Assembly: GCA_039208735.1 (NCBI GenBank) | Contig: JBCCQY010000056.1 | Coordinates: 1 to 48,606 of the forward strand | Source: Myxococcota bacterium | GTDB taxonomy: Bacteria > Myxococcota_A > UBA796 > GCA-2862545 | Direction of reading: 5' to 3' | DNA: 48,606 bases | In this document: piece after piece, positions 1 to 48,606 of the stretch | How the letters are laid out: each line of letters opens with the position of its first letter | Position numbering within the stretch: position 1 is the stretch's first letter | Made by a program: the position numbers and the translations under genes | The notes under the pieces: generated by a model | Told to the model about the DNA's origin: nothing | What the model saw: only the letters and a program-made list of their open reading frames with translations | Databases searched by the model: none

Positions 1-1
1 C

Positions 2-499
2 GACGATGCGATCGAGGATGCCCACCGCGAGTCCAGCCACGGTGCTGGCGAGCGACTCCATGGGGCCGCCACCCAGCACCAGGGCTGCGGTCGTCCCCGT
101 GAGGGCGAAGGCGCCCAACGTCGCGGCGGGTGACCAAGGAGGCGGGGCCGACTCGAGCACGTCGAGGGCCTCGGTGGCTTCGTCGACCGAGGCCATGCCC
201 GTCAGCAGAGACTCCGCGATGGCGTCGAGTTCCGCCTGACGTCCCAGGTTTGGGGCACCCGGGGCGATCCTCAAAATCTCGGTGCGCGCCGCATGCTCGG
301 GGCCAACGGCGGCGAAGAGGGCCGTAGGAGTCGAGAAGAGGCGGACCTCCGCTCCGAGCCGAAGCGCGACCAGGTCTGACAAGCCCTCGAGCCGATGCGC
401 AGGAATCCCCGCGCGGTGGAGGGCCGCCGCAAGGCGCAAGACGAGCCGGCTCGCGGCCTCGGGGGAGGGCCGCGGCGGGGCGAGGGACGCTTCGCTCAA
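2..499 (-). CDS. Threonine/serine exporter ThrE family protein, N-terminal part (runs off window start)
   Basis: Not in ORF track. Manual translation of minus strand from TTG 499: ..SRLVLRLAAALHRAGIPAHRLE..RLFSTPTALF..RIAPGAPNLGRQAELDAIAESL..ALDVLESAPPPW..LVLGGG.., the typical ThrE N-terminal pattern. Start uncertain (frame is open further upstream). Confidence 0.8.
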   Translation of the reverse strand, partial: MSEASLAPPRPSPEAASRLVLRLAAALHRAGIPAHRLEGLSDLVALRLGAEVRLFSTPTALFAAVGPEHAARTEILRIAPGAPNLGRQAELDAIAESLLTGMASVDEATEALDVLESAPPPWSPAATLGAFALTGTTAALVLGGGPMESLASTVAGLAVGILDRIV

Positions 500-709
500 G
501 GGATGACTCTTCGCAAGCGGTGAGAGATGCGATCCCGACCAGCCTGAACACTCTGAATCGGACCTCCGATGGCGATTGGCTCGACGTACCGATGGTTCAA
601 CGAAATGACCACGTGTGGACATGCTGCCGGATAGGGTGGCCGGAACATCCGTTGACGTTCACGGTTTGGAGGACACCGGGGTATCCCGTTTCCCCGGTCT
701 GGAGCCTTG

Positions 710-1216
710 ATGTTCAGTCGTCGCGAATTCGTCATGTCCACGTCCGCAGCTGCTCTTTTTGCCCCTGGCCTTGCGCTGGGTGGACAGGCGAGCAACTTCT
801 CTCTTCGCAACCTTTCCGGCCAGAAAGTCGGGCTCGAGGACTTTTCTGACCGGGTCGTATTCCTGTCGTTCTGGGCGACGTGGTGCGGCCCTTGCAAGGT
901 TGAGATGCGGCACCTCCATGGCTTCCATCAGGAGCTGAAGGACAAAGGCCTTACCGTGCTCTTCATCTCCATCGACGATGCGCGGGCCGGCATGGCCGTC
1001 AAGCAGTACGTCCGGAAGAACCGGTACCAGGAGGACCTCTTCCTCCTCGACCCCCAGTCCACGGCGGTCGGCCTCTACAATCCCAAGAAGACGGTTCCGT
1101 TCAGCGTGTTGATCGGGCGTAATCGTGAGGTTGTCAAGGTTTGGGAAGGGTTTAACCCCGGAGAAGAGAAGGAGGTCAAGTCGGTCATCGAAGGGGAATT
1201 GGCCAAAGCTTCGTGA
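710..1216 (+). CDS. TlpA/ResA-family thiol:disulfide oxidoreductase with Tat-like signal
   Basis: FWATWCGPC active site, cis-Pro motif TVP, N-terminal SRREFV twin-arginine signal, GGAG SD at 701-704. Confidence 0.9.
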   Translation: MFSRREFVMSTSAAALFAPGLALGGQASNFSLRNLSGQKVGLEDFSDRVVFLSFWATWCGPCKVEMRHLHGFHQELKDKGLTVLFISIDDARAGMAVKQYVRKNRYQEDLFLLDPQSTAVGLYNPKKTVPFSVLIGRNREVVKVWEGFNPGEEKEVKSVIEGELAKAS

Positions 1217-1241
1217 AACTTCACAGGGTCCCGCATCGCCA

Positions 1242-2858
1242 TCACGGGCTCGTTCGGATCGTACACCGGAGCCGCTCCATCGGGGTTGGCTCGCTCACGA
1301 CGTAGCCCAACGCCGCCAACATGCGTTGTTCCGCGGCGTCTTGTCGGTTGGCGCCGCGACCGTCGGCTTCGGTCCGTAAACCAGGGTCGTAGGGCGTCAG
1401 GCCGTCCTCCCAAGCGTGGAGGGCCTCGACTAAGGCCTCACGCTTGCGAACCGCAACCTTGCCAAGATCTCGACGTTCGTTCGGATCCCGGCCGAGGTGG
1501 AAGAGTTCACGTCGACCTGACGACCCATACAGCAGCTTGAGATCGCCTTCGAACGCTGCGCAATACGTCTCGGCGTACGGCGCGAAGTCCACGTACGGGT
1601 AGGCTTCGCGCATGGCCGCGAGTTGACTGACAAACGGGTCCAGGAGTTGAGCGTAGATCCGTTCGTCATCAGGCTCGATGAACCAGGAGGGCGCCTGCGT
1701 CGCCTCGGGGACAGGAAGGCCCACCCGGTCAAGTACGGTGGCGAACAGGCCCGCTGTACTCACCCGCTCGGAGATTCGACGGCCCGGCTGGCCCGGATCC
1801 CACACCACGAGAGGGACGTGGAGGAGCGGTTGGTGGAGCGACCAGCGGTGCTCCAAGCGTTGGTGCTCTCCTAAGTGCTCGCCATGGTCCGCAAGCAAGA
1901 TGACCAAGGTGTGGTCCAGGTCTCCAGCCCGATCCAATGCCTTGAAGAGGGCCTCGGTCGCATCGTCGAGGTCGACCAACGTAGCGTCGTACACGCCACG
2001 AATCGCCGCCCACTCCGCCTTGGTGTAGCGCCGTTGGCCAATGATGTATTCGTTGGCCGCGAACAGGGATTGGTCGACCTGAAGGGCCCGCGCTCGGACG
2101 CGAGGGGGCATCACTTGGGCCCGTGCCTTGGCCGAAGGCACGCGCGGAGAGTGGGCTTCCATCAGGTTGAGGTAGGCAAACCAGGGCTGCCGGGGGTTGG
2201 GCCGTTCCGAAAGCCACTCCAGCAGCCCCTGTGCGATGACCGGGGCTGCGTCTTTGTGGACGGCGCGGCCCCACCGCTCCCGGTCATCCCCCATGAATGA
2301 CGGTGAGATTTCGGTGCTCTCGTCGTTCGCGAGGAGCTTGGCCTCGGTGGCCTCTCGGCTCGCCCGGACGTATCGACCTCGCTTCACGCCCTGGCGGGGG
2401 TAGGTCGTGTGCACCGTCTCAAAGCCCTGCAGCAGGTTGGTGAGCGGGCTTGCGACCAGGTTGCTGGTGAAGGCAAACGTGTCGTAGCCGGCCTCTCCGA
2501 GGTGCTCGGCAAGGGTGGTGTGGTGGTGGTCGAGCCAACGGTACGACGCCACCGCGCCATGCGTCGTGGCGAATTGGCCCGTGAACATCGACGCATGTGT
2601 GGGCAGGGTCCACATTGCGGGTGCGGTGGCTTGCTCGAAGACCAAGGCGGTTTCGGCCCGTACATCGAGTTTTGGCGTGGTGGGGACGTCGTGGCCATAC
2701 AGCGAGAGTCGATCCGCACGCACCGTGTCCCAGACGATCACCAGCACGTTTAGACGATCCGGGTGCGGATCGCGTCGGAGGGCCCAAAGGCTCACGCCGA
2801 CTGCGCCGATCACAGCCGCCAACGTCAGCCCCACGGCCAAGCGGGATCGCAGCATCAT
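1242..2858 (-). CDS. Membrane-anchored sulfatase-like / alkaline phosphatase superfamily hydrolase
   Basis: NVLVIVWDTVRAD, WTLPTHASMFTG, EAHSP, ADHGE, HVPL motifs; C-terminal LAALGY; N-terminal TM anchor. Confidence 0.85.
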   Translation of the reverse strand: MMLRSRLAVGLTLAAVIGAVGVSLWALRRDPHPDRLNVLVIVWDTVRADRLSLYGHDVPTTPKLDVRAETALVFEQATAPAMWTLPTHASMFTGQFATTHGAVASYRWLDHHHTTLAEHLGEAGYDTFAFTSNLVASPLTNLLQGFETVHTTYPRQGVKRGRYVRASREATEAKLLANDESTEISPSFMGDDRERWGRAVHKDAAPVIAQGLLEWLSERPNPRQPWFAYLNLMEAHSPRVPSAKARAQVMPPRVRARALQVDQSLFAANEYIIGQRRYTKAEWAAIRGVYDATLVDLDDATEALFKALDRAGDLDHTLVILLADHGEHLGEHQRLEHRWSLHQPLLHVPLVVWDPGQPGRRISERVSTAGLFATVLDRVGLPVPEATQAPSWFIEPDDERIYAQLLDPFVSQLAAMREAYPYVDFAPYAETYCAAFEGDLKLLYGSSGRRELFHLGRDPNERRDLGKVAVRKREALVEALHAWEDGLTPYDPGLRTEADGRGANRQDAAEQRMLAALGYVVSEPTPMERLRCTIRTSP

Positions 2859-2915
2859 GTTCACTGCGTAGCCGACGATGCCCCGGTAGGCCCTTGGCCG
2901 GATACCGGAGGGCTC

Positions 2916-5060
2916 GTGGATCACGACGACACCCCGCAGCCTGCACGCTTCGGAAGCTTTGCCGGCGTCTATCGTCCTGTCGTGCTCACCGTGCTGGGCG
3001 CGATGCTCTACCTTCGGGAGGGCTGGCTGGTGGGCACGGCGGGTCTTGGCGGAGCATTGCTCGTGATTGGCGCTGCCTATCTGGTGACCGGCACAACGGC
3101 GCTCTCGGTCTCAAGCATCGCGACCAACCTTCGTCTGAAGGCGGGCGGAGCGTTTGCCGTCATCGCGGCGGCCTTGGGGCTGGAGGCCGGTGGGGCCATT
3201 GGCGTTCCGCTCTACTTCGCCCAGACGATCAGCTCGGTGATGTACCTCTACGCCTTTTCGGAGGGCTGGGGCTATCTGTTCCCCGAACACTCCCCGGTGA
3301 TCGTGGTGTTGATCGCGTTTGCCGGCGTGGGATTGACCGCCCTGGTTTCTGCGAGGCTCGCGTCACAGGCCCAAGCCTTTATGTTGTTTGTGGTCATTGG
3401 GGCGATTGCGAGTGCGTTCTCGGGTGCCTTTGGGGCGCCCGTCCAGCCTGTGCAGGCGCTCGGCGCATTCGAAGAGGCTTCTCTCGTCGAGTGCTTCGCG
3501 CTGTTCTTTCCTGCCGCAACGGGCATCATGGTCGGGGCAGGGATGAGCGGTGATCTGGCCGACCCCAGTCGCTCGGTACCGCGTGGCACGATGTATGCGT
3601 GGGCGACGACCCTGGTCGTCTACGTGTTCGGGGCCTTCTGGTACGCCCTCGTCGTCCCGCAGCCCGAGCTGCTTGGCAACAAGCTCGCCATGGTGGAGCA
3701 CGCGCTCATCGGCGAGTTCGTGCTGTTCGGGTTGTTGGCCAGCACCCTGATGGCGGCGTTGTCGAGCCTCGTGGCGGCGCCGCGCTTGCTCCAGGCCATG
3801 GCCGAGCACCACGTCGTGCCCTTTTCGTCCTGGGTCGCCCAGCAGAACGGCTCGGCTGAGCCCCGCAACGCCACCCTCGTGACTCTGACGCTTTCGGGAT
3901 TGGCGCTGTTTGCAGGGTCGCTCGACGCCATCGCACCAATCATCACGAGCTTCTTCGTGATGACCTACTTCGCCATCAATGTGGTGGTGCTGCTCGAACA
4001 GACATTGGGCCTGGTGAGTTGGCGGCCCATGTTCCGCATCCCAACCGTTATCCCTGCGCTTGGGGCCGGGGTGTGCGGCTTGGCGCTGACGTTGTCGAGT
4101 CCTGCGGGGGGGCTTCCCGAGGTGGCCTTCGTCGTGGGTCTGTACGTCTGGCTCGTGCGCCGGACCCAGGTCGACACCCCCTGGGAGACTGTGCAGTCAG
4201 GGATTGCCCAGGCGCTAGCCACGTGGGCCGCAACCACTGCCCAGGCGATGGGACGCACCGAACGGACGTGGAAACCCGACCTGTTGCTTCCCGTTGCGTC
4301 GGTGGCCGAGGCGCGCGCCATGGGCCCGGTGGCCGAAGCCATCGTGACCTTTCAAGGGAGCGTGCGACTCGTGGGGTTGGTCGATGACCCAGACCTCGCG
4401 GTGGAGCTTGAAGACCTCGCGATGCGACTCCGGATGCGGGGGTTGTACGCCACGTGGCATTTGATGCCGGAGGCGCGGCTGGCCCAAGGGGCTCAGCTGG
4501 CCATCAACGCCATGCACGGCACGGTGTTCGCGCCAAACCTCTTGCTGTTGTCCGCGCGCTTTCAGGCCCCCGCGGTCGTGCACGCGCTCGTCGACCACGC
4601 CCGCCACCATCAAATGGGTGTGATCCTCGCCTACGACGAACCCGAGCGGCCCATGCGACCCTCGCGCCAGGCCACGGTGTGGCTTTCGGATCGTTCGCCA
4701 GATTTCCGGCTCACGCTTCATGTGGCCAACCTCGACCTGCCCGTCCTGCTCGCCTACGTGCTGACCCGTCCGGTGGGGGGGCGAGTGCGCTTGACCACAG
4801 TGATTCGTCAACACCGCTTTCTCGGCGCGGCCCAGACGTTTCTGGAAGATCTCATCCAGCTGGGCCGGCTCCCCGACACAACCCCCCACGTGCTCGGGGG
4901 AACCTTGCTCGAACGACTCGCTGATGCACCGCCCACCGACGTTCACCTGTTTGGGCTGTCCGATTCGGTCGACCTCGATTGGGTCAAGAAGGTGCAGGCT
5001 ACAACAGGCGGAGCTTGCCTCTTCGTCATGGACTCGGGTCAGGAGTCTGCGCTGGCCTAG
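2916..5060 (+). CDS. Cation-chloride cotransporter (SLC12-like) / amino acid permease family protein
   Basis: GVYRPVVLTVLGAMLYLREGWLVG and FFPAATGIMVGAGMSGDL motifs, about 12 TM segments plus soluble C-terminal domain; GTG start after GGAGG. Confidence 0.85.
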   Translation: MDHDDTPQPARFGSFAGVYRPVVLTVLGAMLYLREGWLVGTAGLGGALLVIGAAYLVTGTTALSVSSIATNLRLKAGGAFAVIAAALGLEAGGAIGVPLYFAQTISSVMYLYAFSEGWGYLFPEHSPVIVVLIAFAGVGLTALVSARLASQAQAFMLFVVIGAIASAFSGAFGAPVQPVQALGAFEEASLVECFALFFPAATGIMVGAGMSGDLADPSRSVPRGTMYAWATTLVVYVFGAFWYALVVPQPELLGNKLAMVEHALIGEFVLFGLLASTLMAALSSLVAAPRLLQAMAEHHVVPFSSWVAQQNGSAEPRNATLVTLTLSGLALFAGSLDAIAPIITSFFVMTYFAINVVVLLEQTLGLVSWRPMFRIPTVIPALGAGVCGLALTLSSPAGGLPEVAFVVGLYVWLVRRTQVDTPWETVQSGIAQALATWAATTAQAMGRTERTWKPDLLLPVASVAEARAMGPVAEAIVTFQGSVRLVGLVDDPDLAVELEDLAMRLRMRGLYATWHLMPEARLAQGAQLAINAMHGTVFAPNLLLLSARFQAPAVVHALVDHARHHQMGVILAYDEPERPMRPSRQATVWLSDRSPDFRLTLHVANLDLPVLLAYVLTRPVGGRVRLTTVIRQHRFLGAAQTFLEDLIQLGRLPDTTPHVLGGTLLERLADAPPTDVHLFGLSDSVDLDWVKKVQATTGGACLFVMDSGQESALA

Positions 5061-5625
5061 ACGAGCCGGCCATCGCGAGGATCCAAGTCGTGAACGCAAC
5101 CGGTGGGCCTTCGGTCTTGCGTTCCTCCCGGATCTCGAATCCCTCGGCCGTGAGCGCATCGAGGAAGGCCTGCTTAGCGGCGTCGGGGTAGGGCAGATCG
5201 CCGTCTTTGACCACGACGAACCGGCCCATGGGGGCGAGAACCCGACGAACCTCGGCAAGGCCGGCTCGTTGATGGGCTCCCCAATGATCGAACGAGTCGA
5301 AGGCAAGCACGACGTCCATGGTCGAGGTCTCGATGGGCAATGCATGAGCCGGGGCCACGTGAAACGCGATGCGGGAGGCAGCGGGATGGCCTTCGAGGCG
5401 TTCCTTGGCGATTTCCACCATCCGAGGCACGGGATCCACGCCAATCAGGACTCCCGACGTGACCTTGGCGGAGGCCTGACGCAGGGCTGAGCCCGTGCCA
5501 CAGCCAACGTCGAGCACGTGGGCGGTCGAAGTCAGGTCCAGGGCATCGATGGCCAGCTGGTTGGTTGCGTGCTCGCCGTACCTGGCTGCGTACCATTCCG
5601 CAGTTTCTGCCGTCCACTCCGTCAT
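5026..5625 (-). CDS. Class I SAM-dependent methyltransferase
   Basis: VLDVGCGTG motif I, GVDP, EVRRVLAPMGRF. Confidence 0.9.
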   Translation of the reverse strand: MTEWTAETAEWYAARYGEHATNQLAIDALDLTSTAHVLDVGCGTGSALRQASAKVTSGVLIGVDPVPRMVEIAKERLEGHPAASRIAFHVAPAHALPIETSTMDVVLAFDSFDHWGAHQRAGLAEVRRVLAPMGRFVVVKDGDLPYPDAAKQAFLDALTAEGFEIREERKTEGPPVAFTTWILAMAGSSRPAQTPDPSP

Positions 5626-5724
5626 GGGCCCTCCCGCCAACCTGCCGCACTCCAAGCCAGGCCAGCCACCATTGCGAGTACTGCTCTCACTTCAACCCCC
5701 GGACAATTCGATACGCCGTGGCCC

Positions 5725-7200
5725 ATGCCGATTCCCGCACTACGCTGTCTGCCGAGGAATGACCAGCCGATCCGACCAGAACGATGCTTCGTCCTGTATT
5801 GGATGGTCACCGCCCGTCGAACCCGGAGTCACTACGGGCTGCAACATGCGCTCGATTTGGCGCGGTCCCACCGAAAACCGCTTGTCGTGCTGGAGGCCAT
5901 TCGCAGCGACTATCGCTGGGTCTCGGAACGCTTTCAGCGGTTTGCGGTCGAAGGAATGGTCGACAATGCGGCGGCCTTTTCCGCGGCAGGGGTGCGCTAC
6001 CACGCCTACGTCGAGCCCACGCCGGGTGCATCGAAGGGGCTTCTCGAGGCGCTCGCGGCGCAAGCGGTGGCGGTGGTGACCGACCACTATCCCTGCGGGT
6101 TCTTTCCCCGCATGGTCGAAGTGGCAGGGCAAAAGCTCGACGTTCAGCTCGAGGCTGTGGATTCGAACGGGCTCTATCCCTTGGCCCATGCCCCAAAGAC
6201 GTTTTCCACCGCCGCGAGCTTTCGGCGTCACCTACAAAAGACGTTGGCGCCCTTCCTCGAACAACCTCCTGTCGAGAATCCTCTTGCGGACTATGATCTC
6301 GGAATGGCCGAGGTCCCCGATGACGTGCAACGTCGGTGGCCGCACGCACAACGTCTCTTGGAGGACCCAGCCCGGGTTTCGACGTTGGGCCTCCCGTCAC
6401 CAGGACCCGTGGCCGTGCGGGGGGGAGCCAAGACGGCGCAGGGGATTCTCGACCGCTTCATCGACCAACGACTGGTGAACTACGGAGAGCGGAACCATCC
6501 AGATCGCGAGGGTGCAAGCGGGCTTTCCCCGTGGCTCCATTGGGGGCATCTCGGGGCATGGGAACTTGTGAAACGGGTGTTCGATCGCGAATCTTGGACG
6601 CCGGATCAGCTGGGGCCCGTCACGGGCTCTCGTCAGGGGTGGTGGGGGCTATCGGAGCCGGCCGAGGGCTTTCTCGACGAGATCATCACCTGGCGTGAAC
6701 TCGGCCATGTGTTCTGCCACCGAGAACCTCATTTCGACCGGTTCGAGACCCTGCCGGCATGGGCCCAGAAGACCCTCGAGGAGCACCGTGGTGATCCGCG
6801 ACCCGAGGTCTACACCGACGAACAGCTGGCCTTTGCGCGGACCGGTGACGAGATTTGGAATGCCGCCCAACGTGAACTTGTGCACGACGGACGGGTGCAG
6901 AACTACTTGCGGATGCTCTGGGGCAAGAAGGTCTTGCAGTGGTCCGCGCATCCCGAACAGGCCTGGGAACGCCTGATCGACCTCAACAATCGGTATGCCC
7001 TCGATGGTCGGGACCCGAACTCCTACAGTGGGATTGCTTGGGTCTTCGGGCGCTTTGACCGAGCGTGGGGTCCTGAACGACCCATCTTCGGCAAGGTTCG
7101 CTACATGACGTCGGATAGCACGCGCCGCAAGCTCAAACTGAAGGGCTACTTGGTGCGCTACGGCGACGAGAGCGAACTGGCGGATCTGGCCGGGAAATGA
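5725..7200 (+). CDS. Deoxyribodipyrimidine photolyase (class II CPD photolyase-like)
   Basis: VLYWM..RR, SGLSPWLHWGH, FLDEIITWREL, WNAAQREL..G..NYLRMLWGKK, LDGRDPNSY..W, ERPIFGKVRYM. Confidence 0.9.
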   Translation: MPIPALRCLPRNDQPIRPERCFVLYWMVTARRTRSHYGLQHALDLARSHRKPLVVLEAIRSDYRWVSERFQRFAVEGMVDNAAAFSAAGVRYHAYVEPTPGASKGLLEALAAQAVAVVTDHYPCGFFPRMVEVAGQKLDVQLEAVDSNGLYPLAHAPKTFSTAASFRRHLQKTLAPFLEQPPVENPLADYDLGMAEVPDDVQRRWPHAQRLLEDPARVSTLGLPSPGPVAVRGGAKTAQGILDRFIDQRLVNYGERNHPDREGASGLSPWLHWGHLGAWELVKRVFDRESWTPDQLGPVTGSRQGWWGLSEPAEGFLDEIITWRELGHVFCHREPHFDRFETLPAWAQKTLEEHRGDPRPEVYTDEQLAFARTGDEIWNAAQRELVHDGRVQNYLRMLWGKKVLQWSAHPEQAWERLIDLNNRYALDGRDPNSYSGIAWVFGRFDRAWGPERPIFGKVRYMTSDSTRRKLKLKGYLVRYGDESELADLAGK

Positions 7201-7209
7201 GGTGACCGT

Positions 7210-8121
7210 ATGATGACTGCGCAACGAAGCGGCTCGATTTTCGGGCTGTTGCAGTGGCAGATCCGCAATGTGATTTTCTACGTGGCCGCGGGCACTGCGG
7301 CGGTGGGACTCTACGAGTTGGGCAAGGCCTACGGGGTGGAAATCACCGTCCCTGTGCTTCCCCTATCGATCGTCGGCGGTGCGCTGGGTATTTTCGTCAG
7401 CTTCCGCTCAAACGCGGCCTATGATCGATGGTGGGAAGGGCGAAAGCTTTGGGGGCGCCTCATCAACACGTCGCGCCATTGGGCGAGCCAGGTCGCGCAG
7501 TATGTGCGGGATCCGCAAAAGCGCGAGGAGATGATCAAGCGGCACATCGCCTATGTGCACACGCTTCGATGCGCGTTGCGGGTGCAGGATCCGCTCAAGG
7601 ACCCGGATTGCCAGGCGTGGCTCACCGACGTCGAGAAAGAAGAGCTGCCCGACCAGTCGAATCCCACACACTACCTCCTCAATCGGCAGCTGCACGATGC
7701 CACGGCACTCGCGGACGCCGAGCAGCTCGATCCCTTCCGGTTGCAGTCGATGGACGAATCGGTCCGCCACTTGCTCGACATCCAAGGGGGGTGTGAACGC
7801 ATCAAGAAGACGCCGATCCCACGAGGGTTCGCCTACATTGCCGAGATTCTGATCCAGTACTTCAGCTTTCTGTTCCCGCTGGCGATTGTGGCGCATCTGT
7901 CGCTTTGGGTCGTGCCCATCAATGTGCTCGTCTGTCTCGCCCTCATGCTCATCAACGAGGCGGGCCGGGTGCTCGAAGATCCGTTCACGATGTTCTGGAA
8001 CGGCTTGCCTCTGTCGAACATGTCGTGGACCATCGAACACAACTTGCGCAATCGCCTGGGTGAGCCGGAGCGCTCCCTCAATCCAATCCCCGGACCCGAC
8101 GAGAACGGCATCCTCATGTGA
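7210..8121 (+). CDS. Bestrophin-family ion channel (YneE-like)
   Basis: FRSNAAYDRWWEGRKLWG, GGCERIKKTPIP, LEDPF motifs. Confidence 0.92.
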   Translation: MMTAQRSGSIFGLLQWQIRNVIFYVAAGTAAVGLYELGKAYGVEITVPVLPLSIVGGALGIFVSFRSNAAYDRWWEGRKLWGRLINTSRHWASQVAQYVRDPQKREEMIKRHIAYVHTLRCALRVQDPLKDPDCQAWLTDVEKEELPDQSNPTHYLLNRQLHDATALADAEQLDPFRLQSMDESVRHLLDIQGGCERIKKTPIPRGFAYIAEILIQYFSFLFPLAIVAHLSLWVVPINVLVCLALMLINEAGRVLEDPFTMFWNGLPLSNMSWTIEHNLRNRLGEPERSLNPIPGPDENGILM

Positions 8122-8160
8122 GTTAGAACGTGGCCGTCCTGGAACGGTGAGGTCGTGGCC

Positions 8161-9435
8161 ATGTGGTGGGGATTGGTGGCGCTCGCCAGCGCTGCGAGCC
8201 TGAAGAAGGAAGTCAAGGACGAACTCACCCACCCGACCCTCTACGGGGCGGTGCTTTCGGTTCGGGTCGATGACGAGCGAGGCAAGACCTTGTTTGAGCG
8301 GGGCTCTGAGCAGCGCCTCGTTCCCGCCTCGACCATGAAGTGGCTCACCGCGATTGCCGCGGCAGATCGACTCGGTCTCGACGACACCTTTGTGACCACG
8401 GTTCAAGTGTCGGGTGAGGTCGTGGGTGACACGCTGTACGGCGATATCTACTTCGTGGGCGATGGCGATCCATCGCTCGGCGAGGAAGACCCCACCGAGG
8501 TTCTCGATGAAATCGAGCGCATCTTCGCAGAAACCGGCATTCGTCGCATCAAGGGGGGCGTCGTTGTCGACAGCACCATCATCGCCGACCCGTTGTTGGG
8601 CCAAGGCTGGATGTGGGACGACATGCGGTTTGGGTTTTCAGCGCCGTTTGCGGGGCTGAACCTGGGTCACAACTTGGGGCACCGCGCGTTCGATGCGGAG
8701 TCCTGCGCCACGGTCGACGACAAGCGCAATGCTCCGCTCCTCGACCCTGTGACCTGCTTTGCCGATGTGCTTGATGCGCGCTTCGAGACCATGGGCATTC
8801 GAAGAAGCCAAGAGCCGCGGGTCGGACGGGCGCCCAACGATGCCACCGAGTTCGTGCGTTTCGAGAGCGAGCCGCTGCGCGAGCTCGTCAATCGCATGCT
8901 CCTCGACAGCGACAATCTCTACGCCGAATGCATCGCCCGGGCCATCGACGCCGATGGCACGCAGAGCCTCAAAGGGGCCCGTGAGGTCGTCGATGAGCTG
9001 TTTGCTCGAGCGGACCTCTCCCCCTCGTTCCTGCGCCTGGCGGATGGTTCAGGGCTTTCTCGGTATTCTCTTCTTTCGGCCGATACTCTCGTCGAACTCA
9101 CCGCGTGGGCCGTCGAAGAGCCCTGGGGACGGGAACTTCGGGACCTTCTGCCCGTCGCGGGCGTTTCGGGGACCCTCGAGAATCGCGGAGTCGGAACGCC
9201 TGCCGAAGGCCGGGTTTGGGCCAAGACAGGCTCGATGTCGGGGGTCCGCAACATCGTGGGCGTCGTGCAGGACGCCAAGGGCCGAAGCCTGCGCTTCGCG
9301 ATGCTGTTCAACGGGGTGGCGGCCCAGCGCGCGGCGCTCGAGGTCCAAGACCGGATCCTCACCTTGTTGTCCATTTCCCGCCGCCGACGAATTCGGAAGG
9401 CCGATCTCGAAGAAGCGTTTCCGAACGAGGAGTGA
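8161..9435 (+). CDS. dacB: D-Ala-D-Ala carboxypeptidase/endopeptidase (PBP4, peptidase S13)
   Basis: PASTMK (SxxK), GDGDP, SDN, DGSGLSR, AKTGS; ATG 8161 preceded by GAGGT. Confidence 0.92.
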
Positions 9436-9476
9436 CCCGGTTACGCCGCCCACCAATGACCAATGTGGAGGTCGAC

Positions 9477-9896
9477 GTGGCCATCGAGCACACCCTGTCC
9501 ATCATCAAGCCCGACGCCGTGAAGAAGAACCTGATCGGCAAGATTGTGGCCCGCTTTGAAGAAGAGGGCCTGCGCATCGCCGCGATGCGAAAGATCCATC
9601 TGTCCAAGCCCCAAGCCGAAGGCTTTTACGCGGTGCACCGCGAGCGTCCGTTCTTCGGTGAACTCACAGACTTCATGTGCAGCGCCCCCTGTGTTGTGAT
9701 GGTCCTTGAGGGTGACAACGCGATCAAGAAGAACCGCGAGATCATGGGGGCGACGAACCCCTCCGAAGCCGCCGAAGGCACACTGCGCAAGCTGTATGCT
9801 GACAGCGTCGGTGAGAATGCGGTTCACGGTTCCGACAGCCCCGAGAACGCGGCCATCGAGATCGCGTACTTCTTCCGCTCCACCGAGCTGCACTAA
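9477..9896 (+). CDS. ndk: Nucleoside diphosphate kinase
   Basis: [37 protein letters not shown] start after GGAGG gives the canonical 139 aa. Confidence 0.98.
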
Positions 9897-9899
9897 GCG

Positions 9900-10676
9900 G
9901 TGCCCTCCGCCCACCATCTTTCCCTTTCGTTGTCCCGCGAGCTGTGGAATGAGCTGCTGGGAGCTGCACTCCCGGTGCGGATTGCCGGACAGCCGATCGA
10001 CCTCACGCGGCAAGTCAGGGAAGTGGTGGGTCGGCTCAGGGTTCGGGAACGGGTCCGAGGGCTCATCCAAGACCAGCGGTCCCCCGAGGTGCTGCGTCGG
10101 GTTCGTGAGCTGTGGCACGCCCGCCGAGACGAGCTGTTCGACCGCATCGATGAGGTCGTGCGCATCGAGGGGGAATGGCAGATCGAACTCGATGCGTTTG
10201 GCACCGAGTTGGCCTACGGCCAGCAGAAGGTAAAGGCAGACGCCTACGTTCGCGCAGTGCTCGAAGGGTCGATCCACCTGATTGGCGACAATGTGGCCGT
10301 TCCCTTCCGGCTGGAGCGTCGGCTTGGGGCTTCGGTGGCCCTCGGAAACATTCACTACGATCCTTCGCATCAGGCCGTGGTGGGTCGGCTGCAGGACTTC
10401 ACCCTGGACTTGTCCGAAGACAACGCGCTATTGCAGGTGCTCGCACGTGGGATGGGGCTCCTACTCGACCAGCAGCTTCCGCGCACGCAGCCCGTGACGA
10501 TATTGAGGCGAGGGCAAGTGGAAGAAATGGTAGGTCCCATGGGGGGCTCCCTCCAGATGCGACTCGGCGTTGACGACCTTGACCTGGTGGTGGATGAAGG
10601 TCAGATGACCCTCAAGGTTCGCTTCGGATTTGTGCGAGATGGAGAATCGAGCACCGAGTTGGAACCACGGCAATAG
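9900..10676 (+). CDS. Hypothetical protein
   Basis: 258-aa ORF abutting ndk (3 nt gap), globular composition, no recognised motif. Confidence 0.75.
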   Translation: MPSAHHLSLSLSRELWNELLGAALPVRIAGQPIDLTRQVREVVGRLRVRERVRGLIQDQRSPEVLRRVRELWHARRDELFDRIDEVVRIEGEWQIELDAFGTELAYGQQKVKADAYVRAVLEGSIHLIGDNVAVPFRLERRLGASVALGNIHYDPSHQAVVGRLQDFTLDLSEDNALLQVLARGMGLLLDQQLPRTQPVTILRRGQVEEMVGPMGGSLQMRLGVDDLDLVVDEGQMTLKVRFGFVRDGESSTELEPRQ

Positions 10677-10757
10677 TTGCGGGTTGCCGCCGTGCGGCTC
10701 AATCGGCGATTTGCGTGGCTCGATGGGCCGGCCTACGTCCGTAACAGCGGAGGCGGA

Positions 10758-11672
10758 ATGGGCTTTGAAGGCTATCACAGGGATGCTTGGAATCGACATG
10801 GAAACGCTCCTCAAGAGGTGTTTGAAGAGCTTCCTGCAGGGCGAGATCTTGCCGAGACTGGGAAGCACCTTGCCGCCTGGGGCGCGCTAGTCGCGCATGT
10901 GGCTGGCGAGCATCTCGGCCGTTGGTCCGAGGGGATCGCATTACTCGATACGATTGCCGCAGATGAACGATTTGCCGAGGCCGAGGCGGCACGACGGTCG
11001 CTACATCGGAGTCGCGCGGCGTTGTTGATCGGTGCGGGTGACCGTGCGGGGGCGGATGCGGTGGTGGCCGAGAATCTAGACGACGCCTGGCCGGAAGCCT
11101 CCTCGCAGATCCGCGTGTGGACGACCGCCACGACCGCCCTCGCCATGCAAGGTGAGATCGACAAGGCCACCGCGTTGTTTCAAGAAGCGCTCAAGGCCAG
11201 CGCCTACGGCCCCGACGCCAAGGATCCGGCGAGTCGCGCTCTCGCGATTTCTGGAAACAACCTTGCCATGGATCTCGAGGATCTCTCCGGTCGAAGTCCG
11301 GCTCAAGATGCGCTGATGATCTTGGCCGCACGGACGTCTCGGACGTGGTGGGCGGTCGCGGGAGACGCCACCAATGTGCTGTTGGCCGATGTGCGTGTCG
11401 CGTCGAGCCTGCTGGCCGCAGGGAACGCGAGCGACGCACTGCCCTTCGCCGAGGCGGCGAGTCGGGGTTCAGAAGCGGAAGGAACGTTGGCGGGCTACCG
11501 CATTCAGGCGATGCTGGTCTTAGGCAAAGCCCGTCAAGGGGTGGGCGACGCACAGGGTGCGGCGGCAGCGGTGGCGAAGGCCGATGAGGCCTTCACGCAT
11601 CTCCCGGAGGCCTACCGTGCGTATTACGAGTCGCAAATCGAGGCGTTGCGGGCGGACTTGATGGGCGGCTGA
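10758..11672 (+). CDS. Hypothetical all-helical TPR-like protein
   Basis: ATG after GGAGG; Ala-rich amphipathic helical repeats (A..G....A...F..AL). Confidence 0.75.
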   Translation: MGFEGYHRDAWNRHGNAPQEVFEELPAGRDLAETGKHLAAWGALVAHVAGEHLGRWSEGIALLDTIAADERFAEAEAARRSLHRSRAALLIGAGDRAGADAVVAENLDDAWPEASSQIRVWTTATTALAMQGEIDKATALFQEALKASAYGPDAKDPASRALAISGNNLAMDLEDLSGRSPAQDALMILAARTSRTWWAVAGDATNVLLADVRVASSLLAAGNASDALPFAEAASRGSEAEGTLAGYRIQAMLVLGKARQGVGDAQGAAAAVAKADEAFTHLPEAYRAYYESQIEALRADLMGG

Positions 11673-11704
11673 CCGCATGGCGTGGACGCCAAGCGCGGGA
11701 TCGC

Positions 11705-14700
11705 TCAGTCAAGCAAGGCAAGTTGCTTTCGAATGCGCTTGCGACCTTCTTCATCGCCCAAACGAAGGTAGCGTTGTTCCGCTAACGTGTAGCCCTCGCG
11801 CGCTCGCTCCCTTGACCCAGATTCGGCCGCACGTCGCGCAGCCCACTCGATAGGCCAAGCCGCGTCGACTTCCATGGCCGGATTTTCGTGTTGAAGTTCG
11901 GTCGTTCGGTTGAGCCACTGACGCCACGCGCTGCGGTCTCCGGCCACACAGAACAACAGCGCTCCCGACGCAATCCATGCGATGCGTGGGTTTTCATCGG
12001 TGACCAGTCGTTCGAGGGTGAATCGGGCCTGCGAGGTTTCGCCCCGCGTGAGCTGGGTCAGCGAGACCTCGAGTTCGCCAAGGGCAGCATCGGCGCCCAA
12101 CGCGCGAAGTTCGTCGCGGGCGCGTCGAGCCCGTTCCATGGCCAACACCATGTCGCCCTCGCCTCGTGCCACGGCGCCCAGGTACGCTTCGATGCGCGCG
12201 GCAAGCACGTGGTCGCCCCCCTCCCGAAACACCTTTTGGGCTCGCGTGAGCCAGGGGCTGGCCTCGCGGGGTTGCCCACGCCGCAGAAGGTCTTCCCCCT
12301 TCTCGAACCAGGTCCGGGCTTCTTCGTCGGCCGTCGTCCAGGCGGGGTCGTCCTCGGTCCGTCCGTCGGTGCCGACGTCCGATGTGGTGGGCAAGGTCTC
12401 GAGGTCGCCAGGGCCAAGGTCTTCGCCGGTCGTCCCAAGCAAATCGAAGCTCTCCGGCAATTCGGTCGCGGCGGTGGGCTCGAACTCAACGATGCCCTCG
12501 AGCACGGGCTCTACAACGTCCGAGTCCTCGTCGTACTCGACCTGCACGATCTGCACCACGGGCTCGGCCAACGTCGTTCCGGGGCTGGTATTCGATTGGG
12601 GGGCTCGAACCGACCGCGGCGATGGCGTCGGAGGGCTGTGGCCGACCTCGATCAGCTGGGTCGGGAGGCGGGCCACATCGTCGGGAGCTCGGCGGCGGGT
12701 CACCGTTGGTGGATGAGCCGATTCTGCGAACGAGCGGAACTGGACCCGGCGAATATGGTCGTCGCGGTATCGAAGCTTATCCATGATGCTCTCGGCCGCA
12801 CCGAGCAAGACGGACTTGCGATCCGCAGGGGCTACGCGCAACAGGCCGACGAGGGTGTCGAGCGCTTCATCGAATTCGTTGGCTTCGATGAAGTGTCGGA
12901 TGCCGCGGTCCTGGGCGGACGAACGGTCTTTCTTTACCAAGGCACGCGCCGCGGACCGGTGGTGGTGGTCGAAACGGTTGGCCTCGACGGCCCGTTGAAC
13001 CAACGCACCGCGCAAAAGCGGATGGGCCAGCGTCCATCGAGGAGGGCGTCCGGGTCGTGCGGAGCGTTTGGTGAGCCCGGCCGACAGCATGGCCGTGCGG
13101 GCGTCCTCGGCCAAGGGCTGGCCAGCTTCGCTCGTCGCTGCACTCCAGTCGCTCTCGCGAATTCGCTCCCCGCCCATGATCGCCAACACTTCGAGGGCTT
13201 CGGGCGCTGTCGGGTGGTCGTCGATCAAGGGGAGCAGCCGGGCCTCGATGCTCTGGCGAATGGACTTTGGCACCGTCGGTGACGAGGCCTGCCGAAGGTC
13301 GAACCCCGTTGAGGTGGGCATGAGCAGCCCTTGACGAGCCCAGTCGATGACTGCATGCACGGCATACAGCGGATTGCCGTGGGTGCGGGCCACGAGTTCC
13401 TTGGCGAGCCGTGGAGCAAGGCCCGTGCCTTTGTCGACCAGTTCGCGCTGAAGCCCGTCGGGCAACGTGGGCACCTGCAAGATGATGGATCGTGCACGCA
13501 ACGCATCGACCGCAGCAGAGCGCGTCGACGACCGTTGGTCAGGGTTCAGGGTCGCCACGACGAGTACGGGTAGATCGGTATCGAGAAGGGCGTTGGCGAG
13601 GTCGAGGGACTCTCCTGCCCGATGCAGATCGTCGATCACGAACAACAACGGCCGCTCGTCCGAGATGGCCATGATGAGGCCGAGCCAGTCCTCGGGGGTG
13701 CGCTTGGATTGGCCGTCCTGCGGCTGCAGCAGTTCGGCGAACTCAAACGACCGCCGATCTGGATCTTCGTCGCCAAGGCGTTTGAGCCAGCTCCGCAGTC
13801 GCTGGGCGGCATCGTCCAGGTCGAGGCCTTGCAGCTGCAAGTGATTGACGGCGGCCGCAGGCAGCCCCACATCCCGCCCACGGTGCCGCACCCAAAGAAC
13901 TTCCGCCGCCCCGGTTTCGTGGGCGCGCTCCGCGAGCCATCGGGCGAGGCGTGTTGTGCCGACGCCCGCCTCTCCTTCGATGACGACGGCGCGTGGTGTC
14001 CGTGCGGCGCTGACCTCGCCGAGGGCTTGCCAAAGCTGGTCTTGAAGGAGGGCGCGGCCCACGAGTGGCCAGGGTCGCAACAAGAAGACCGCGAGACCCA
14101 TGCCCTTGGGACGTTCCGTGGTCGGTCCGTGGGCGGGACGCCATTCGGCAGGGATCGGTGGCGGCAGCACGGGGTGAGTGTCGAGCGTCGAAAACGCATG
14201 GGCCGCGTCGGCTGCACACCGAAAGCGACGCGTGGGCTTCCGGTCGAGCATTCGCTCGATCCACGCCGCTCCACCCAAAGGCAGGTCAAAGGTCGCAGCG
14301 ATGGGCGGAATCGGGTCGGAAAGTTGGCGGCGGAGCACCGCCTCGCGCGACTTTCCAACAAACGGGGGCCGGCCCGCAAGCAGGCCGTAGGACAGACAAC
14401 CCAGGGCGTACAAGTCGGTCCAGGGACCCATGTCGTGGACCCGACCGAGCACCTGTTCTGGCGCCATGTAGCCGGGGGTGCCCGCGGCGGCGCTCGAGGG
14501 GGAGTTTCGCGTCAGGGCGTAGGCGATGCCGAAGTCGGTGAGGGCCGGGGTGCCATCGTCGCGAACCAGTACGTTTTGGGGCTTGAGGTCGCGGTGCACG
14601 ATCTCGCGTGCGTGGCTGTGGGCTAGCCCGTCGAGCAGGTGCAGGACGATGCCGGAAAGCTCTTCCCAAGACGTGACGGGCGGTCGGTCGGCAAAGGTCC

Positions 14701-15013
14701 CCGCACCCGCGAATTCCATGGCCAGCCAAGGTGCTCCGGCGACCAGTCGTCCTTCGGAAGCTTCGGCGGCTTGTGCGGAGACCACACCGTAGTCGTAGAC
14801 CCGCACAATCGCGGGGTGGTCAAGCGAGGCGACGGATCGGACCTCGAAGCGAAACACGTCGAGCAGCCGCTCGTCATCGGCGAACTTCTCGCGCAGGAGT
14901 TTCACCGCGACAGGCACGCCCTCGGGGTGTTGAGCACGCCAGACGCTGCCCATGCCCCCTCGCCCAATGGGGTGCGATAGCAAGAGCGGCCCGAGCCGAA
15001 TGGGCGCGGTCAC
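11705..15013 (-). CDS. Ser/Thr protein kinase fused to STAND-like P-loop ATPase and TPR region
   Basis: IGRGGMGSVW, VAVK, HRDLKPQN, DFG, GTPGYMAPE; then PLVGR, GEAGVGTT (Walker A-like), FVIDDLH (Walker B), HPLLR; GTG start overlaps upstream TGA. Confidence 0.9.
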   Translation of the reverse strand: MTAPIRLGPLLLSHPIGRGGMGSVWRAQHPEGVPVAVKLLREKFADDERLLDVFRFEVRSVASLDHPAIVRVYDYGVVSAQAAEASEGRLVAGAPWLAMEFAGAGTFADRPPVTSWEELSGIVLHLLDGLAHSHAREIVHRDLKPQNVLVRDDGTPALTDFGIAYALTRNSPSSAAAGTPGYMAPEQVLGRVHDMGPWTDLYALGCLSYGLLAGRPPFVGKSREAVLRRQLSDPIPPIAATFDLPLGGAAWIERMLDRKPTRRFRCAADAAHAFSTLDTHPVLPPPIPAEWRPAHGPTTERPKGMGLAVFLLRPWPLVGRALLQDQLWQALGEVSAARTPRAVVIEGEAGVGTTRLARWLAERAHETGAAEVLWVRHRGRDVGLPAAAVNHLQLQGLDLDDAAQRLRSWLKRLGDEDPDRRSFEFAELLQPQDGQSKRTPEDWLGLIMAISDERPLLFVIDDLHRAGESLDLANALLDTDLPVLVVATLNPDQRSSTRSAAVDALRARSIILQVPTLPDGLQRELVDKGTGLAPRLAKELVARTHGNPLYAVHAVIDWARQGLLMPTSTGFDLRQASSPTVPKSIRQSIEARLLPLIDDHPTAPEALEVLAIMGGERIRESDWSAATSEAGQPLAEDARTAMLSAGLTKRSARPGRPPRWTLAHPLLRGALVQRAVEANRFDHHHRSAARALVKKDRSSAQDRGIRHFIEANEFDEALDTLVGLLRVAPADRKSVLLGAAESIMDKLRYRDDHIRRVQFRSFAESAHPPTVTRRRAPDDVARLPTQLIEVGHSPPTPSPRSVRAPQSNTSPGTTLAEPVVQIVQVEYDEDSDVVEPVLEGIVEFEPTAATELPESFDLLGTTGEDLGPGDLETLPTTSDVGTDGRTEDDPAWTTADEEARTWFEKGEDLLRRGQPREASPWLTRAQKVFREGGDHVLAARIEAYLGAVARGEGDMVLAMERARRARDELRALGADAALGELEVSLTQLTRGETSQARFTLERLVTDENPRIAWIASGALLFCVAGDRSAWRQWLNRTTELQHENPAMEVDAAWPIEWAARRAAESGSRERAREGYTLAEQRYLRLGDEEGRKRIRKQLALLD

Positions 15014-15522
15014 GAGGTACTCTCCGATCGGTTGCGCTGACGCCAGAACCGAATCCCGAGCCGAATCGCCCACAGCGCTGCGGTGACCGCCAAGAGGGGC
15101 AGGGCAAGGTCCACGGTGACTTCGCTCCCGATGACCCCAATCTCGTAGGTCTCCCAGGAAAACGGGGCGAGGAGCGGGTAGCCGCGCCCGTGGTGGTATT
15201 GCAACAGGTCGATCAGGACATGCACCGCGGCGCCGATGGTCAGGGCGATGAAGGCCTCGGTCCGCTGGCCCTTCACGAAGGACTGCGACAGGCTCGCGGA
15301 GGCCAAGAGGAGCCCTGCAGGAGAATGAAAAGCGCCGAACGACCAAATGACCGGATCGGGAATGCCGACCCCGTTGTCTTGAGCGATCTCGAGGGCCATG
15401 GGCACGGCTCGTCCCAACGCATCGGGCAGTACGGTCCCTACCGCGACGAGGCCCAGGGCCCGGGAGCGAACGAGCACGCCGGGCAGGAGGACGGCGCAAA
15501 CGTGCGTGACAAGGTCAGCCAC
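15010..15522 (-). CDS. Membrane-bound metal-dependent hydrolase (YdjM-like)
   Basis: N-terminal VTH, G..LPD, FHS, HVLID, LLAPF motifs within TM segments. Confidence 0.75.
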   Translation of the reverse strand: MADLVTHVCAVLLPGVLVRSRALGLVAVGTVLPDALGRAVPMALEIAQDNGVGIPDPVIWSFGAFHSPAGLLLASASLSQSFVKGQRTEAFIALTIGAAVHVLIDLLQYHHGRGYPLLAPFSWETYEIGVIGSEVTVDLALPLLAVTAALWAIRLGIRFWRQRNRSESTS

Positions 15523-15952
15523 GGATAATCACTCCCTTTCGTCCTACGCGCAGCGTGAGCAAGGCGACGCCTCCGGCCAGTACAAGGCCCAGTACCCCGA
15601 GTCGCTTCTTGCCGTCACGTTGGGGAGCCTCCTCGCGCCATTGCTCGACGAGTCGGCCTCCGGGGTCGATCAACACGAGGGTCGTGACCTCCTGGCCGGT
15701 CTCGAGCCCGGTGGGATTGGCCACTACATCGAAGTTCAGGTTGCCCCGCGTCAGTCGGTAGCCCCCTGGATCCACGCGGGTCACCGTGAACAGGGACAAC
15801 ACGTGTTCGGTGCCTGGGGGCGCCTCACGGATGCCCCGGTAGCCAATGCGACCGGTCTCGGTGGCCCAGGACCACGCGAGGAGCAGAGCGAGCAGGCCAA
15901 AAATGGGGCCGACCTGCAGAACCGAGGATGTAGAGGTGGGCTTGACGTTCAC
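15515..15952 (-). CDS. Hypothetical protein with N- and C-terminal TM segments
   Basis: Two hydrophobic segments flanking a small beta-rich domain; overlaps next gene start by 8 nt; start uncertain. Confidence 0.65.
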   Translation of the reverse strand: MNVKPTSTSSVLQVGPIFGLLALLLAWSWATETGRIGYRGIREAPPGTEHVLSLFTVTRVDPGGYRLTRGNLNFDVVANPTGLETGQEVTTLVLIDPGGRLVEQWREEAPQRDGKKRLGVLGLVLAGGVALLTLRVGRKGVIIRG

Positions 15953-15980
15953 CGATCCGCCGCCTTAAGCATCTCGAACT

Positions 15981-16052
15981 GGGCGATTAACTCAGTGGGA
16001 GAGTGCCACCTTCACACGGTGGAAGTCACTGGTTCAAATCCAGTATCGCCCA
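15981..16052 (+). tRNA. tRNA-Val(CAC)
   Basis: Acceptor stem GGGCGAT/ATCGCCC, D arm, anticodon arm CCACC-TTCACAC-GGTGG, T arm ACTGG-TTCAAAT-CCAGT; discriminator A followed by TCA rather than CCA. Confidence 0.97.
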
Positions 16053-16134
16053 TCATTCTAGAGTTCCCGTAGGTCGGATCGGCAAGGCTTAGGCATGTGA
16101 TGCTGGCTGCCGTGAGCACCTGCGTTGGAGCCTC

Positions 16135-16593
16135 ATGGGAAAGCGTCTCGTCACGGTCGGTTCGGTTTCGCGCGATGCTGCGTCAGAGCGTCTGCCGTTC
16201 TTGGCCAAGCGCTACTCCGGCAGGCGCAACGCGATTCGCGAGGTCACGCACACGGCGCCGGACCTCGTCTTCTGGATCAGTCCGGAGGGTCGGTTCATCG
16301 ATGCCCGGGACGGTCACCTGCGAAACCCACCCAAGGGTTTCGAGCACATCTTAAAGGACGAGCCGGACTACGGTGGGTTTCTTCGCGGGCGCGTCGCCCG
16401 GTACGGCGATCAGCAATTCGTCGTTATGTATGTGCGGCCGGATTCGCTCGTGGAGGGACCAGCGGTGGGCCAGTTTCTCGATGGCCTGGCGGAGTTCCCG
16501 ACGCCCGTGAACCCCGATGCCCTAATCATCAGCGACAACGGCGATCTCTACGGCACGGTTGACGATCTGCGGTCCCGAGCTGTGCTTCGTTGA
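16135..16593 (+). CDS. Hypothetical protein
   Basis: ATG after GGAG; globular sequence (FWISPEG, GGFLRGRV, SDNGDLYG). Confidence 0.75.
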   Translation: MGKRLVTVGSVSRDAASERLPFLAKRYSGRRNAIREVTHTAPDLVFWISPEGRFIDARDGHLRNPPKGFEHILKDEPDYGGFLRGRVARYGDQQFVVMYVRPDSLVEGPAVGQFLDGLAEFPTPVNPDALIISDNGDLYGTVDDLRSRAVLR

Positions 16594-16626
16594 GTCGGGC
16601 ATCGGCGCTGGCGTGCGCCGCCAACG

Positions 16627-17826
16627 TCACCCGCCAGTTATCACACGCACCGCTCGCTTCTTGCCCACCCGCAGGACGGAACCTTCGGGTCCCGGAGCGA
16701 TGAGCATTTCGGGGTCGTCGAGGCGCTCGCCATCGAGCTTCACTCCGCCCTGACCCAGCAGTCGACGGGCCTCACCGCGCGACTTGGCTAGGCCAGCCCC
16801 CACGAGCACCGACAAGAGGCGCGCGTCGTCGCTCAGCACGAATTCAGGCATCGAATCGACGGCGGCCCCGCTCGCCATCGCTTTGGCCGCTTCGTCGGCC
16901 TTGCGGGCTTCGTCCTCACCGTGAAGCAGCCGGGTGGCCTCGTTCGCCAACACGCGCTTTGCCTCTCGAATGTCCTTGCCCTCGAGGGCCTCGAGCTTCG
17001 AGATTTCCGCTTCGTCGAAGAACGTGTAGAGCCGCAAGAATCGGCCCACGTCGTCGTCGTGCGCGTTGTACCAAAACTGCCAGTAGTCGAATGGGGCGCA
17101 CCGATTGGCATCGAGCCACACCGCACCGGCCGCCGTCTTGCCCATCTTTGCGCCCGTGGCCGTCGTGAGCAGGGGCGTCGTCATGCCCCAGACGTCGGCG
17201 GACGCCACGCGGCGAACGAGGTCGACCCCAGCCACGATGTTGCCCCACTGGTCGTTGCCGCCCATTTGCAAGCGGCACCCGTAGCGGCGGTGCAGCTCAA
17301 GGAAATCGTAGGCCTGAAGGATTTGGTAGTTGAACTCAATGAACGAAAGCCCGCGCTCGAGACGCTGTTTGTAGGCCTCAGCGGCAATCATTCGGTTTAC
17401 GGAGAAATGCCGTCCGATGTCGCGTAGGAAGGGAATGTACTGCACATCGAGGAGCCACTCGGCGTTGTCGACGAGCATCCCGCGTTCGCCATCGAAGTCG
17501 AGGAAGTGCGAAAGCTGCTGTCGAAGCCCGTCCGAGTTCGACGCAATCTGCTCATCCGTCATCATCTGGCGCAGCTCGGTCTTGCCAGACGGATCGCCGA
17601 CTCGCGACGTGCCACCCCCGACCACCGCGATGACCACGTGACCGGCCCGTTGGAGCCAGGACATGGCCATGATCTGAAGCAGGCTTCCGACGTGCAGGGA
17701 CACCGCCGTTGGATCGAAGCCCACATACATCGTGATGGGCCCGTCGTTGAGCGCCTTTTGGACGTCTTCGGGGTGGGTGCAATCCTGGAGGAAGCCGCGC
17801 TGTTGCAGCACCTCGTATGCGTCCAT
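16627..17826 (-). CDS. tyrS: Tyrosine--tRNA ligase
   Basis: YVGFDPTA.SLHVGS (HIGH), QMGGNDQWGNI, KMGKT (KMSKS), C-terminal S4 domain ending VGKK. Confidence 0.98.
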   Translation of the reverse strand: MDAYEVLQQRGFLQDCTHPEDVQKALNDGPITMYVGFDPTAVSLHVGSLLQIMAMSWLQRAGHVVIAVVGGGTSRVGDPSGKTELRQMMTDEQIASNSDGLRQQLSHFLDFDGERGMLVDNAEWLLDVQYIPFLRDIGRHFSVNRMIAAEAYKQRLERGLSFIEFNYQILQAYDFLELHRRYGCRLQMGGNDQWGNIVAGVDLVRRVASADVWGMTTPLLTTATGAKMGKTAAGAVWLDANRCAPFDYWQFWYNAHDDDVGRFLRLYTFFDEAEISKLEALEGKDIREAKRVLANEATRLLHGEDEARKADEAAKAMASGAAVDSMPEFVLSDDARLLSVLVGAGLAKSRGEARRLLGQGGVKLDGERLDDPEMLIAPGPEGSVLRVGKKRAVRVITGG

Positions 17827-17949
17827 GAATCGCCTCCGCGTGGGACTCGAAAGATGATTGAGGTAGTCGACGGAGCAGGTCTGTCAACGCCAAATGGCGA
17901 AGCGGCTGACCCTTGCGTTTGAGGTAGGCTGGCCGGGGAGAACCTGACG

Positions 17950-19437
17950 ATGCCCTCTGCGTTTGCCTCGATTCCGGGTCCCTCCGAGTTTTCGCGGATC
18001 GCCAACTTCTTCGTGTTCCGCGATCGGCCGACCGACTTTTTGTTGGGTCTGGCCCGTGACCACGGGCTCATGGTCCGTTTTGGACTGGGTCCGATGACCG
18101 CCGTCCTCGTCGCGGAGCCGTCACTCGTCGAACAGATTCTGCTTAGCGACTCCCATTGCTACGGCCCTGCGCAGGGTCGCGAAGACATGAAGCTCCTGCT
18201 CGGAGAGGGGCTGCTCACCTCCGTTGGCGAGGCATGGAAGCGGTCGCGTAAGCTCATGGCACCGCCACTTCGAAAACGCAGGATCGACAGCTACGCTAAA
18301 ACGATGGTGGAACGGACCGAGGCCTACGTGACGCGCCTGCCTGAGGTGGGCACCCGGGATGTCGGCGCCGACATGATGTCGCTCACGCTGCGCATCGTCA
18401 TCGACACGTTGTTCGGCGTGGACACCGGGCCAGACGTGGAGCGGGTCGGCCACCACTTGGAAAGTGCCATCCACTTCTTCGAGCGCCGGATTCGAGGGTG
18501 GTTGCGCTTTGTCCCTCAGTGGTGGCCAACCCGAGCCCGGGCTCGCTTCCTCGAGGATCGCAAGGCCATGAATCGCATCGTGTACGGCCTGATTGAAGCG
18601 GGCCGGCAGGATCCGGAAGGAGGAGACGACCTACTGCGACGGCTTCTACAGGCGCGCTACGATGACGGCTCGCCGCTATCCGAGGAAGAGCTTCGAGATC
18701 AGGTGATTACGATGTTCCTCGCGGGCCACGAGACCACCGCGCTCGCGTTGGCGTATGCGCTGCACCTTGTGGCGGCGCACCCTGAGGTCCAGGACCGGCT
18801 GCACGCGGAACTCGATGCCATCCTGGGGTCGCGCTCCGCAACGGCCGACGATCTCGCGTCATTGTCCTTCACCCGGGCGATCTTCCAAGAGGCGCTGCGG
18901 CTGTGCCCTCCAGCTTGGGCGGCCAGTCGCAAGGTTCTCGAGGACACCGAACTCGGGGGCTATCGGCTCCCTAAAGGCACCTTGCTGTTCTACTCTCCGT
19001 TCGTGACCCATCGGCAGGCGCAGTTTTTCGAAGGTCCGGATGCGTTTCGGCCCGAACGATGGCTTGATGGGCTCGAGCAGCGGCTTCCTCGCATGGCATA
19101 CCTGCCGTTCGGAGGGGGGCCTCGCATCTGCATCGGAAATCACTTTGCCCTCATGGAAGGCGGGCTTGTTCTCGCCACCTTGATGCAGGGCCTTCGCTTC
19201 CGGGATCCCCAATCTACCCTTCGTTTTTCGCCTTCTGTCACCCTTCGACCGGCTCACCCCGTGAAGCTCACCTTTCGCCGGAGATGCCCCACGCACTTAG
19301 AACATCGCCAGGATGAGGCTTACCGCGACAATGAGGACGACCTGACTGCCGGCGCCAATAAAGAACGCATTCCAACGGCGCAGGAAGGCATAGCCAGGCA
19401 TCGCCATCGCGACGAAGACGAACACGGAGAGGAATAG
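17950..19437 (+). CDS. Cytochrome P450
   Basis: AGHETT (I helix), EALR (ExxR), FRPERW, PFGGGPRICIG heme Cys; C-terminus overlaps the convergent gene. Confidence 0.96.
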   Translation: MPSAFASIPGPSEFSRIANFFVFRDRPTDFLLGLARDHGLMVRFGLGPMTAVLVAEPSLVEQILLSDSHCYGPAQGREDMKLLLGEGLLTSVGEAWKRSRKLMAPPLRKRRIDSYAKTMVERTEAYVTRLPEVGTRDVGADMMSLTLRIVIDTLFGVDTGPDVERVGHHLESAIHFFERRIRGWLRFVPQWWPTRARARFLEDRKAMNRIVYGLIEAGRQDPEGGDDLLRRLLQARYDDGSPLSEEELRDQVITMFLAGHETTALALAYALHLVAAHPEVQDRLHAELDAILGSRSATADDLASLSFTRAIFQEALRLCPPAWAASRKVLEDTELGGYRLPKGTLLFYSPFVTHRQAQFFEGPDAFRPERWLDGLEQRLPRMAYLPFGGGPRICIGNHFALMEGGLVLATLMQGLRFRDPQSTLRFSPSVTLRPAHPVKLTFRRRCPTHLEHRQDEAYRDNEDDLTAGANKERIPTAQEGIARHRHRDEDEHGEE

Positions 19438-19713
19438 CGCCAACTGAAGTGCACCTCCCACGGTCGAAACCCCCAAGCCCGCCTGTAGCAACGACACACC
19501 AACGGACAAGACAAACACACAGCCTGCCCCAATCGCGTAGGTGTAGCCAGGAACCTCCGCGGTGTGTTGTTCGCGCGTCATGTTGGGGCCACCGTAGGCT
19601 TTGGCCCAAGCCTCGCCGAACAGTGGAATGAACCAAATGGTCAGTAAGATCTGGCCTACCACGACGCACGCGAGAACAGCAAGCCAGTTCACAGCACCAA
19701 AATCGATTGCCAT
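19297..19713 (-). CDS. DUF1761-family membrane protein
   Basis: VNWLAVL..W..PLFG.AW pattern, 4 TM segments, AAGGAG SD. Confidence 0.8.
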   Translation of the reverse strand: MAIDFGAVNWLAVLACVVVGQILLTIWFIPLFGEAWAKAYGGPNMTREQHTAEVPGYTYAIGAGCVFVLSVGVSLLQAGLGVSTVGGALQLALFLSVFVFVAMAMPGYAFLRRWNAFFIGAGSQVVLIVAVSLILAMF

Positions 19714-19849
19714 GCGGTCTCCTTCATTCGTCACGGTTCTTAGTCAGGCCACTGTTATCGTGGATGCATCAGACCGTGTTCGATGTGGCAACGACAGGAG
19801 CGCAAGTCAATGACGTTACCCTGTGCACATTGCGTGTGGAGGCGATTCG

Positions 19850-21061
19850 GTGTTCGCCTGGTGGGCCGCCTGGACGGCCAGTGTTGCGTGGTCGGATGAA
19901 CCCTTGCCAACCTGTTCATTTCCCGATGATGAGGATGCGGTCTACGTTCTGACGGTTCAGCCGCTCGATGATGTCATTCGGCTGTTTGGCCATACTGCAT
20001 TGCTGTTTTGGGAGCCGAAGCGGGGGAAGCGGTCGGCGGTCTACGACTACGGGCGTTTTCGTTTGGAGGGGTCACCGCTTGACATCGTCAGGGACTACCT
20101 CACGATGCAGCAAGTGTACTTTTTGGGGGGCAATCCGCTTTCGCGCTCTCAAGCGCGCTACGGCGGCCAAGAGCGTGGGGTGATTGCCCAACGTCTCGAT
20201 CTTTCTGCGGAGGAAGCGCGGGCGCTGGAGTTGTCGATCATCGAGCAGCTTGCGGAGCCTGAGTTTCGCTACAACTGGTACGACCAGAACTGTTCCACCA
20301 AGGTTCGCGACCGCATCGACGAAGCGGTGGGGGGGGCGCTAAGGGCCGCGATGTCCGAACCGAGCGGCACCTCCCCGGCCGCCGAAGTGCTTCGCCACTC
20401 CGCCAACCATCCGCTGTGGTTGGGTCTCGAATGGGGCTCGACGCGGTTTGCTCGTTCAGAGATTACGGATTGGGATGCGATGTTCCTCCCCGAACCGATG
20501 ATGCATCGCCTCGAGGCTGCCCGGCGGGCCGATGGGCGGCCCCTCGTTGCGGAGACCTGTCAGTGGTTGCCGGCAGGCCAGCCTCCGATTCCGGTGGCCC
20601 CCCCACGGCGGGCGGGTGGACTGACGTTGGTGGGGCTTGGGTTGGCTGGAGTCCTGGGAGGGCTTCGCCGAAGCTCCGCCTTGGCAGGAGCGATGGGTTT
20701 TGGCACGTTCGCCTTCGTCTTGGCGCTGTGGGGAACCGCCGCGCTGATCGTCGGGTTGGCGGGGACATTCGCCCCGTTCTGGGGGAACGACAACCAGGCC
20801 TTTGCAAGTCCGCTCTGGGCGTTGGGAGGGTTGGCCGCGTTCGGCGCATTCCGTAACCCCGAGGCGCGATGGCCCGGGGTCATCGTCGTCGGGTTGCTCG
20901 GCGTCGCAGGGCTTGGGTTTGTCGGCAGTCTTGCGTTTGGCTTTGCCGCCGGAAACCTTGGTCTGGCGGGCCTACTCCTCCCTCCGATGGCCGTGTTCGC
21001 TTGGTTTGTCAGCGCTCCATGGCGGCTTGAAGCTGCTTCGCGATCTTCCGCAGGTCGTTGA
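19850..21061 (+). CDS. DUF4105 (Lnb-like) domain protein with C-terminal TM helices
   Basis: VLTV.P, FGHTAL, YDYG.F, FRYNWYDQNCSTKVRD, MFLP, then 4 TM segments; GTG after GGAGG. Confidence 0.8.
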   Translation: MFAWWAAWTASVAWSDEPLPTCSFPDDEDAVYVLTVQPLDDVIRLFGHTALLFWEPKRGKRSAVYDYGRFRLEGSPLDIVRDYLTMQQVYFLGGNPLSRSQARYGGQERGVIAQRLDLSAEEARALELSIIEQLAEPEFRYNWYDQNCSTKVRDRIDEAVGGALRAAMSEPSGTSPAAEVLRHSANHPLWLGLEWGSTRFARSEITDWDAMFLPEPMMHRLEAARRADGRPLVAETCQWLPAGQPPIPVAPPRRAGGLTLVGLGLAGVLGGLRRSSALAGAMGFGTFAFVLALWGTAALIVGLAGTFAPFWGNDNQAFASPLWALGGLAAFGAFRNPEARWPGVIVVGLLGVAGLGFVGSLAFGFAAGNLGLAGLLLPPMAVFAWFVSAPWRLEAASRSSAGR

Positions 21062-21578
21062 GCTGGCCGATCCGGTCCTGGCTCACCTCGATCGTGGTGG
21101 CGGTCAGGGTCTTCTGGACCTCTGCCACGGCGTGTGGATTGGCCGCGCCAAGCGCCTCACGAGCGTGACGCATCAGTTCATCGGCGCTGCCAAAGTTGCT
21201 CTTGTCGAGTTCCTGCATGGCGCGCACGACGGAGGTGTGGGCGGCATAAATCGCCTGTTTGCGATGGAGCTGTTCGAGTTCAGCTTGAACGGTGGCGGTG
21301 CGCTGCTTCGCTTCGGCGAGTTGCGCCTCGAACTGGGTTTGGGCGGCCGCCGGGCGAGCCCGCTCTTGCGCTGCGTCGTAGGCCGAGGTGGTCGCATAAG
21401 TAAGGGCGCCGGTCACGAGGGCGGCCATGAACGCCACCGCCACAAAGGCAACCGGGCTCCACGCAACGGCGTTGGCTTGAGGCGGCTCGCTCGGTTCAGC
21501 GGGTTCGGGCGCTTCCCCCTCGTCAACGGGGTCAGGGGCGGGCGCTTCTTCCACCTTTTCGTCGGGTTCTTCGGCCAT
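21009..21578 (-). CDS. Hypothetical single-pass membrane coiled-coil protein
   Basis: Acidic Pro-rich N-terminus, one TM segment, coiled coil; GGAG SD. Confidence 0.7.
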   Translation of the reverse strand: MAEEPDEKVEEAPAPDPVDEGEAPEPAEPSEPPQANAVAWSPVAFVAVAFMAALVTGALTYATTSAYDAAQERARPAAAQTQFEAQLAEAKQRTATVQAELEQLHRKQAIYAAHTSVVRAMQELDKSNFGSADELMRHAREALGAANPHAVAEVQKTLTATTIEVSQDRIGQLNDLRKIAKQLQAAMER

Positions 21579-21637
21579 CACGACTCCATCTCGCCGGCAA
21601 ACCGTGATCGGCCAAGGCATCCTCGCGCTCCACTCGT

Positions 21638-22042
21638 CTACCGAACGCGGAGGCCGCTCGTCGATGCGCCAAGCAACAAGCCCATGGCCAGCATAAGGCC
21701 GGGGGCGAGCACCGGGTTGCCGCCAAAGAACGCTTCACTCCACACGGTGAAGGCGTCGGCGGTGGGACGAATCTCTTGCTCGAAGATGGCATTGTGTTCG
21801 AGGTGTTCCCACACCCCGAATGTGGCGCCAAGCAGGACCAGGCCCATCCCGATGCGTCGGCCTCGAACGTGAGCGTTGGGTGACGCAATGCCCAGTCCGG
21901 CGAGCACGATGGTGAGCCCCGCCAGTACGAAAGGGACCGCCTGGACGGGGCTCTCGTAGTGGCCCTCGACGGCAAGTTCGAGGGCGGTGCCCACGGCGAG
22001 AAACGCTGCGATGGCGAGCATCCATCGACGGAGCTGGTCCAC
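21638..22042 (-). CDS. Hypothetical 4-TM membrane protein
   Basis: GTG 2 nt after upstream stop; TM segments with ELAVEGH, GVWEH..HN, PVLAPG motifs. Confidence 0.75.
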   Translation of the reverse strand: MDQLRRWMLAIAAFLAVGTALELAVEGHYESPVQAVPFVLAGLTIVLAGLGIASPNAHVRGRRIGMGLVLLGATFGVWEHLEHNAIFEQEIRPTADAFTVWSEAFFGGNPVLAPGLMLAMGLLLGASTSGLRVR

Positions 22043-22044
22043 GA

Positions 22045-22542
22045 TTAGAAGCCTGTCACCATCGAGATGGCCTGCTTGACGGACTCGGGGGCCACGTGAG
22101 GGCTCAGCGCCGTATCGAATGCGCCAAGGTCCGCGTAGGGGCGGCCGGCAACCAGGGTCTTCGCGCCTTCTTCGCTCAACCCGTCGATCTGCATGAACGT
22201 CGCTTCGTCGCACTTGTTCGGGTCGATCGGCACGTAGACGAATGCTTCAAACGCGGTGACCGCCTCGGCGTCGATGTACTTGCCGATCTCTTTGCGGAAC
22301 TGCTGGATGCTGACGTACGGCCGGTACTCTTCGAACTCATGGACGAGCTTGGCGGTGATGCCGGGAATTGCCTTGAGTTCGTCTTCGGTGGCCTCATTGA
22401 GGTTCACCCGAGCCATCTGGGCTGGTGCCGCTTCGGGAGCTGCAGCAGGCGCTTCGGGGGCCTTTTCGACCACTGCCGCCGGTTCGGCTGGCTTTTCGGG
22501 CTCCTCGGGCGTCTCACACGCCAGTAACGCCATCCAGATCAT
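22045..22542 (-). CDS. Lipoprotein with two ComEA-like helix-hairpin-helix domains
   Basis: LLAC lipobox; RVNLNEAT..ELKAIPGI..RPY and IDPNKC..FMQIDGL..RPY. Confidence 0.8.
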   Translation of the reverse strand: MIWMALLACETPEEPEKPAEPAAVVEKAPEAPAAAPEAAPAQMARVNLNEATEDELKAIPGITAKLVHEFEEYRPYVSIQQFRKEIGKYIDAEAVTAFEAFVYVPIDPNKCDEATFMQIDGLSEEGAKTLVAGRPYADLGAFDTALSPHVAPESVKQAISMVTGF

Positions 22543-22561
22543 CGCACCCTCCCGAACCCGT

Positions 22562-24058
22562 TCAGCGGGCCCGGGACCCCGTAACACCTGCCTCCGAGGC
22601 GCCCCATGCAGGGGTCGGAACGGTCGGACGCACGCGTACACTACTTCCCGTCGCCGCTCCTGCGATGCGAGCCCCGGATACGAAGGCCGAAAGGGTCGAT
22701 TGCCCCAACAGCACGCTGTCCCCGACGAGATGGAGGCCGCGCGCCGGAGGGGCGAGCCACAGTTCGCGATAGCTCATCAGGCCGGTGCGCCGCGGAATGC
22801 CGCCCACGTACCCTCGATCGCGCGCCGTGAATCGGGCGAAGGTGCGAGGAGAGGCCGTCATGCAGGCTCGGTGGGCTGCCCAGACTTCGGGAGCCCGTCG
22901 CTCGACGGTCTGCGTCATCTGTCGTTGGACGCGTTCGACGACGCTGCGGGTCGCGTGAGCTGGCAAGTGAGTGGACACCACCACGGTTCGTCGGCCCTCG
23001 GCCCCGCGATCTTCGCCGACCGCCGACACCGAGCAGAACACGTGGTTTCCTTCGTGGTAGGGCCGTGTCGGATCGTCGACCAGGTTCATGTGGAAGGCGT
23101 GGTCGGGCAAATCATCGTGAGGCTCGATCTGGAGGTAGAGCATCGCGGCGCCATAGCCGCCCTCAATGCGCTTCGCGAGTCGATCGACCCGGACCGCTCC
23201 GTCGGTGAGCGTAGGCAGGCTCTGGGGCAGGACGTTGGCGAACACCATGGGGGCTCGCCACGGGCCGCGCCGCGTGTCCACCACCCAGTCGCCTCCTTCA
23301 CGGCGCAAGCCCTTGACCCGATTGCCGAAGGTTACGGTTCCTCCTGCCTGACGAATCGCATGGACCATGCCCCACGCGAGGGCCCCCATCCCCCCTCGCA
23401 CATGATGTGCAGAGCGCAGCAGGGCATCGATGGCCGCGATGGCGAAGGGCGCCTCTGCATCATCAACGCCGGTCTGGACCGAGACCCAGCACAGGGGTTC
23501 CAGCCAGTGTCGGTACGCGTCGGTGTTGAGGCCATACCGCCGCAGTCGCTGGGCCAACGAGCGTCCAACCACGGGCAATAGAGGCAGGTAGCCAGGAATT
23601 CGCTGCCCATGCGACCATAGGTTGGACAGGGAGAGCGGGGGCAGGAGGTCGGGCTCTCGAAGGAGCGGCCGAAGGGCTCTCGACACCGTTTCCACTTCGC
23701 TGGCGAACCTAGGCGCTCCTCGTTCGCGAAGCACGCCCGCAAATCCGTCTTCATGGGCGGGCAAGGCGGTGGTGAACCGTCCGTCCCGCACCTCCACCAC
23801 GGGGTTGAGTGGAGCGTGTGCCACGTCGAGCCCGTAATCTTCGAGGATCTGCGAAAAGATGTCGCCGTGGTCAAGGCCCATGGCCAGCGTGGCGCCTGCC
23901 TCGTACTGCACACCGCGGTGCGTAAACGTCCCGCCACAGCCTCCCGGATAGGTCAGCCGCTCGCACACCACGACGCGGGCCCCGCTTTCCGCAAGCTGCA
24001 AAGCTGCCCCGAGTCCCCCGAACCCACTTCCGATGACCAGCGCGTCGACGTTGTCCAT
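22562..24058 (-). CDS. Phytoene desaturase family FAD oxidoreductase (CrtI/CrtD/CrtH-like)
   Basis: VIGSGFGG, ER...PGG...TF, YEAGAT, GGMG.L, ASPRTF.RFT, LHLVGDS..GQ. Confidence 0.85.
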   Translation of the reverse strand: MDNVDALVIGSGFGGLGAALQLAESGARVVVCERLTYPGGCGGTFTHRGVQYEAGATLAMGLDHGDIFSQILEDYGLDVAHAPLNPVVEVRDGRFTTALPAHEDGFAGVLRERGAPRFASEVETVSRALRPLLREPDLLPPLSLSNLWSHGQRIPGYLPLLPVVGRSLAQRLRRYGLNTDAYRHWLEPLCWVSVQTGVDDAEAPFAIAAIDALLRSAHHVRGGMGALAWGMVHAIRQAGGTVTFGNRVKGLRREGGDWVVDTRRGPWRAPMVFANVLPQSLPTLTDGAVRVDRLAKRIEGGYGAAMLYLQIEPHDDLPDHAFHMNLVDDPTRPYHEGNHVFCSVSAVGEDRGAEGRRTVVVSTHLPAHATRSVVERVQRQMTQTVERRAPEVWAAHRACMTASPRTFARFTARDRGYVGGIPRRTGLMSYRELWLAPPARGLHLVGDSVLLGQSTLSAFVSGARIAGAATGSSVRVRPTVPTPAWGASEAGVTGSRAR

Positions 24059-24092
24059 GCGGATGCCGTATCTCTCGAACGTCGACGAGGGG

Positions 24093-24791
24093 TCAGGGAG
24101 CGCGAGACGCGAGCCACTCTGGAATGGGCGTGTGGCGGGCGAACGCCTTTCTACGGGCTTCGACGTACTCCGCCATTCGAGTCATTTGCTCGGTAAATGC
24201 TGGGCTTCGGCGCCGATCGAACTCCACGCCGTAACGAACCGTCTCGCGTGTCACCCGTGTACGATGTCGCACCTGGCCATTGAGGACCAGGGGCCAGGAG
24301 TCTCCTGGCAGCAAGATTTGGAACTCGGCCTGGGTGAACGGCGTGGTGGGCTCGTGTCCCGCCTTCATTTCGATGAGCAGCCCACCAACCGAGACGTCGA
24401 CGACCGACGCCGCGATGGGCTCCGCGGAATCGGCGCGGTCCGAGGTCAACCAAACCTCGATGGCCTCGCTACCTCCCGGACTCACTCGAATCGCCGAGCG
24501 CCGGTCGCCTTCGGGAGGAGGATGTTCGCCGAGCGCATGGGGGTTGGCAAAGAACAGATCGCAGACCTGAGTGCTCCCTTCGATGGTGGGCCAGCCCGTG
24601 AACGCTGGCAGGATGATGGCGTGGCCGTGTTGGCGGTTCGTCATCCAAAGGTCCACCGCAGCTTGTTCGGGCAGCGCGTCCTCAACCGGCACGCGAACCC
24701 GGGCGTGGTGATCGTCCATGGCTTCAAGTTCGCACGGTACTGGCGTGCGGTGCCGGGGGCCGACCTCGACGTCGAGTGTGGGCTGCGTCAT
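24093..24791 (-). CDS. PilZ-domain c-di-GMP-binding protein
   Basis: RRSAIR (RxxxR) and DVSVGG (DxSxxG), C-terminal YGVEF. Confidence 0.85.
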   Translation of the reverse strand: MTQPTLDVEVGPRHRTPVPCELEAMDDHHARVRVPVEDALPEQAAVDLWMTNRQHGHAIILPAFTGWPTIEGSTQVCDLFFANPHALGEHPPPEGDRRSAIRVSPGGSEAIEVWLTSDRADSAEPIAASVVDVSVGGLLIEMKAGHEPTTPFTQAEFQILLPGDSWPLVLNGQVRHRTRVTRETVRYGVEFDRRRSPAFTEQMTRMAEYVEARRKAFARHTPIPEWLASRAP

Positions 24792-24872
24792 ACGTTCCTT
24801 CCCGATTCGGCCATTTTGGCAAGCGGCCTGCGGGCGCCTTCGGATCTTCTTCGCGGCCATTCCAGGCGAAAC

Positions 24873-26741
24873 TCAGCTCGCGCGGGCTTCGAGTTCTTCC
24901 CAGCGGGCGTAGTGGCCCTCGAGTTCGCCCTGGAGTTCTTCCAAGCGCGACGTCCATGCGCCGACTTCATCGGCGTGGTCGCGGTACGTGGCGGGGTCTG
25001 ACAAACGGCTCTCGAGCGCTTCGATTTGGCTTTCCGTGTCCTCGATCTGCCGGGGCAACGACTCCAGTTCCTTTTGTTCCTTGAAGGAAAGTCGTTTGCT
25101 TTCGGTACGCGGCCTCGATGGAAGAGCCTCGGTCAACACCGGTTGGGACGTGGCCTGCGCGGCTTCGGCGGCCCGTGCGAGACGGGCTCTCTGAGCCGTG
25201 ACGAGCTGGGAGCGGTCGGCATAGATTTGCACGTGACCTTCGCCTTCGAACCCGAGCACTTCGGTGGCGACGCGATCGACGAACGCACGGTCGTGGGTCA
25301 CCACCAACACGCCGCCGTCGAAGCCCAGCAACGCCTCTTCAAGGGTGCGAAGGGTCAACAGATCGAGATCGTTGGTCGGCTCATCGAGCACGAGCAGGTT
25401 GGCGCCGGACAGCATGAGGCGCGCAAGCAACAGACGGGCGCGTTCGCCCCCGGACAGGGCTGCGACCTTCTGTTCGAACATCGACCGGTCGAATGCAAAT
25501 CGTTCGAGGAAGGAGGCGACGTGAATCGTCTGCTCGCCAATGTCGAGGTGTTCTCGGCCGTCGCCGGCCGCCCAGAGGACCGTGTCGTCGTCGACGAGCC
25601 CCGACCGTGCCTGATCGAGAAGCCCCACCTTGAGTCGGCCGCTCCGGAGTACCTCGCCGCGATCCGGCGTTTCGAGACCCAGGAGTACCTTGAGGAGCGT
25701 GGATTTGCCGGCTCCGTTGGGCCCGAGGATGGCCCAGCGGTCGCCCGGCCGAACGGTGAAGTCCAGGTCGGCAAACAGGGGCTTGTCGGGAAAGGCTTTC
25801 GTCAATCCATGCACTTCGAGCAGGGTGCTTCCCTTGGCCACCCCGGTTTCAAAGGCGAACGAGTAGCTGCGTTTCGCGAGAACGGGCACCGAGGCCTTCA
25901 GATTGTCGAGCCGATCGAGCCGGGCTTTCTGCTTGGTGGTTCGCGCTGAGGGGGACCGAGCGGCCCAAGCGGCCTCACGCGCGATGAGCGAGAGTTGCCG
26001 CTCACGGGCTTGTTCAAGACGGGCGTGTCGCTCGGCCCGTTGCACGAGATAGTCGCCGTAGGACCCTTGGTACGAAACGGCGACGCCCTGATCGATCTCG
26101 ACGATGCGTTCGGCGGACGCCTCGAGCAGGTAGCGATCGTGGGTCACGAGTACGACGGCACCCCGAAACCCCGCGATCCAGGACTCCAACCACTCCGCGA
26201 CGTCGGGATCGAGGTGGTTCGTGGGCTCATCGAGCAGCAGGATGTCCGGTTGCTGGAGGAGCACCGAAGCCAGCGCTACGCGGCGACGCTCTCCCCCGGA
26301 AAGCGGGGCCACCGCACGGTCTTGCGTGGGAGCCCGCACACGGTCGAGCACGGCATCGATGCGATGGTCGATCTCCCAGCCGACGGTGTCGAGCTGGGAT
26401 TGCAGGGGCTCGGCCTCTTCGAGTCGACCATCGGCCACGAGTCGCTCGTAGTTTTCGCGGAGTGCGGTGTGCCAAGCCACGCTTTGCCGCATCACATCGG
26501 CGACCCGCTCCCCTTCGAAGTGGGGATCTTGGTCGAGGAGCGCCATGCGGCCCTTCACGTGCACCGTGCCGTGGTCGGACTCCATCCGGCCGGTGAGCAT
26601 CTTCAACAAGGTGGACTTACCGCCTCCGTTGACACCGACGAGCCCAATGTGCTCGCCTGCGTCCACGCGCAGGTCGACGCCTTTGAGGATGCGACGGGGT
26701 CCGAAGGACTTGTGGACGTCAGAAGCGAGGAGCACGGCCAT
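24873..26741 (-). CDS. uup: ABC-F family ATPase (Uup-like)
   Basis: Two ABC domains (GVNGGGKST, LSGGE, LDEPTN, THDR twice), ARTTKQKAR linker, C-terminal KRLSFKEQKELE coiled coil. Confidence 0.88.
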   Translation of the reverse strand: MAVLLASDVHKSFGPRRILKGVDLRVDAGEHIGLVGVNGGGKSTLLKMLTGRMESDHGTVHVKGRMALLDQDPHFEGERVADVMRQSVAWHTALRENYERLVADGRLEEAEPLQSQLDTVGWEIDHRIDAVLDRVRAPTQDRAVAPLSGGERRRVALASVLLQQPDILLLDEPTNHLDPDVAEWLESWIAGFRGAVVLVTHDRYLLEASAERIVEIDQGVAVSYQGSYGDYLVQRAERHARLEQARERQLSLIAREAAWAARSPSARTTKQKARLDRLDNLKASVPVLAKRSYSFAFETGVAKGSTLLEVHGLTKAFPDKPLFADLDFTVRPGDRWAILGPNGAGKSTLLKVLLGLETPDRGEVLRSGRLKVGLLDQARSGLVDDDTVLWAAGDGREHLDIGEQTIHVASFLERFAFDRSMFEQKVAALSGGERARLLLARLMLSGANLLVLDEPTNDLDLLTLRTLEEALLGFDGGVLVVTHDRAFVDRVATEVLGFEGEGHVQIYADRSQLVTAQRARLARAAEAAQATSQPVLTEALPSRPRTESKRLSFKEQKELESLPRQIEDTESQIEALESRLSDPATYRDHADEVGAWTSRLEELQGELEGHYARWEELEARAS

Positions 26742-26758
26742 GCGGCCCTCTATCGCCC

Positions 26759-27154
26759 CTACTCGAGAACGATCCGTTCGAGGTCGAATTCGTCGCACCC
26801 AGGCTCAAGCCACGCTTCCATCCCACCAAGGAGGAGACCGGAATAGGTCGCGAACCACCCGCTTTCGGAGCGCTCGACGGCGATGCTGCCAAGCTTGAAC
26901 GTCCCTTCCCGCAGGTAGACGACCCCAGGGCCTCCCGCGGCCCACGCCGTCTTGTACATGTATTGTTGGCTTGGAACCAACGCGAAGGCGTCACCGTCCT
27001 CCTGCAGGACGGCGCACGTCCCTTCGTACTCTTCCTTGTTGGTGTCGATGTTTTGCCACCACTCTCCGACGAGCAAGGTGTCTTCGGGCCCGTCAAAGAC
27101 GAGTTCCGGAGACACGCAGCTCGCCAACCCGAGGGCGAGGGTCGTGAGACGCAA
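26759..27154 (-). CDS. Hypothetical lipoprotein
   Basis: TTG after GGAG gives MRLTTLALGLASC lipobox; lipocalin-like LVGEW start of mature domain. Confidence 0.65.
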   Translation of the reverse strand: MRLTTLALGLASCVSPELVFDGPEDTLLVGEWWQNIDTNKEEYEGTCAVLQEDGDAFALVPSQQYMYKTAWAAGGPGVVYLREGTFKLGSIAVERSESGWFATYSGLLLGGMEAWLEPGCDEFDLERIVLE

Positions 27155-27319
27155 GACAGCTCCAGGCTGGATGTTGCCCTCGTCTCGGACCTTTGGGGTT
27201 GCACGAACAGACCTGGGGAGTTTCTGTCGACCGAAAACCAGACGTTCCAAGCCAACCGTGGCGGGTATGGGATACGTTGCTCGCGTGTATGCGCTGTTGT
27301 GGCGCCAATCGGAACTCGC

Positions 27320-28300
27320 ATGACCACGGCCAGGGCCCAAGCACAGCCCTTCGAAATCGATCCGGATGATGGCCCCTTCGATTGGGGCAGCTACGTGCGT
27401 TGGCTGGTCGGGACGCACGGTACGCTGTCGGCCGTGGCGATCCGGCTTGCCCAGTTGCGTGGGTTCGCCGAAGATGCACAGTCCATCGAGCGGGCCCTAC
27501 GGCGACTGCGGAGTCGGGGTCAACGCGATGGTGGCAGTTGGGGCCAACGCTGTGTGCGGGTGTTCGGCGTGCCCAAGTCCATCACCGAGCGGGTGCGATG
27601 GATGGGGCATTACCACAGCCGCTTCACCGATCTGCCCCGGTCTGTCTGTCTCGAGCTGTTGAGGCCCTGGCTGTTTCCGCCGGTGGCCGAGTCGCCCGCC
27701 CGCGCCTGGGTGCAGCTGGGCTTAGCGTCGGTGGCGCTGCGAGGGCGCTTCGTGGTCGAGGCCGACGAGCACCTTCGCCAAGCCGAGCCCGTCGCACGGG
27801 ATGCGGCCCGAGCCGAAGCGCTGCTCGTACGCGCGTTCATCGAGCATCGGCGGCGTCCCCAACGGGTGCCTCTGATCCTCGAAGAGGCCGAGTCCGAAAT
27901 CGCGGACCTGCCGGCTGGTGATGACCGAGCCTGCCTGTGGGCCCGCCTCATCGACCAGCGCGGCTACGAATTCAACGTCCGCCAGCGAGACCCTGCCCAG
28001 GCGCTCGCCCTGTACGAGAGCCTCCCCACGGTCGGCCCGCCCTTCGCGTTGGTTCGTCGCCACAACGGGATCGGGTGGAGTTCGTTGCAGCTTGGCGACC
28101 GCGATGCAGCGGTGGCCCATGCTCGTCGCTCGGTCGAGCAATCGGGCGACGCAGGCTCGTTGCGCCTGCGGGTCATGGCGCTCAACCTGCTCGCTCGGGC
28201 GCTCGACAACGACGAAGGACAGATGGCACGGGCTCGCGCGTTGGCGATTGCGTCACGGCTCGAGGACGAGGCCTTGCGGGTTCGGCTCGTTCGCGACTGA
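27320..28300 (+). CDS. Hypothetical protein, possible N-terminal HTH plus TPR-like helices
   Basis: Long ORF filling the gap; C-terminal TPR-like GIGWSSLQLGDRDAAVAHARRS; start uncertain. Confidence 0.7.
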   Translation: MTTARAQAQPFEIDPDDGPFDWGSYVRWLVGTHGTLSAVAIRLAQLRGFAEDAQSIERALRRLRSRGQRDGGSWGQRCVRVFGVPKSITERVRWMGHYHSRFTDLPRSVCLELLRPWLFPPVAESPARAWVQLGLASVALRGRFVVEADEHLRQAEPVARDAARAEALLVRAFIEHRRRPQRVPLILEEAESEIADLPAGDDRACLWARLIDQRGYEFNVRQRDPAQALALYESLPTVGPPFALVRRHNGIGWSSLQLGDRDAAVAHARRSVEQSGDAGSLRLRVMALNLLARALDNDEGQMARARALAIASRLEDEALRVRLVRD

Positions 28301-29176
28301 GGCTTTCAGCTCGTCGGCCGTCTGACGTGAGCCATCGTGGCTGTAGCCCGGCAACCCGAATGCGTACCGCAGGCGCTGGCCAAGGGTGAGGCCAGGTTGT
28401 ACGACATCACGGAAGAGGGCCACCCACTCGTGAAAGGCGATGCGAATCGGATTGAACGTGCCCAGGTTCTTGACGAGACCATACTGGCAGGGCTCAGCTT
28501 CATCCTCAGGAACGAAGGTTCCGAACATCCGATCCCAAATGATGAGCGCCCCTGCGTAGTTGGCGTCGAGGTACCGCGGATTGCGAGCGTGATGCACCCG
28601 ATGGTGGGACGGGGTGTTGAACACGAACTCGATGGGCCAGGGGAGCTTGCCGATGGCTTCGGTGTGCACCCAGAATTGCGCGACCGTGTTGAGTCCAGCT
28701 ACGAACAACAACATGGCGGGATCGAAGCCAACGAGGGCTAACGGCACCTTGAACAGGATGCTGCCGCCGAGCGAGCCCGTCCAACTCTGGCGAAGGGCGG
28801 TCGACAGGTTGTAGTGCTGGCTCGAGTGATGGTTGACGTGCTCCGCCCAAAACCACCGGACCCGATGCGCGGTGCGGTGGTAGACGTAGTAGCGCAGGTC
28901 GTCGATCACAAAGGCCACCACGAACGCGGTGAGGGTGAACGGAATGTCGAACCACGCGAACTGGTGGACAAACGTGAGCACCGAGACCGAGATGCCGCCA
29001 AAGAGGATGCCTTCGACCACCCGGCCCACACCCATGGAGAGGCTAGCGAGCGTGTCGCGCGTTTCATAGCGGATCTGACTGCGAAACCGCGAGGTGGCGA
29101 GTTCAAGGAGCATCGCCACAATGAAAAAGGGGATGGAGAGCTTGATGACGTCGGGGAGCGGCGCGTCAGGCATCAT
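28253..29176 (-). CDS. Sterol desaturase / fatty acid hydroxylase family protein
   Basis: His boxes HRTAH, HVNHHSS, FWVHTE, TPSHHRVHH; NYAG..IIWDRMFGTF. Confidence 0.92.
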   Translation of the reverse strand: MMPDAPLPDVIKLSIPFFIVAMLLELATSRFRSQIRYETRDTLASLSMGVGRVVEGILFGGISVSVLTFVHQFAWFDIPFTLTAFVVAFVIDDLRYYVYHRTAHRVRWFWAEHVNHHSSQHYNLSTALRQSWTGSLGGSILFKVPLALVGFDPAMLLFVAGLNTVAQFWVHTEAIGKLPWPIEFVFNTPSHHRVHHARNPRYLDANYAGALIIWDRMFGTFVPEDEAEPCQYGLVKNLGTFNPIRIAFHEWVALFRDVVQPGLTLGQRLRYAFGLPGYSHDGSRQTADELKASVANEPNPQGLVLEP

Positions 29177-29540
29177 CGGTCCGGGGTTCGGGGTTGAGGT
29201 GCAGTTCGCGGGGCGGCCAGCCCACGTCGTTGAAGTGGATGCGAATCCGGTCTTCGCCGAGCGACGCCACCTGGTGCCCTTCGACGATGCGAACGGCGGG
29301 ATGGTCACCCACTCGGATGACCACTCCGATCCGGCCGTCAGACAACCAGAATACCGCACCGGTGCCGTCTTGAACGAGACGGCAGCGCTCTACGTTGGCG
29401 TCGGGACGTTCGGCGATGAGCGCTCGGCGCGCGCGTGTCTCATCGAGGGCGTCGAGCCGCGTCCCTCCCAAGAGATGCGTCACCAGCATCACGATGCCGA
29501 TGCCGAAGGTCACCAAAGCGAGTAGTGTCTCGAGCCCCAT
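29166..29540 (-). CDS. Hypothetical protein with N-terminal TM helix
   Basis: Abuts both neighbours in the same orientation. Confidence 0.7.
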   Translation of the reverse strand: MGLETLLALVTFGIGIVMLVTHLLGGTRLDALDETRARRALIAERPDANVERCRLVQDGTGAVFWLSDGRIGVVIRVGDHPAVRIVEGHQVASLGEDRIRIHFNDVGWPPRELHLNPEPRTDDA

Positions 29541-29541
29541 G

Positions 29542-30054
29542 TCAGAACAGGGGGTCTTCGTCGTTCCAGTCTTCGGGCATCGGCGGCACCTCGGTCATGC
29601 CGGGGTCGCCGTCTTCGAACGGAGGCGGCTCTCCTGTGCTTGCCACAGGGGCTGGGGCGACGCTCCCGGCTTCGTCGTCGAGACGACGCACTTGCCGTGA
29701 GTCGAGCCAAAGATCTTCGTCGCCCTCGAGCTTGATGCCCACCCGGTAGCCAGGCCCGTGCTTCGAGGGACCGACCCAAAACACTTCGCCGATGCCTTCT
29801 TCACCACGGTTCGTGAAGGCGACTCGGTCGCCCTTTTCGTAGTCGGGCTCGCCAGGTTCGGCTTCCGGGACGTCCGTAAGCTCGACGTAGTCGGCGCTCA
29901 CCCAGTACGTCTCGCCGTCATCGCCTCGGACGCCCAGGCGCTTCTGGCCTTCGTTGTACTTGTCGTCGCCGATCCAGAAGACCGTTCCGGTCGCGCCATT
30001 GCCTTTACGGCCCTTGACAATGGCCACCCGGTTGCCCTTCTCTACGCCATCCAT
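29542..30054 (-). CDS. Tandem KOW/SH3-like domain protein with acidic C-terminal tail
   Basis: Two internal repeats EKG.RV....G.VFW.G..K....R.G...G...W; tail ends EDWNDEDPLF; GGAG SD. Confidence 0.8.
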   Translation of the reverse strand: MDGVEKGNRVAIVKGRKGNGATGTVFWIGDDKYNEGQKRLGVRGDDGETYWVSADYVELTDVPEAEPGEPDYEKGDRVAFTNRGEEGIGEVFWVGPSKHGPGYRVGIKLEGDEDLWLDSRQVRRLDDEAGSVAPAPVASTGEPPPFEDGDPGMTEVPPMPEDWNDEDPLF

Positions 30055-30126
30055 GGTTTTGCTCCAAATCCACCGGCGGGTACGACACCGACTATCGTAC
30101 GCTGCCGGCGGATGGGAAGCGCAGGC

Positions 30127-31182
30127 CTACAGCTCTGAGATGGTCAGGCTCAGGTCGCCGACGTAGGAGAGGTCGGTCTCGACGACCGCGATGACCGTTT
30201 GCCCCTCGGCGAGGGTCACCGTCAACATGGCGGCGTAGTAGTTTGCGTAGTTGAAATTGCAGGCCAGCGCCGAGCCCGCGCAGCTGTCCAACACGTAGAC
30301 GTAGTTCGGTACTGTGGAACCTGTGGTTTCGAAGACGTAGTCCCCCGCCTTCGGCGCGGTGAATCCAAAGGTTGTGTCGACGGTTGTGTAGCTTGTCGGA
30401 CCTGGACCGCACAGGCCCTGATCGGGCAGGTTGAGGTCGGTCAGACCGGCGCTGCTGACCGTGGTCGTTCCCAAGCCCACGGTCGTGGCGGGGCAACACG
30501 CGGCGTCGCCCGCACAGGTGAAGTCCGCGCAGTCTGCGAGGCCATCGCCATTGTTGTCGACGCCGTCGTCACAGACCCCTTCGTTGATGACCTCGGTGAT
30601 GTTCAAGACCACGTCACCTTGTTCGCCATCGTAGCCATCAACCACGATGATGACGGTCTGGCCTGCCACCATGGCAATACGCAGCGTCGATTGAACGGTG
30701 TCGGGATCGTCATCGTTGCAGATCAGTTCGGTGCCGCCGCAACTGTCCAGAACGGCCAGCACGGTATCGATGGCAGAGCCAAAGGTGTCGATCGTATATT
30801 GGCCGTCCAGGGGAGCCGTGAATTCGAAGGTGGCGTCCGGGGCGCCGCCGTAGCCGCAGCTAAGGAAATTCAGATCCGCCAAGCCTGCGGTGTTGATGGA
30901 ATAGGTTCCTGGGCCGGTGGTGACCTGCAGCGGACACGTCGGGGTGGTCATGCCGGTGTCGGCGTCGGTGTCCGCGTCACTATCCGCATCGGTGTCCGCG
31001 TCCGAATCGGCATCAGAATCGGCGTCGCTGTCCGCATCGGAATCCGCGTCGGAGTCGGCGTCCGAATCGGCATCGGTGTCGGCGTCAGCGCCGGGATCTC
31101 CCGAATCCAATGCTTTTTCGTCATCCGTACATCCGAGTCCCAGGAGACCAGCAATGATGAATATCCACGTATAAAGTTTCAT
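30127..31182 (-). CDS. Lipoprotein with DADS/T repeat stalk and two PPC-like beta-sandwich domains
   Basis: MKLY..LGLGC lipobox; FTAP..G.Y..DT.GS domains twice; Cys-rich CDDGVDNNGDGLADCAD motif. Confidence 0.85.
   Translation of the reverse strand: MKLYTWIFIIAGLLGLGCTDDEKALDSGDPGADADTDADSDADSDADSDADSDADSDADSDADTDADSDADTDADTGMTTPTCPLQVTTGPGTYSINTAGLADLNFLSCGYGGAPDATFEFTAPLDGQYTIDTFGSAIDTVLAVLDSCGGTELICNDDDPDTVQSTLRIAMVAGQTVIIVVDGYDGEQGDVVLNITEVINEGVCDDGVDNNGDGLADCADFTCAGDAACCPATTVGLGTTTVSSAGLTDLNLPDQGLCGPGPTSYTTVDTTFGFTAPKAGDYVFETTGSTVPNYVYVLDSCAGSALACNFNYANYYAAMLTVTLAEGQTVIAVVETDLSYVGDLSLTISEL
30955..31086 (-). repeat. Coding tandem repeat, 11 x 12 bp (Asp-Ala-Asp-Ser/Thr)
   Basis: 132 nt encoding DADT(DADS)6 DADT DADS DADT DADT with synonymous codon variation. 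Confidence 0.95.
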
Positions 31183-31268
31183 GACTCGTCCCTTCCATGG
31201 TTTTCTTAGGTTGTGCGACGGAGACCGGGGTCTCCAACCCAAGGGTGTGCAGGGAGAGCACGAACGGA

Positions 31269-31718
31269 TCAGTTCATTTGTGGAACCACATCCCACCACA
31301 CCGCGAAGGCGTGGTCTTGATTGCAGAACCACAGTTGATGAACGCCGTCAGGAACCGGATGGTCGGTCTGGTGCGTCGTGGGAAGCGAGAGTCCGGTGGC
31401 GTCGGCAAACATTCCATTTAAGGAACCTGCGACAATATTCGTCATTTCGCCAATGAGGTCGCTGCAGTCCTCATCCGAGATGGCGCCATCTGGTCGATTG
31501 AATACCTTGGCGGCTGCCATTCGGGCCAGCGGAGTGGGCATTTGGACGTGCACGGTCATGGGAGGCGACGTGGGAACCTGAACGAGGCCTTTGAAGCCCG
31601 GTCCCGTCACCTTGCGCGGTGCGATACGCTCGATGGGCGTGTCGATCACCTGTTCAAAAAGGCCGTACGTTGCTTCCACGACACACGCTTCGAGGTCGTT
31701 TGGGTCCACCTGATTCAA
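31269..31718 (-). CDS. cheX: Chemotaxis phosphatase CheX
   Basis: DLIGEMTNIVAG (ExxN) and LSLPT motifs; TTG start overlaps cheR stop. Confidence 0.85.
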   Translation of the reverse strand: MNQVDPNDLEACVVEATYGLFEQVIDTPIERIAPRKVTGPGFKGLVQVPTSPPMTVHVQMPTPLARMAAAKVFNRPDGAISDEDCSDLIGEMTNIVAGSLNGMFADATGLSLPTTHQTDHPVPDGVHQLWFCNQDHAFAVWWDVVPQMN

Positions 31719-32533
31719 AATGCCTCCACGCGTCGGTAGCAACCCGAACGCGGTACCTCGACCCGCTGCCATTGGTTGCCGCTGGGTGGGCTTTCCGACC
31801 CTCCCAAAAAGAGGAATCCGTCGGGCCGAATTTGGCCAACCATCCGTCGAAGGACGGCATCTTTGTCTGCCACATCGAAGTAGATGAGCACGTTGCGCAG
31901 CAGCACAATGTCGAACGTGGGCAATCCAGACCATGCCTCGGTCAGGTTCAGTTGCTGAAAGCTCACTCGGGCTCGAAGTCGGTGATGGAGTCGCCACACC
32001 ATGCCGCGACGCTCGAAATGCCGCATGAGTTGGGGGGCCGACAGTCCTCGGTTCACCTCGACTTGTCGGTATTCTCCACGCTCGGCGCGCAACAGGACAC
32101 TCTGCGACAGGTCCGAAGCAAGAATCTGTACGTCCCACTCCGCAAGTGCGGGGAAGTGGTCGGCAATGAGCATGGCCACGCTGTAGGGCTCTTGGCCTGT
32201 GGAGCAAGCGGCCGACCAAATGCGTAGGGTTTTCGATGCGGCGTTGTGGCGCATGACTTCGGGCAACACCACATCCAACATCACATCGAACGGCACGGCA
32301 TCGCGAAAGAAGCTGGTTTCGTTCGTCGTCATGGCGTCGACCACGAGGTCCGCCAGCGCTCGGTTTCGACCGCGGTCGAGACGGTCGCAGAGCTGGTCAA
32401 CGTCTTGAAGCCCCTGAGCCCGAGCCACGGGCTTCAGCCGGGTTTCGACGAGGTACTCCTTGCCCTCTTCAAGCACGATCGAAGCACGCTGCCGAATCAA
32501 GGAACGGATTTGTTCAAAGGACTCTCGACGCAT
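31715..32533 (-). CDS. cheR: Chemotaxis methyltransferase CheR
   Basis: TTNETSFFRD, RIWSAACSTGQEPYS, LRNVLIYFD. Confidence 0.96.
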   Translation of the reverse strand: MRRESFEQIRSLIRQRASIVLEEGKEYLVETRLKPVARAQGLQDVDQLCDRLDRGRNRALADLVVDAMTTNETSFFRDAVPFDVMLDVVLPEVMRHNAASKTLRIWSAACSTGQEPYSVAMLIADHFPALAEWDVQILASDLSQSVLLRAERGEYRQVEVNRGLSAPQLMRHFERRGMVWRLHHRLRARVSFQQLNLTEAWSGLPTFDIVLLRNVLIYFDVADKDAVLRRMVGQIRPDGFLFLGGSESPPSGNQWQRVEVPRSGCYRRVEAF

Positions 32534-33682
32534 TTAGGCCCTCTGGGGTGCGTGGGAGAGCACCTCGGAGAGTTGTTCATGGATCGCCTCGGCCATGTGA
32601 TCGAGAGGCACCACGGCATGAGCGATGCCCGCTTCCTCAATGGCCCGGGGCATCCCCCAAACGACGCAACTCGCCGCGTCCTGAGAAAGGATGCGGCCCC
32701 CAGCGGCAGCGATGGCCTTTCCGCCGAGCAACCCGTCGCGCCCCATTCCGGTAAGTACGACGGCCAAGACGTTGGCTCCGCAGACGTTGGCGCCTGTGCG
32801 AAAGAGCACGTCGACGGCAGGGCGGCAGGAGTTTTCGGGCTCATCCTGGGTGAGCTTTGCCCACAGTTCGGCGCCTCGCGCGGCCACTTCGAGGTGGTAG
32901 TCGCCCGGTGCGATGTAGATGTGAGCTGCGCGGAGGGGTTCGCCGTGGACGGCCTCGCGAACCGTCACGGGACACAGCTGGTCCAGTCGAGCCGCCATTT
33001 GCCGAGTGAACATCGGCGGCATGTGCTGCACGACGAGCGTCGGCAAGGGCAGCGGATGGGCCAGGGCAGGAAGCAGCCGGCCCAGCGCTTGGGGACCCCC
33101 TGTCGAGGTCCCAATGAGCAGGAGTTGGGGACGCCACTTTCGCGGCCTTCGCGGGCGTACCGCGGGCACTGGCGTGGGCTCGGGCTCGGGCTCGGGCGAC
33201 GCCGGGGAAGAGGGCGGCTCGATCGTGGTCCCGGCGGGCTCGGACCGCTCCGCCAACCCATAGATGTTGGCCAGTCGGCGACGGGTACGAACCAACGCCA
33301 CGATCTTGTCGCTTAGACGGCGCATCGTGGCCGAGAATCCCTCCGACGCGGAGGAGGGCTTCAGGACGTAGTCGCTTGCGCCGCGTGCAATGGCGTCGAA
33401 GGTGGCTTTGGCCCCAGGTTCGGTGAGACTGCTGAACATCACGATGGGCAGCATCGGGTACTCCCGACGCAGCTGATCCAGCGCATCGAGGCCGTTCATG
33501 ACCGGCATCTCAATGTCGAGGATCACGGCCTCAGGCCGCACCTTGGCGACGAGGGTGAGCGCTTCGCGGCCGTCTCGGGCCAGCCCGATCAGGTCGATGT
33601 CATCGCGATCGCGAAGGGCCCGCCCCACCATGCGGAGGACGGTCGCCGAATCGTCGACGAGCACGACACTAGCGGGCTGCAT
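32534..33682 (-). CDS. cheB: Chemotaxis response regulator methylesterase CheB
   Basis: Receiver (VDDS, LDIEMP, KP) plus GTSTGGP, VQHMP, RPAVDVLF, LTGMGRDG, VWGMP. Confidence 0.96.
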   Translation of the reverse strand: MQPASVVLVDDSATVLRMVGRALRDRDDIDLIGLARDGREALTLVAKVRPEAVILDIEMPVMNGLDALDQLRREYPMLPIVMFSSLTEPGAKATFDAIARGASDYVLKPSSASEGFSATMRRLSDKIVALVRTRRRLANIYGLAERSEPAGTTIEPPSSPASPEPEPEPTPVPAVRPRRPRKWRPQLLLIGTSTGGPQALGRLLPALAHPLPLPTLVVQHMPPMFTRQMAARLDQLCPVTVREAVHGEPLRAAHIYIAPGDYHLEVAARGAELWAKLTQDEPENSCRPAVDVLFRTGANVCGANVLAVVLTGMGRDGLLGGKAIAAAGGRILSQDAASCVVWGMPRAIEEAGIAHAVVPLDHMAEAIHEQLSEVLSHAPQRA

Positions 33683-34067
33683 GCTGAACCAGACCCAGGC
33701 CTTCCAGACGTTCCGCGAGGGCCGCACTCGAGAATGGCTTCATGATGTAGTCGTTGGCTCCGGCCTGGAGGGCTTGGGCAATGCGGTGAGGGGAGGACTC
33801 GCTGCTCACCATCACGACCTTCATCTCGTCGTAGACGGGGTCTTCGCGGAGGGTCTCGATAAGTTCAAGGCCATCCATCTCGGGCATCATCCAGTCCACA
33901 AGTACCAACTCTGGAACTCGTGTTTGGGCCAATCGGCTGAGCGCATCCCGTCCGTTGTCGGCGTCGATGACGTCGTAGCCCACCATCTCAAGCCCTCGGC
34001 GCAACAACGCCCGCATCGCCCGGGAGTCGTCGACGATGAGCGCGCGCCGAGGCAATGCCGTGCTCAT
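33669..34067 (-). CDS. cheY: CheY-like response regulator
   Basis: Single receiver: IVDDS, VDWMMP, SSE, KPF. Confidence 0.9.
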   Translation of the reverse strand: MSTALPRRALIVDDSRAMRALLRRGLEMVGYDVIDADNGRDALSRLAQTRVPELVLVDWMMPEMDGLELIETLREDPVYDEMKVVMVSSESSPHRIAQALQAGANDYIMKPFSSAALAERLEGLGLVQHAAR

Positions 34068-34504
34068 GGAGTTGCCTCACCGATGCTTGCGGATCGTTCG
34101 GGGTCGAGCACCAACAACAGCCGGTCCGGCAGCTTGCAGACCGAATCGACCACGTGGCGAAGGTGGGTTGGCAACGTGGGTGGTGGCGGCTCGAACGAGT
34201 TTTCGTCCACTTCGATCACGTCTCCGATGTCATCGACAATGATGCTGATGAGGCCTTCTTCAAGTCGGATCACGACGTTCATCGGCGCTCCCTCATCGTC
34301 GGACGGCGGGAGTCCCAATCGGCTGCGCAAATCCACCGCGGTGACGATCTGGCCTCGAAGGTTGATCAATCCCCGCACGATCTGGGAAGAAAGTGGAACC
34401 TGAGTGATCTGCTCGAATCGGATGACCTCCTGAATGCGAATCACCTCGAGGGCGAAGAGCAGGTCATCCACGTGAAAGGTGCAGAGCTGGGTGGCGGTGG
34501 TCAT
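34064..34504 (-). CDS. cheW: Chemotaxis adaptor CheW
   Basis: QEVI, TQVP, GLINLRGQIV, IVDDIGDV. Confidence 0.95.
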   Translation of the reverse strand: MTTATQLCTFHVDDLLFALEVIRIQEVIRFEQITQVPLSSQIVRGLINLRGQIVTAVDLRSRLGLPPSDDEGAPMNVVIRLEEGLISIIVDDIGDVIEVDENSFEPPPPTLPTHLRHVVDSVCKLPDRLLLVLDPERSASIGEATP

Positions 34505-36897
34505 CAGTGCCTCGCCAGGTCATGGACGAAGGAAGCGTCGAGCAGTTCGGTGATTTTGCCGTCGATGACGGCCGTAAAGGAGACGCCTTGGCGACTGCTG
34601 GGCCCGCGAACGGTCAGCGCCCGTTCGATTACGTCCTCAATGGAGTCGACGACGAAGCCGACCTGTCGCTCGCCGTTGGAGTGGACGACGACCTGGAGGC
34701 TCTCTGATTCGACGGGTGCTCCGCCGAAAAACTCGGACAGATCAATGAGGGGAAGCAGGGCATCGCGATACTGGATGACGTTCTGACGGCCGACGTGCTC
34801 AATACGCTCCCGAGGGAACTCCTCAAGGCGGGCGACATCGTCGAGGGGGATGGACAAGGGGGCCTTGCCTCCCGCACGAAAGATCAGCCATCGGGTGGCC
34901 GGTTCGTCGTTGGCGTCCGTCTGGGCGTTGTTGGCGGCTGCAATGTGGCGGTCCGCCTCGTCGAGCTTGGCGCGCTCGGACAGTCCGATGACGTCCAAGA
35001 TGAGCGCCACACGACCGTCGCCCATGATGGTGGCCCCCGCAAAGGTGGACAACCCCTTCAGCTCGCGCCCCAACGGCTTGACGACGATCTCTTCGGTATC
35101 GAGCACCGTATCGACGAGTAGGCCAAACTGTCGGTCGTCTGCCTGCAAGACCACAATGTTTGTGTCGCCGTCGTCCTCGACTTCGGGCAGCTCGAGGACC
35201 GACCCGAGGTCCACGAGGGCAAGCAAGTTTCCGCGAAGGCGGAAGAGGGGGACGCCGCTGATGCGTTCCACGGCTCGGTTGCCTTCATCCGTGTCGAGTC
35301 GCACGAGTTCGACGAGGTTCACCTGGGGAATGGCGAACCGTTCGCCTCGGGTTTCCACCACCAACGCAGGCACGATGGCCAGGGTGAGGGGAATGCGAAT
35401 GCGGACCGTCGTGCCCTGGCCAAGCTTGCTGTCGAGGTCGACCGACCCGCCGATGCGCTCGATGTTGCTGCGCACGACATCCATGCCGACGCCACGACCC
35501 GACAGCTTCGTGACCTTTTCAGCGGTCGAGAATCCAGCCAGGAACAGCATGCTGATGGCTTCACTGGGCAGCATGGACCGCGCATGGTCGGCCGAGATGA
35601 GCCCTCGCTCGATCGCCTTGGCCTTGACCTTTTCGGGGTCGACTCCCCGGCCATCGTCGGCAATCTCGATGTTGACGCGTCCCCCCTCGTGGAAGGCGCG
35701 AAGCCAGATCGTGCCCTGTTTGGGTTTGCCGGCCGCCTCACGCTGCTCCGGTGTTTCGAGCCCATGGTCGATCGCGTTGCGAACGATGTGGGTGAGCGGA
35801 TCGGCGATGGCCTCGATGATGCTCTTGTCGAGTTCGGTCGCCTTTCCATCCATCCGAAGTTGGACGTCTTTCTGCGTGGCCACCGACAAATCGCGCACAA
35901 TACGCGGATAGCGAGCCCAAACCTTATCGATGGGCTGCATTCGCGTCTTCATGACGCCTTCCTGCAGCTCCGTCGTAATGAGGTCGAGTCGCTGAGACGT
36001 GGCCGTGAGCACGGGGTCCGCGCTCTCGCTCGTGTACTGCAACAGCTGGTTTCGGGCGAGGACGAGTTCGCCCACCAGGTTCATCAGGGTGTCGAGCAGC
36101 CCCACATCGACGCGAATGCGCGTGTCGTGTCGAGCCGGCCGGGGCATGGTCGGCGCAGGAGCGTTGGGCACTGCGGCAGACTCGAGTGATGCTTCGGCCG
36201 GCATCGGGATCTTGGTTTCCGGACCTCGATCCGGCACGCGCACTGCCTCGGTCGGAGCGGCCGGCGCCTCGGCGGTGGGGGCGGGTTCGGCCGGTTCAGG
36301 TTCCGCGGCCGGAGGGTCGGCCGACGGGGCCTCCGCCTCGGGCGCCGGGGCTTCGGGCTCCGCGGCCTGCGGTGGCGCTTCGGCGACCTCCGATTCGGGC
36401 TCGGGGGCGGCCGCTGCCTCCGTGGCGGCAGCGGGTTCGGCGTCGGCGTCGGCGGACGCGGTTGCGCTGCGGCTGGCGGAATCCAAAAGCGCCTTGGATT
36501 CCTCAAGACGCGTGTCGTCTTTGGCAACTGCCAACGCCTCGATCAGGGTGCCAAAGTGGCCCTGACCCTCTGAACCAGTGGTTTCGACCTGGTCGAGCAG
36601 CTGCCGAATGGCGTCGACCATGGCGAGGAGCGCGCTGGTTCGCACCTGCTCCAGCACAATCTCGGACGCCCGGAGCCCGGAAAGCAAGCTCTCCCCGGCG
36701 TGGGCAACCTTCTCGAGTCGGTCGAACCCAAAGAACCCGGCCGTGCCCTTGATCGTGTGAACGATGCGAAAGATGCTGGACAGTCGGTCGGCATTGGTGG
36801 GATCGGTTTCCAGTTCGACGAGTTCGCCGTCCAGCTGATCGAGGTTCTCTCGGCTTTCGAGCACGAACTCCGCAAGGAGTTCCGCATCTTCGGTCAT
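34504..36897 (-). CDS. cheA: Chemotaxis histidine kinase CheA with two CheW-like domains
   Basis: Hpt FRIVHTIKG, Ala/Pro/Glu linker in place of P2, P3 [45 protein letters not shown]5 plus a second CheW domain. Confidence 0.97.
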   Translation of the reverse strand: MTEDAELLAEFVLESRENLDQLDGELVELETDPTNADRLSSIFRIVHTIKGTAGFFGFDRLEKVAHAGESLLSGLRASEIVLEQVRTSALLAMVDAIRQLLDQVETTGSEGQGHFGTLIEALAVAKDDTRLEESKALLDSASRSATASADADAEPAAATEAAAAPEPESEVAEAPPQAAEPEAPAPEAEAPSADPPAAEPEPAEPAPTAEAPAAPTEAVRVPDRGPETKIPMPAEASLESAAVPNAPAPTMPRPARHDTRIRVDVGLLDTLMNLVGELVLARNQLLQYTSESADPVLTATSQRLDLITTELQEGVMKTRMQPIDKVWARYPRIVRDLSVATQKDVQLRMDGKATELDKSIIEAIADPLTHIVRNAIDHGLETPEQREAAGKPKQGTIWLRAFHEGGRVNIEIADDGRGVDPEKVKAKAIERGLISADHARSMLPSEAISMLFLAGFSTAEKVTKLSGRGVGMDVVRSNIERIGGSVDLDSKLGQGTTVRIRIPLTLAIVPALVVETRGERFAIPQVNLVELVRLDTDEGNRAVERISGVPLFRLRGNLLALVDLGSVLELPEVEDDGDTNIVVLQADDRQFGLLVDTVLDTEEIVVKPLGRELKGLSTFAGATIMGDGRVALILDVIGLSERAKLDEADRHIAAANNAQTDANDEPATRWLIFRAGGKAPLSIPLDDVARLEEFPRERIEHVGRQNVIQYRDALLPLIDLSEFFGGAPVESESLQVVVHSNGERQVGFVVDSIEDVIERALTVRGPSSRQGVSFTAVIDGKITELLDASFVHDLARH

Positions 36898-36913
36898 CGG
36901 GGCCTCCGCCGGA

Positions 36914-38503
36914 TCAGTCGGACAATGCGTCGACCGCCTGACGCAGCTCGCCTGACAGCGATGCCAGCTCGGTCGCGGCGGTGAGGGTCTCCTGAGCACC
37001 CGACCGCGTGCTTTGTGCCGCGCGGTTCACTCCGTGGATGCTCTGGCTGATCTGCTCGGCACCGGCTGCCGCTTCGGCCGCACTGCGGGCGATCTCCTTC
37101 GTCGTGGCCGCCTGTTCTTCCACGGCCCCGGCGATGGTGTTCTGGTAGTCGTTGATTTGGCCAATGATGGTGGAGATGTGCTGGATGGCGTCGACTGCAC
37201 GTTTCGTGTCGAATTGGATGGCCTCGATCTTTCGACTGATGTCTTCGGTGGCCGCTGCCGTTTGCTTGGCCAGTTCCTTGACTTCGTTCGCGACAACTGC
37301 GAATCCCTTGCCCGCCTCGCCCGCTCGGGCGGCCTCGATGGTCGCGTTCAAGGCAAGGAGGTTCGTTTGCTGGGCGATCGAGGTGATGACCTTGATGACC
37401 TTGCCAATCTCGACCGAACTCGCGCCGAGCTGGGCGACGGTGCCGTTGGTTTGCTCTGCGGCTTCCACCGCAGTCATCGCCACTTGGGCGGCATCGTTGG
37501 CGCTCCGCGCAATCTCGCGGACCGTCGCACTCATCTGATCCGCACTGGCGGCGACCGATGCGACGCTCTGAGTCACCTGCGAGGAGGTTTCCGCCACGCG
37601 CTTGGCCTGCTCGGTGGTCTCCTGGGAGTTCTTTTCGAGCTGTTTGGCGACCGTCTCGAGTTCGTTCGAGGCCTCGTTGACCCGGTTGGCATTTGCATCG
37701 AGTCCCTGCGTTGCGCGACGGTCGCGCGTCAACGACTCGAGTTGAATCATCGTGCCGAGCTTTCCTCCGGCCGCGTCCCGAATCGGATTGGCGCGGACGC
37801 GAAGCACTTCCTCACCGAGTTCCGCCTCGGTGGTCTGTGGCCGATCCGCAGCCTCATAAAGGAGTTCACGGAGGGACTTCGGCGTGGTGGGGAACACCTC
37901 GACCGCACTGCCCACAATCGAGGCCAGAGGAACCGCAATCTGGCTTTGTAGGGTTTGCGCAAGGGTGGTGCCGGCCGGGTTGAGCGACTGGATGGTGCCT
38001 TCGCCATCGACAAAGAGGGTCGCGACCGACGAAGCCTGAACCATGAACGGAAACCGAGAGAGTTCGGTGAGTTCCGACTGCTGGGCTTCGTCCTTTTGCT
38101 TGAGGGTCTGGACCTGCGACTCGAGCGTGCCCAGGTCCGGAACCTCTGGGCAGAGGACCCGTACGAAGGTGACGGCGCCATCTTCGACGATGGGGAGGAA
38201 GGTCGCCCAGACCTGCCGGACATCACCGTTCCCTGTTTCAAGAGGAAGAGAGGCGGAGCTTGGCGTCCCGGCGACGGAGGAGGACCAGGCCGTGGCAAGG
38301 TCATGGGTGGTGCCGCCGCGAACGATGGAAGCGAACGGCTGTCCGACGACCGCGGCCTCCACCGACCCGAGCAAGCGTGCTGCGGCGGGGCTCGCCTGCT
38401 GTACGCGCCCGTCGGCTCCGACATCGAATACCGGAGTCGCGGCCCAAAGCGCCGTTTCAGAGGCAGTACGAGGGGCGGAATGCGCCAGGGTTTCGTTGGA
38501 CAT
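36914..38503 (-). CDS. Soluble methyl-accepting chemotaxis protein with PAS-like N-terminal domains
   Basis: [37 protein letters not shown]; no TM segment; two PAS-like segments. Confidence 0.93.
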
Positions 38504-38658
38504 AGGGTTCCGGGGGTTGGTGGACTCTTCCGCATCATCGATGGCTGACCGCCGCGGCTTGAGTGGACCCCGGCTCGCGTAAAGCCTTGGGTTGAGCGTG
38601 CGGACATGCGTCGATGGCAATCCCTGGCACGCGGTTACGCTCGCACCATGGAGCGACC

Positions 38659-40296
38659 ATGAGCCAATTGGATCCTTCGAATCCGACTCGTGTGCTTCGG
38701 GAGGTTCGCGAACAACTCGAGGCCTTGGGGGGACCCTCGGTCGAGCAGGCCCCCACGCTTGCGAGGCTTTGTCGAACGCTCGAAGACCTTGGGCCTGCGC
38801 AGACCTCGGAGTCGTTGTGGGCCGTGGCGAAGGCGGCTGCGGAAGCGTTGAAACACGACAACGCGTCGACCAAACTTGAAGTTCGGGTTGCGCTTGACCG
38901 CGCCCTCGAGACCTTGGTGGGGGCACTTGGCGCCTTGGTCGATGGCCACCCCATCGATCACCACGAAGGGGCCCTGCGACTGGCCAAGGCCATGCTCCGG
39001 GCGACCGGGGACCACAATCCATCGGTGTCCGACCTCGACCTGTTTGTCGGCAACGCTGCACGAGACTTGCAGGTGGCCCGACACTCGTTGGACGAGCTGG
39101 CGGCCGATCCCACACACCGGGACGCGGTTCATGCGGCGTTTCGGGCGGTTCACACCGTGCGCGGTGACGCAGGTGTGATGGGGGCCCAGAACGTTGAGGC
39201 GGTCTGTAGTCGCCTCGAGACGATCCTCGAAGCCGTTCGGTCGAGTGAGGCGGTGGCCACCCAGCGGGTGGTCAAAGCGTGCCAGTCCCTCATCGACCAC
39301 GCGCTGACCGCGGTGGTAGAACCGGCCACTCGATTCGATGATGCCACCTTGGACCACTACCTGACCTGCCTCGACGAAGGCCGGTCGTTGGCAAAGGCCA
39401 CCCGCCTTGGCGAACTCCTCGTCAAGGAGCAGATGGTCGACGCCCACGACATCGAGCTTGCGTTGGCGATCAAGTCGGGCCCGGTCGGGCGCACTCTCGT
39501 CAACCTCCGGGTCATTGGCGATGATGACCTTGACCGCGTCCTCGAGTTGCAGAAAGAGCTGCGCCGAGGGGGCTCGGTTCGGCCAGGGCCCACCCACGTC
39601 AAACGGGTCAGCGTGGCCGAGGACACCCTAAATCAGCTCACGAAGGCGGTTCGCGAACTGCAGACGCGGGTGGTCGATCTGCCGACGATCCCCTTTATGC
39701 AAGATGTCGTGCGGCTCACCGAGCGATTGCAGCAGCAAAACATGGGTTCGTTGTTTCGGAAGCTCGCCCGGGCGGCGCGTGCGTTGGCTGACGAGTTGGG
39801 CAAGGAAGTCTGGGTGTCGGTGACGGGAGGCTCCGTCGAAGTCCACCGGCAGATCGTGCAAGCGTTGGATGCGCCGCTCCTCCAGCTGGTGCGCAACGCG
39901 TTGGACCACGGAATCGAGCGTCCGCCGCTGCGTCGGGTGGCCGGAAAGCCGGCCCGGGCCACGCTGACGTTGGCGGCCCACCTCGAAGGGCCCAACCTCA
40001 TGGTGGAAGTGGGCGACGACGGTGCTGGGATCGATGTTGCCCGGGTGCTGCAGCGCGCCATCGACATGGGCTTGGTGCCGCCTGGCGATGCCACCCAAAT
40101 GTCCGATGAAGAGGTTCAACGACTCATCTTTGAACCAGGTCTCTCGGGCACGACCCGCATTGGGCGCATCTCGGGACGTGGCGTGGGCATGGATGTGGTC
40201 GAGCACGCCGTACGAGCCCTTGGCGGGCAGATCGTGTTGGATTCCCAACGCGGCATGGGGACTCGGTTTCGCCTGGCCTTGCCCAATCTTCGTTGA
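38659..40296 (+). CDS. Atypical CheA-like histidine kinase: Hpt + MshEN-like motif + HATPase, no CheW/P5 domain
   Basis: [62 protein letters not shown]; ends at LALPNLR. Confidence 0.88.
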
Positions 40297-40358
40297 ATTT
40301 GCATGGAGGGGGGAGCCGGTCGATCCGATGTCTCCCTTGAACGGGAGCGAGGTGCCGC

Positions 40359-41216
40359 ATGGACGTTTTGGTCGTCGATGACAGCTCGGTGATGCGCAAG
40401 ATGGTGCGGCGTGCGCTGCGCCAGGCTGGCTTCAAGAATCTCAATGTTCGCGAAGCGGAGAACGGTCGGGCTGCCCTGGCCGAAGTGCAACGTGAAAAGG
40501 TCGACATGGTTCTTTCTGACTGGAACATGCCCGAGATGACGGGGATCCAGTTGCTGCGGGCTCTCCGCAAGCGGGGGGATCAGACGCGATTCGGGTTCAT
40601 CACGTCGGAGTCGACGGCCGATATTCGGGCCCGAGCGACGTCGGCGGGTGCCCTCTTCGTGCTGAATAAGCCGTTTACGCCGGAATCGATGCGGGCGGCA
40701 TTTGAAGAGGCGGGGCTCGTCAAGGCCACTGGAGCGAAGCGAAACTTCGTTGCAGACCGTTTCGATGCGCCAGCTATCCAGAAGATGCTCACGGAGCTGG
40801 TGAGTCGCCGCATGGGAGTCCGCGCGCTGGACGTTGAGCCCATCGTGAAGACGGACCCGGCGGTGTGGGCGATTTACATCTTCGACAACGACGACCTAGG
40901 TTGCTTGCTTCGCTTCGAGTTCGAGCTGGCCGCGTCGATGGGGGCGGCTTTGGGCATGCGTAGCCCCGAGCAGGTCATGGGCATCCTCAAGCAGGGCACG
41001 TTGCCCGAGGACCTTCGCGCCGACACCTACGAGACCCTCAACGTCATGGCGCGCCTGCTCTCGCAACGTCGCCACGTTCGACTGTCCCAGGTCATCTTCC
41101 CGCCGGATCAGCCGAGCGCGGACGTTTTCCAGTTCCTCGACAACGCAGGTCAGCAGCAGGACTTCCATGTGCTGCCGTCCGGCTTTATGCCGGGTCGGAT
41201 GTCGTACTTCTGGTAG
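40359..41216 (+). CDS. Response regulator receiver fused to CheC/CheX-like domain
   Basis: VVDDS, SDWNMP, TSE, KPF; C-terminal domain with YETLNV (ExxN); GAGGT SD. Confidence 0.85.
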   Translation: MDVLVVDDSSVMRKMVRRALRQAGFKNLNVREAENGRAALAEVQREKVDMVLSDWNMPEMTGIQLLRALRKRGDQTRFGFITSESTADIRARATSAGALFVLNKPFTPESMRAAFEEAGLVKATGAKRNFVADRFDAPAIQKMLTELVSRRMGVRALDVEPIVKTDPAVWAIYIFDNDDLGCLLRFEFELAASMGAALGMRSPEQVMGILKQGTLPEDLRADTYETLNVMARLLSQRRHVRLSQVIFPPDQPSADVFQFLDNAGQQQDFHVLPSGFMPGRMSYFW

Positions 41217-43016
41217 TCATTGTGGCGGGAGCACCACGATGGACGGACCATCGTGGTCGTGTTGCAGTACGGCGACCCGCCCCAGGTCGGGATGGTGTTG
41301 CGTCGCGTCGACGCGAGGCCCCGCAGCAAGCGACCACCGTTCCATGGCTTCCGCGCGATTGACGACGATCCGGGTCACTCCATCGCCAGATGCCAACAGG
41401 GTTTCCCCCCTTGGGCCAAACTCGAGACCATGCACGTCTCGAACGGTGGGCAGCACCTTTCGGGCAAATCCTGACTCGACGAAGAACAGGCTTACGCCGT
41501 CCTCGAACGCTGCGGCGAGGACGTTTCCGTCCGGCGACACCGCGATGGCCTTGGGAAAGCTGTCGTAGGGGATGGGCCATCGCTTGCCCATGGGGCGGCC
41601 TCGAGCATTTCGTAGGACGATGGCCGAGTCCCAAACCACGGCGTGGTAGCGGCCCGCCACCGCCACTTGAGGGACGTCGAGCGGCGGGCCGACTCGAGGG
41701 CCTCGCCCGGCTCGCGGACCCACGCGCACCGCGTCCCGCGTCCATGACACCCAACGGCCGTCGGGCATGGCCAAGGCGCCCCGTGTCCCCTTGAGCCGAG
41801 CCACCCGAAGGGCTTCGGACTTGCCCCGTTTGGCGACGTAGGCCGCTTGGTCGGTGGCGATTTCGAGTTGATCGGGTTTGCCGCCCACGTCGAGGACGAG
41901 GCAGCCCAGATCCGGATCGGATGGGCATTGGGGCAGGGTCTTGGTCCAGGCCACACGGTCGAGGCCGTCGGCGGGAACCCCCCACACCCGACCGTCATCC
42001 GAACCGAGAACGAATGGACCTTCGGGTACTGCCCCTACGAACGTCACCCGGCTCACGTCTTCGGGGACAGGCACAGCGGTGACCCGAGGGGGCCGCCAAA
42101 GCGACCATCGCTCGAGGGTGTCGCCGACTGCGAGCCAGAGGGACACCCGCCGGTTGACGAGTACAAAGGCACCCGCAACGGCATCGCGGCTGACGAACGC
42201 GGCAGCGGGTTCGGGGGCGAGCGCCCAAGGAATCACCGCACCATCGACGAGCCAGTGGTCGTTTGGGCCCGCCACGAGTTGCTGAATTCGGCGGGGCCAT
42301 CGGGGGGGATCGGTGGCCGGAAGGAGGTCGGCGGTGGAGAGGGGCGTGCTGCGTCCCGATGCGTCGAGGGTCCGTAACCAGCGCTGGCTGGCTGCAATCT
42401 CGACAATGCCGGGGTGTTCCCGCTCCGCCTGCACCGTGCCGAGGCGGTCGAGACGTCGCAGGGCTTGGCCATCACTGACGATGATGGCCTCTTGGGGGCT
42501 TGCGAACACCACCGGTCCCCCGCCGTAGGGGCGCTCCCACCGGATTTCGCCTGTGGTGGCGTCGTACCACGTCACCATCTCGCCCGCGGACACGACGAGA
42601 GAGGCCCCACGCGGGGAGAGGGCGGCGTCTCGGAGTTTCTCCACGTTCCACTCTGCGACGCGGCCCCCATCCGCGTCGATCACGGTGACACGCTCGGTTC
42701 CCCCGATGGCGAGTCGGCTACCGTCGTCGGCCCAGGTGATGACCCGGGCCGCACCCGGCGTGCCTCGGACGACGAACCGCGGTGCCCCATCCGCGTCATG
42801 CACGTGCACCGCTCCATCCTGCAGGCGCACCGCGAACCGAGACCCGTCTCGCGAGGCCACCAACGCGCCGTCGAATGGCGCAGGCAACGCGATGCGGTCA
42901 TCGAAGCGATGGCGCGCGGCAAGGATATCGGAGCGCGCCACCCGGGCAGAGGCCGGGGGCGGAGGCTCGGGTTCGGGCGGAGGTTCCCCACAAGACAGCA
43001 GCGCCAGCAGCAACAT
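41217..43016 (-). CDS. WD40-like beta-propeller lipoprotein
   Basis: LLSC lipobox; repeated blades (SRDGSRF, WADDGSRL, LSPRGASL, VSPDGNVL, FGPRGETL). Confidence 0.8.
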   Translation of the reverse strand: MLLLALLSCGEPPPEPEPPPPASARVARSDILAARHRFDDRIALPAPFDGALVASRDGSRFAVRLQDGAVHVHDADGAPRFVVRGTPGAARVITWADDGSRLAIGGTERVTVIDADGGRVAEWNVEKLRDAALSPRGASLVVSAGEMVTWYDATTGEIRWERPYGGGPVVFASPQEAIIVSDGQALRRLDRLGTVQAEREHPGIVEIAASQRWLRTLDASGRSTPLSTADLLPATDPPRWPRRIQQLVAGPNDHWLVDGAVIPWALAPEPAAAFVSRDAVAGAFVLVNRRVSLWLAVGDTLERWSLWRPPRVTAVPVPEDVSRVTFVGAVPEGPFVLGSDDGRVWGVPADGLDRVAWTKTLPQCPSDPDLGCLVLDVGGKPDQLEIATDQAAYVAKRGKSEALRVARLKGTRGALAMPDGRWVSWTRDAVRVGPRAGRGPRVGPPLDVPQVAVAGRYHAVVWDSAIVLRNARGRPMGKRWPIPYDSFPKAIAVSPDGNVLAAAFEDGVSLFFVESGFARKVLPTVRDVHGLEFGPRGETLLASGDGVTRIVVNRAEAMERWSLAAGPRVDATQHHPDLGRVAVLQHDHDGPSIVVLPPQ

Positions 43017-43026
43017 GCCGCCCGTT

Positions 43027-43620
43027 CTACCTCGAATCGGGCAGAACGAGCACATCGGTCTTGAGATTCCGAGGGAGCGCGGCGCGTAGAGCATCGATGT
43101 CCGCGTTGTCGAGCGCGATGCACCCGAGCGTCCAATCGCTCGACGACCCGCCGCCGTGAATCAAAATCTGACCCCCGAGCCGCGTGTTCATGGGAGGCAG
43201 ACGATGGGCGCGTTGGGCTTCGATGATGGCGTCATGCTGGGGTTGGGTGATCAGCCCTTCGCGAAGGCCCCGTTGGGCATCGCGTTCGGCGGGGTAGTCG
43301 ATCGTCAAGGCCGCATAGAATCGTGACCAAGGCCGGTCCGAGGTTCGGTACCACCCTTCAGGGGTTCGTAGGTCGCCCTGACGCTGCTTGGTCCCTGGGC
43401 GGTAGCCCGATGCGAGGGCCACGCGGAAACAGGCGTCACGACCCCCCAACGTCTTGCGGCGAGTGCCATTGGCGAACAGCATGAGGCGCCGCGCAGACTT
43501 GTCGACCACGATGACGGCGGGCCCCTTCAACCGAGCCACGGTTGGCGTGGGCAGGGACTCGACCGTGTCGGGACAGGGCGAGGCCGCTTGGGCCACCCAC
43601 GCAAACACGAATCCCACCAC
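43027..43620 (-). CDS. L,D-transpeptidase family protein (YkuD; YafK/DpaA-like)
   Basis: IVVDKSARRL, KQRQGDLRTPEG.Y, IHGGG..WTLGCIAL (catalytic His/Cys). Confidence 0.9.
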   Translation of the reverse strand: MVGFVFAWVAQAASPCPDTVESLPTPTVARLKGPAVIVVDKSARRLMLFANGTRRKTLGGRDACFRVALASGYRPGTKQRQGDLRTPEGWYRTSDRPWSRFYAALTIDYPAERDAQRGLREGLITQPQHDAIIEAQRAHRLPPMNTRLGGQILIHGGGSSSDWTLGCIALDNADIDALRAALPRNLKTDVLVLPDSR

Positions 43621-43656
43621 ACACACCTCCGGCCTCTTGGACACCCCGGGACGCGA

Positions 43657-44502
43657 TTAGTTCCCGGGTAGTGGTGGATCCCAACGGCCTCGAACCACTC
43701 CCGTCAGGTTGGCTCCGGCCAACCGAGCGCCTTCAAGGCGGGTCTCGATGAGTCGAGCGCCACGAAGGTTGGCGTTGCGAAGGTCCGCGTTGCGGAGGTC
43801 CGCCCCCGAGAGATCGGCCCCCGAGAAGTTGGCGCCTTCCAGGGTCACCGCCTGCAAACTGGCCCGAACGAGGTTGGCTCCAGCTAAATCGACCCCGCTA
43901 AGGTCGCGGTTCCGATCGACAAGGATGCCCGAGAGCTCCGCTTGGGGCGCAAGACCGTACGCTTCCGGTGGTGGCTTGCCCGGCCACTGGGTGGTGGGAT
44001 CGTAGAGGGCTTCTTCGAAGCTGCCGCCGTCAAGGACCGCGCCCGTCAGGTTTGTGCCGCGCAAGTCCGTCCGTTGGAGACGAGCGCGATCGAGCCTTGC
44101 CTCCTGCAGATCGAGATCTCGAAGATCCAGCCCCGAGAGGTCAGCCCCGACCAGCCAAGCCTCGGGTCCCAACAGCCGAACGTCGCGGGGCCGGCGCTTT
44201 GGCCACCGGGTCGTGCGATCGGCGACCGCATGGCGGAGGTCGGCCTTCTTGAGGTTGGCCCCCGCGAGGTCCGCGCCTCGGAGGTCCGCGCCGCGCAGGT
44301 CGCACTTGCGAAGATCCACCTCAAACAAGGATGCACCGCGAAGGTCCACCCGTCGCAGGGAGGTTCCACGGAGGTCCAGCTGGCGCCACCGGCTGCCTGC
44401 GCAGTCTGGCAGACATTCGGGAGGTGCATCCGGCGCTCCGAGCGCTGGCGTCATCGTGAGGAACCACCACATGACGCCAGTCTTACCGCTGCGGCCGGTC
44501 AT
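43657..44502 (-). CDS. Pentapeptide repeat protein, probably exported
   Basis: Many A(D/N)LxG repeats in three blocks separated by TTxWP inserts; alternative start at 44472. Confidence 0.9.
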   Translation of the reverse strand: MTGRSGKTGVMWWFLTMTPALGAPDAPPECLPDCAGSRWRQLDLRGTSLRRVDLRGASLFEVDLRKCDLRGADLRGADLAGANLKKADLRHAVADRTTRWPKRRPRDVRLLGPEAWLVGADLSGLDLRDLDLQEARLDRARLQRTDLRGTNLTGAVLDGGSFEEALYDPTTQWPGKPPPEAYGLAPQAELSGILVDRNRDLSGVDLAGANLVRASLQAVTLEGANFSGADLSGADLRNADLRNANLRGARLIETRLEGARLAGANLTGVVRGRWDPPLPGN

Positions 44503-44532
44503 GGAAAGGCGCCGAACGGTACAGTGCCCGGT

Positions 44533-45669
44533 ATGCGAATGGACCTAAGAGTTCTGGGCCAGTTGGTGGAAGTGGCTCGCGAGCGGGGCGATCTCACGCC
44601 GCGCTTCGTGACGGCGACCACGCTGTTCATGGGTCTGTTTTTTTCGGCCTACGGCATCATGCGAAGCTTTCAGGGGATGGATCGCCTGTTGGCGCCGCGT
44701 TTCCAGGACGAGCCTGTCAAAGAGCCGGTGTTCATCGTTGGGAATCCGAGAAGCGGCACCACGTTCTTGCATCGGATGATGAGCGAAGATCAGCAGTTCT
44801 CGAATCTGGCGCTCTACCAGACCTTGCTGCCGTCGACGGTGGCGATTCGTTCGGTCACGGGGTTGGCGCGGCTCGATACCGCAGTCGGACGGCCCGTTCA
44901 GCGAATGCTAGCGGCGGCCCAGCGTTGGATCTTCCGTGGATGGAAGGGGATTCACCACGTCTCCCTCGACGCTCCTGAAGAAGACGAGATGCTCTTCATG
45001 TACGCCATGCGAACGCCCGCTTGGGTGCTGTTGCACCCTGGATTGGCCGAGCTGCCCAGCACCCGTGATCCGAGCCAGTTGCCGGCCAACGAGCGGGCGC
45101 GTTTGGTGGCCGATGTGCGGTCCGCGTGGCAGCGTCAGGCTTATGCCGTAGGTCAAGGCCGGCGGCTCCTCGTGAAGAATGCACTGGCCGCGGGGCGCAT
45201 GGAGATCTATCGCGAGGCGTTTCCCGATCTCTCGGTGGTGCACCTGGTCCGTCATCCTTACCATTCGATTCCTTCGATGGTGAGCATGTTCTCGCGGACC
45301 TGGTACGTGCTCAACCCGAGTTGGACCCGCGACCCCGACGTGCTGCGAATCATCGCGCGCCTCGGTGTCGACTACTACCGGGAACTCGATGCCTTCGTGA
45401 GTACCCTCGACCCGGCCCGTCGGATCGAGCTTGCCTACGACGAGCTGATCGCGGACCCGGAAGCCACGGTACGCAGGGTGTACCAGACCCTCGATCTGCC
45501 GTTGACCGAGTCCTACGCGGCCACGTTGCAGGATCTTGCGGAGCATGCACGAGGCTATCGAAGCAGCCACCAGTACGATCTGGAACGGCTTGGCTTGTCG
45601 CGCCAATGGATCCATGAGGCGTTGGCCGACGTCTTTGAACGACGCGGCTTCGATCCTGGCCTCGCGTGA
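44533..45669 (+). CDS. PAPS-dependent sulfotransferase family protein
   Basis: PVFIVGNPRSGTT (5'-PSB), PEEDE, HLVRHP...S (3'-PB), YDELIADP. Confidence 0.9.
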   Translation: MRMDLRVLGQLVEVARERGDLTPRFVTATTLFMGLFFSAYGIMRSFQGMDRLLAPRFQDEPVKEPVFIVGNPRSGTTFLHRMMSEDQQFSNLALYQTLLPSTVAIRSVTGLARLDTAVGRPVQRMLAAAQRWIFRGWKGIHHVSLDAPEEDEMLFMYAMRTPAWVLLHPGLAELPSTRDPSQLPANERARLVADVRSAWQRQAYAVGQGRRLLVKNALAAGRMEIYREAFPDLSVVHLVRHPYHSIPSMVSMFSRTWYVLNPSWTRDPDVLRIIARLGVDYYRELDAFVSTLDPARRIELAYDELIADPEATVRRVYQTLDLPLTESYAATLQDLAEHARGYRSSHQYDLERLGLSRQWIHEALADVFERRGFDPGLA

Positions 45670-45750
45670 CTTGGGGGGCGCGAAGGAGTCGCTTGGACTA
45701 CGCTCCGCGCTTCCTGCCGCCGCCTTCGTCAGGCAGGTCACGGAGGGGTC

Positions 45751-46653
45751 ATGAGTCGCACGGTTTCCTTTGTCTGGGTTCTGGTCGCCTATGCAGTGGC
45801 CATCGCCGTCGCCTGGGGTACCGAGGTTGCGATGGGCGCCTATTCCGACGACGTGTTGGTGCGGGCGGGGGTCGCCGATGTGGCTGCGACCTTCGTCATC
45901 TTTGGGTTCTCGCTCGTGTTTTGGAACTCGTCGATGTACGACGCCTACTGGAGTGTCGCTCCGGTACCCATCTATGCCTTGTTCCTGGCTCAACCTGAAG
46001 CGGCGGCGGGCGATCCGGTGCGCCAGGCCCTAGTAGGCATCGTGGTGCTCTATTGGGCGATCCGCCTCACGCTCAACTGGGCGACGGGCTGGCCCGGGAT
46101 GGGCCATGAAGACTGGCGATATGTGCGTCTGGCCAAGCAGACGGGTCGGTTGTGGCCCCTCGTCAGCCTCACCGGGGTGCATCTCTTCCCCACGGTCCTT
46201 GTCTTTGGGGGCTGCCTGGCCATGTGGCCGGCGGTGACCTCATCGGAGCCACTGGGGATACTCGATGCCGTTGCCTTTGTTGTGGGCATGCTCGCGGTGA
46301 CCATCGAAGCGGTCTCCGACATTCAATTGCGTCGGTTTGCGCGGAACCGGCGTGACCCCCAGGAGGTCATGCGTACGGGATTGTGGGCGTGGTCTCGGCA
46401 CCCTAACTACCTAGGAGAAATCGGATTTTGGTTCGGCCTGTATCTGTTTGCCTTGGCGACCGGACCGCAAGCCGCGTGGACTGGCGTGGGCGTTCTCGCG
46501 ATGCTGTTGCTCTTCGTCGGCATCTCGATCCCCATGATGGAGCGACGGATGGTCGCGAAGCGCCCCGGATACCAAGATGTGCAGCGCCAGATCCCCATGT
46601 TGTTTCCGTGGCCATTCCGTCGGGGTGCAGATTCCGGCGCCGAGCGGGCATAA
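45751..46653 (+). CDS. DUF1295 / steroid 5-alpha-reductase-like membrane protein
   Basis: NSSMYDAYWS, HEDWRY, SDIQL..F, GLWAWSRHPNYLGE. Confidence 0.9.
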   Translation: MSRTVSFVWVLVAYAVAIAVAWGTEVAMGAYSDDVLVRAGVADVAATFVIFGFSLVFWNSSMYDAYWSVAPVPIYALFLAQPEAAAGDPVRQALVGIVVLYWAIRLTLNWATGWPGMGHEDWRYVRLAKQTGRLWPLVSLTGVHLFPTVLVFGGCLAMWPAVTSSEPLGILDAVAFVVGMLAVTIEAVSDIQLRRFARNRRDPQEVMRTGLWAWSRHPNYLGEIGFWFGLYLFALATGPQAAWTGVGVLAMLLLFVGISIPMMERRMVAKRPGYQDVQRQIPMLFPWPFRRGADSGAERA

Positions 46654-46753
46654 GGTCGGTCGAAGGAATGGCGGTCGGGGGGGTTGCCGAGGTATCGTGC
46701 CGCGGTCAACGGCTCTTCGTCCAAGTCGAGCTGAAGAAAGAACGAGGGTGGAG

Positions 46754-47758
46754 ATGCGACGTTTGGGTTTCGTATTGTTGAGCGCTTGGGGGTTCCTCGC
46801 CTGTAGTGGAGGCAACCAGCCCGAGTGTGAACCCTCAGAAGAGTTGCTTGTCTTCGCGGACGAGGACCGGGATGGGTTCGGCCGTGAGATCATTGGGTAT
46901 CGGTGTCGACTCGAGCAGGGTCAATCCACCAACAACGTCGACTGCAACGATACGGATGCGTCGGTGTTCCCCGGGGCAGTCGAGATTTGCGACAACCTGG
47001 ACAATGACTGCGACGGTGGGTTGGACGAAGGCTTCAATCCCATCGACTACTACTTGGACGCGGACGCCGATGGGTTTGGTGACCCCAATTCGCTGCTTCG
47101 GACGTGTGACGATCCCGGTGCAGCCTACGTCTTCAATGATTCGGACTGCAACGACGAGTTCGATACCGTCAACCCCGATGCCATCGATTGTCCGAACTAC
47201 ATGGACGATGATTGCAACGGCATTGTCGACGATCAGGTGGAGTCGTCCTGCGGCGACAACTTGGACAACGATTGCGACGGCCTGTCGGACTGCGACGATT
47301 CCGACTGTTCGACCACACCGTTCTGCCTGCTGCCGTGCGCCGACTATGTGATTCAGGGCGATTCGTTACCCGTCACGTTCAGCAACAGCACCGTCGACCC
47401 GCTGCCAAACGGTGACTTCCCCGAAGACAACTACATTCCGCCTCTCATCTGCCAGTACTACTTCAGCAACAATGCGCCGGATGTGGTGGTTCAGTGGACC
47501 GTCCCGGAAACCGGCAATTACAGCATTGACACCGCAGGTTCCGACTTCAACACGGTGCTGACCATCTACGTCGATGACTGCCCTATGGCCGGTTACGACC
47601 AAGGGTTTGAGGCCTGCAACGATAACGACGGCATCAATGTGACGTCGCGCATCGATTCGATCTTCCTGTCGTCGGGTGCGCAGATCGCCATCGTGGTTGA
47701 CGGATCGGGCTACGGCACCGACCGTGGGAACTTCACGATCAACATTGAAGAGCTTTAG
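46754..47758 (+). CDS. Lipoprotein with Cys-rich putative metal-binding (DCND..PGA.E.CD..DNDCDG) repeats and a PPC-like C-terminal domain
   Basis: FLAC lipobox; D.D.DGFG and DCND repeats; APDVV..WT.P..G.YSIDT.GS domain. Confidence 0.88.
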   Translation: MRRLGFVLLSAWGFLACSGGNQPECEPSEELLVFADEDRDGFGREIIGYRCRLEQGQSTNNVDCNDTDASVFPGAVEICDNLDNDCDGGLDEGFNPIDYYLDADADGFGDPNSLLRTCDDPGAAYVFNDSDCNDEFDTVNPDAIDCPNYMDDDCNGIVDDQVESSCGDNLDNDCDGLSDCDDSDCSTTPFCLLPCADYVIQGDSLPVTFSNSTVDPLPNGDFPEDNYIPPLICQYYFSNNAPDVVVQWTVPETGNYSIDTAGSDFNTVLTIYVDDCPMAGYDQGFEACNDNDGINVTSRIDSIFLSSGAQIAIVVDGSGYGTDRGNFTINIEEL

Positions 47759-47770
47759 GCCGCAAACCAC

Positions 47771-47800
47771 GAAGGCCAGCCCCGTGCGGAGCTGGCCTTC
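47771..47800. terminator. Stem-loop between convergent genes, probable terminator
   Basis: GAAGGCCAGC (47771-80) / GCTGGCCTTC (47791-800) perfect 10-bp inverted repeat 12 nt after a stop; no strong U tract. Confidence 0.6.
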
Positions 47801-47852
47801 TGCAGGTTGAGGGAGAGGAGCTAGCTTGTAAGCGGCTCTTCTTTCTCGTTGT

Positions 47853-48503
47853 TCACTCGCTGTCGCCGCCACCATCGTCACCACCACCATCGTCGGTGGC
47901 AGGGGGCGGCGGTGCGCCGATCTCGCCTTCTACGCGGCGCTGGTACTTGACCGTGATGCGGCTACCCGTGAACGGGGCGGGGCCATTGAGTTCGATGGCA
48001 TTGCGTGGGAAGTCGAACGAGTAGTCTTCGCCCAGGACCAGCCGTTGCTGGTTGCCCCGGTACGTGATGACGAGCGAGCGGGGCGCCACAGCGGGCACTT
48101 CCTGGAGCACGAACGTCTTGGTGAGGCCGAGAGACGCGTTCACCACGCGTTCGAGGTTCACCGAAGGCGTGGCTGAACTCGTCACGACGCCACCCGTCTG
48201 GTTGGCGGCTTCCTGCCAGAAGCGCCGTACGTCCGGGTCACCCACGGTGATGGCCGAGATGCTGGCCGTACGGGTGGCATCCTGCTTGCCCAAGAACTTG
48301 ATGAAGTCGGGCTGGTCGACGAAGTCGACCGTGCTGTCATCGACCGTGTCGGCGAACGCGATGAGGGAGAGGTGCCCCCCGGCGAAGTAGAAGTCCTGAA
48401 ATTCTTCGAAGCGTTCGGTGAGCGTCTGGTAGACGGCCGCGCGGAACTGCGTGGGGCCGCCACCGAAGAGCGAGTAAAAGCTCTGGGGAATCGGCGGCAC
48501 CGT
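47853..48503 (-). CDS. C-terminal part of a vWA-like exported protein, 5'-truncated at a composition junction
   Basis: DFY..GHLSLIAFAD..D, SAI, AANQTGG, then FVL..P beta domain; in-frame TAG at 48504-48506 coincides with the GC drop. Confidence 0.6.
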   Translation of the reverse strand, partial: TVPPIPQSFYSLFGGGPTQFRAAVYQTLTERFEEFQDFYFAGGHLSLIAFADTVDDSTVDFVDQPDFIKFLGKQDATRTASISAITVGDPDVRRFWQEAANQTGGVVTSSATPSVNLERVVNASLGLTKTFVLQEVPAVAPRSLVITYRGNQQRLVLGEDYSFDFPRNAIELNGPAPFTGSRITVKYQRRVEGEIGAPPPPATDDGGGDDGGGDSE

Positions 48504-48606
48504 CTAAGTCCATTAAGGGGGAAAATATTTGATAAGACATTGACAAGAAAAGCAATAATTACGGCAGCGAAGGTGACTAGTTGCCGTAGAATATCTCCAG
48601 AATTAC
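48504..48606 (-). other. AT-rich foreign coding fragment (probable chimeric contig end)
   Basis: About 38% GC (39/103 by hand count); minus frame 48604-48506 reads NSGDILRQLVTFAAVIIAFLVNVLSNIFPLNGL. Confidence 0.7.

Follow-up and report, generated by a model that had tools for sequence, protein, structure and literature searches.

Predicted ultra-short uncharged export leaders in a Myxococcota genome and its order, and a candidate prl-like change in SecY

The window, i.e. the whole stretch of 48,606 nucleotides analysed here (contig JBCCQY010000056.1), stems from a Myxococcota bacterium and encodes several predicted exported proteins in which the leader is a short hydrophobic run without Lys or Arg. 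The leaders, together with three charged ones from the same window, are:

8161..8193, plus strand: uncharged 11-residue SPase I-type leader of DacB/PBP4 (gene 8161-9435; PF02113, TIGR00666, orthologues)
19850..19894, plus strand: uncharged Trp-rich leader, about 15 residues, of an Lnb_N/DUF4105 protein (gene 19850-21061; GTG start after GGAGG; PF13387)
22516..22542, minus strand: 8-residue leader and lipobox Cys9 of an HhH (ComEA-like) predicted lipoprotein (gene 22045-22542)
22548..22552, minus strand: GGAGG Shine-Dalgarno motif of the 22542 start, read from the sequence
42990..43016, minus strand: 8-residue leader and lipobox Cys9 of a beta-propeller predicted lipoprotein (gene 41217-43016)
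43585..43620, minus strand: uncharged 12-residue leader of a YkuD L,D-transpeptidase (gene 43027-43620; GTG start after GGAGG; PF03734)
44437..44472, minus strand: uncharged leader, about 12 residues, of a pentapeptide-repeat protein (gene 43657-44472)
27116..27154, minus strand: intermediate leader with one Arg, lipobox Cys13 and a TTG start
31129..31182, minus strand: normal charged lipoprotein leader, Cys18, for comparison
46754..46804, plus strand: normal charged lipoprotein leader, Cys17, for comparison

All six uncharged leaders named in the original prediction are present with the coordinates, sequences and Shine-Dalgarno motifs it gave, and the distances to the upstream stops are indeed 19 nt (22542) and 10 nt (43016). 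The beta-propeller lipoprotein start at 43016 has no Shine-Dalgarno motif. Normal leaders, which had also been mentioned, occur at 31182 and 46754. The observation of the short starts was confirmed, and orthologues back them for five of the six named genes. In-frame upstream starts that would add Lys or Arg (GTG 22587, ATG 43055, GTG 43644 and ATG 44502) had been overlooked. For DacB, an in-frame TGA leaves only GTG 8155 upstream of 8161, adding two uncharged residues, and for Lnb_N the alternative GTG 19823 brings no Lys or Arg. A start-site model that is blind to protein sequence gave posteriors of 0.96 for 22542 (0.02 for its alternative GTG 22587), 0.95 for 19850, 0.73 for 43620 and 0.72 for 43016. 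The start at 8161 received 0.46, its alternatives 8155 and 8176 being likewise uncharged, and 44472 received 0.27; it was not the top choice, and this start is ambiguous in the model.

Comparison with orthologues supports the short starts of five of the six genes. In genome G001, the orthologue of 43016 is stop-bounded with no longer start possible and has its Cys at residue 11, that of 44472 is stop-bounded at the same place, again with no longer start, and that of 43620 keeps the GTG in place while the upstream Lys/Arg peptide is gone; this removes the longer-start alternatives for these three genes. Uncharged leaders were found in all six other close orthologues of DacB, and in one of them (L093) a stop lies one codon ahead of the ATG. 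At eight Lnb_N orthologue loci, five leaders are clearly short and uncharged, one is longer with an Arg, and two are unclear. For the HhH gene (22542), no orthologue was found with the query used in the five genomes searched.

Ultra-short uncharged leaders, of some 8-15 residues, are a genome-wide feature of hundreds of predicted exported proteins, not confined to the window. They recur in the count of lipobox-Cys position and n-region charge over the genome that had been proposed: with sequence-blind starts, 180 of 4795 proteins have a lipobox Cys between residues 8 and 11, where about 21 are expected on the basis of 5.2 lipobox matches per position at internal positions. The count had initially barred charged residues before the Cys; it was repeated without this filter, and Lys or Arg then preceded the Cys in just 17 of the 180, so that the lack of charge is not a filter artefact. 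Uncharged hydrophobic starts are present in 526 of 4041 soluble proteins, compared to 34-42 at internal offsets. Besides the lipobox proteins, uncharged starts of SPase I type were counted in 352 soluble proteins, a class that was picked as uncharged and is therefore no test of n-region charge. In this class, a motif of A-x-A type is most frequent at residues 10-14 (0.18-0.25, against a background of 0.05), an enrichment that is statistical over the 352 proteins and not per protein, and acidic residues rise after it.

The uncharged lipobox leaders (n=242) have their Cys at a median position of 11 (range 7-23). Charged leaders coexist in the genome and are short too (median Cys 16). The distance from Met to Cys (median 10) is shorter than that from the last Lys or Arg to Cys (median 12), so that the Met amine is no simple stand-in for Arg. 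The short leaders are rich in Leu and, as had been noted, in Trp (12.5% of residues, versus 3.9% in charged leaders). They share with the normal leaders of the genome the L-x-[AG]-C box and, after the Cys, a polar linker rich in Pro and acidic residues; short leaders grade continuously into normal ones, and the two are swapped among BamD orthologues. Upstream of the 161 uncharged leaders with Cys at residues 8-11, an ATG, GTG or TTG is absent in 64 cases and some start codon is present in 97; a Shine-Dalgarno motif is present for 132 (a rate of 0.82, versus 0.75 over all genes), and eight genes have an in-frame stop within three codons, in one case right before the ATG. The passengers belong to exported families (DacB, YkuD and Lnb_N, but also TonB receptors, Omp85 and OmpA). 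In two families chosen as families and not by their leaders, uncharged leaders of about 11-18 residues without an upstream start codon were found in 8 of 22 TonB-dependent receptors, and the best starts were uncharged in all six mapped Omp85 proteins (eight in total). From these sequence features we infer export, cleavage and lipidation of the short-leader proteins.

Among the lineages compared (47 genomes of the order, 22 class/phylum outgroups and 201 Pseudomonadota), this order alone shows the trait. At least 12 matches to a search pattern, which was tuned on the source genome and thus favours its relatives, were found in 34 of the 47 order genomes and in none of the outgroups or Pseudomonadota; the 22 outgroups are rich in lipoproteins yet lack the trait. 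Eleven order genomes are at background level (9 or fewer), and short versus normal matches range from 1/75 to 58/39 among members with the same SecY change. The pattern replaced a noisy first one applied phylum-wide (161 genomes), and a control scan of flanks was too poor in lipoproteins (4 in 516 kb of outgroup loci and 2 in 111 kb of relatives). No description of such ultra-short uncharged export signals was found in the literature.

The genome encodes one ordinary SecY, SecA, Ffh and FtsY, a canonical LepB, Lnt and Fmt, and two deformylases; no second SecA or SecY was found in it. Loss of SRP, formyltransferase or deformylase was rejected since their genes are present, and Ffh is retained in all 30 genomes. 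Both copies of LspA keep the catalytic Asp, and LspA and Lnt pass the NCBIfam cut-offs, while four Lgt-family genes score above the Pfam but below the TIGR00544 cut-off. An altered LspA was likewise rejected, as only mild order-specific columns were seen (17 order versus 17 outgroup sequences). Motif searches for TatC, YidC and SecE gave no match, a result that says nothing on gene presence. The M domain of Ffh in the order carries a two-residue insertion and a near-fixed Q-x-P-x-x-A-L motif (15/16), both absent in 14 outgroups, in a stretch which we take to be the fingerloop. Of the machinery components that had been suggested for inspection, SecY (transmembrane segment 5) and Ffh show lineage-specific changes; those in LspA are mild, and none in SecA has a large volume change. 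A non-canonical export or processing rule had been proposed, and this is partly supported: the departure from the n-h-c rule is order-wide and an order-specific SecY change exists, but the pathway genes are ordinary, and "n-region optional, h-region shortened" is a better description.

In SecY of the source genome, A182 aligns to I187 of E. coli, and the assignment of this residue to the pore rests on that alignment. Position 187 (E. coli numbering) is Ala or Ser in all 33 order members and Ile or Met in all 22 outgroups, and a second fixed change in the same segment is F192T/A/S/V; ring positions I191, I278 and I408 are unchanged. Low-overlap columns between order and outgroups number 10 in SecY, 10 in SecA (of 770; no large volume change among them, and no function mapped to any) and 5 in Ffh, many such changes being shared by kin. 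Only I187 and F192, 2 of 1635 columns of SecY, Ffh and SecA, combine near-zero overlap with a volume difference of 60 cubic angstroms or more, a threshold set after SecY had been seen. Elsewhere, among 148 other SecY cluster representatives, position 187 is Ala or Ser in 19, Val in 23 and Thr in 8, which makes it the loosest ring position. Two representatives with Ala or Ser at this site carry a Planctomycetota label. Order members with few short leaders whose SecY is in the alignment also carry Ala or Ser187, and no dose relation was seen between Ala or Ser at this position and short-leader use. The link between SecY and the trait amounts to a single evolutionary event.

I187 is a member of the SecY pore ring, and the prl positions given in the available part of PMC2171872 are G69, I191, I278, S282 and I408, without I187. 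Ring substitutions let shortened signals pass, according to the accessible sections of PMC3164448, and yield super-active SecY in PMC13537251, in the available main text of which I187 is not named. Ala/Ser187 is a candidate natural prl-like change. It resembles the prlA/sec61 prl alleles (I191, I278, I408; yeast I86T, M294S) in that a small residue takes the place of a bulky one in the ring, together with signals that look defective; unlike these laboratory alleles, it is natural, fixed throughout the order and located at I187.

We propose, with slightly more confidence than doubt, that the short leaders are genuine Sec signal peptides pared down to Met, a cleavage box and, between the two, a short hydrophobic core that is often rich in Trp. 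Export would run through the ordinary SecYEG channel, with cleavage by LepB or lipidation by way of Lgt, LspA and Lnt. Ala or Ser at SecY 187 possibly makes such leaders tolerable, as the smaller ring residue may lower the barrier to channel opening, in the way of prl alleles made in the laboratory elsewhere in the ring. The basic n-region would have become optional in the ancestor of the order, each genus later drifting toward more or less use of short leaders.

Other readings have to be weighed against this proposal. The true starts might lie upstream, possibly at unusual codons, and add a basic n-region. In-frame starts that would bring in Lys or Arg lie upstream of four of the six window genes, and a start codon of some kind is found upstream in 97 of the 161 genes with a short lipobox leader; this reading is nevertheless largely refuted by the 64 genes without one, the close upstream stops, the Shine-Dalgarno rate and the orthologues, in which the short start is retained but not the long one. 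It is also very unlikely that the hydrophobic starts stay in place as membrane anchors, or are not processed, with a Cys that is not lipidated. A helix of eight residues is too short to cross the bilayer, and all four Lgt-family proteins fall under the TIGR00544 cut-off, though over that of Pfam, but the lipobox and linker agree with those of the normal leaders, the A-x-A enrichment is followed by an increase in acidic residues, and beta-barrel outer-membrane families bear such starts.

A more serious alternative, which we still consider rather doubtful, needs no change in machinery: ordinary Sec, LepB, Lgt and LspA would accept a very hydrophobic short leader, with the deformylated Met amine as its only charge and perhaps helped by a thin membrane, and the order would simply have drifted to short leaders. 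The basic N-terminus affects efficiency but is not essential, as far as the available part of PMC9360617 describes it; the leaders form one continuum, with n-regions gained and lost among BamD orthologues; LspA shows no radical change; and use varies widely under the same SecY. On the other hand, drift does not sit well with the lack of the trait in 22 lipoprotein-rich outgroups and 201 Pseudomonadota, nor with the shorter Met-to-Cys distance. Less probable again is a route in which early binding of SRP blocks deformylation, and a chargeless formyl-Met leader sinks into the membrane and carries Cys8-11 to the outer face, favoured by the changed Ffh loop. Binding of SRP prevents deformylation in E. 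coli (accessible part of PMC5454389), Ffh is kept, Fmt and two deformylases are encoded, and the leaders are Leu/Trp-rich and shorter than charged ones; the Ffh insertion and motif fit as well, but loop insertions are common lineage markers. This route is compatible with the preferred Sec reading and does not exclude it.

A stronger form of the preferred reading, which we regard as tentative, is that the order is a natural prl lineage, in which SecY I187A/S and F192T, as a fixed narrowing of side chains in the pore ring and transmembrane segment 5, would admit uncharged signals of 7-10 residues, perhaps helped by the changed SRP loop and by retention of the formyl cap. Peptides too short to span the bilayer would then act as full export and lipidation signals, and a new lower bound of signal-peptide size would be tied to one transferable channel change. 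Prediction tools build in two core rules of bacterial export, a basic n-region and a minimum length. The order breaks these rules in hundreds of predicted exported proteins per genome, which makes it a rich natural source of minimal signals, and its secretomes are probably under-predicted or annotated with wrong starts. The analysis yields a specific hypothesis on two SecY residues, and bears on signal proofreading by the translocon and on access of Lgt and LspA to a Cys near the N-terminus.

Several known signals resemble these leaders. PROSITE rule PS51257 for lipoproteins places the Cys at 15-35 and a Lys or Arg in the first seven residues, and would miss the short leaders found here. With the Sec/SPase II signal (E. 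coli Lpp type) they share an L-[A/V/L]-[A/G/S]-C lipobox behind a hydrophobic run, and Lgt-family, LspA and Lnt genes are encoded; unlike it, they are Trp-rich, lack a basic n-region and have Cys at 8-11. With the n-h-c model of Sec/SPase I signals, as given in the available text of PMC9360617, they share a hydrophobic core, small residues at -3 and -1, passengers from exported families and a canonical LepB, but their n-region is Met alone and predicted cleavage falls mostly after residues 10-14. A Tat signal was rejected, as the leaders lack Arg and thus a twin-arginine motif in a long n-region, and so was a prepilin (SPase III) signal, in which cleavage precedes the hydrophobic stretch at a GFTLIE-type motif (same part of PMC9360617), since none of the six window leaders has such a motif. 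Eukaryotic ER signal peptides can likewise have a very short n-region with the free Met amine as the only charge, as stated in the available part of the SignalP 6.0 preprint; in contrast to these, bacterial Met starts are formylated, and many of the leaders here end in a lipobox.

The uncharged, ultra-short leaders originally proposed for six predicted exported proteins of the window are present in its sequence, and their Shine-Dalgarno (SD) motifs and upstream gaps also agree with that description. Their starts and passengers are as follows:

8161, DacB/PBP4
19850, Lnb_N (DUF4105) protein
22542, HhH protein
43016, beta-propeller protein
43620, YkuD protein
44472, pentapeptide-repeat protein

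Upstream in-frame starts that add Lys/Arg exist at four of these genes (22587, 43055, 43644 and 44502), so that short leaders are not provable from the window alone. Comparison with orthologues favoured the short start for five of the six genes. In genome G001, a stop bounds the short start of the genes corresponding to 43016 and 44472, and the orthologue of 43620 retains the same GTG. The DacB orthologues have kept uncharged leaders, in one case with a stop codon one codon upstream, while the other DacB paralogue that these genomes encode mostly has normal leaders with Arg or Lys. An orthologue of the HhH gene at 22542 was searched for in five genomes and none was found; the start model gives its short start a posterior of 0.96. 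Elsewhere in the window (31269-41216), a run of genes resembles a chemotaxis cluster, with CheA, CheW, CheY, CheB and CheR-like starts in the gene and start calls.

Genes of the host genome (9.4 Mb, 64% GC, 92.7% complete, 6.2% contaminated) were called with a dicodon model; their starts were assigned from SD, start codon and coding signal, leaving signal-peptide features out of account. In all, 4795 proteins out of 6932 modelled genes were counted (start posterior at least 0.7, at least 120 aa). The genome-wide histogram of lipobox Cys position bears out the short class, with 20, 46, 59 and 55 proteins at Cys 8, 9, 10 and 11, respectively, against an internal rate of 5.2 per position (n=4795). 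The distribution peaks at 15, and its excess over the internal rate is gone near 20. Lys/Arg precedes the lipobox in 17/180 proteins with Cys 8-11, compared to an expectation of 42-54%, and most leaders contain Arg from Cys position 12 on (unfiltered lipobox count). Stricter filters separate 242 uncharged leaders (median Cys 11) from 390 charged ones (median Cys 16); the distance from Met to Cys is 10 residues, versus 12 from the last Lys/Arg to Cys. Trp makes up 12.5% of residues in short leaders and 3.9% in charged leaders. Among the 161 uncharged leaders with Cys 8-11, 132 have an SD motif, 64 have no upstream ATG, GTG or TTG, and eight have an in-frame stop at most three codons away. Uncharged hydrophobic starts are also found in 526 of 4041 soluble proteins (internal control 34-42); 352 of these starts lack a lipobox, with a peak of A-x-A-type sites at residues 10-14.

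Of 18 proteins drawn at random from the 64 start-bounded ones with a short lipobox leader, 12 matched a Pfam family and six matched none. Matches above cut-off include DUF1592-cluster, FG-GAP, S41 peptidase, DsbD_N/redoxin and trypsin; those to cytochrome P460 and arylsulfotransferase fell below it. The families matched are generally extracytoplasmic. Further families were picked without regard to leader. Eight of 22 TonB-dependent receptors combine an uncharged leader with the lack of any upstream start, the remainder being charged, ambiguous or mis-started; the eight leaders, read by eye, span about 11-18 residues and are thus not all ultra-short. The best start is uncharged in all six Omp85 proteins (of eight) that mapped to called genes, only one of them without an upstream alternative. 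A TonB-receptor barrel at G000:C82:20954-22138 of the host genome lies inside a 1026-aa frame, possibly a fusion, whose N-terminus is membrane-protein-like rather than signal-peptide-like. By eye, BamD/YfiO (L213-L242; host copy G000:C68:35730-36311) appears to have an SPase I-type leader in place of a lipobox in almost every one of the 24 genomes from the order and class, and a lipobox Cys in all six genomes of other phyla; BamD may be soluble throughout the class.

The distribution was followed with two DNA patterns tuned on the host genome, a short one (SD-ATG-hydrophobic-lipobox, Cys 8-10) and a normal one (SD-ATG-polar codon-longer lipobox), applied to 80 genomes out of 94 planned, the choice being partly made after the first scan. 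The 47 genomes of the host's order, which are kin rather than independent samples, have a median of 21 short matches, with at least 12 in 34 of them, and pooled 1137 short to 3931 normal matches. The 22 class and phylum outgroups have a median of three and a maximum of 11 (pooled 94 to 1213), the 201 Pseudomonadota genomes, which are smaller, a maximum of 10, and ten other genomes reached via named loci 0-5. Within the order, short/normal use ranges from 1/75 to 58/39, and 11/47 genomes do not rise above background. L008, which is labelled Myxococcota and is one of the two DacB matches nearest to the host's, comes from a genome that has the trait, G190 (28 short versus 97 normal matches).

The leaders are real and confined to the order; they depart from ordinary Sec/SPI and Sec/SPII signals in n-region and length, and are very probably exported and processed. 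Of the proposed non-canonical export or processing rule, this lineage-level departure stands; in their working, however, the leaders would resemble the known signals. Searches of the open literature, in which most subscription papers are missing, turned up no account of leaders like these in Myxococcota, nor of I187 variants occurring naturally in SecY.

Lineage-specific changes in the machinery, also proposed, were seen in SecY and in an Ffh loop, but LspA is ordinary in the order versus outgroup comparison. SecY, SecA, Ffh and FtsY are each encoded once in the host genome; Fmt and Lnt are present, and there are two deformylases, two LspA, three full-length members of the LepB family and four of the Lgt family. 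The four Lgt-family genes (L003-L006) are divergent, with Tyr, Phe, Thr and Val at what we take to be the catalytic His of E. coli Lgt. Two LepB paralogues (L125, G000:C19:35984-36697; L126, G000:C52:11810-12715) seemingly lack Ser, or Ser and Lys, at the presumably catalytic positions of the canonical copy. SRP is retained in 30/30 genomes, and the loop following the first helices of the Ffh M domain (L265-L294) is longer by two residues and bears a near-fixed motif in 15/16 order and 0/14 outgroup sequences. SRP prevents deformylation, according to PMC5454389.

Host SecY A182 aligns with E. coli I187, a position occupied by Ala (19) or Ser (14) in 33/33 order sequences (two fragments excluded, no match in four genomes) and by Ile (17) or Met (5) in 22/22 outgroups. 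F192 is replaced by Thr, Ala, Ser or Val in all 33, and the order forms a single clade on a quick SecY tree (SH-aLRT 100). Across 424 SecY, 441 Ffh and 770 SecA columns, these two alone pair near-zero order/outgroup overlap with a large volume change, by a threshold fixed afterwards. I187 belongs to the SecY isoleucine ring, but the prl (signal-suppressor) sites listed in PMC2171872 are G69, I191, I278, S282 and I408; ring substitutions permit export of a signal four residues shorter in yeast (PMC3164448) and yield super-active SecY in E. coli (PMC13537251), and a basic N-terminus helps export efficiency (PMC9360617). Most likely, an h-region with a cleavage box would enter the ordinary Sec channel and then be processed normally, and a more permissive SecY would let the leader do without an n-region. 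That SecY is the enabling change is nevertheless somewhat doubtful, since none of the five remaining ring positions has changed, order members with few short leaders carry the change as well, and Ala/Ser at 187 also occurs in 19/148 SecY cluster representatives. Two of these 19, P0035 and P0038, have Ala at this position and are labelled Planctomycetota.
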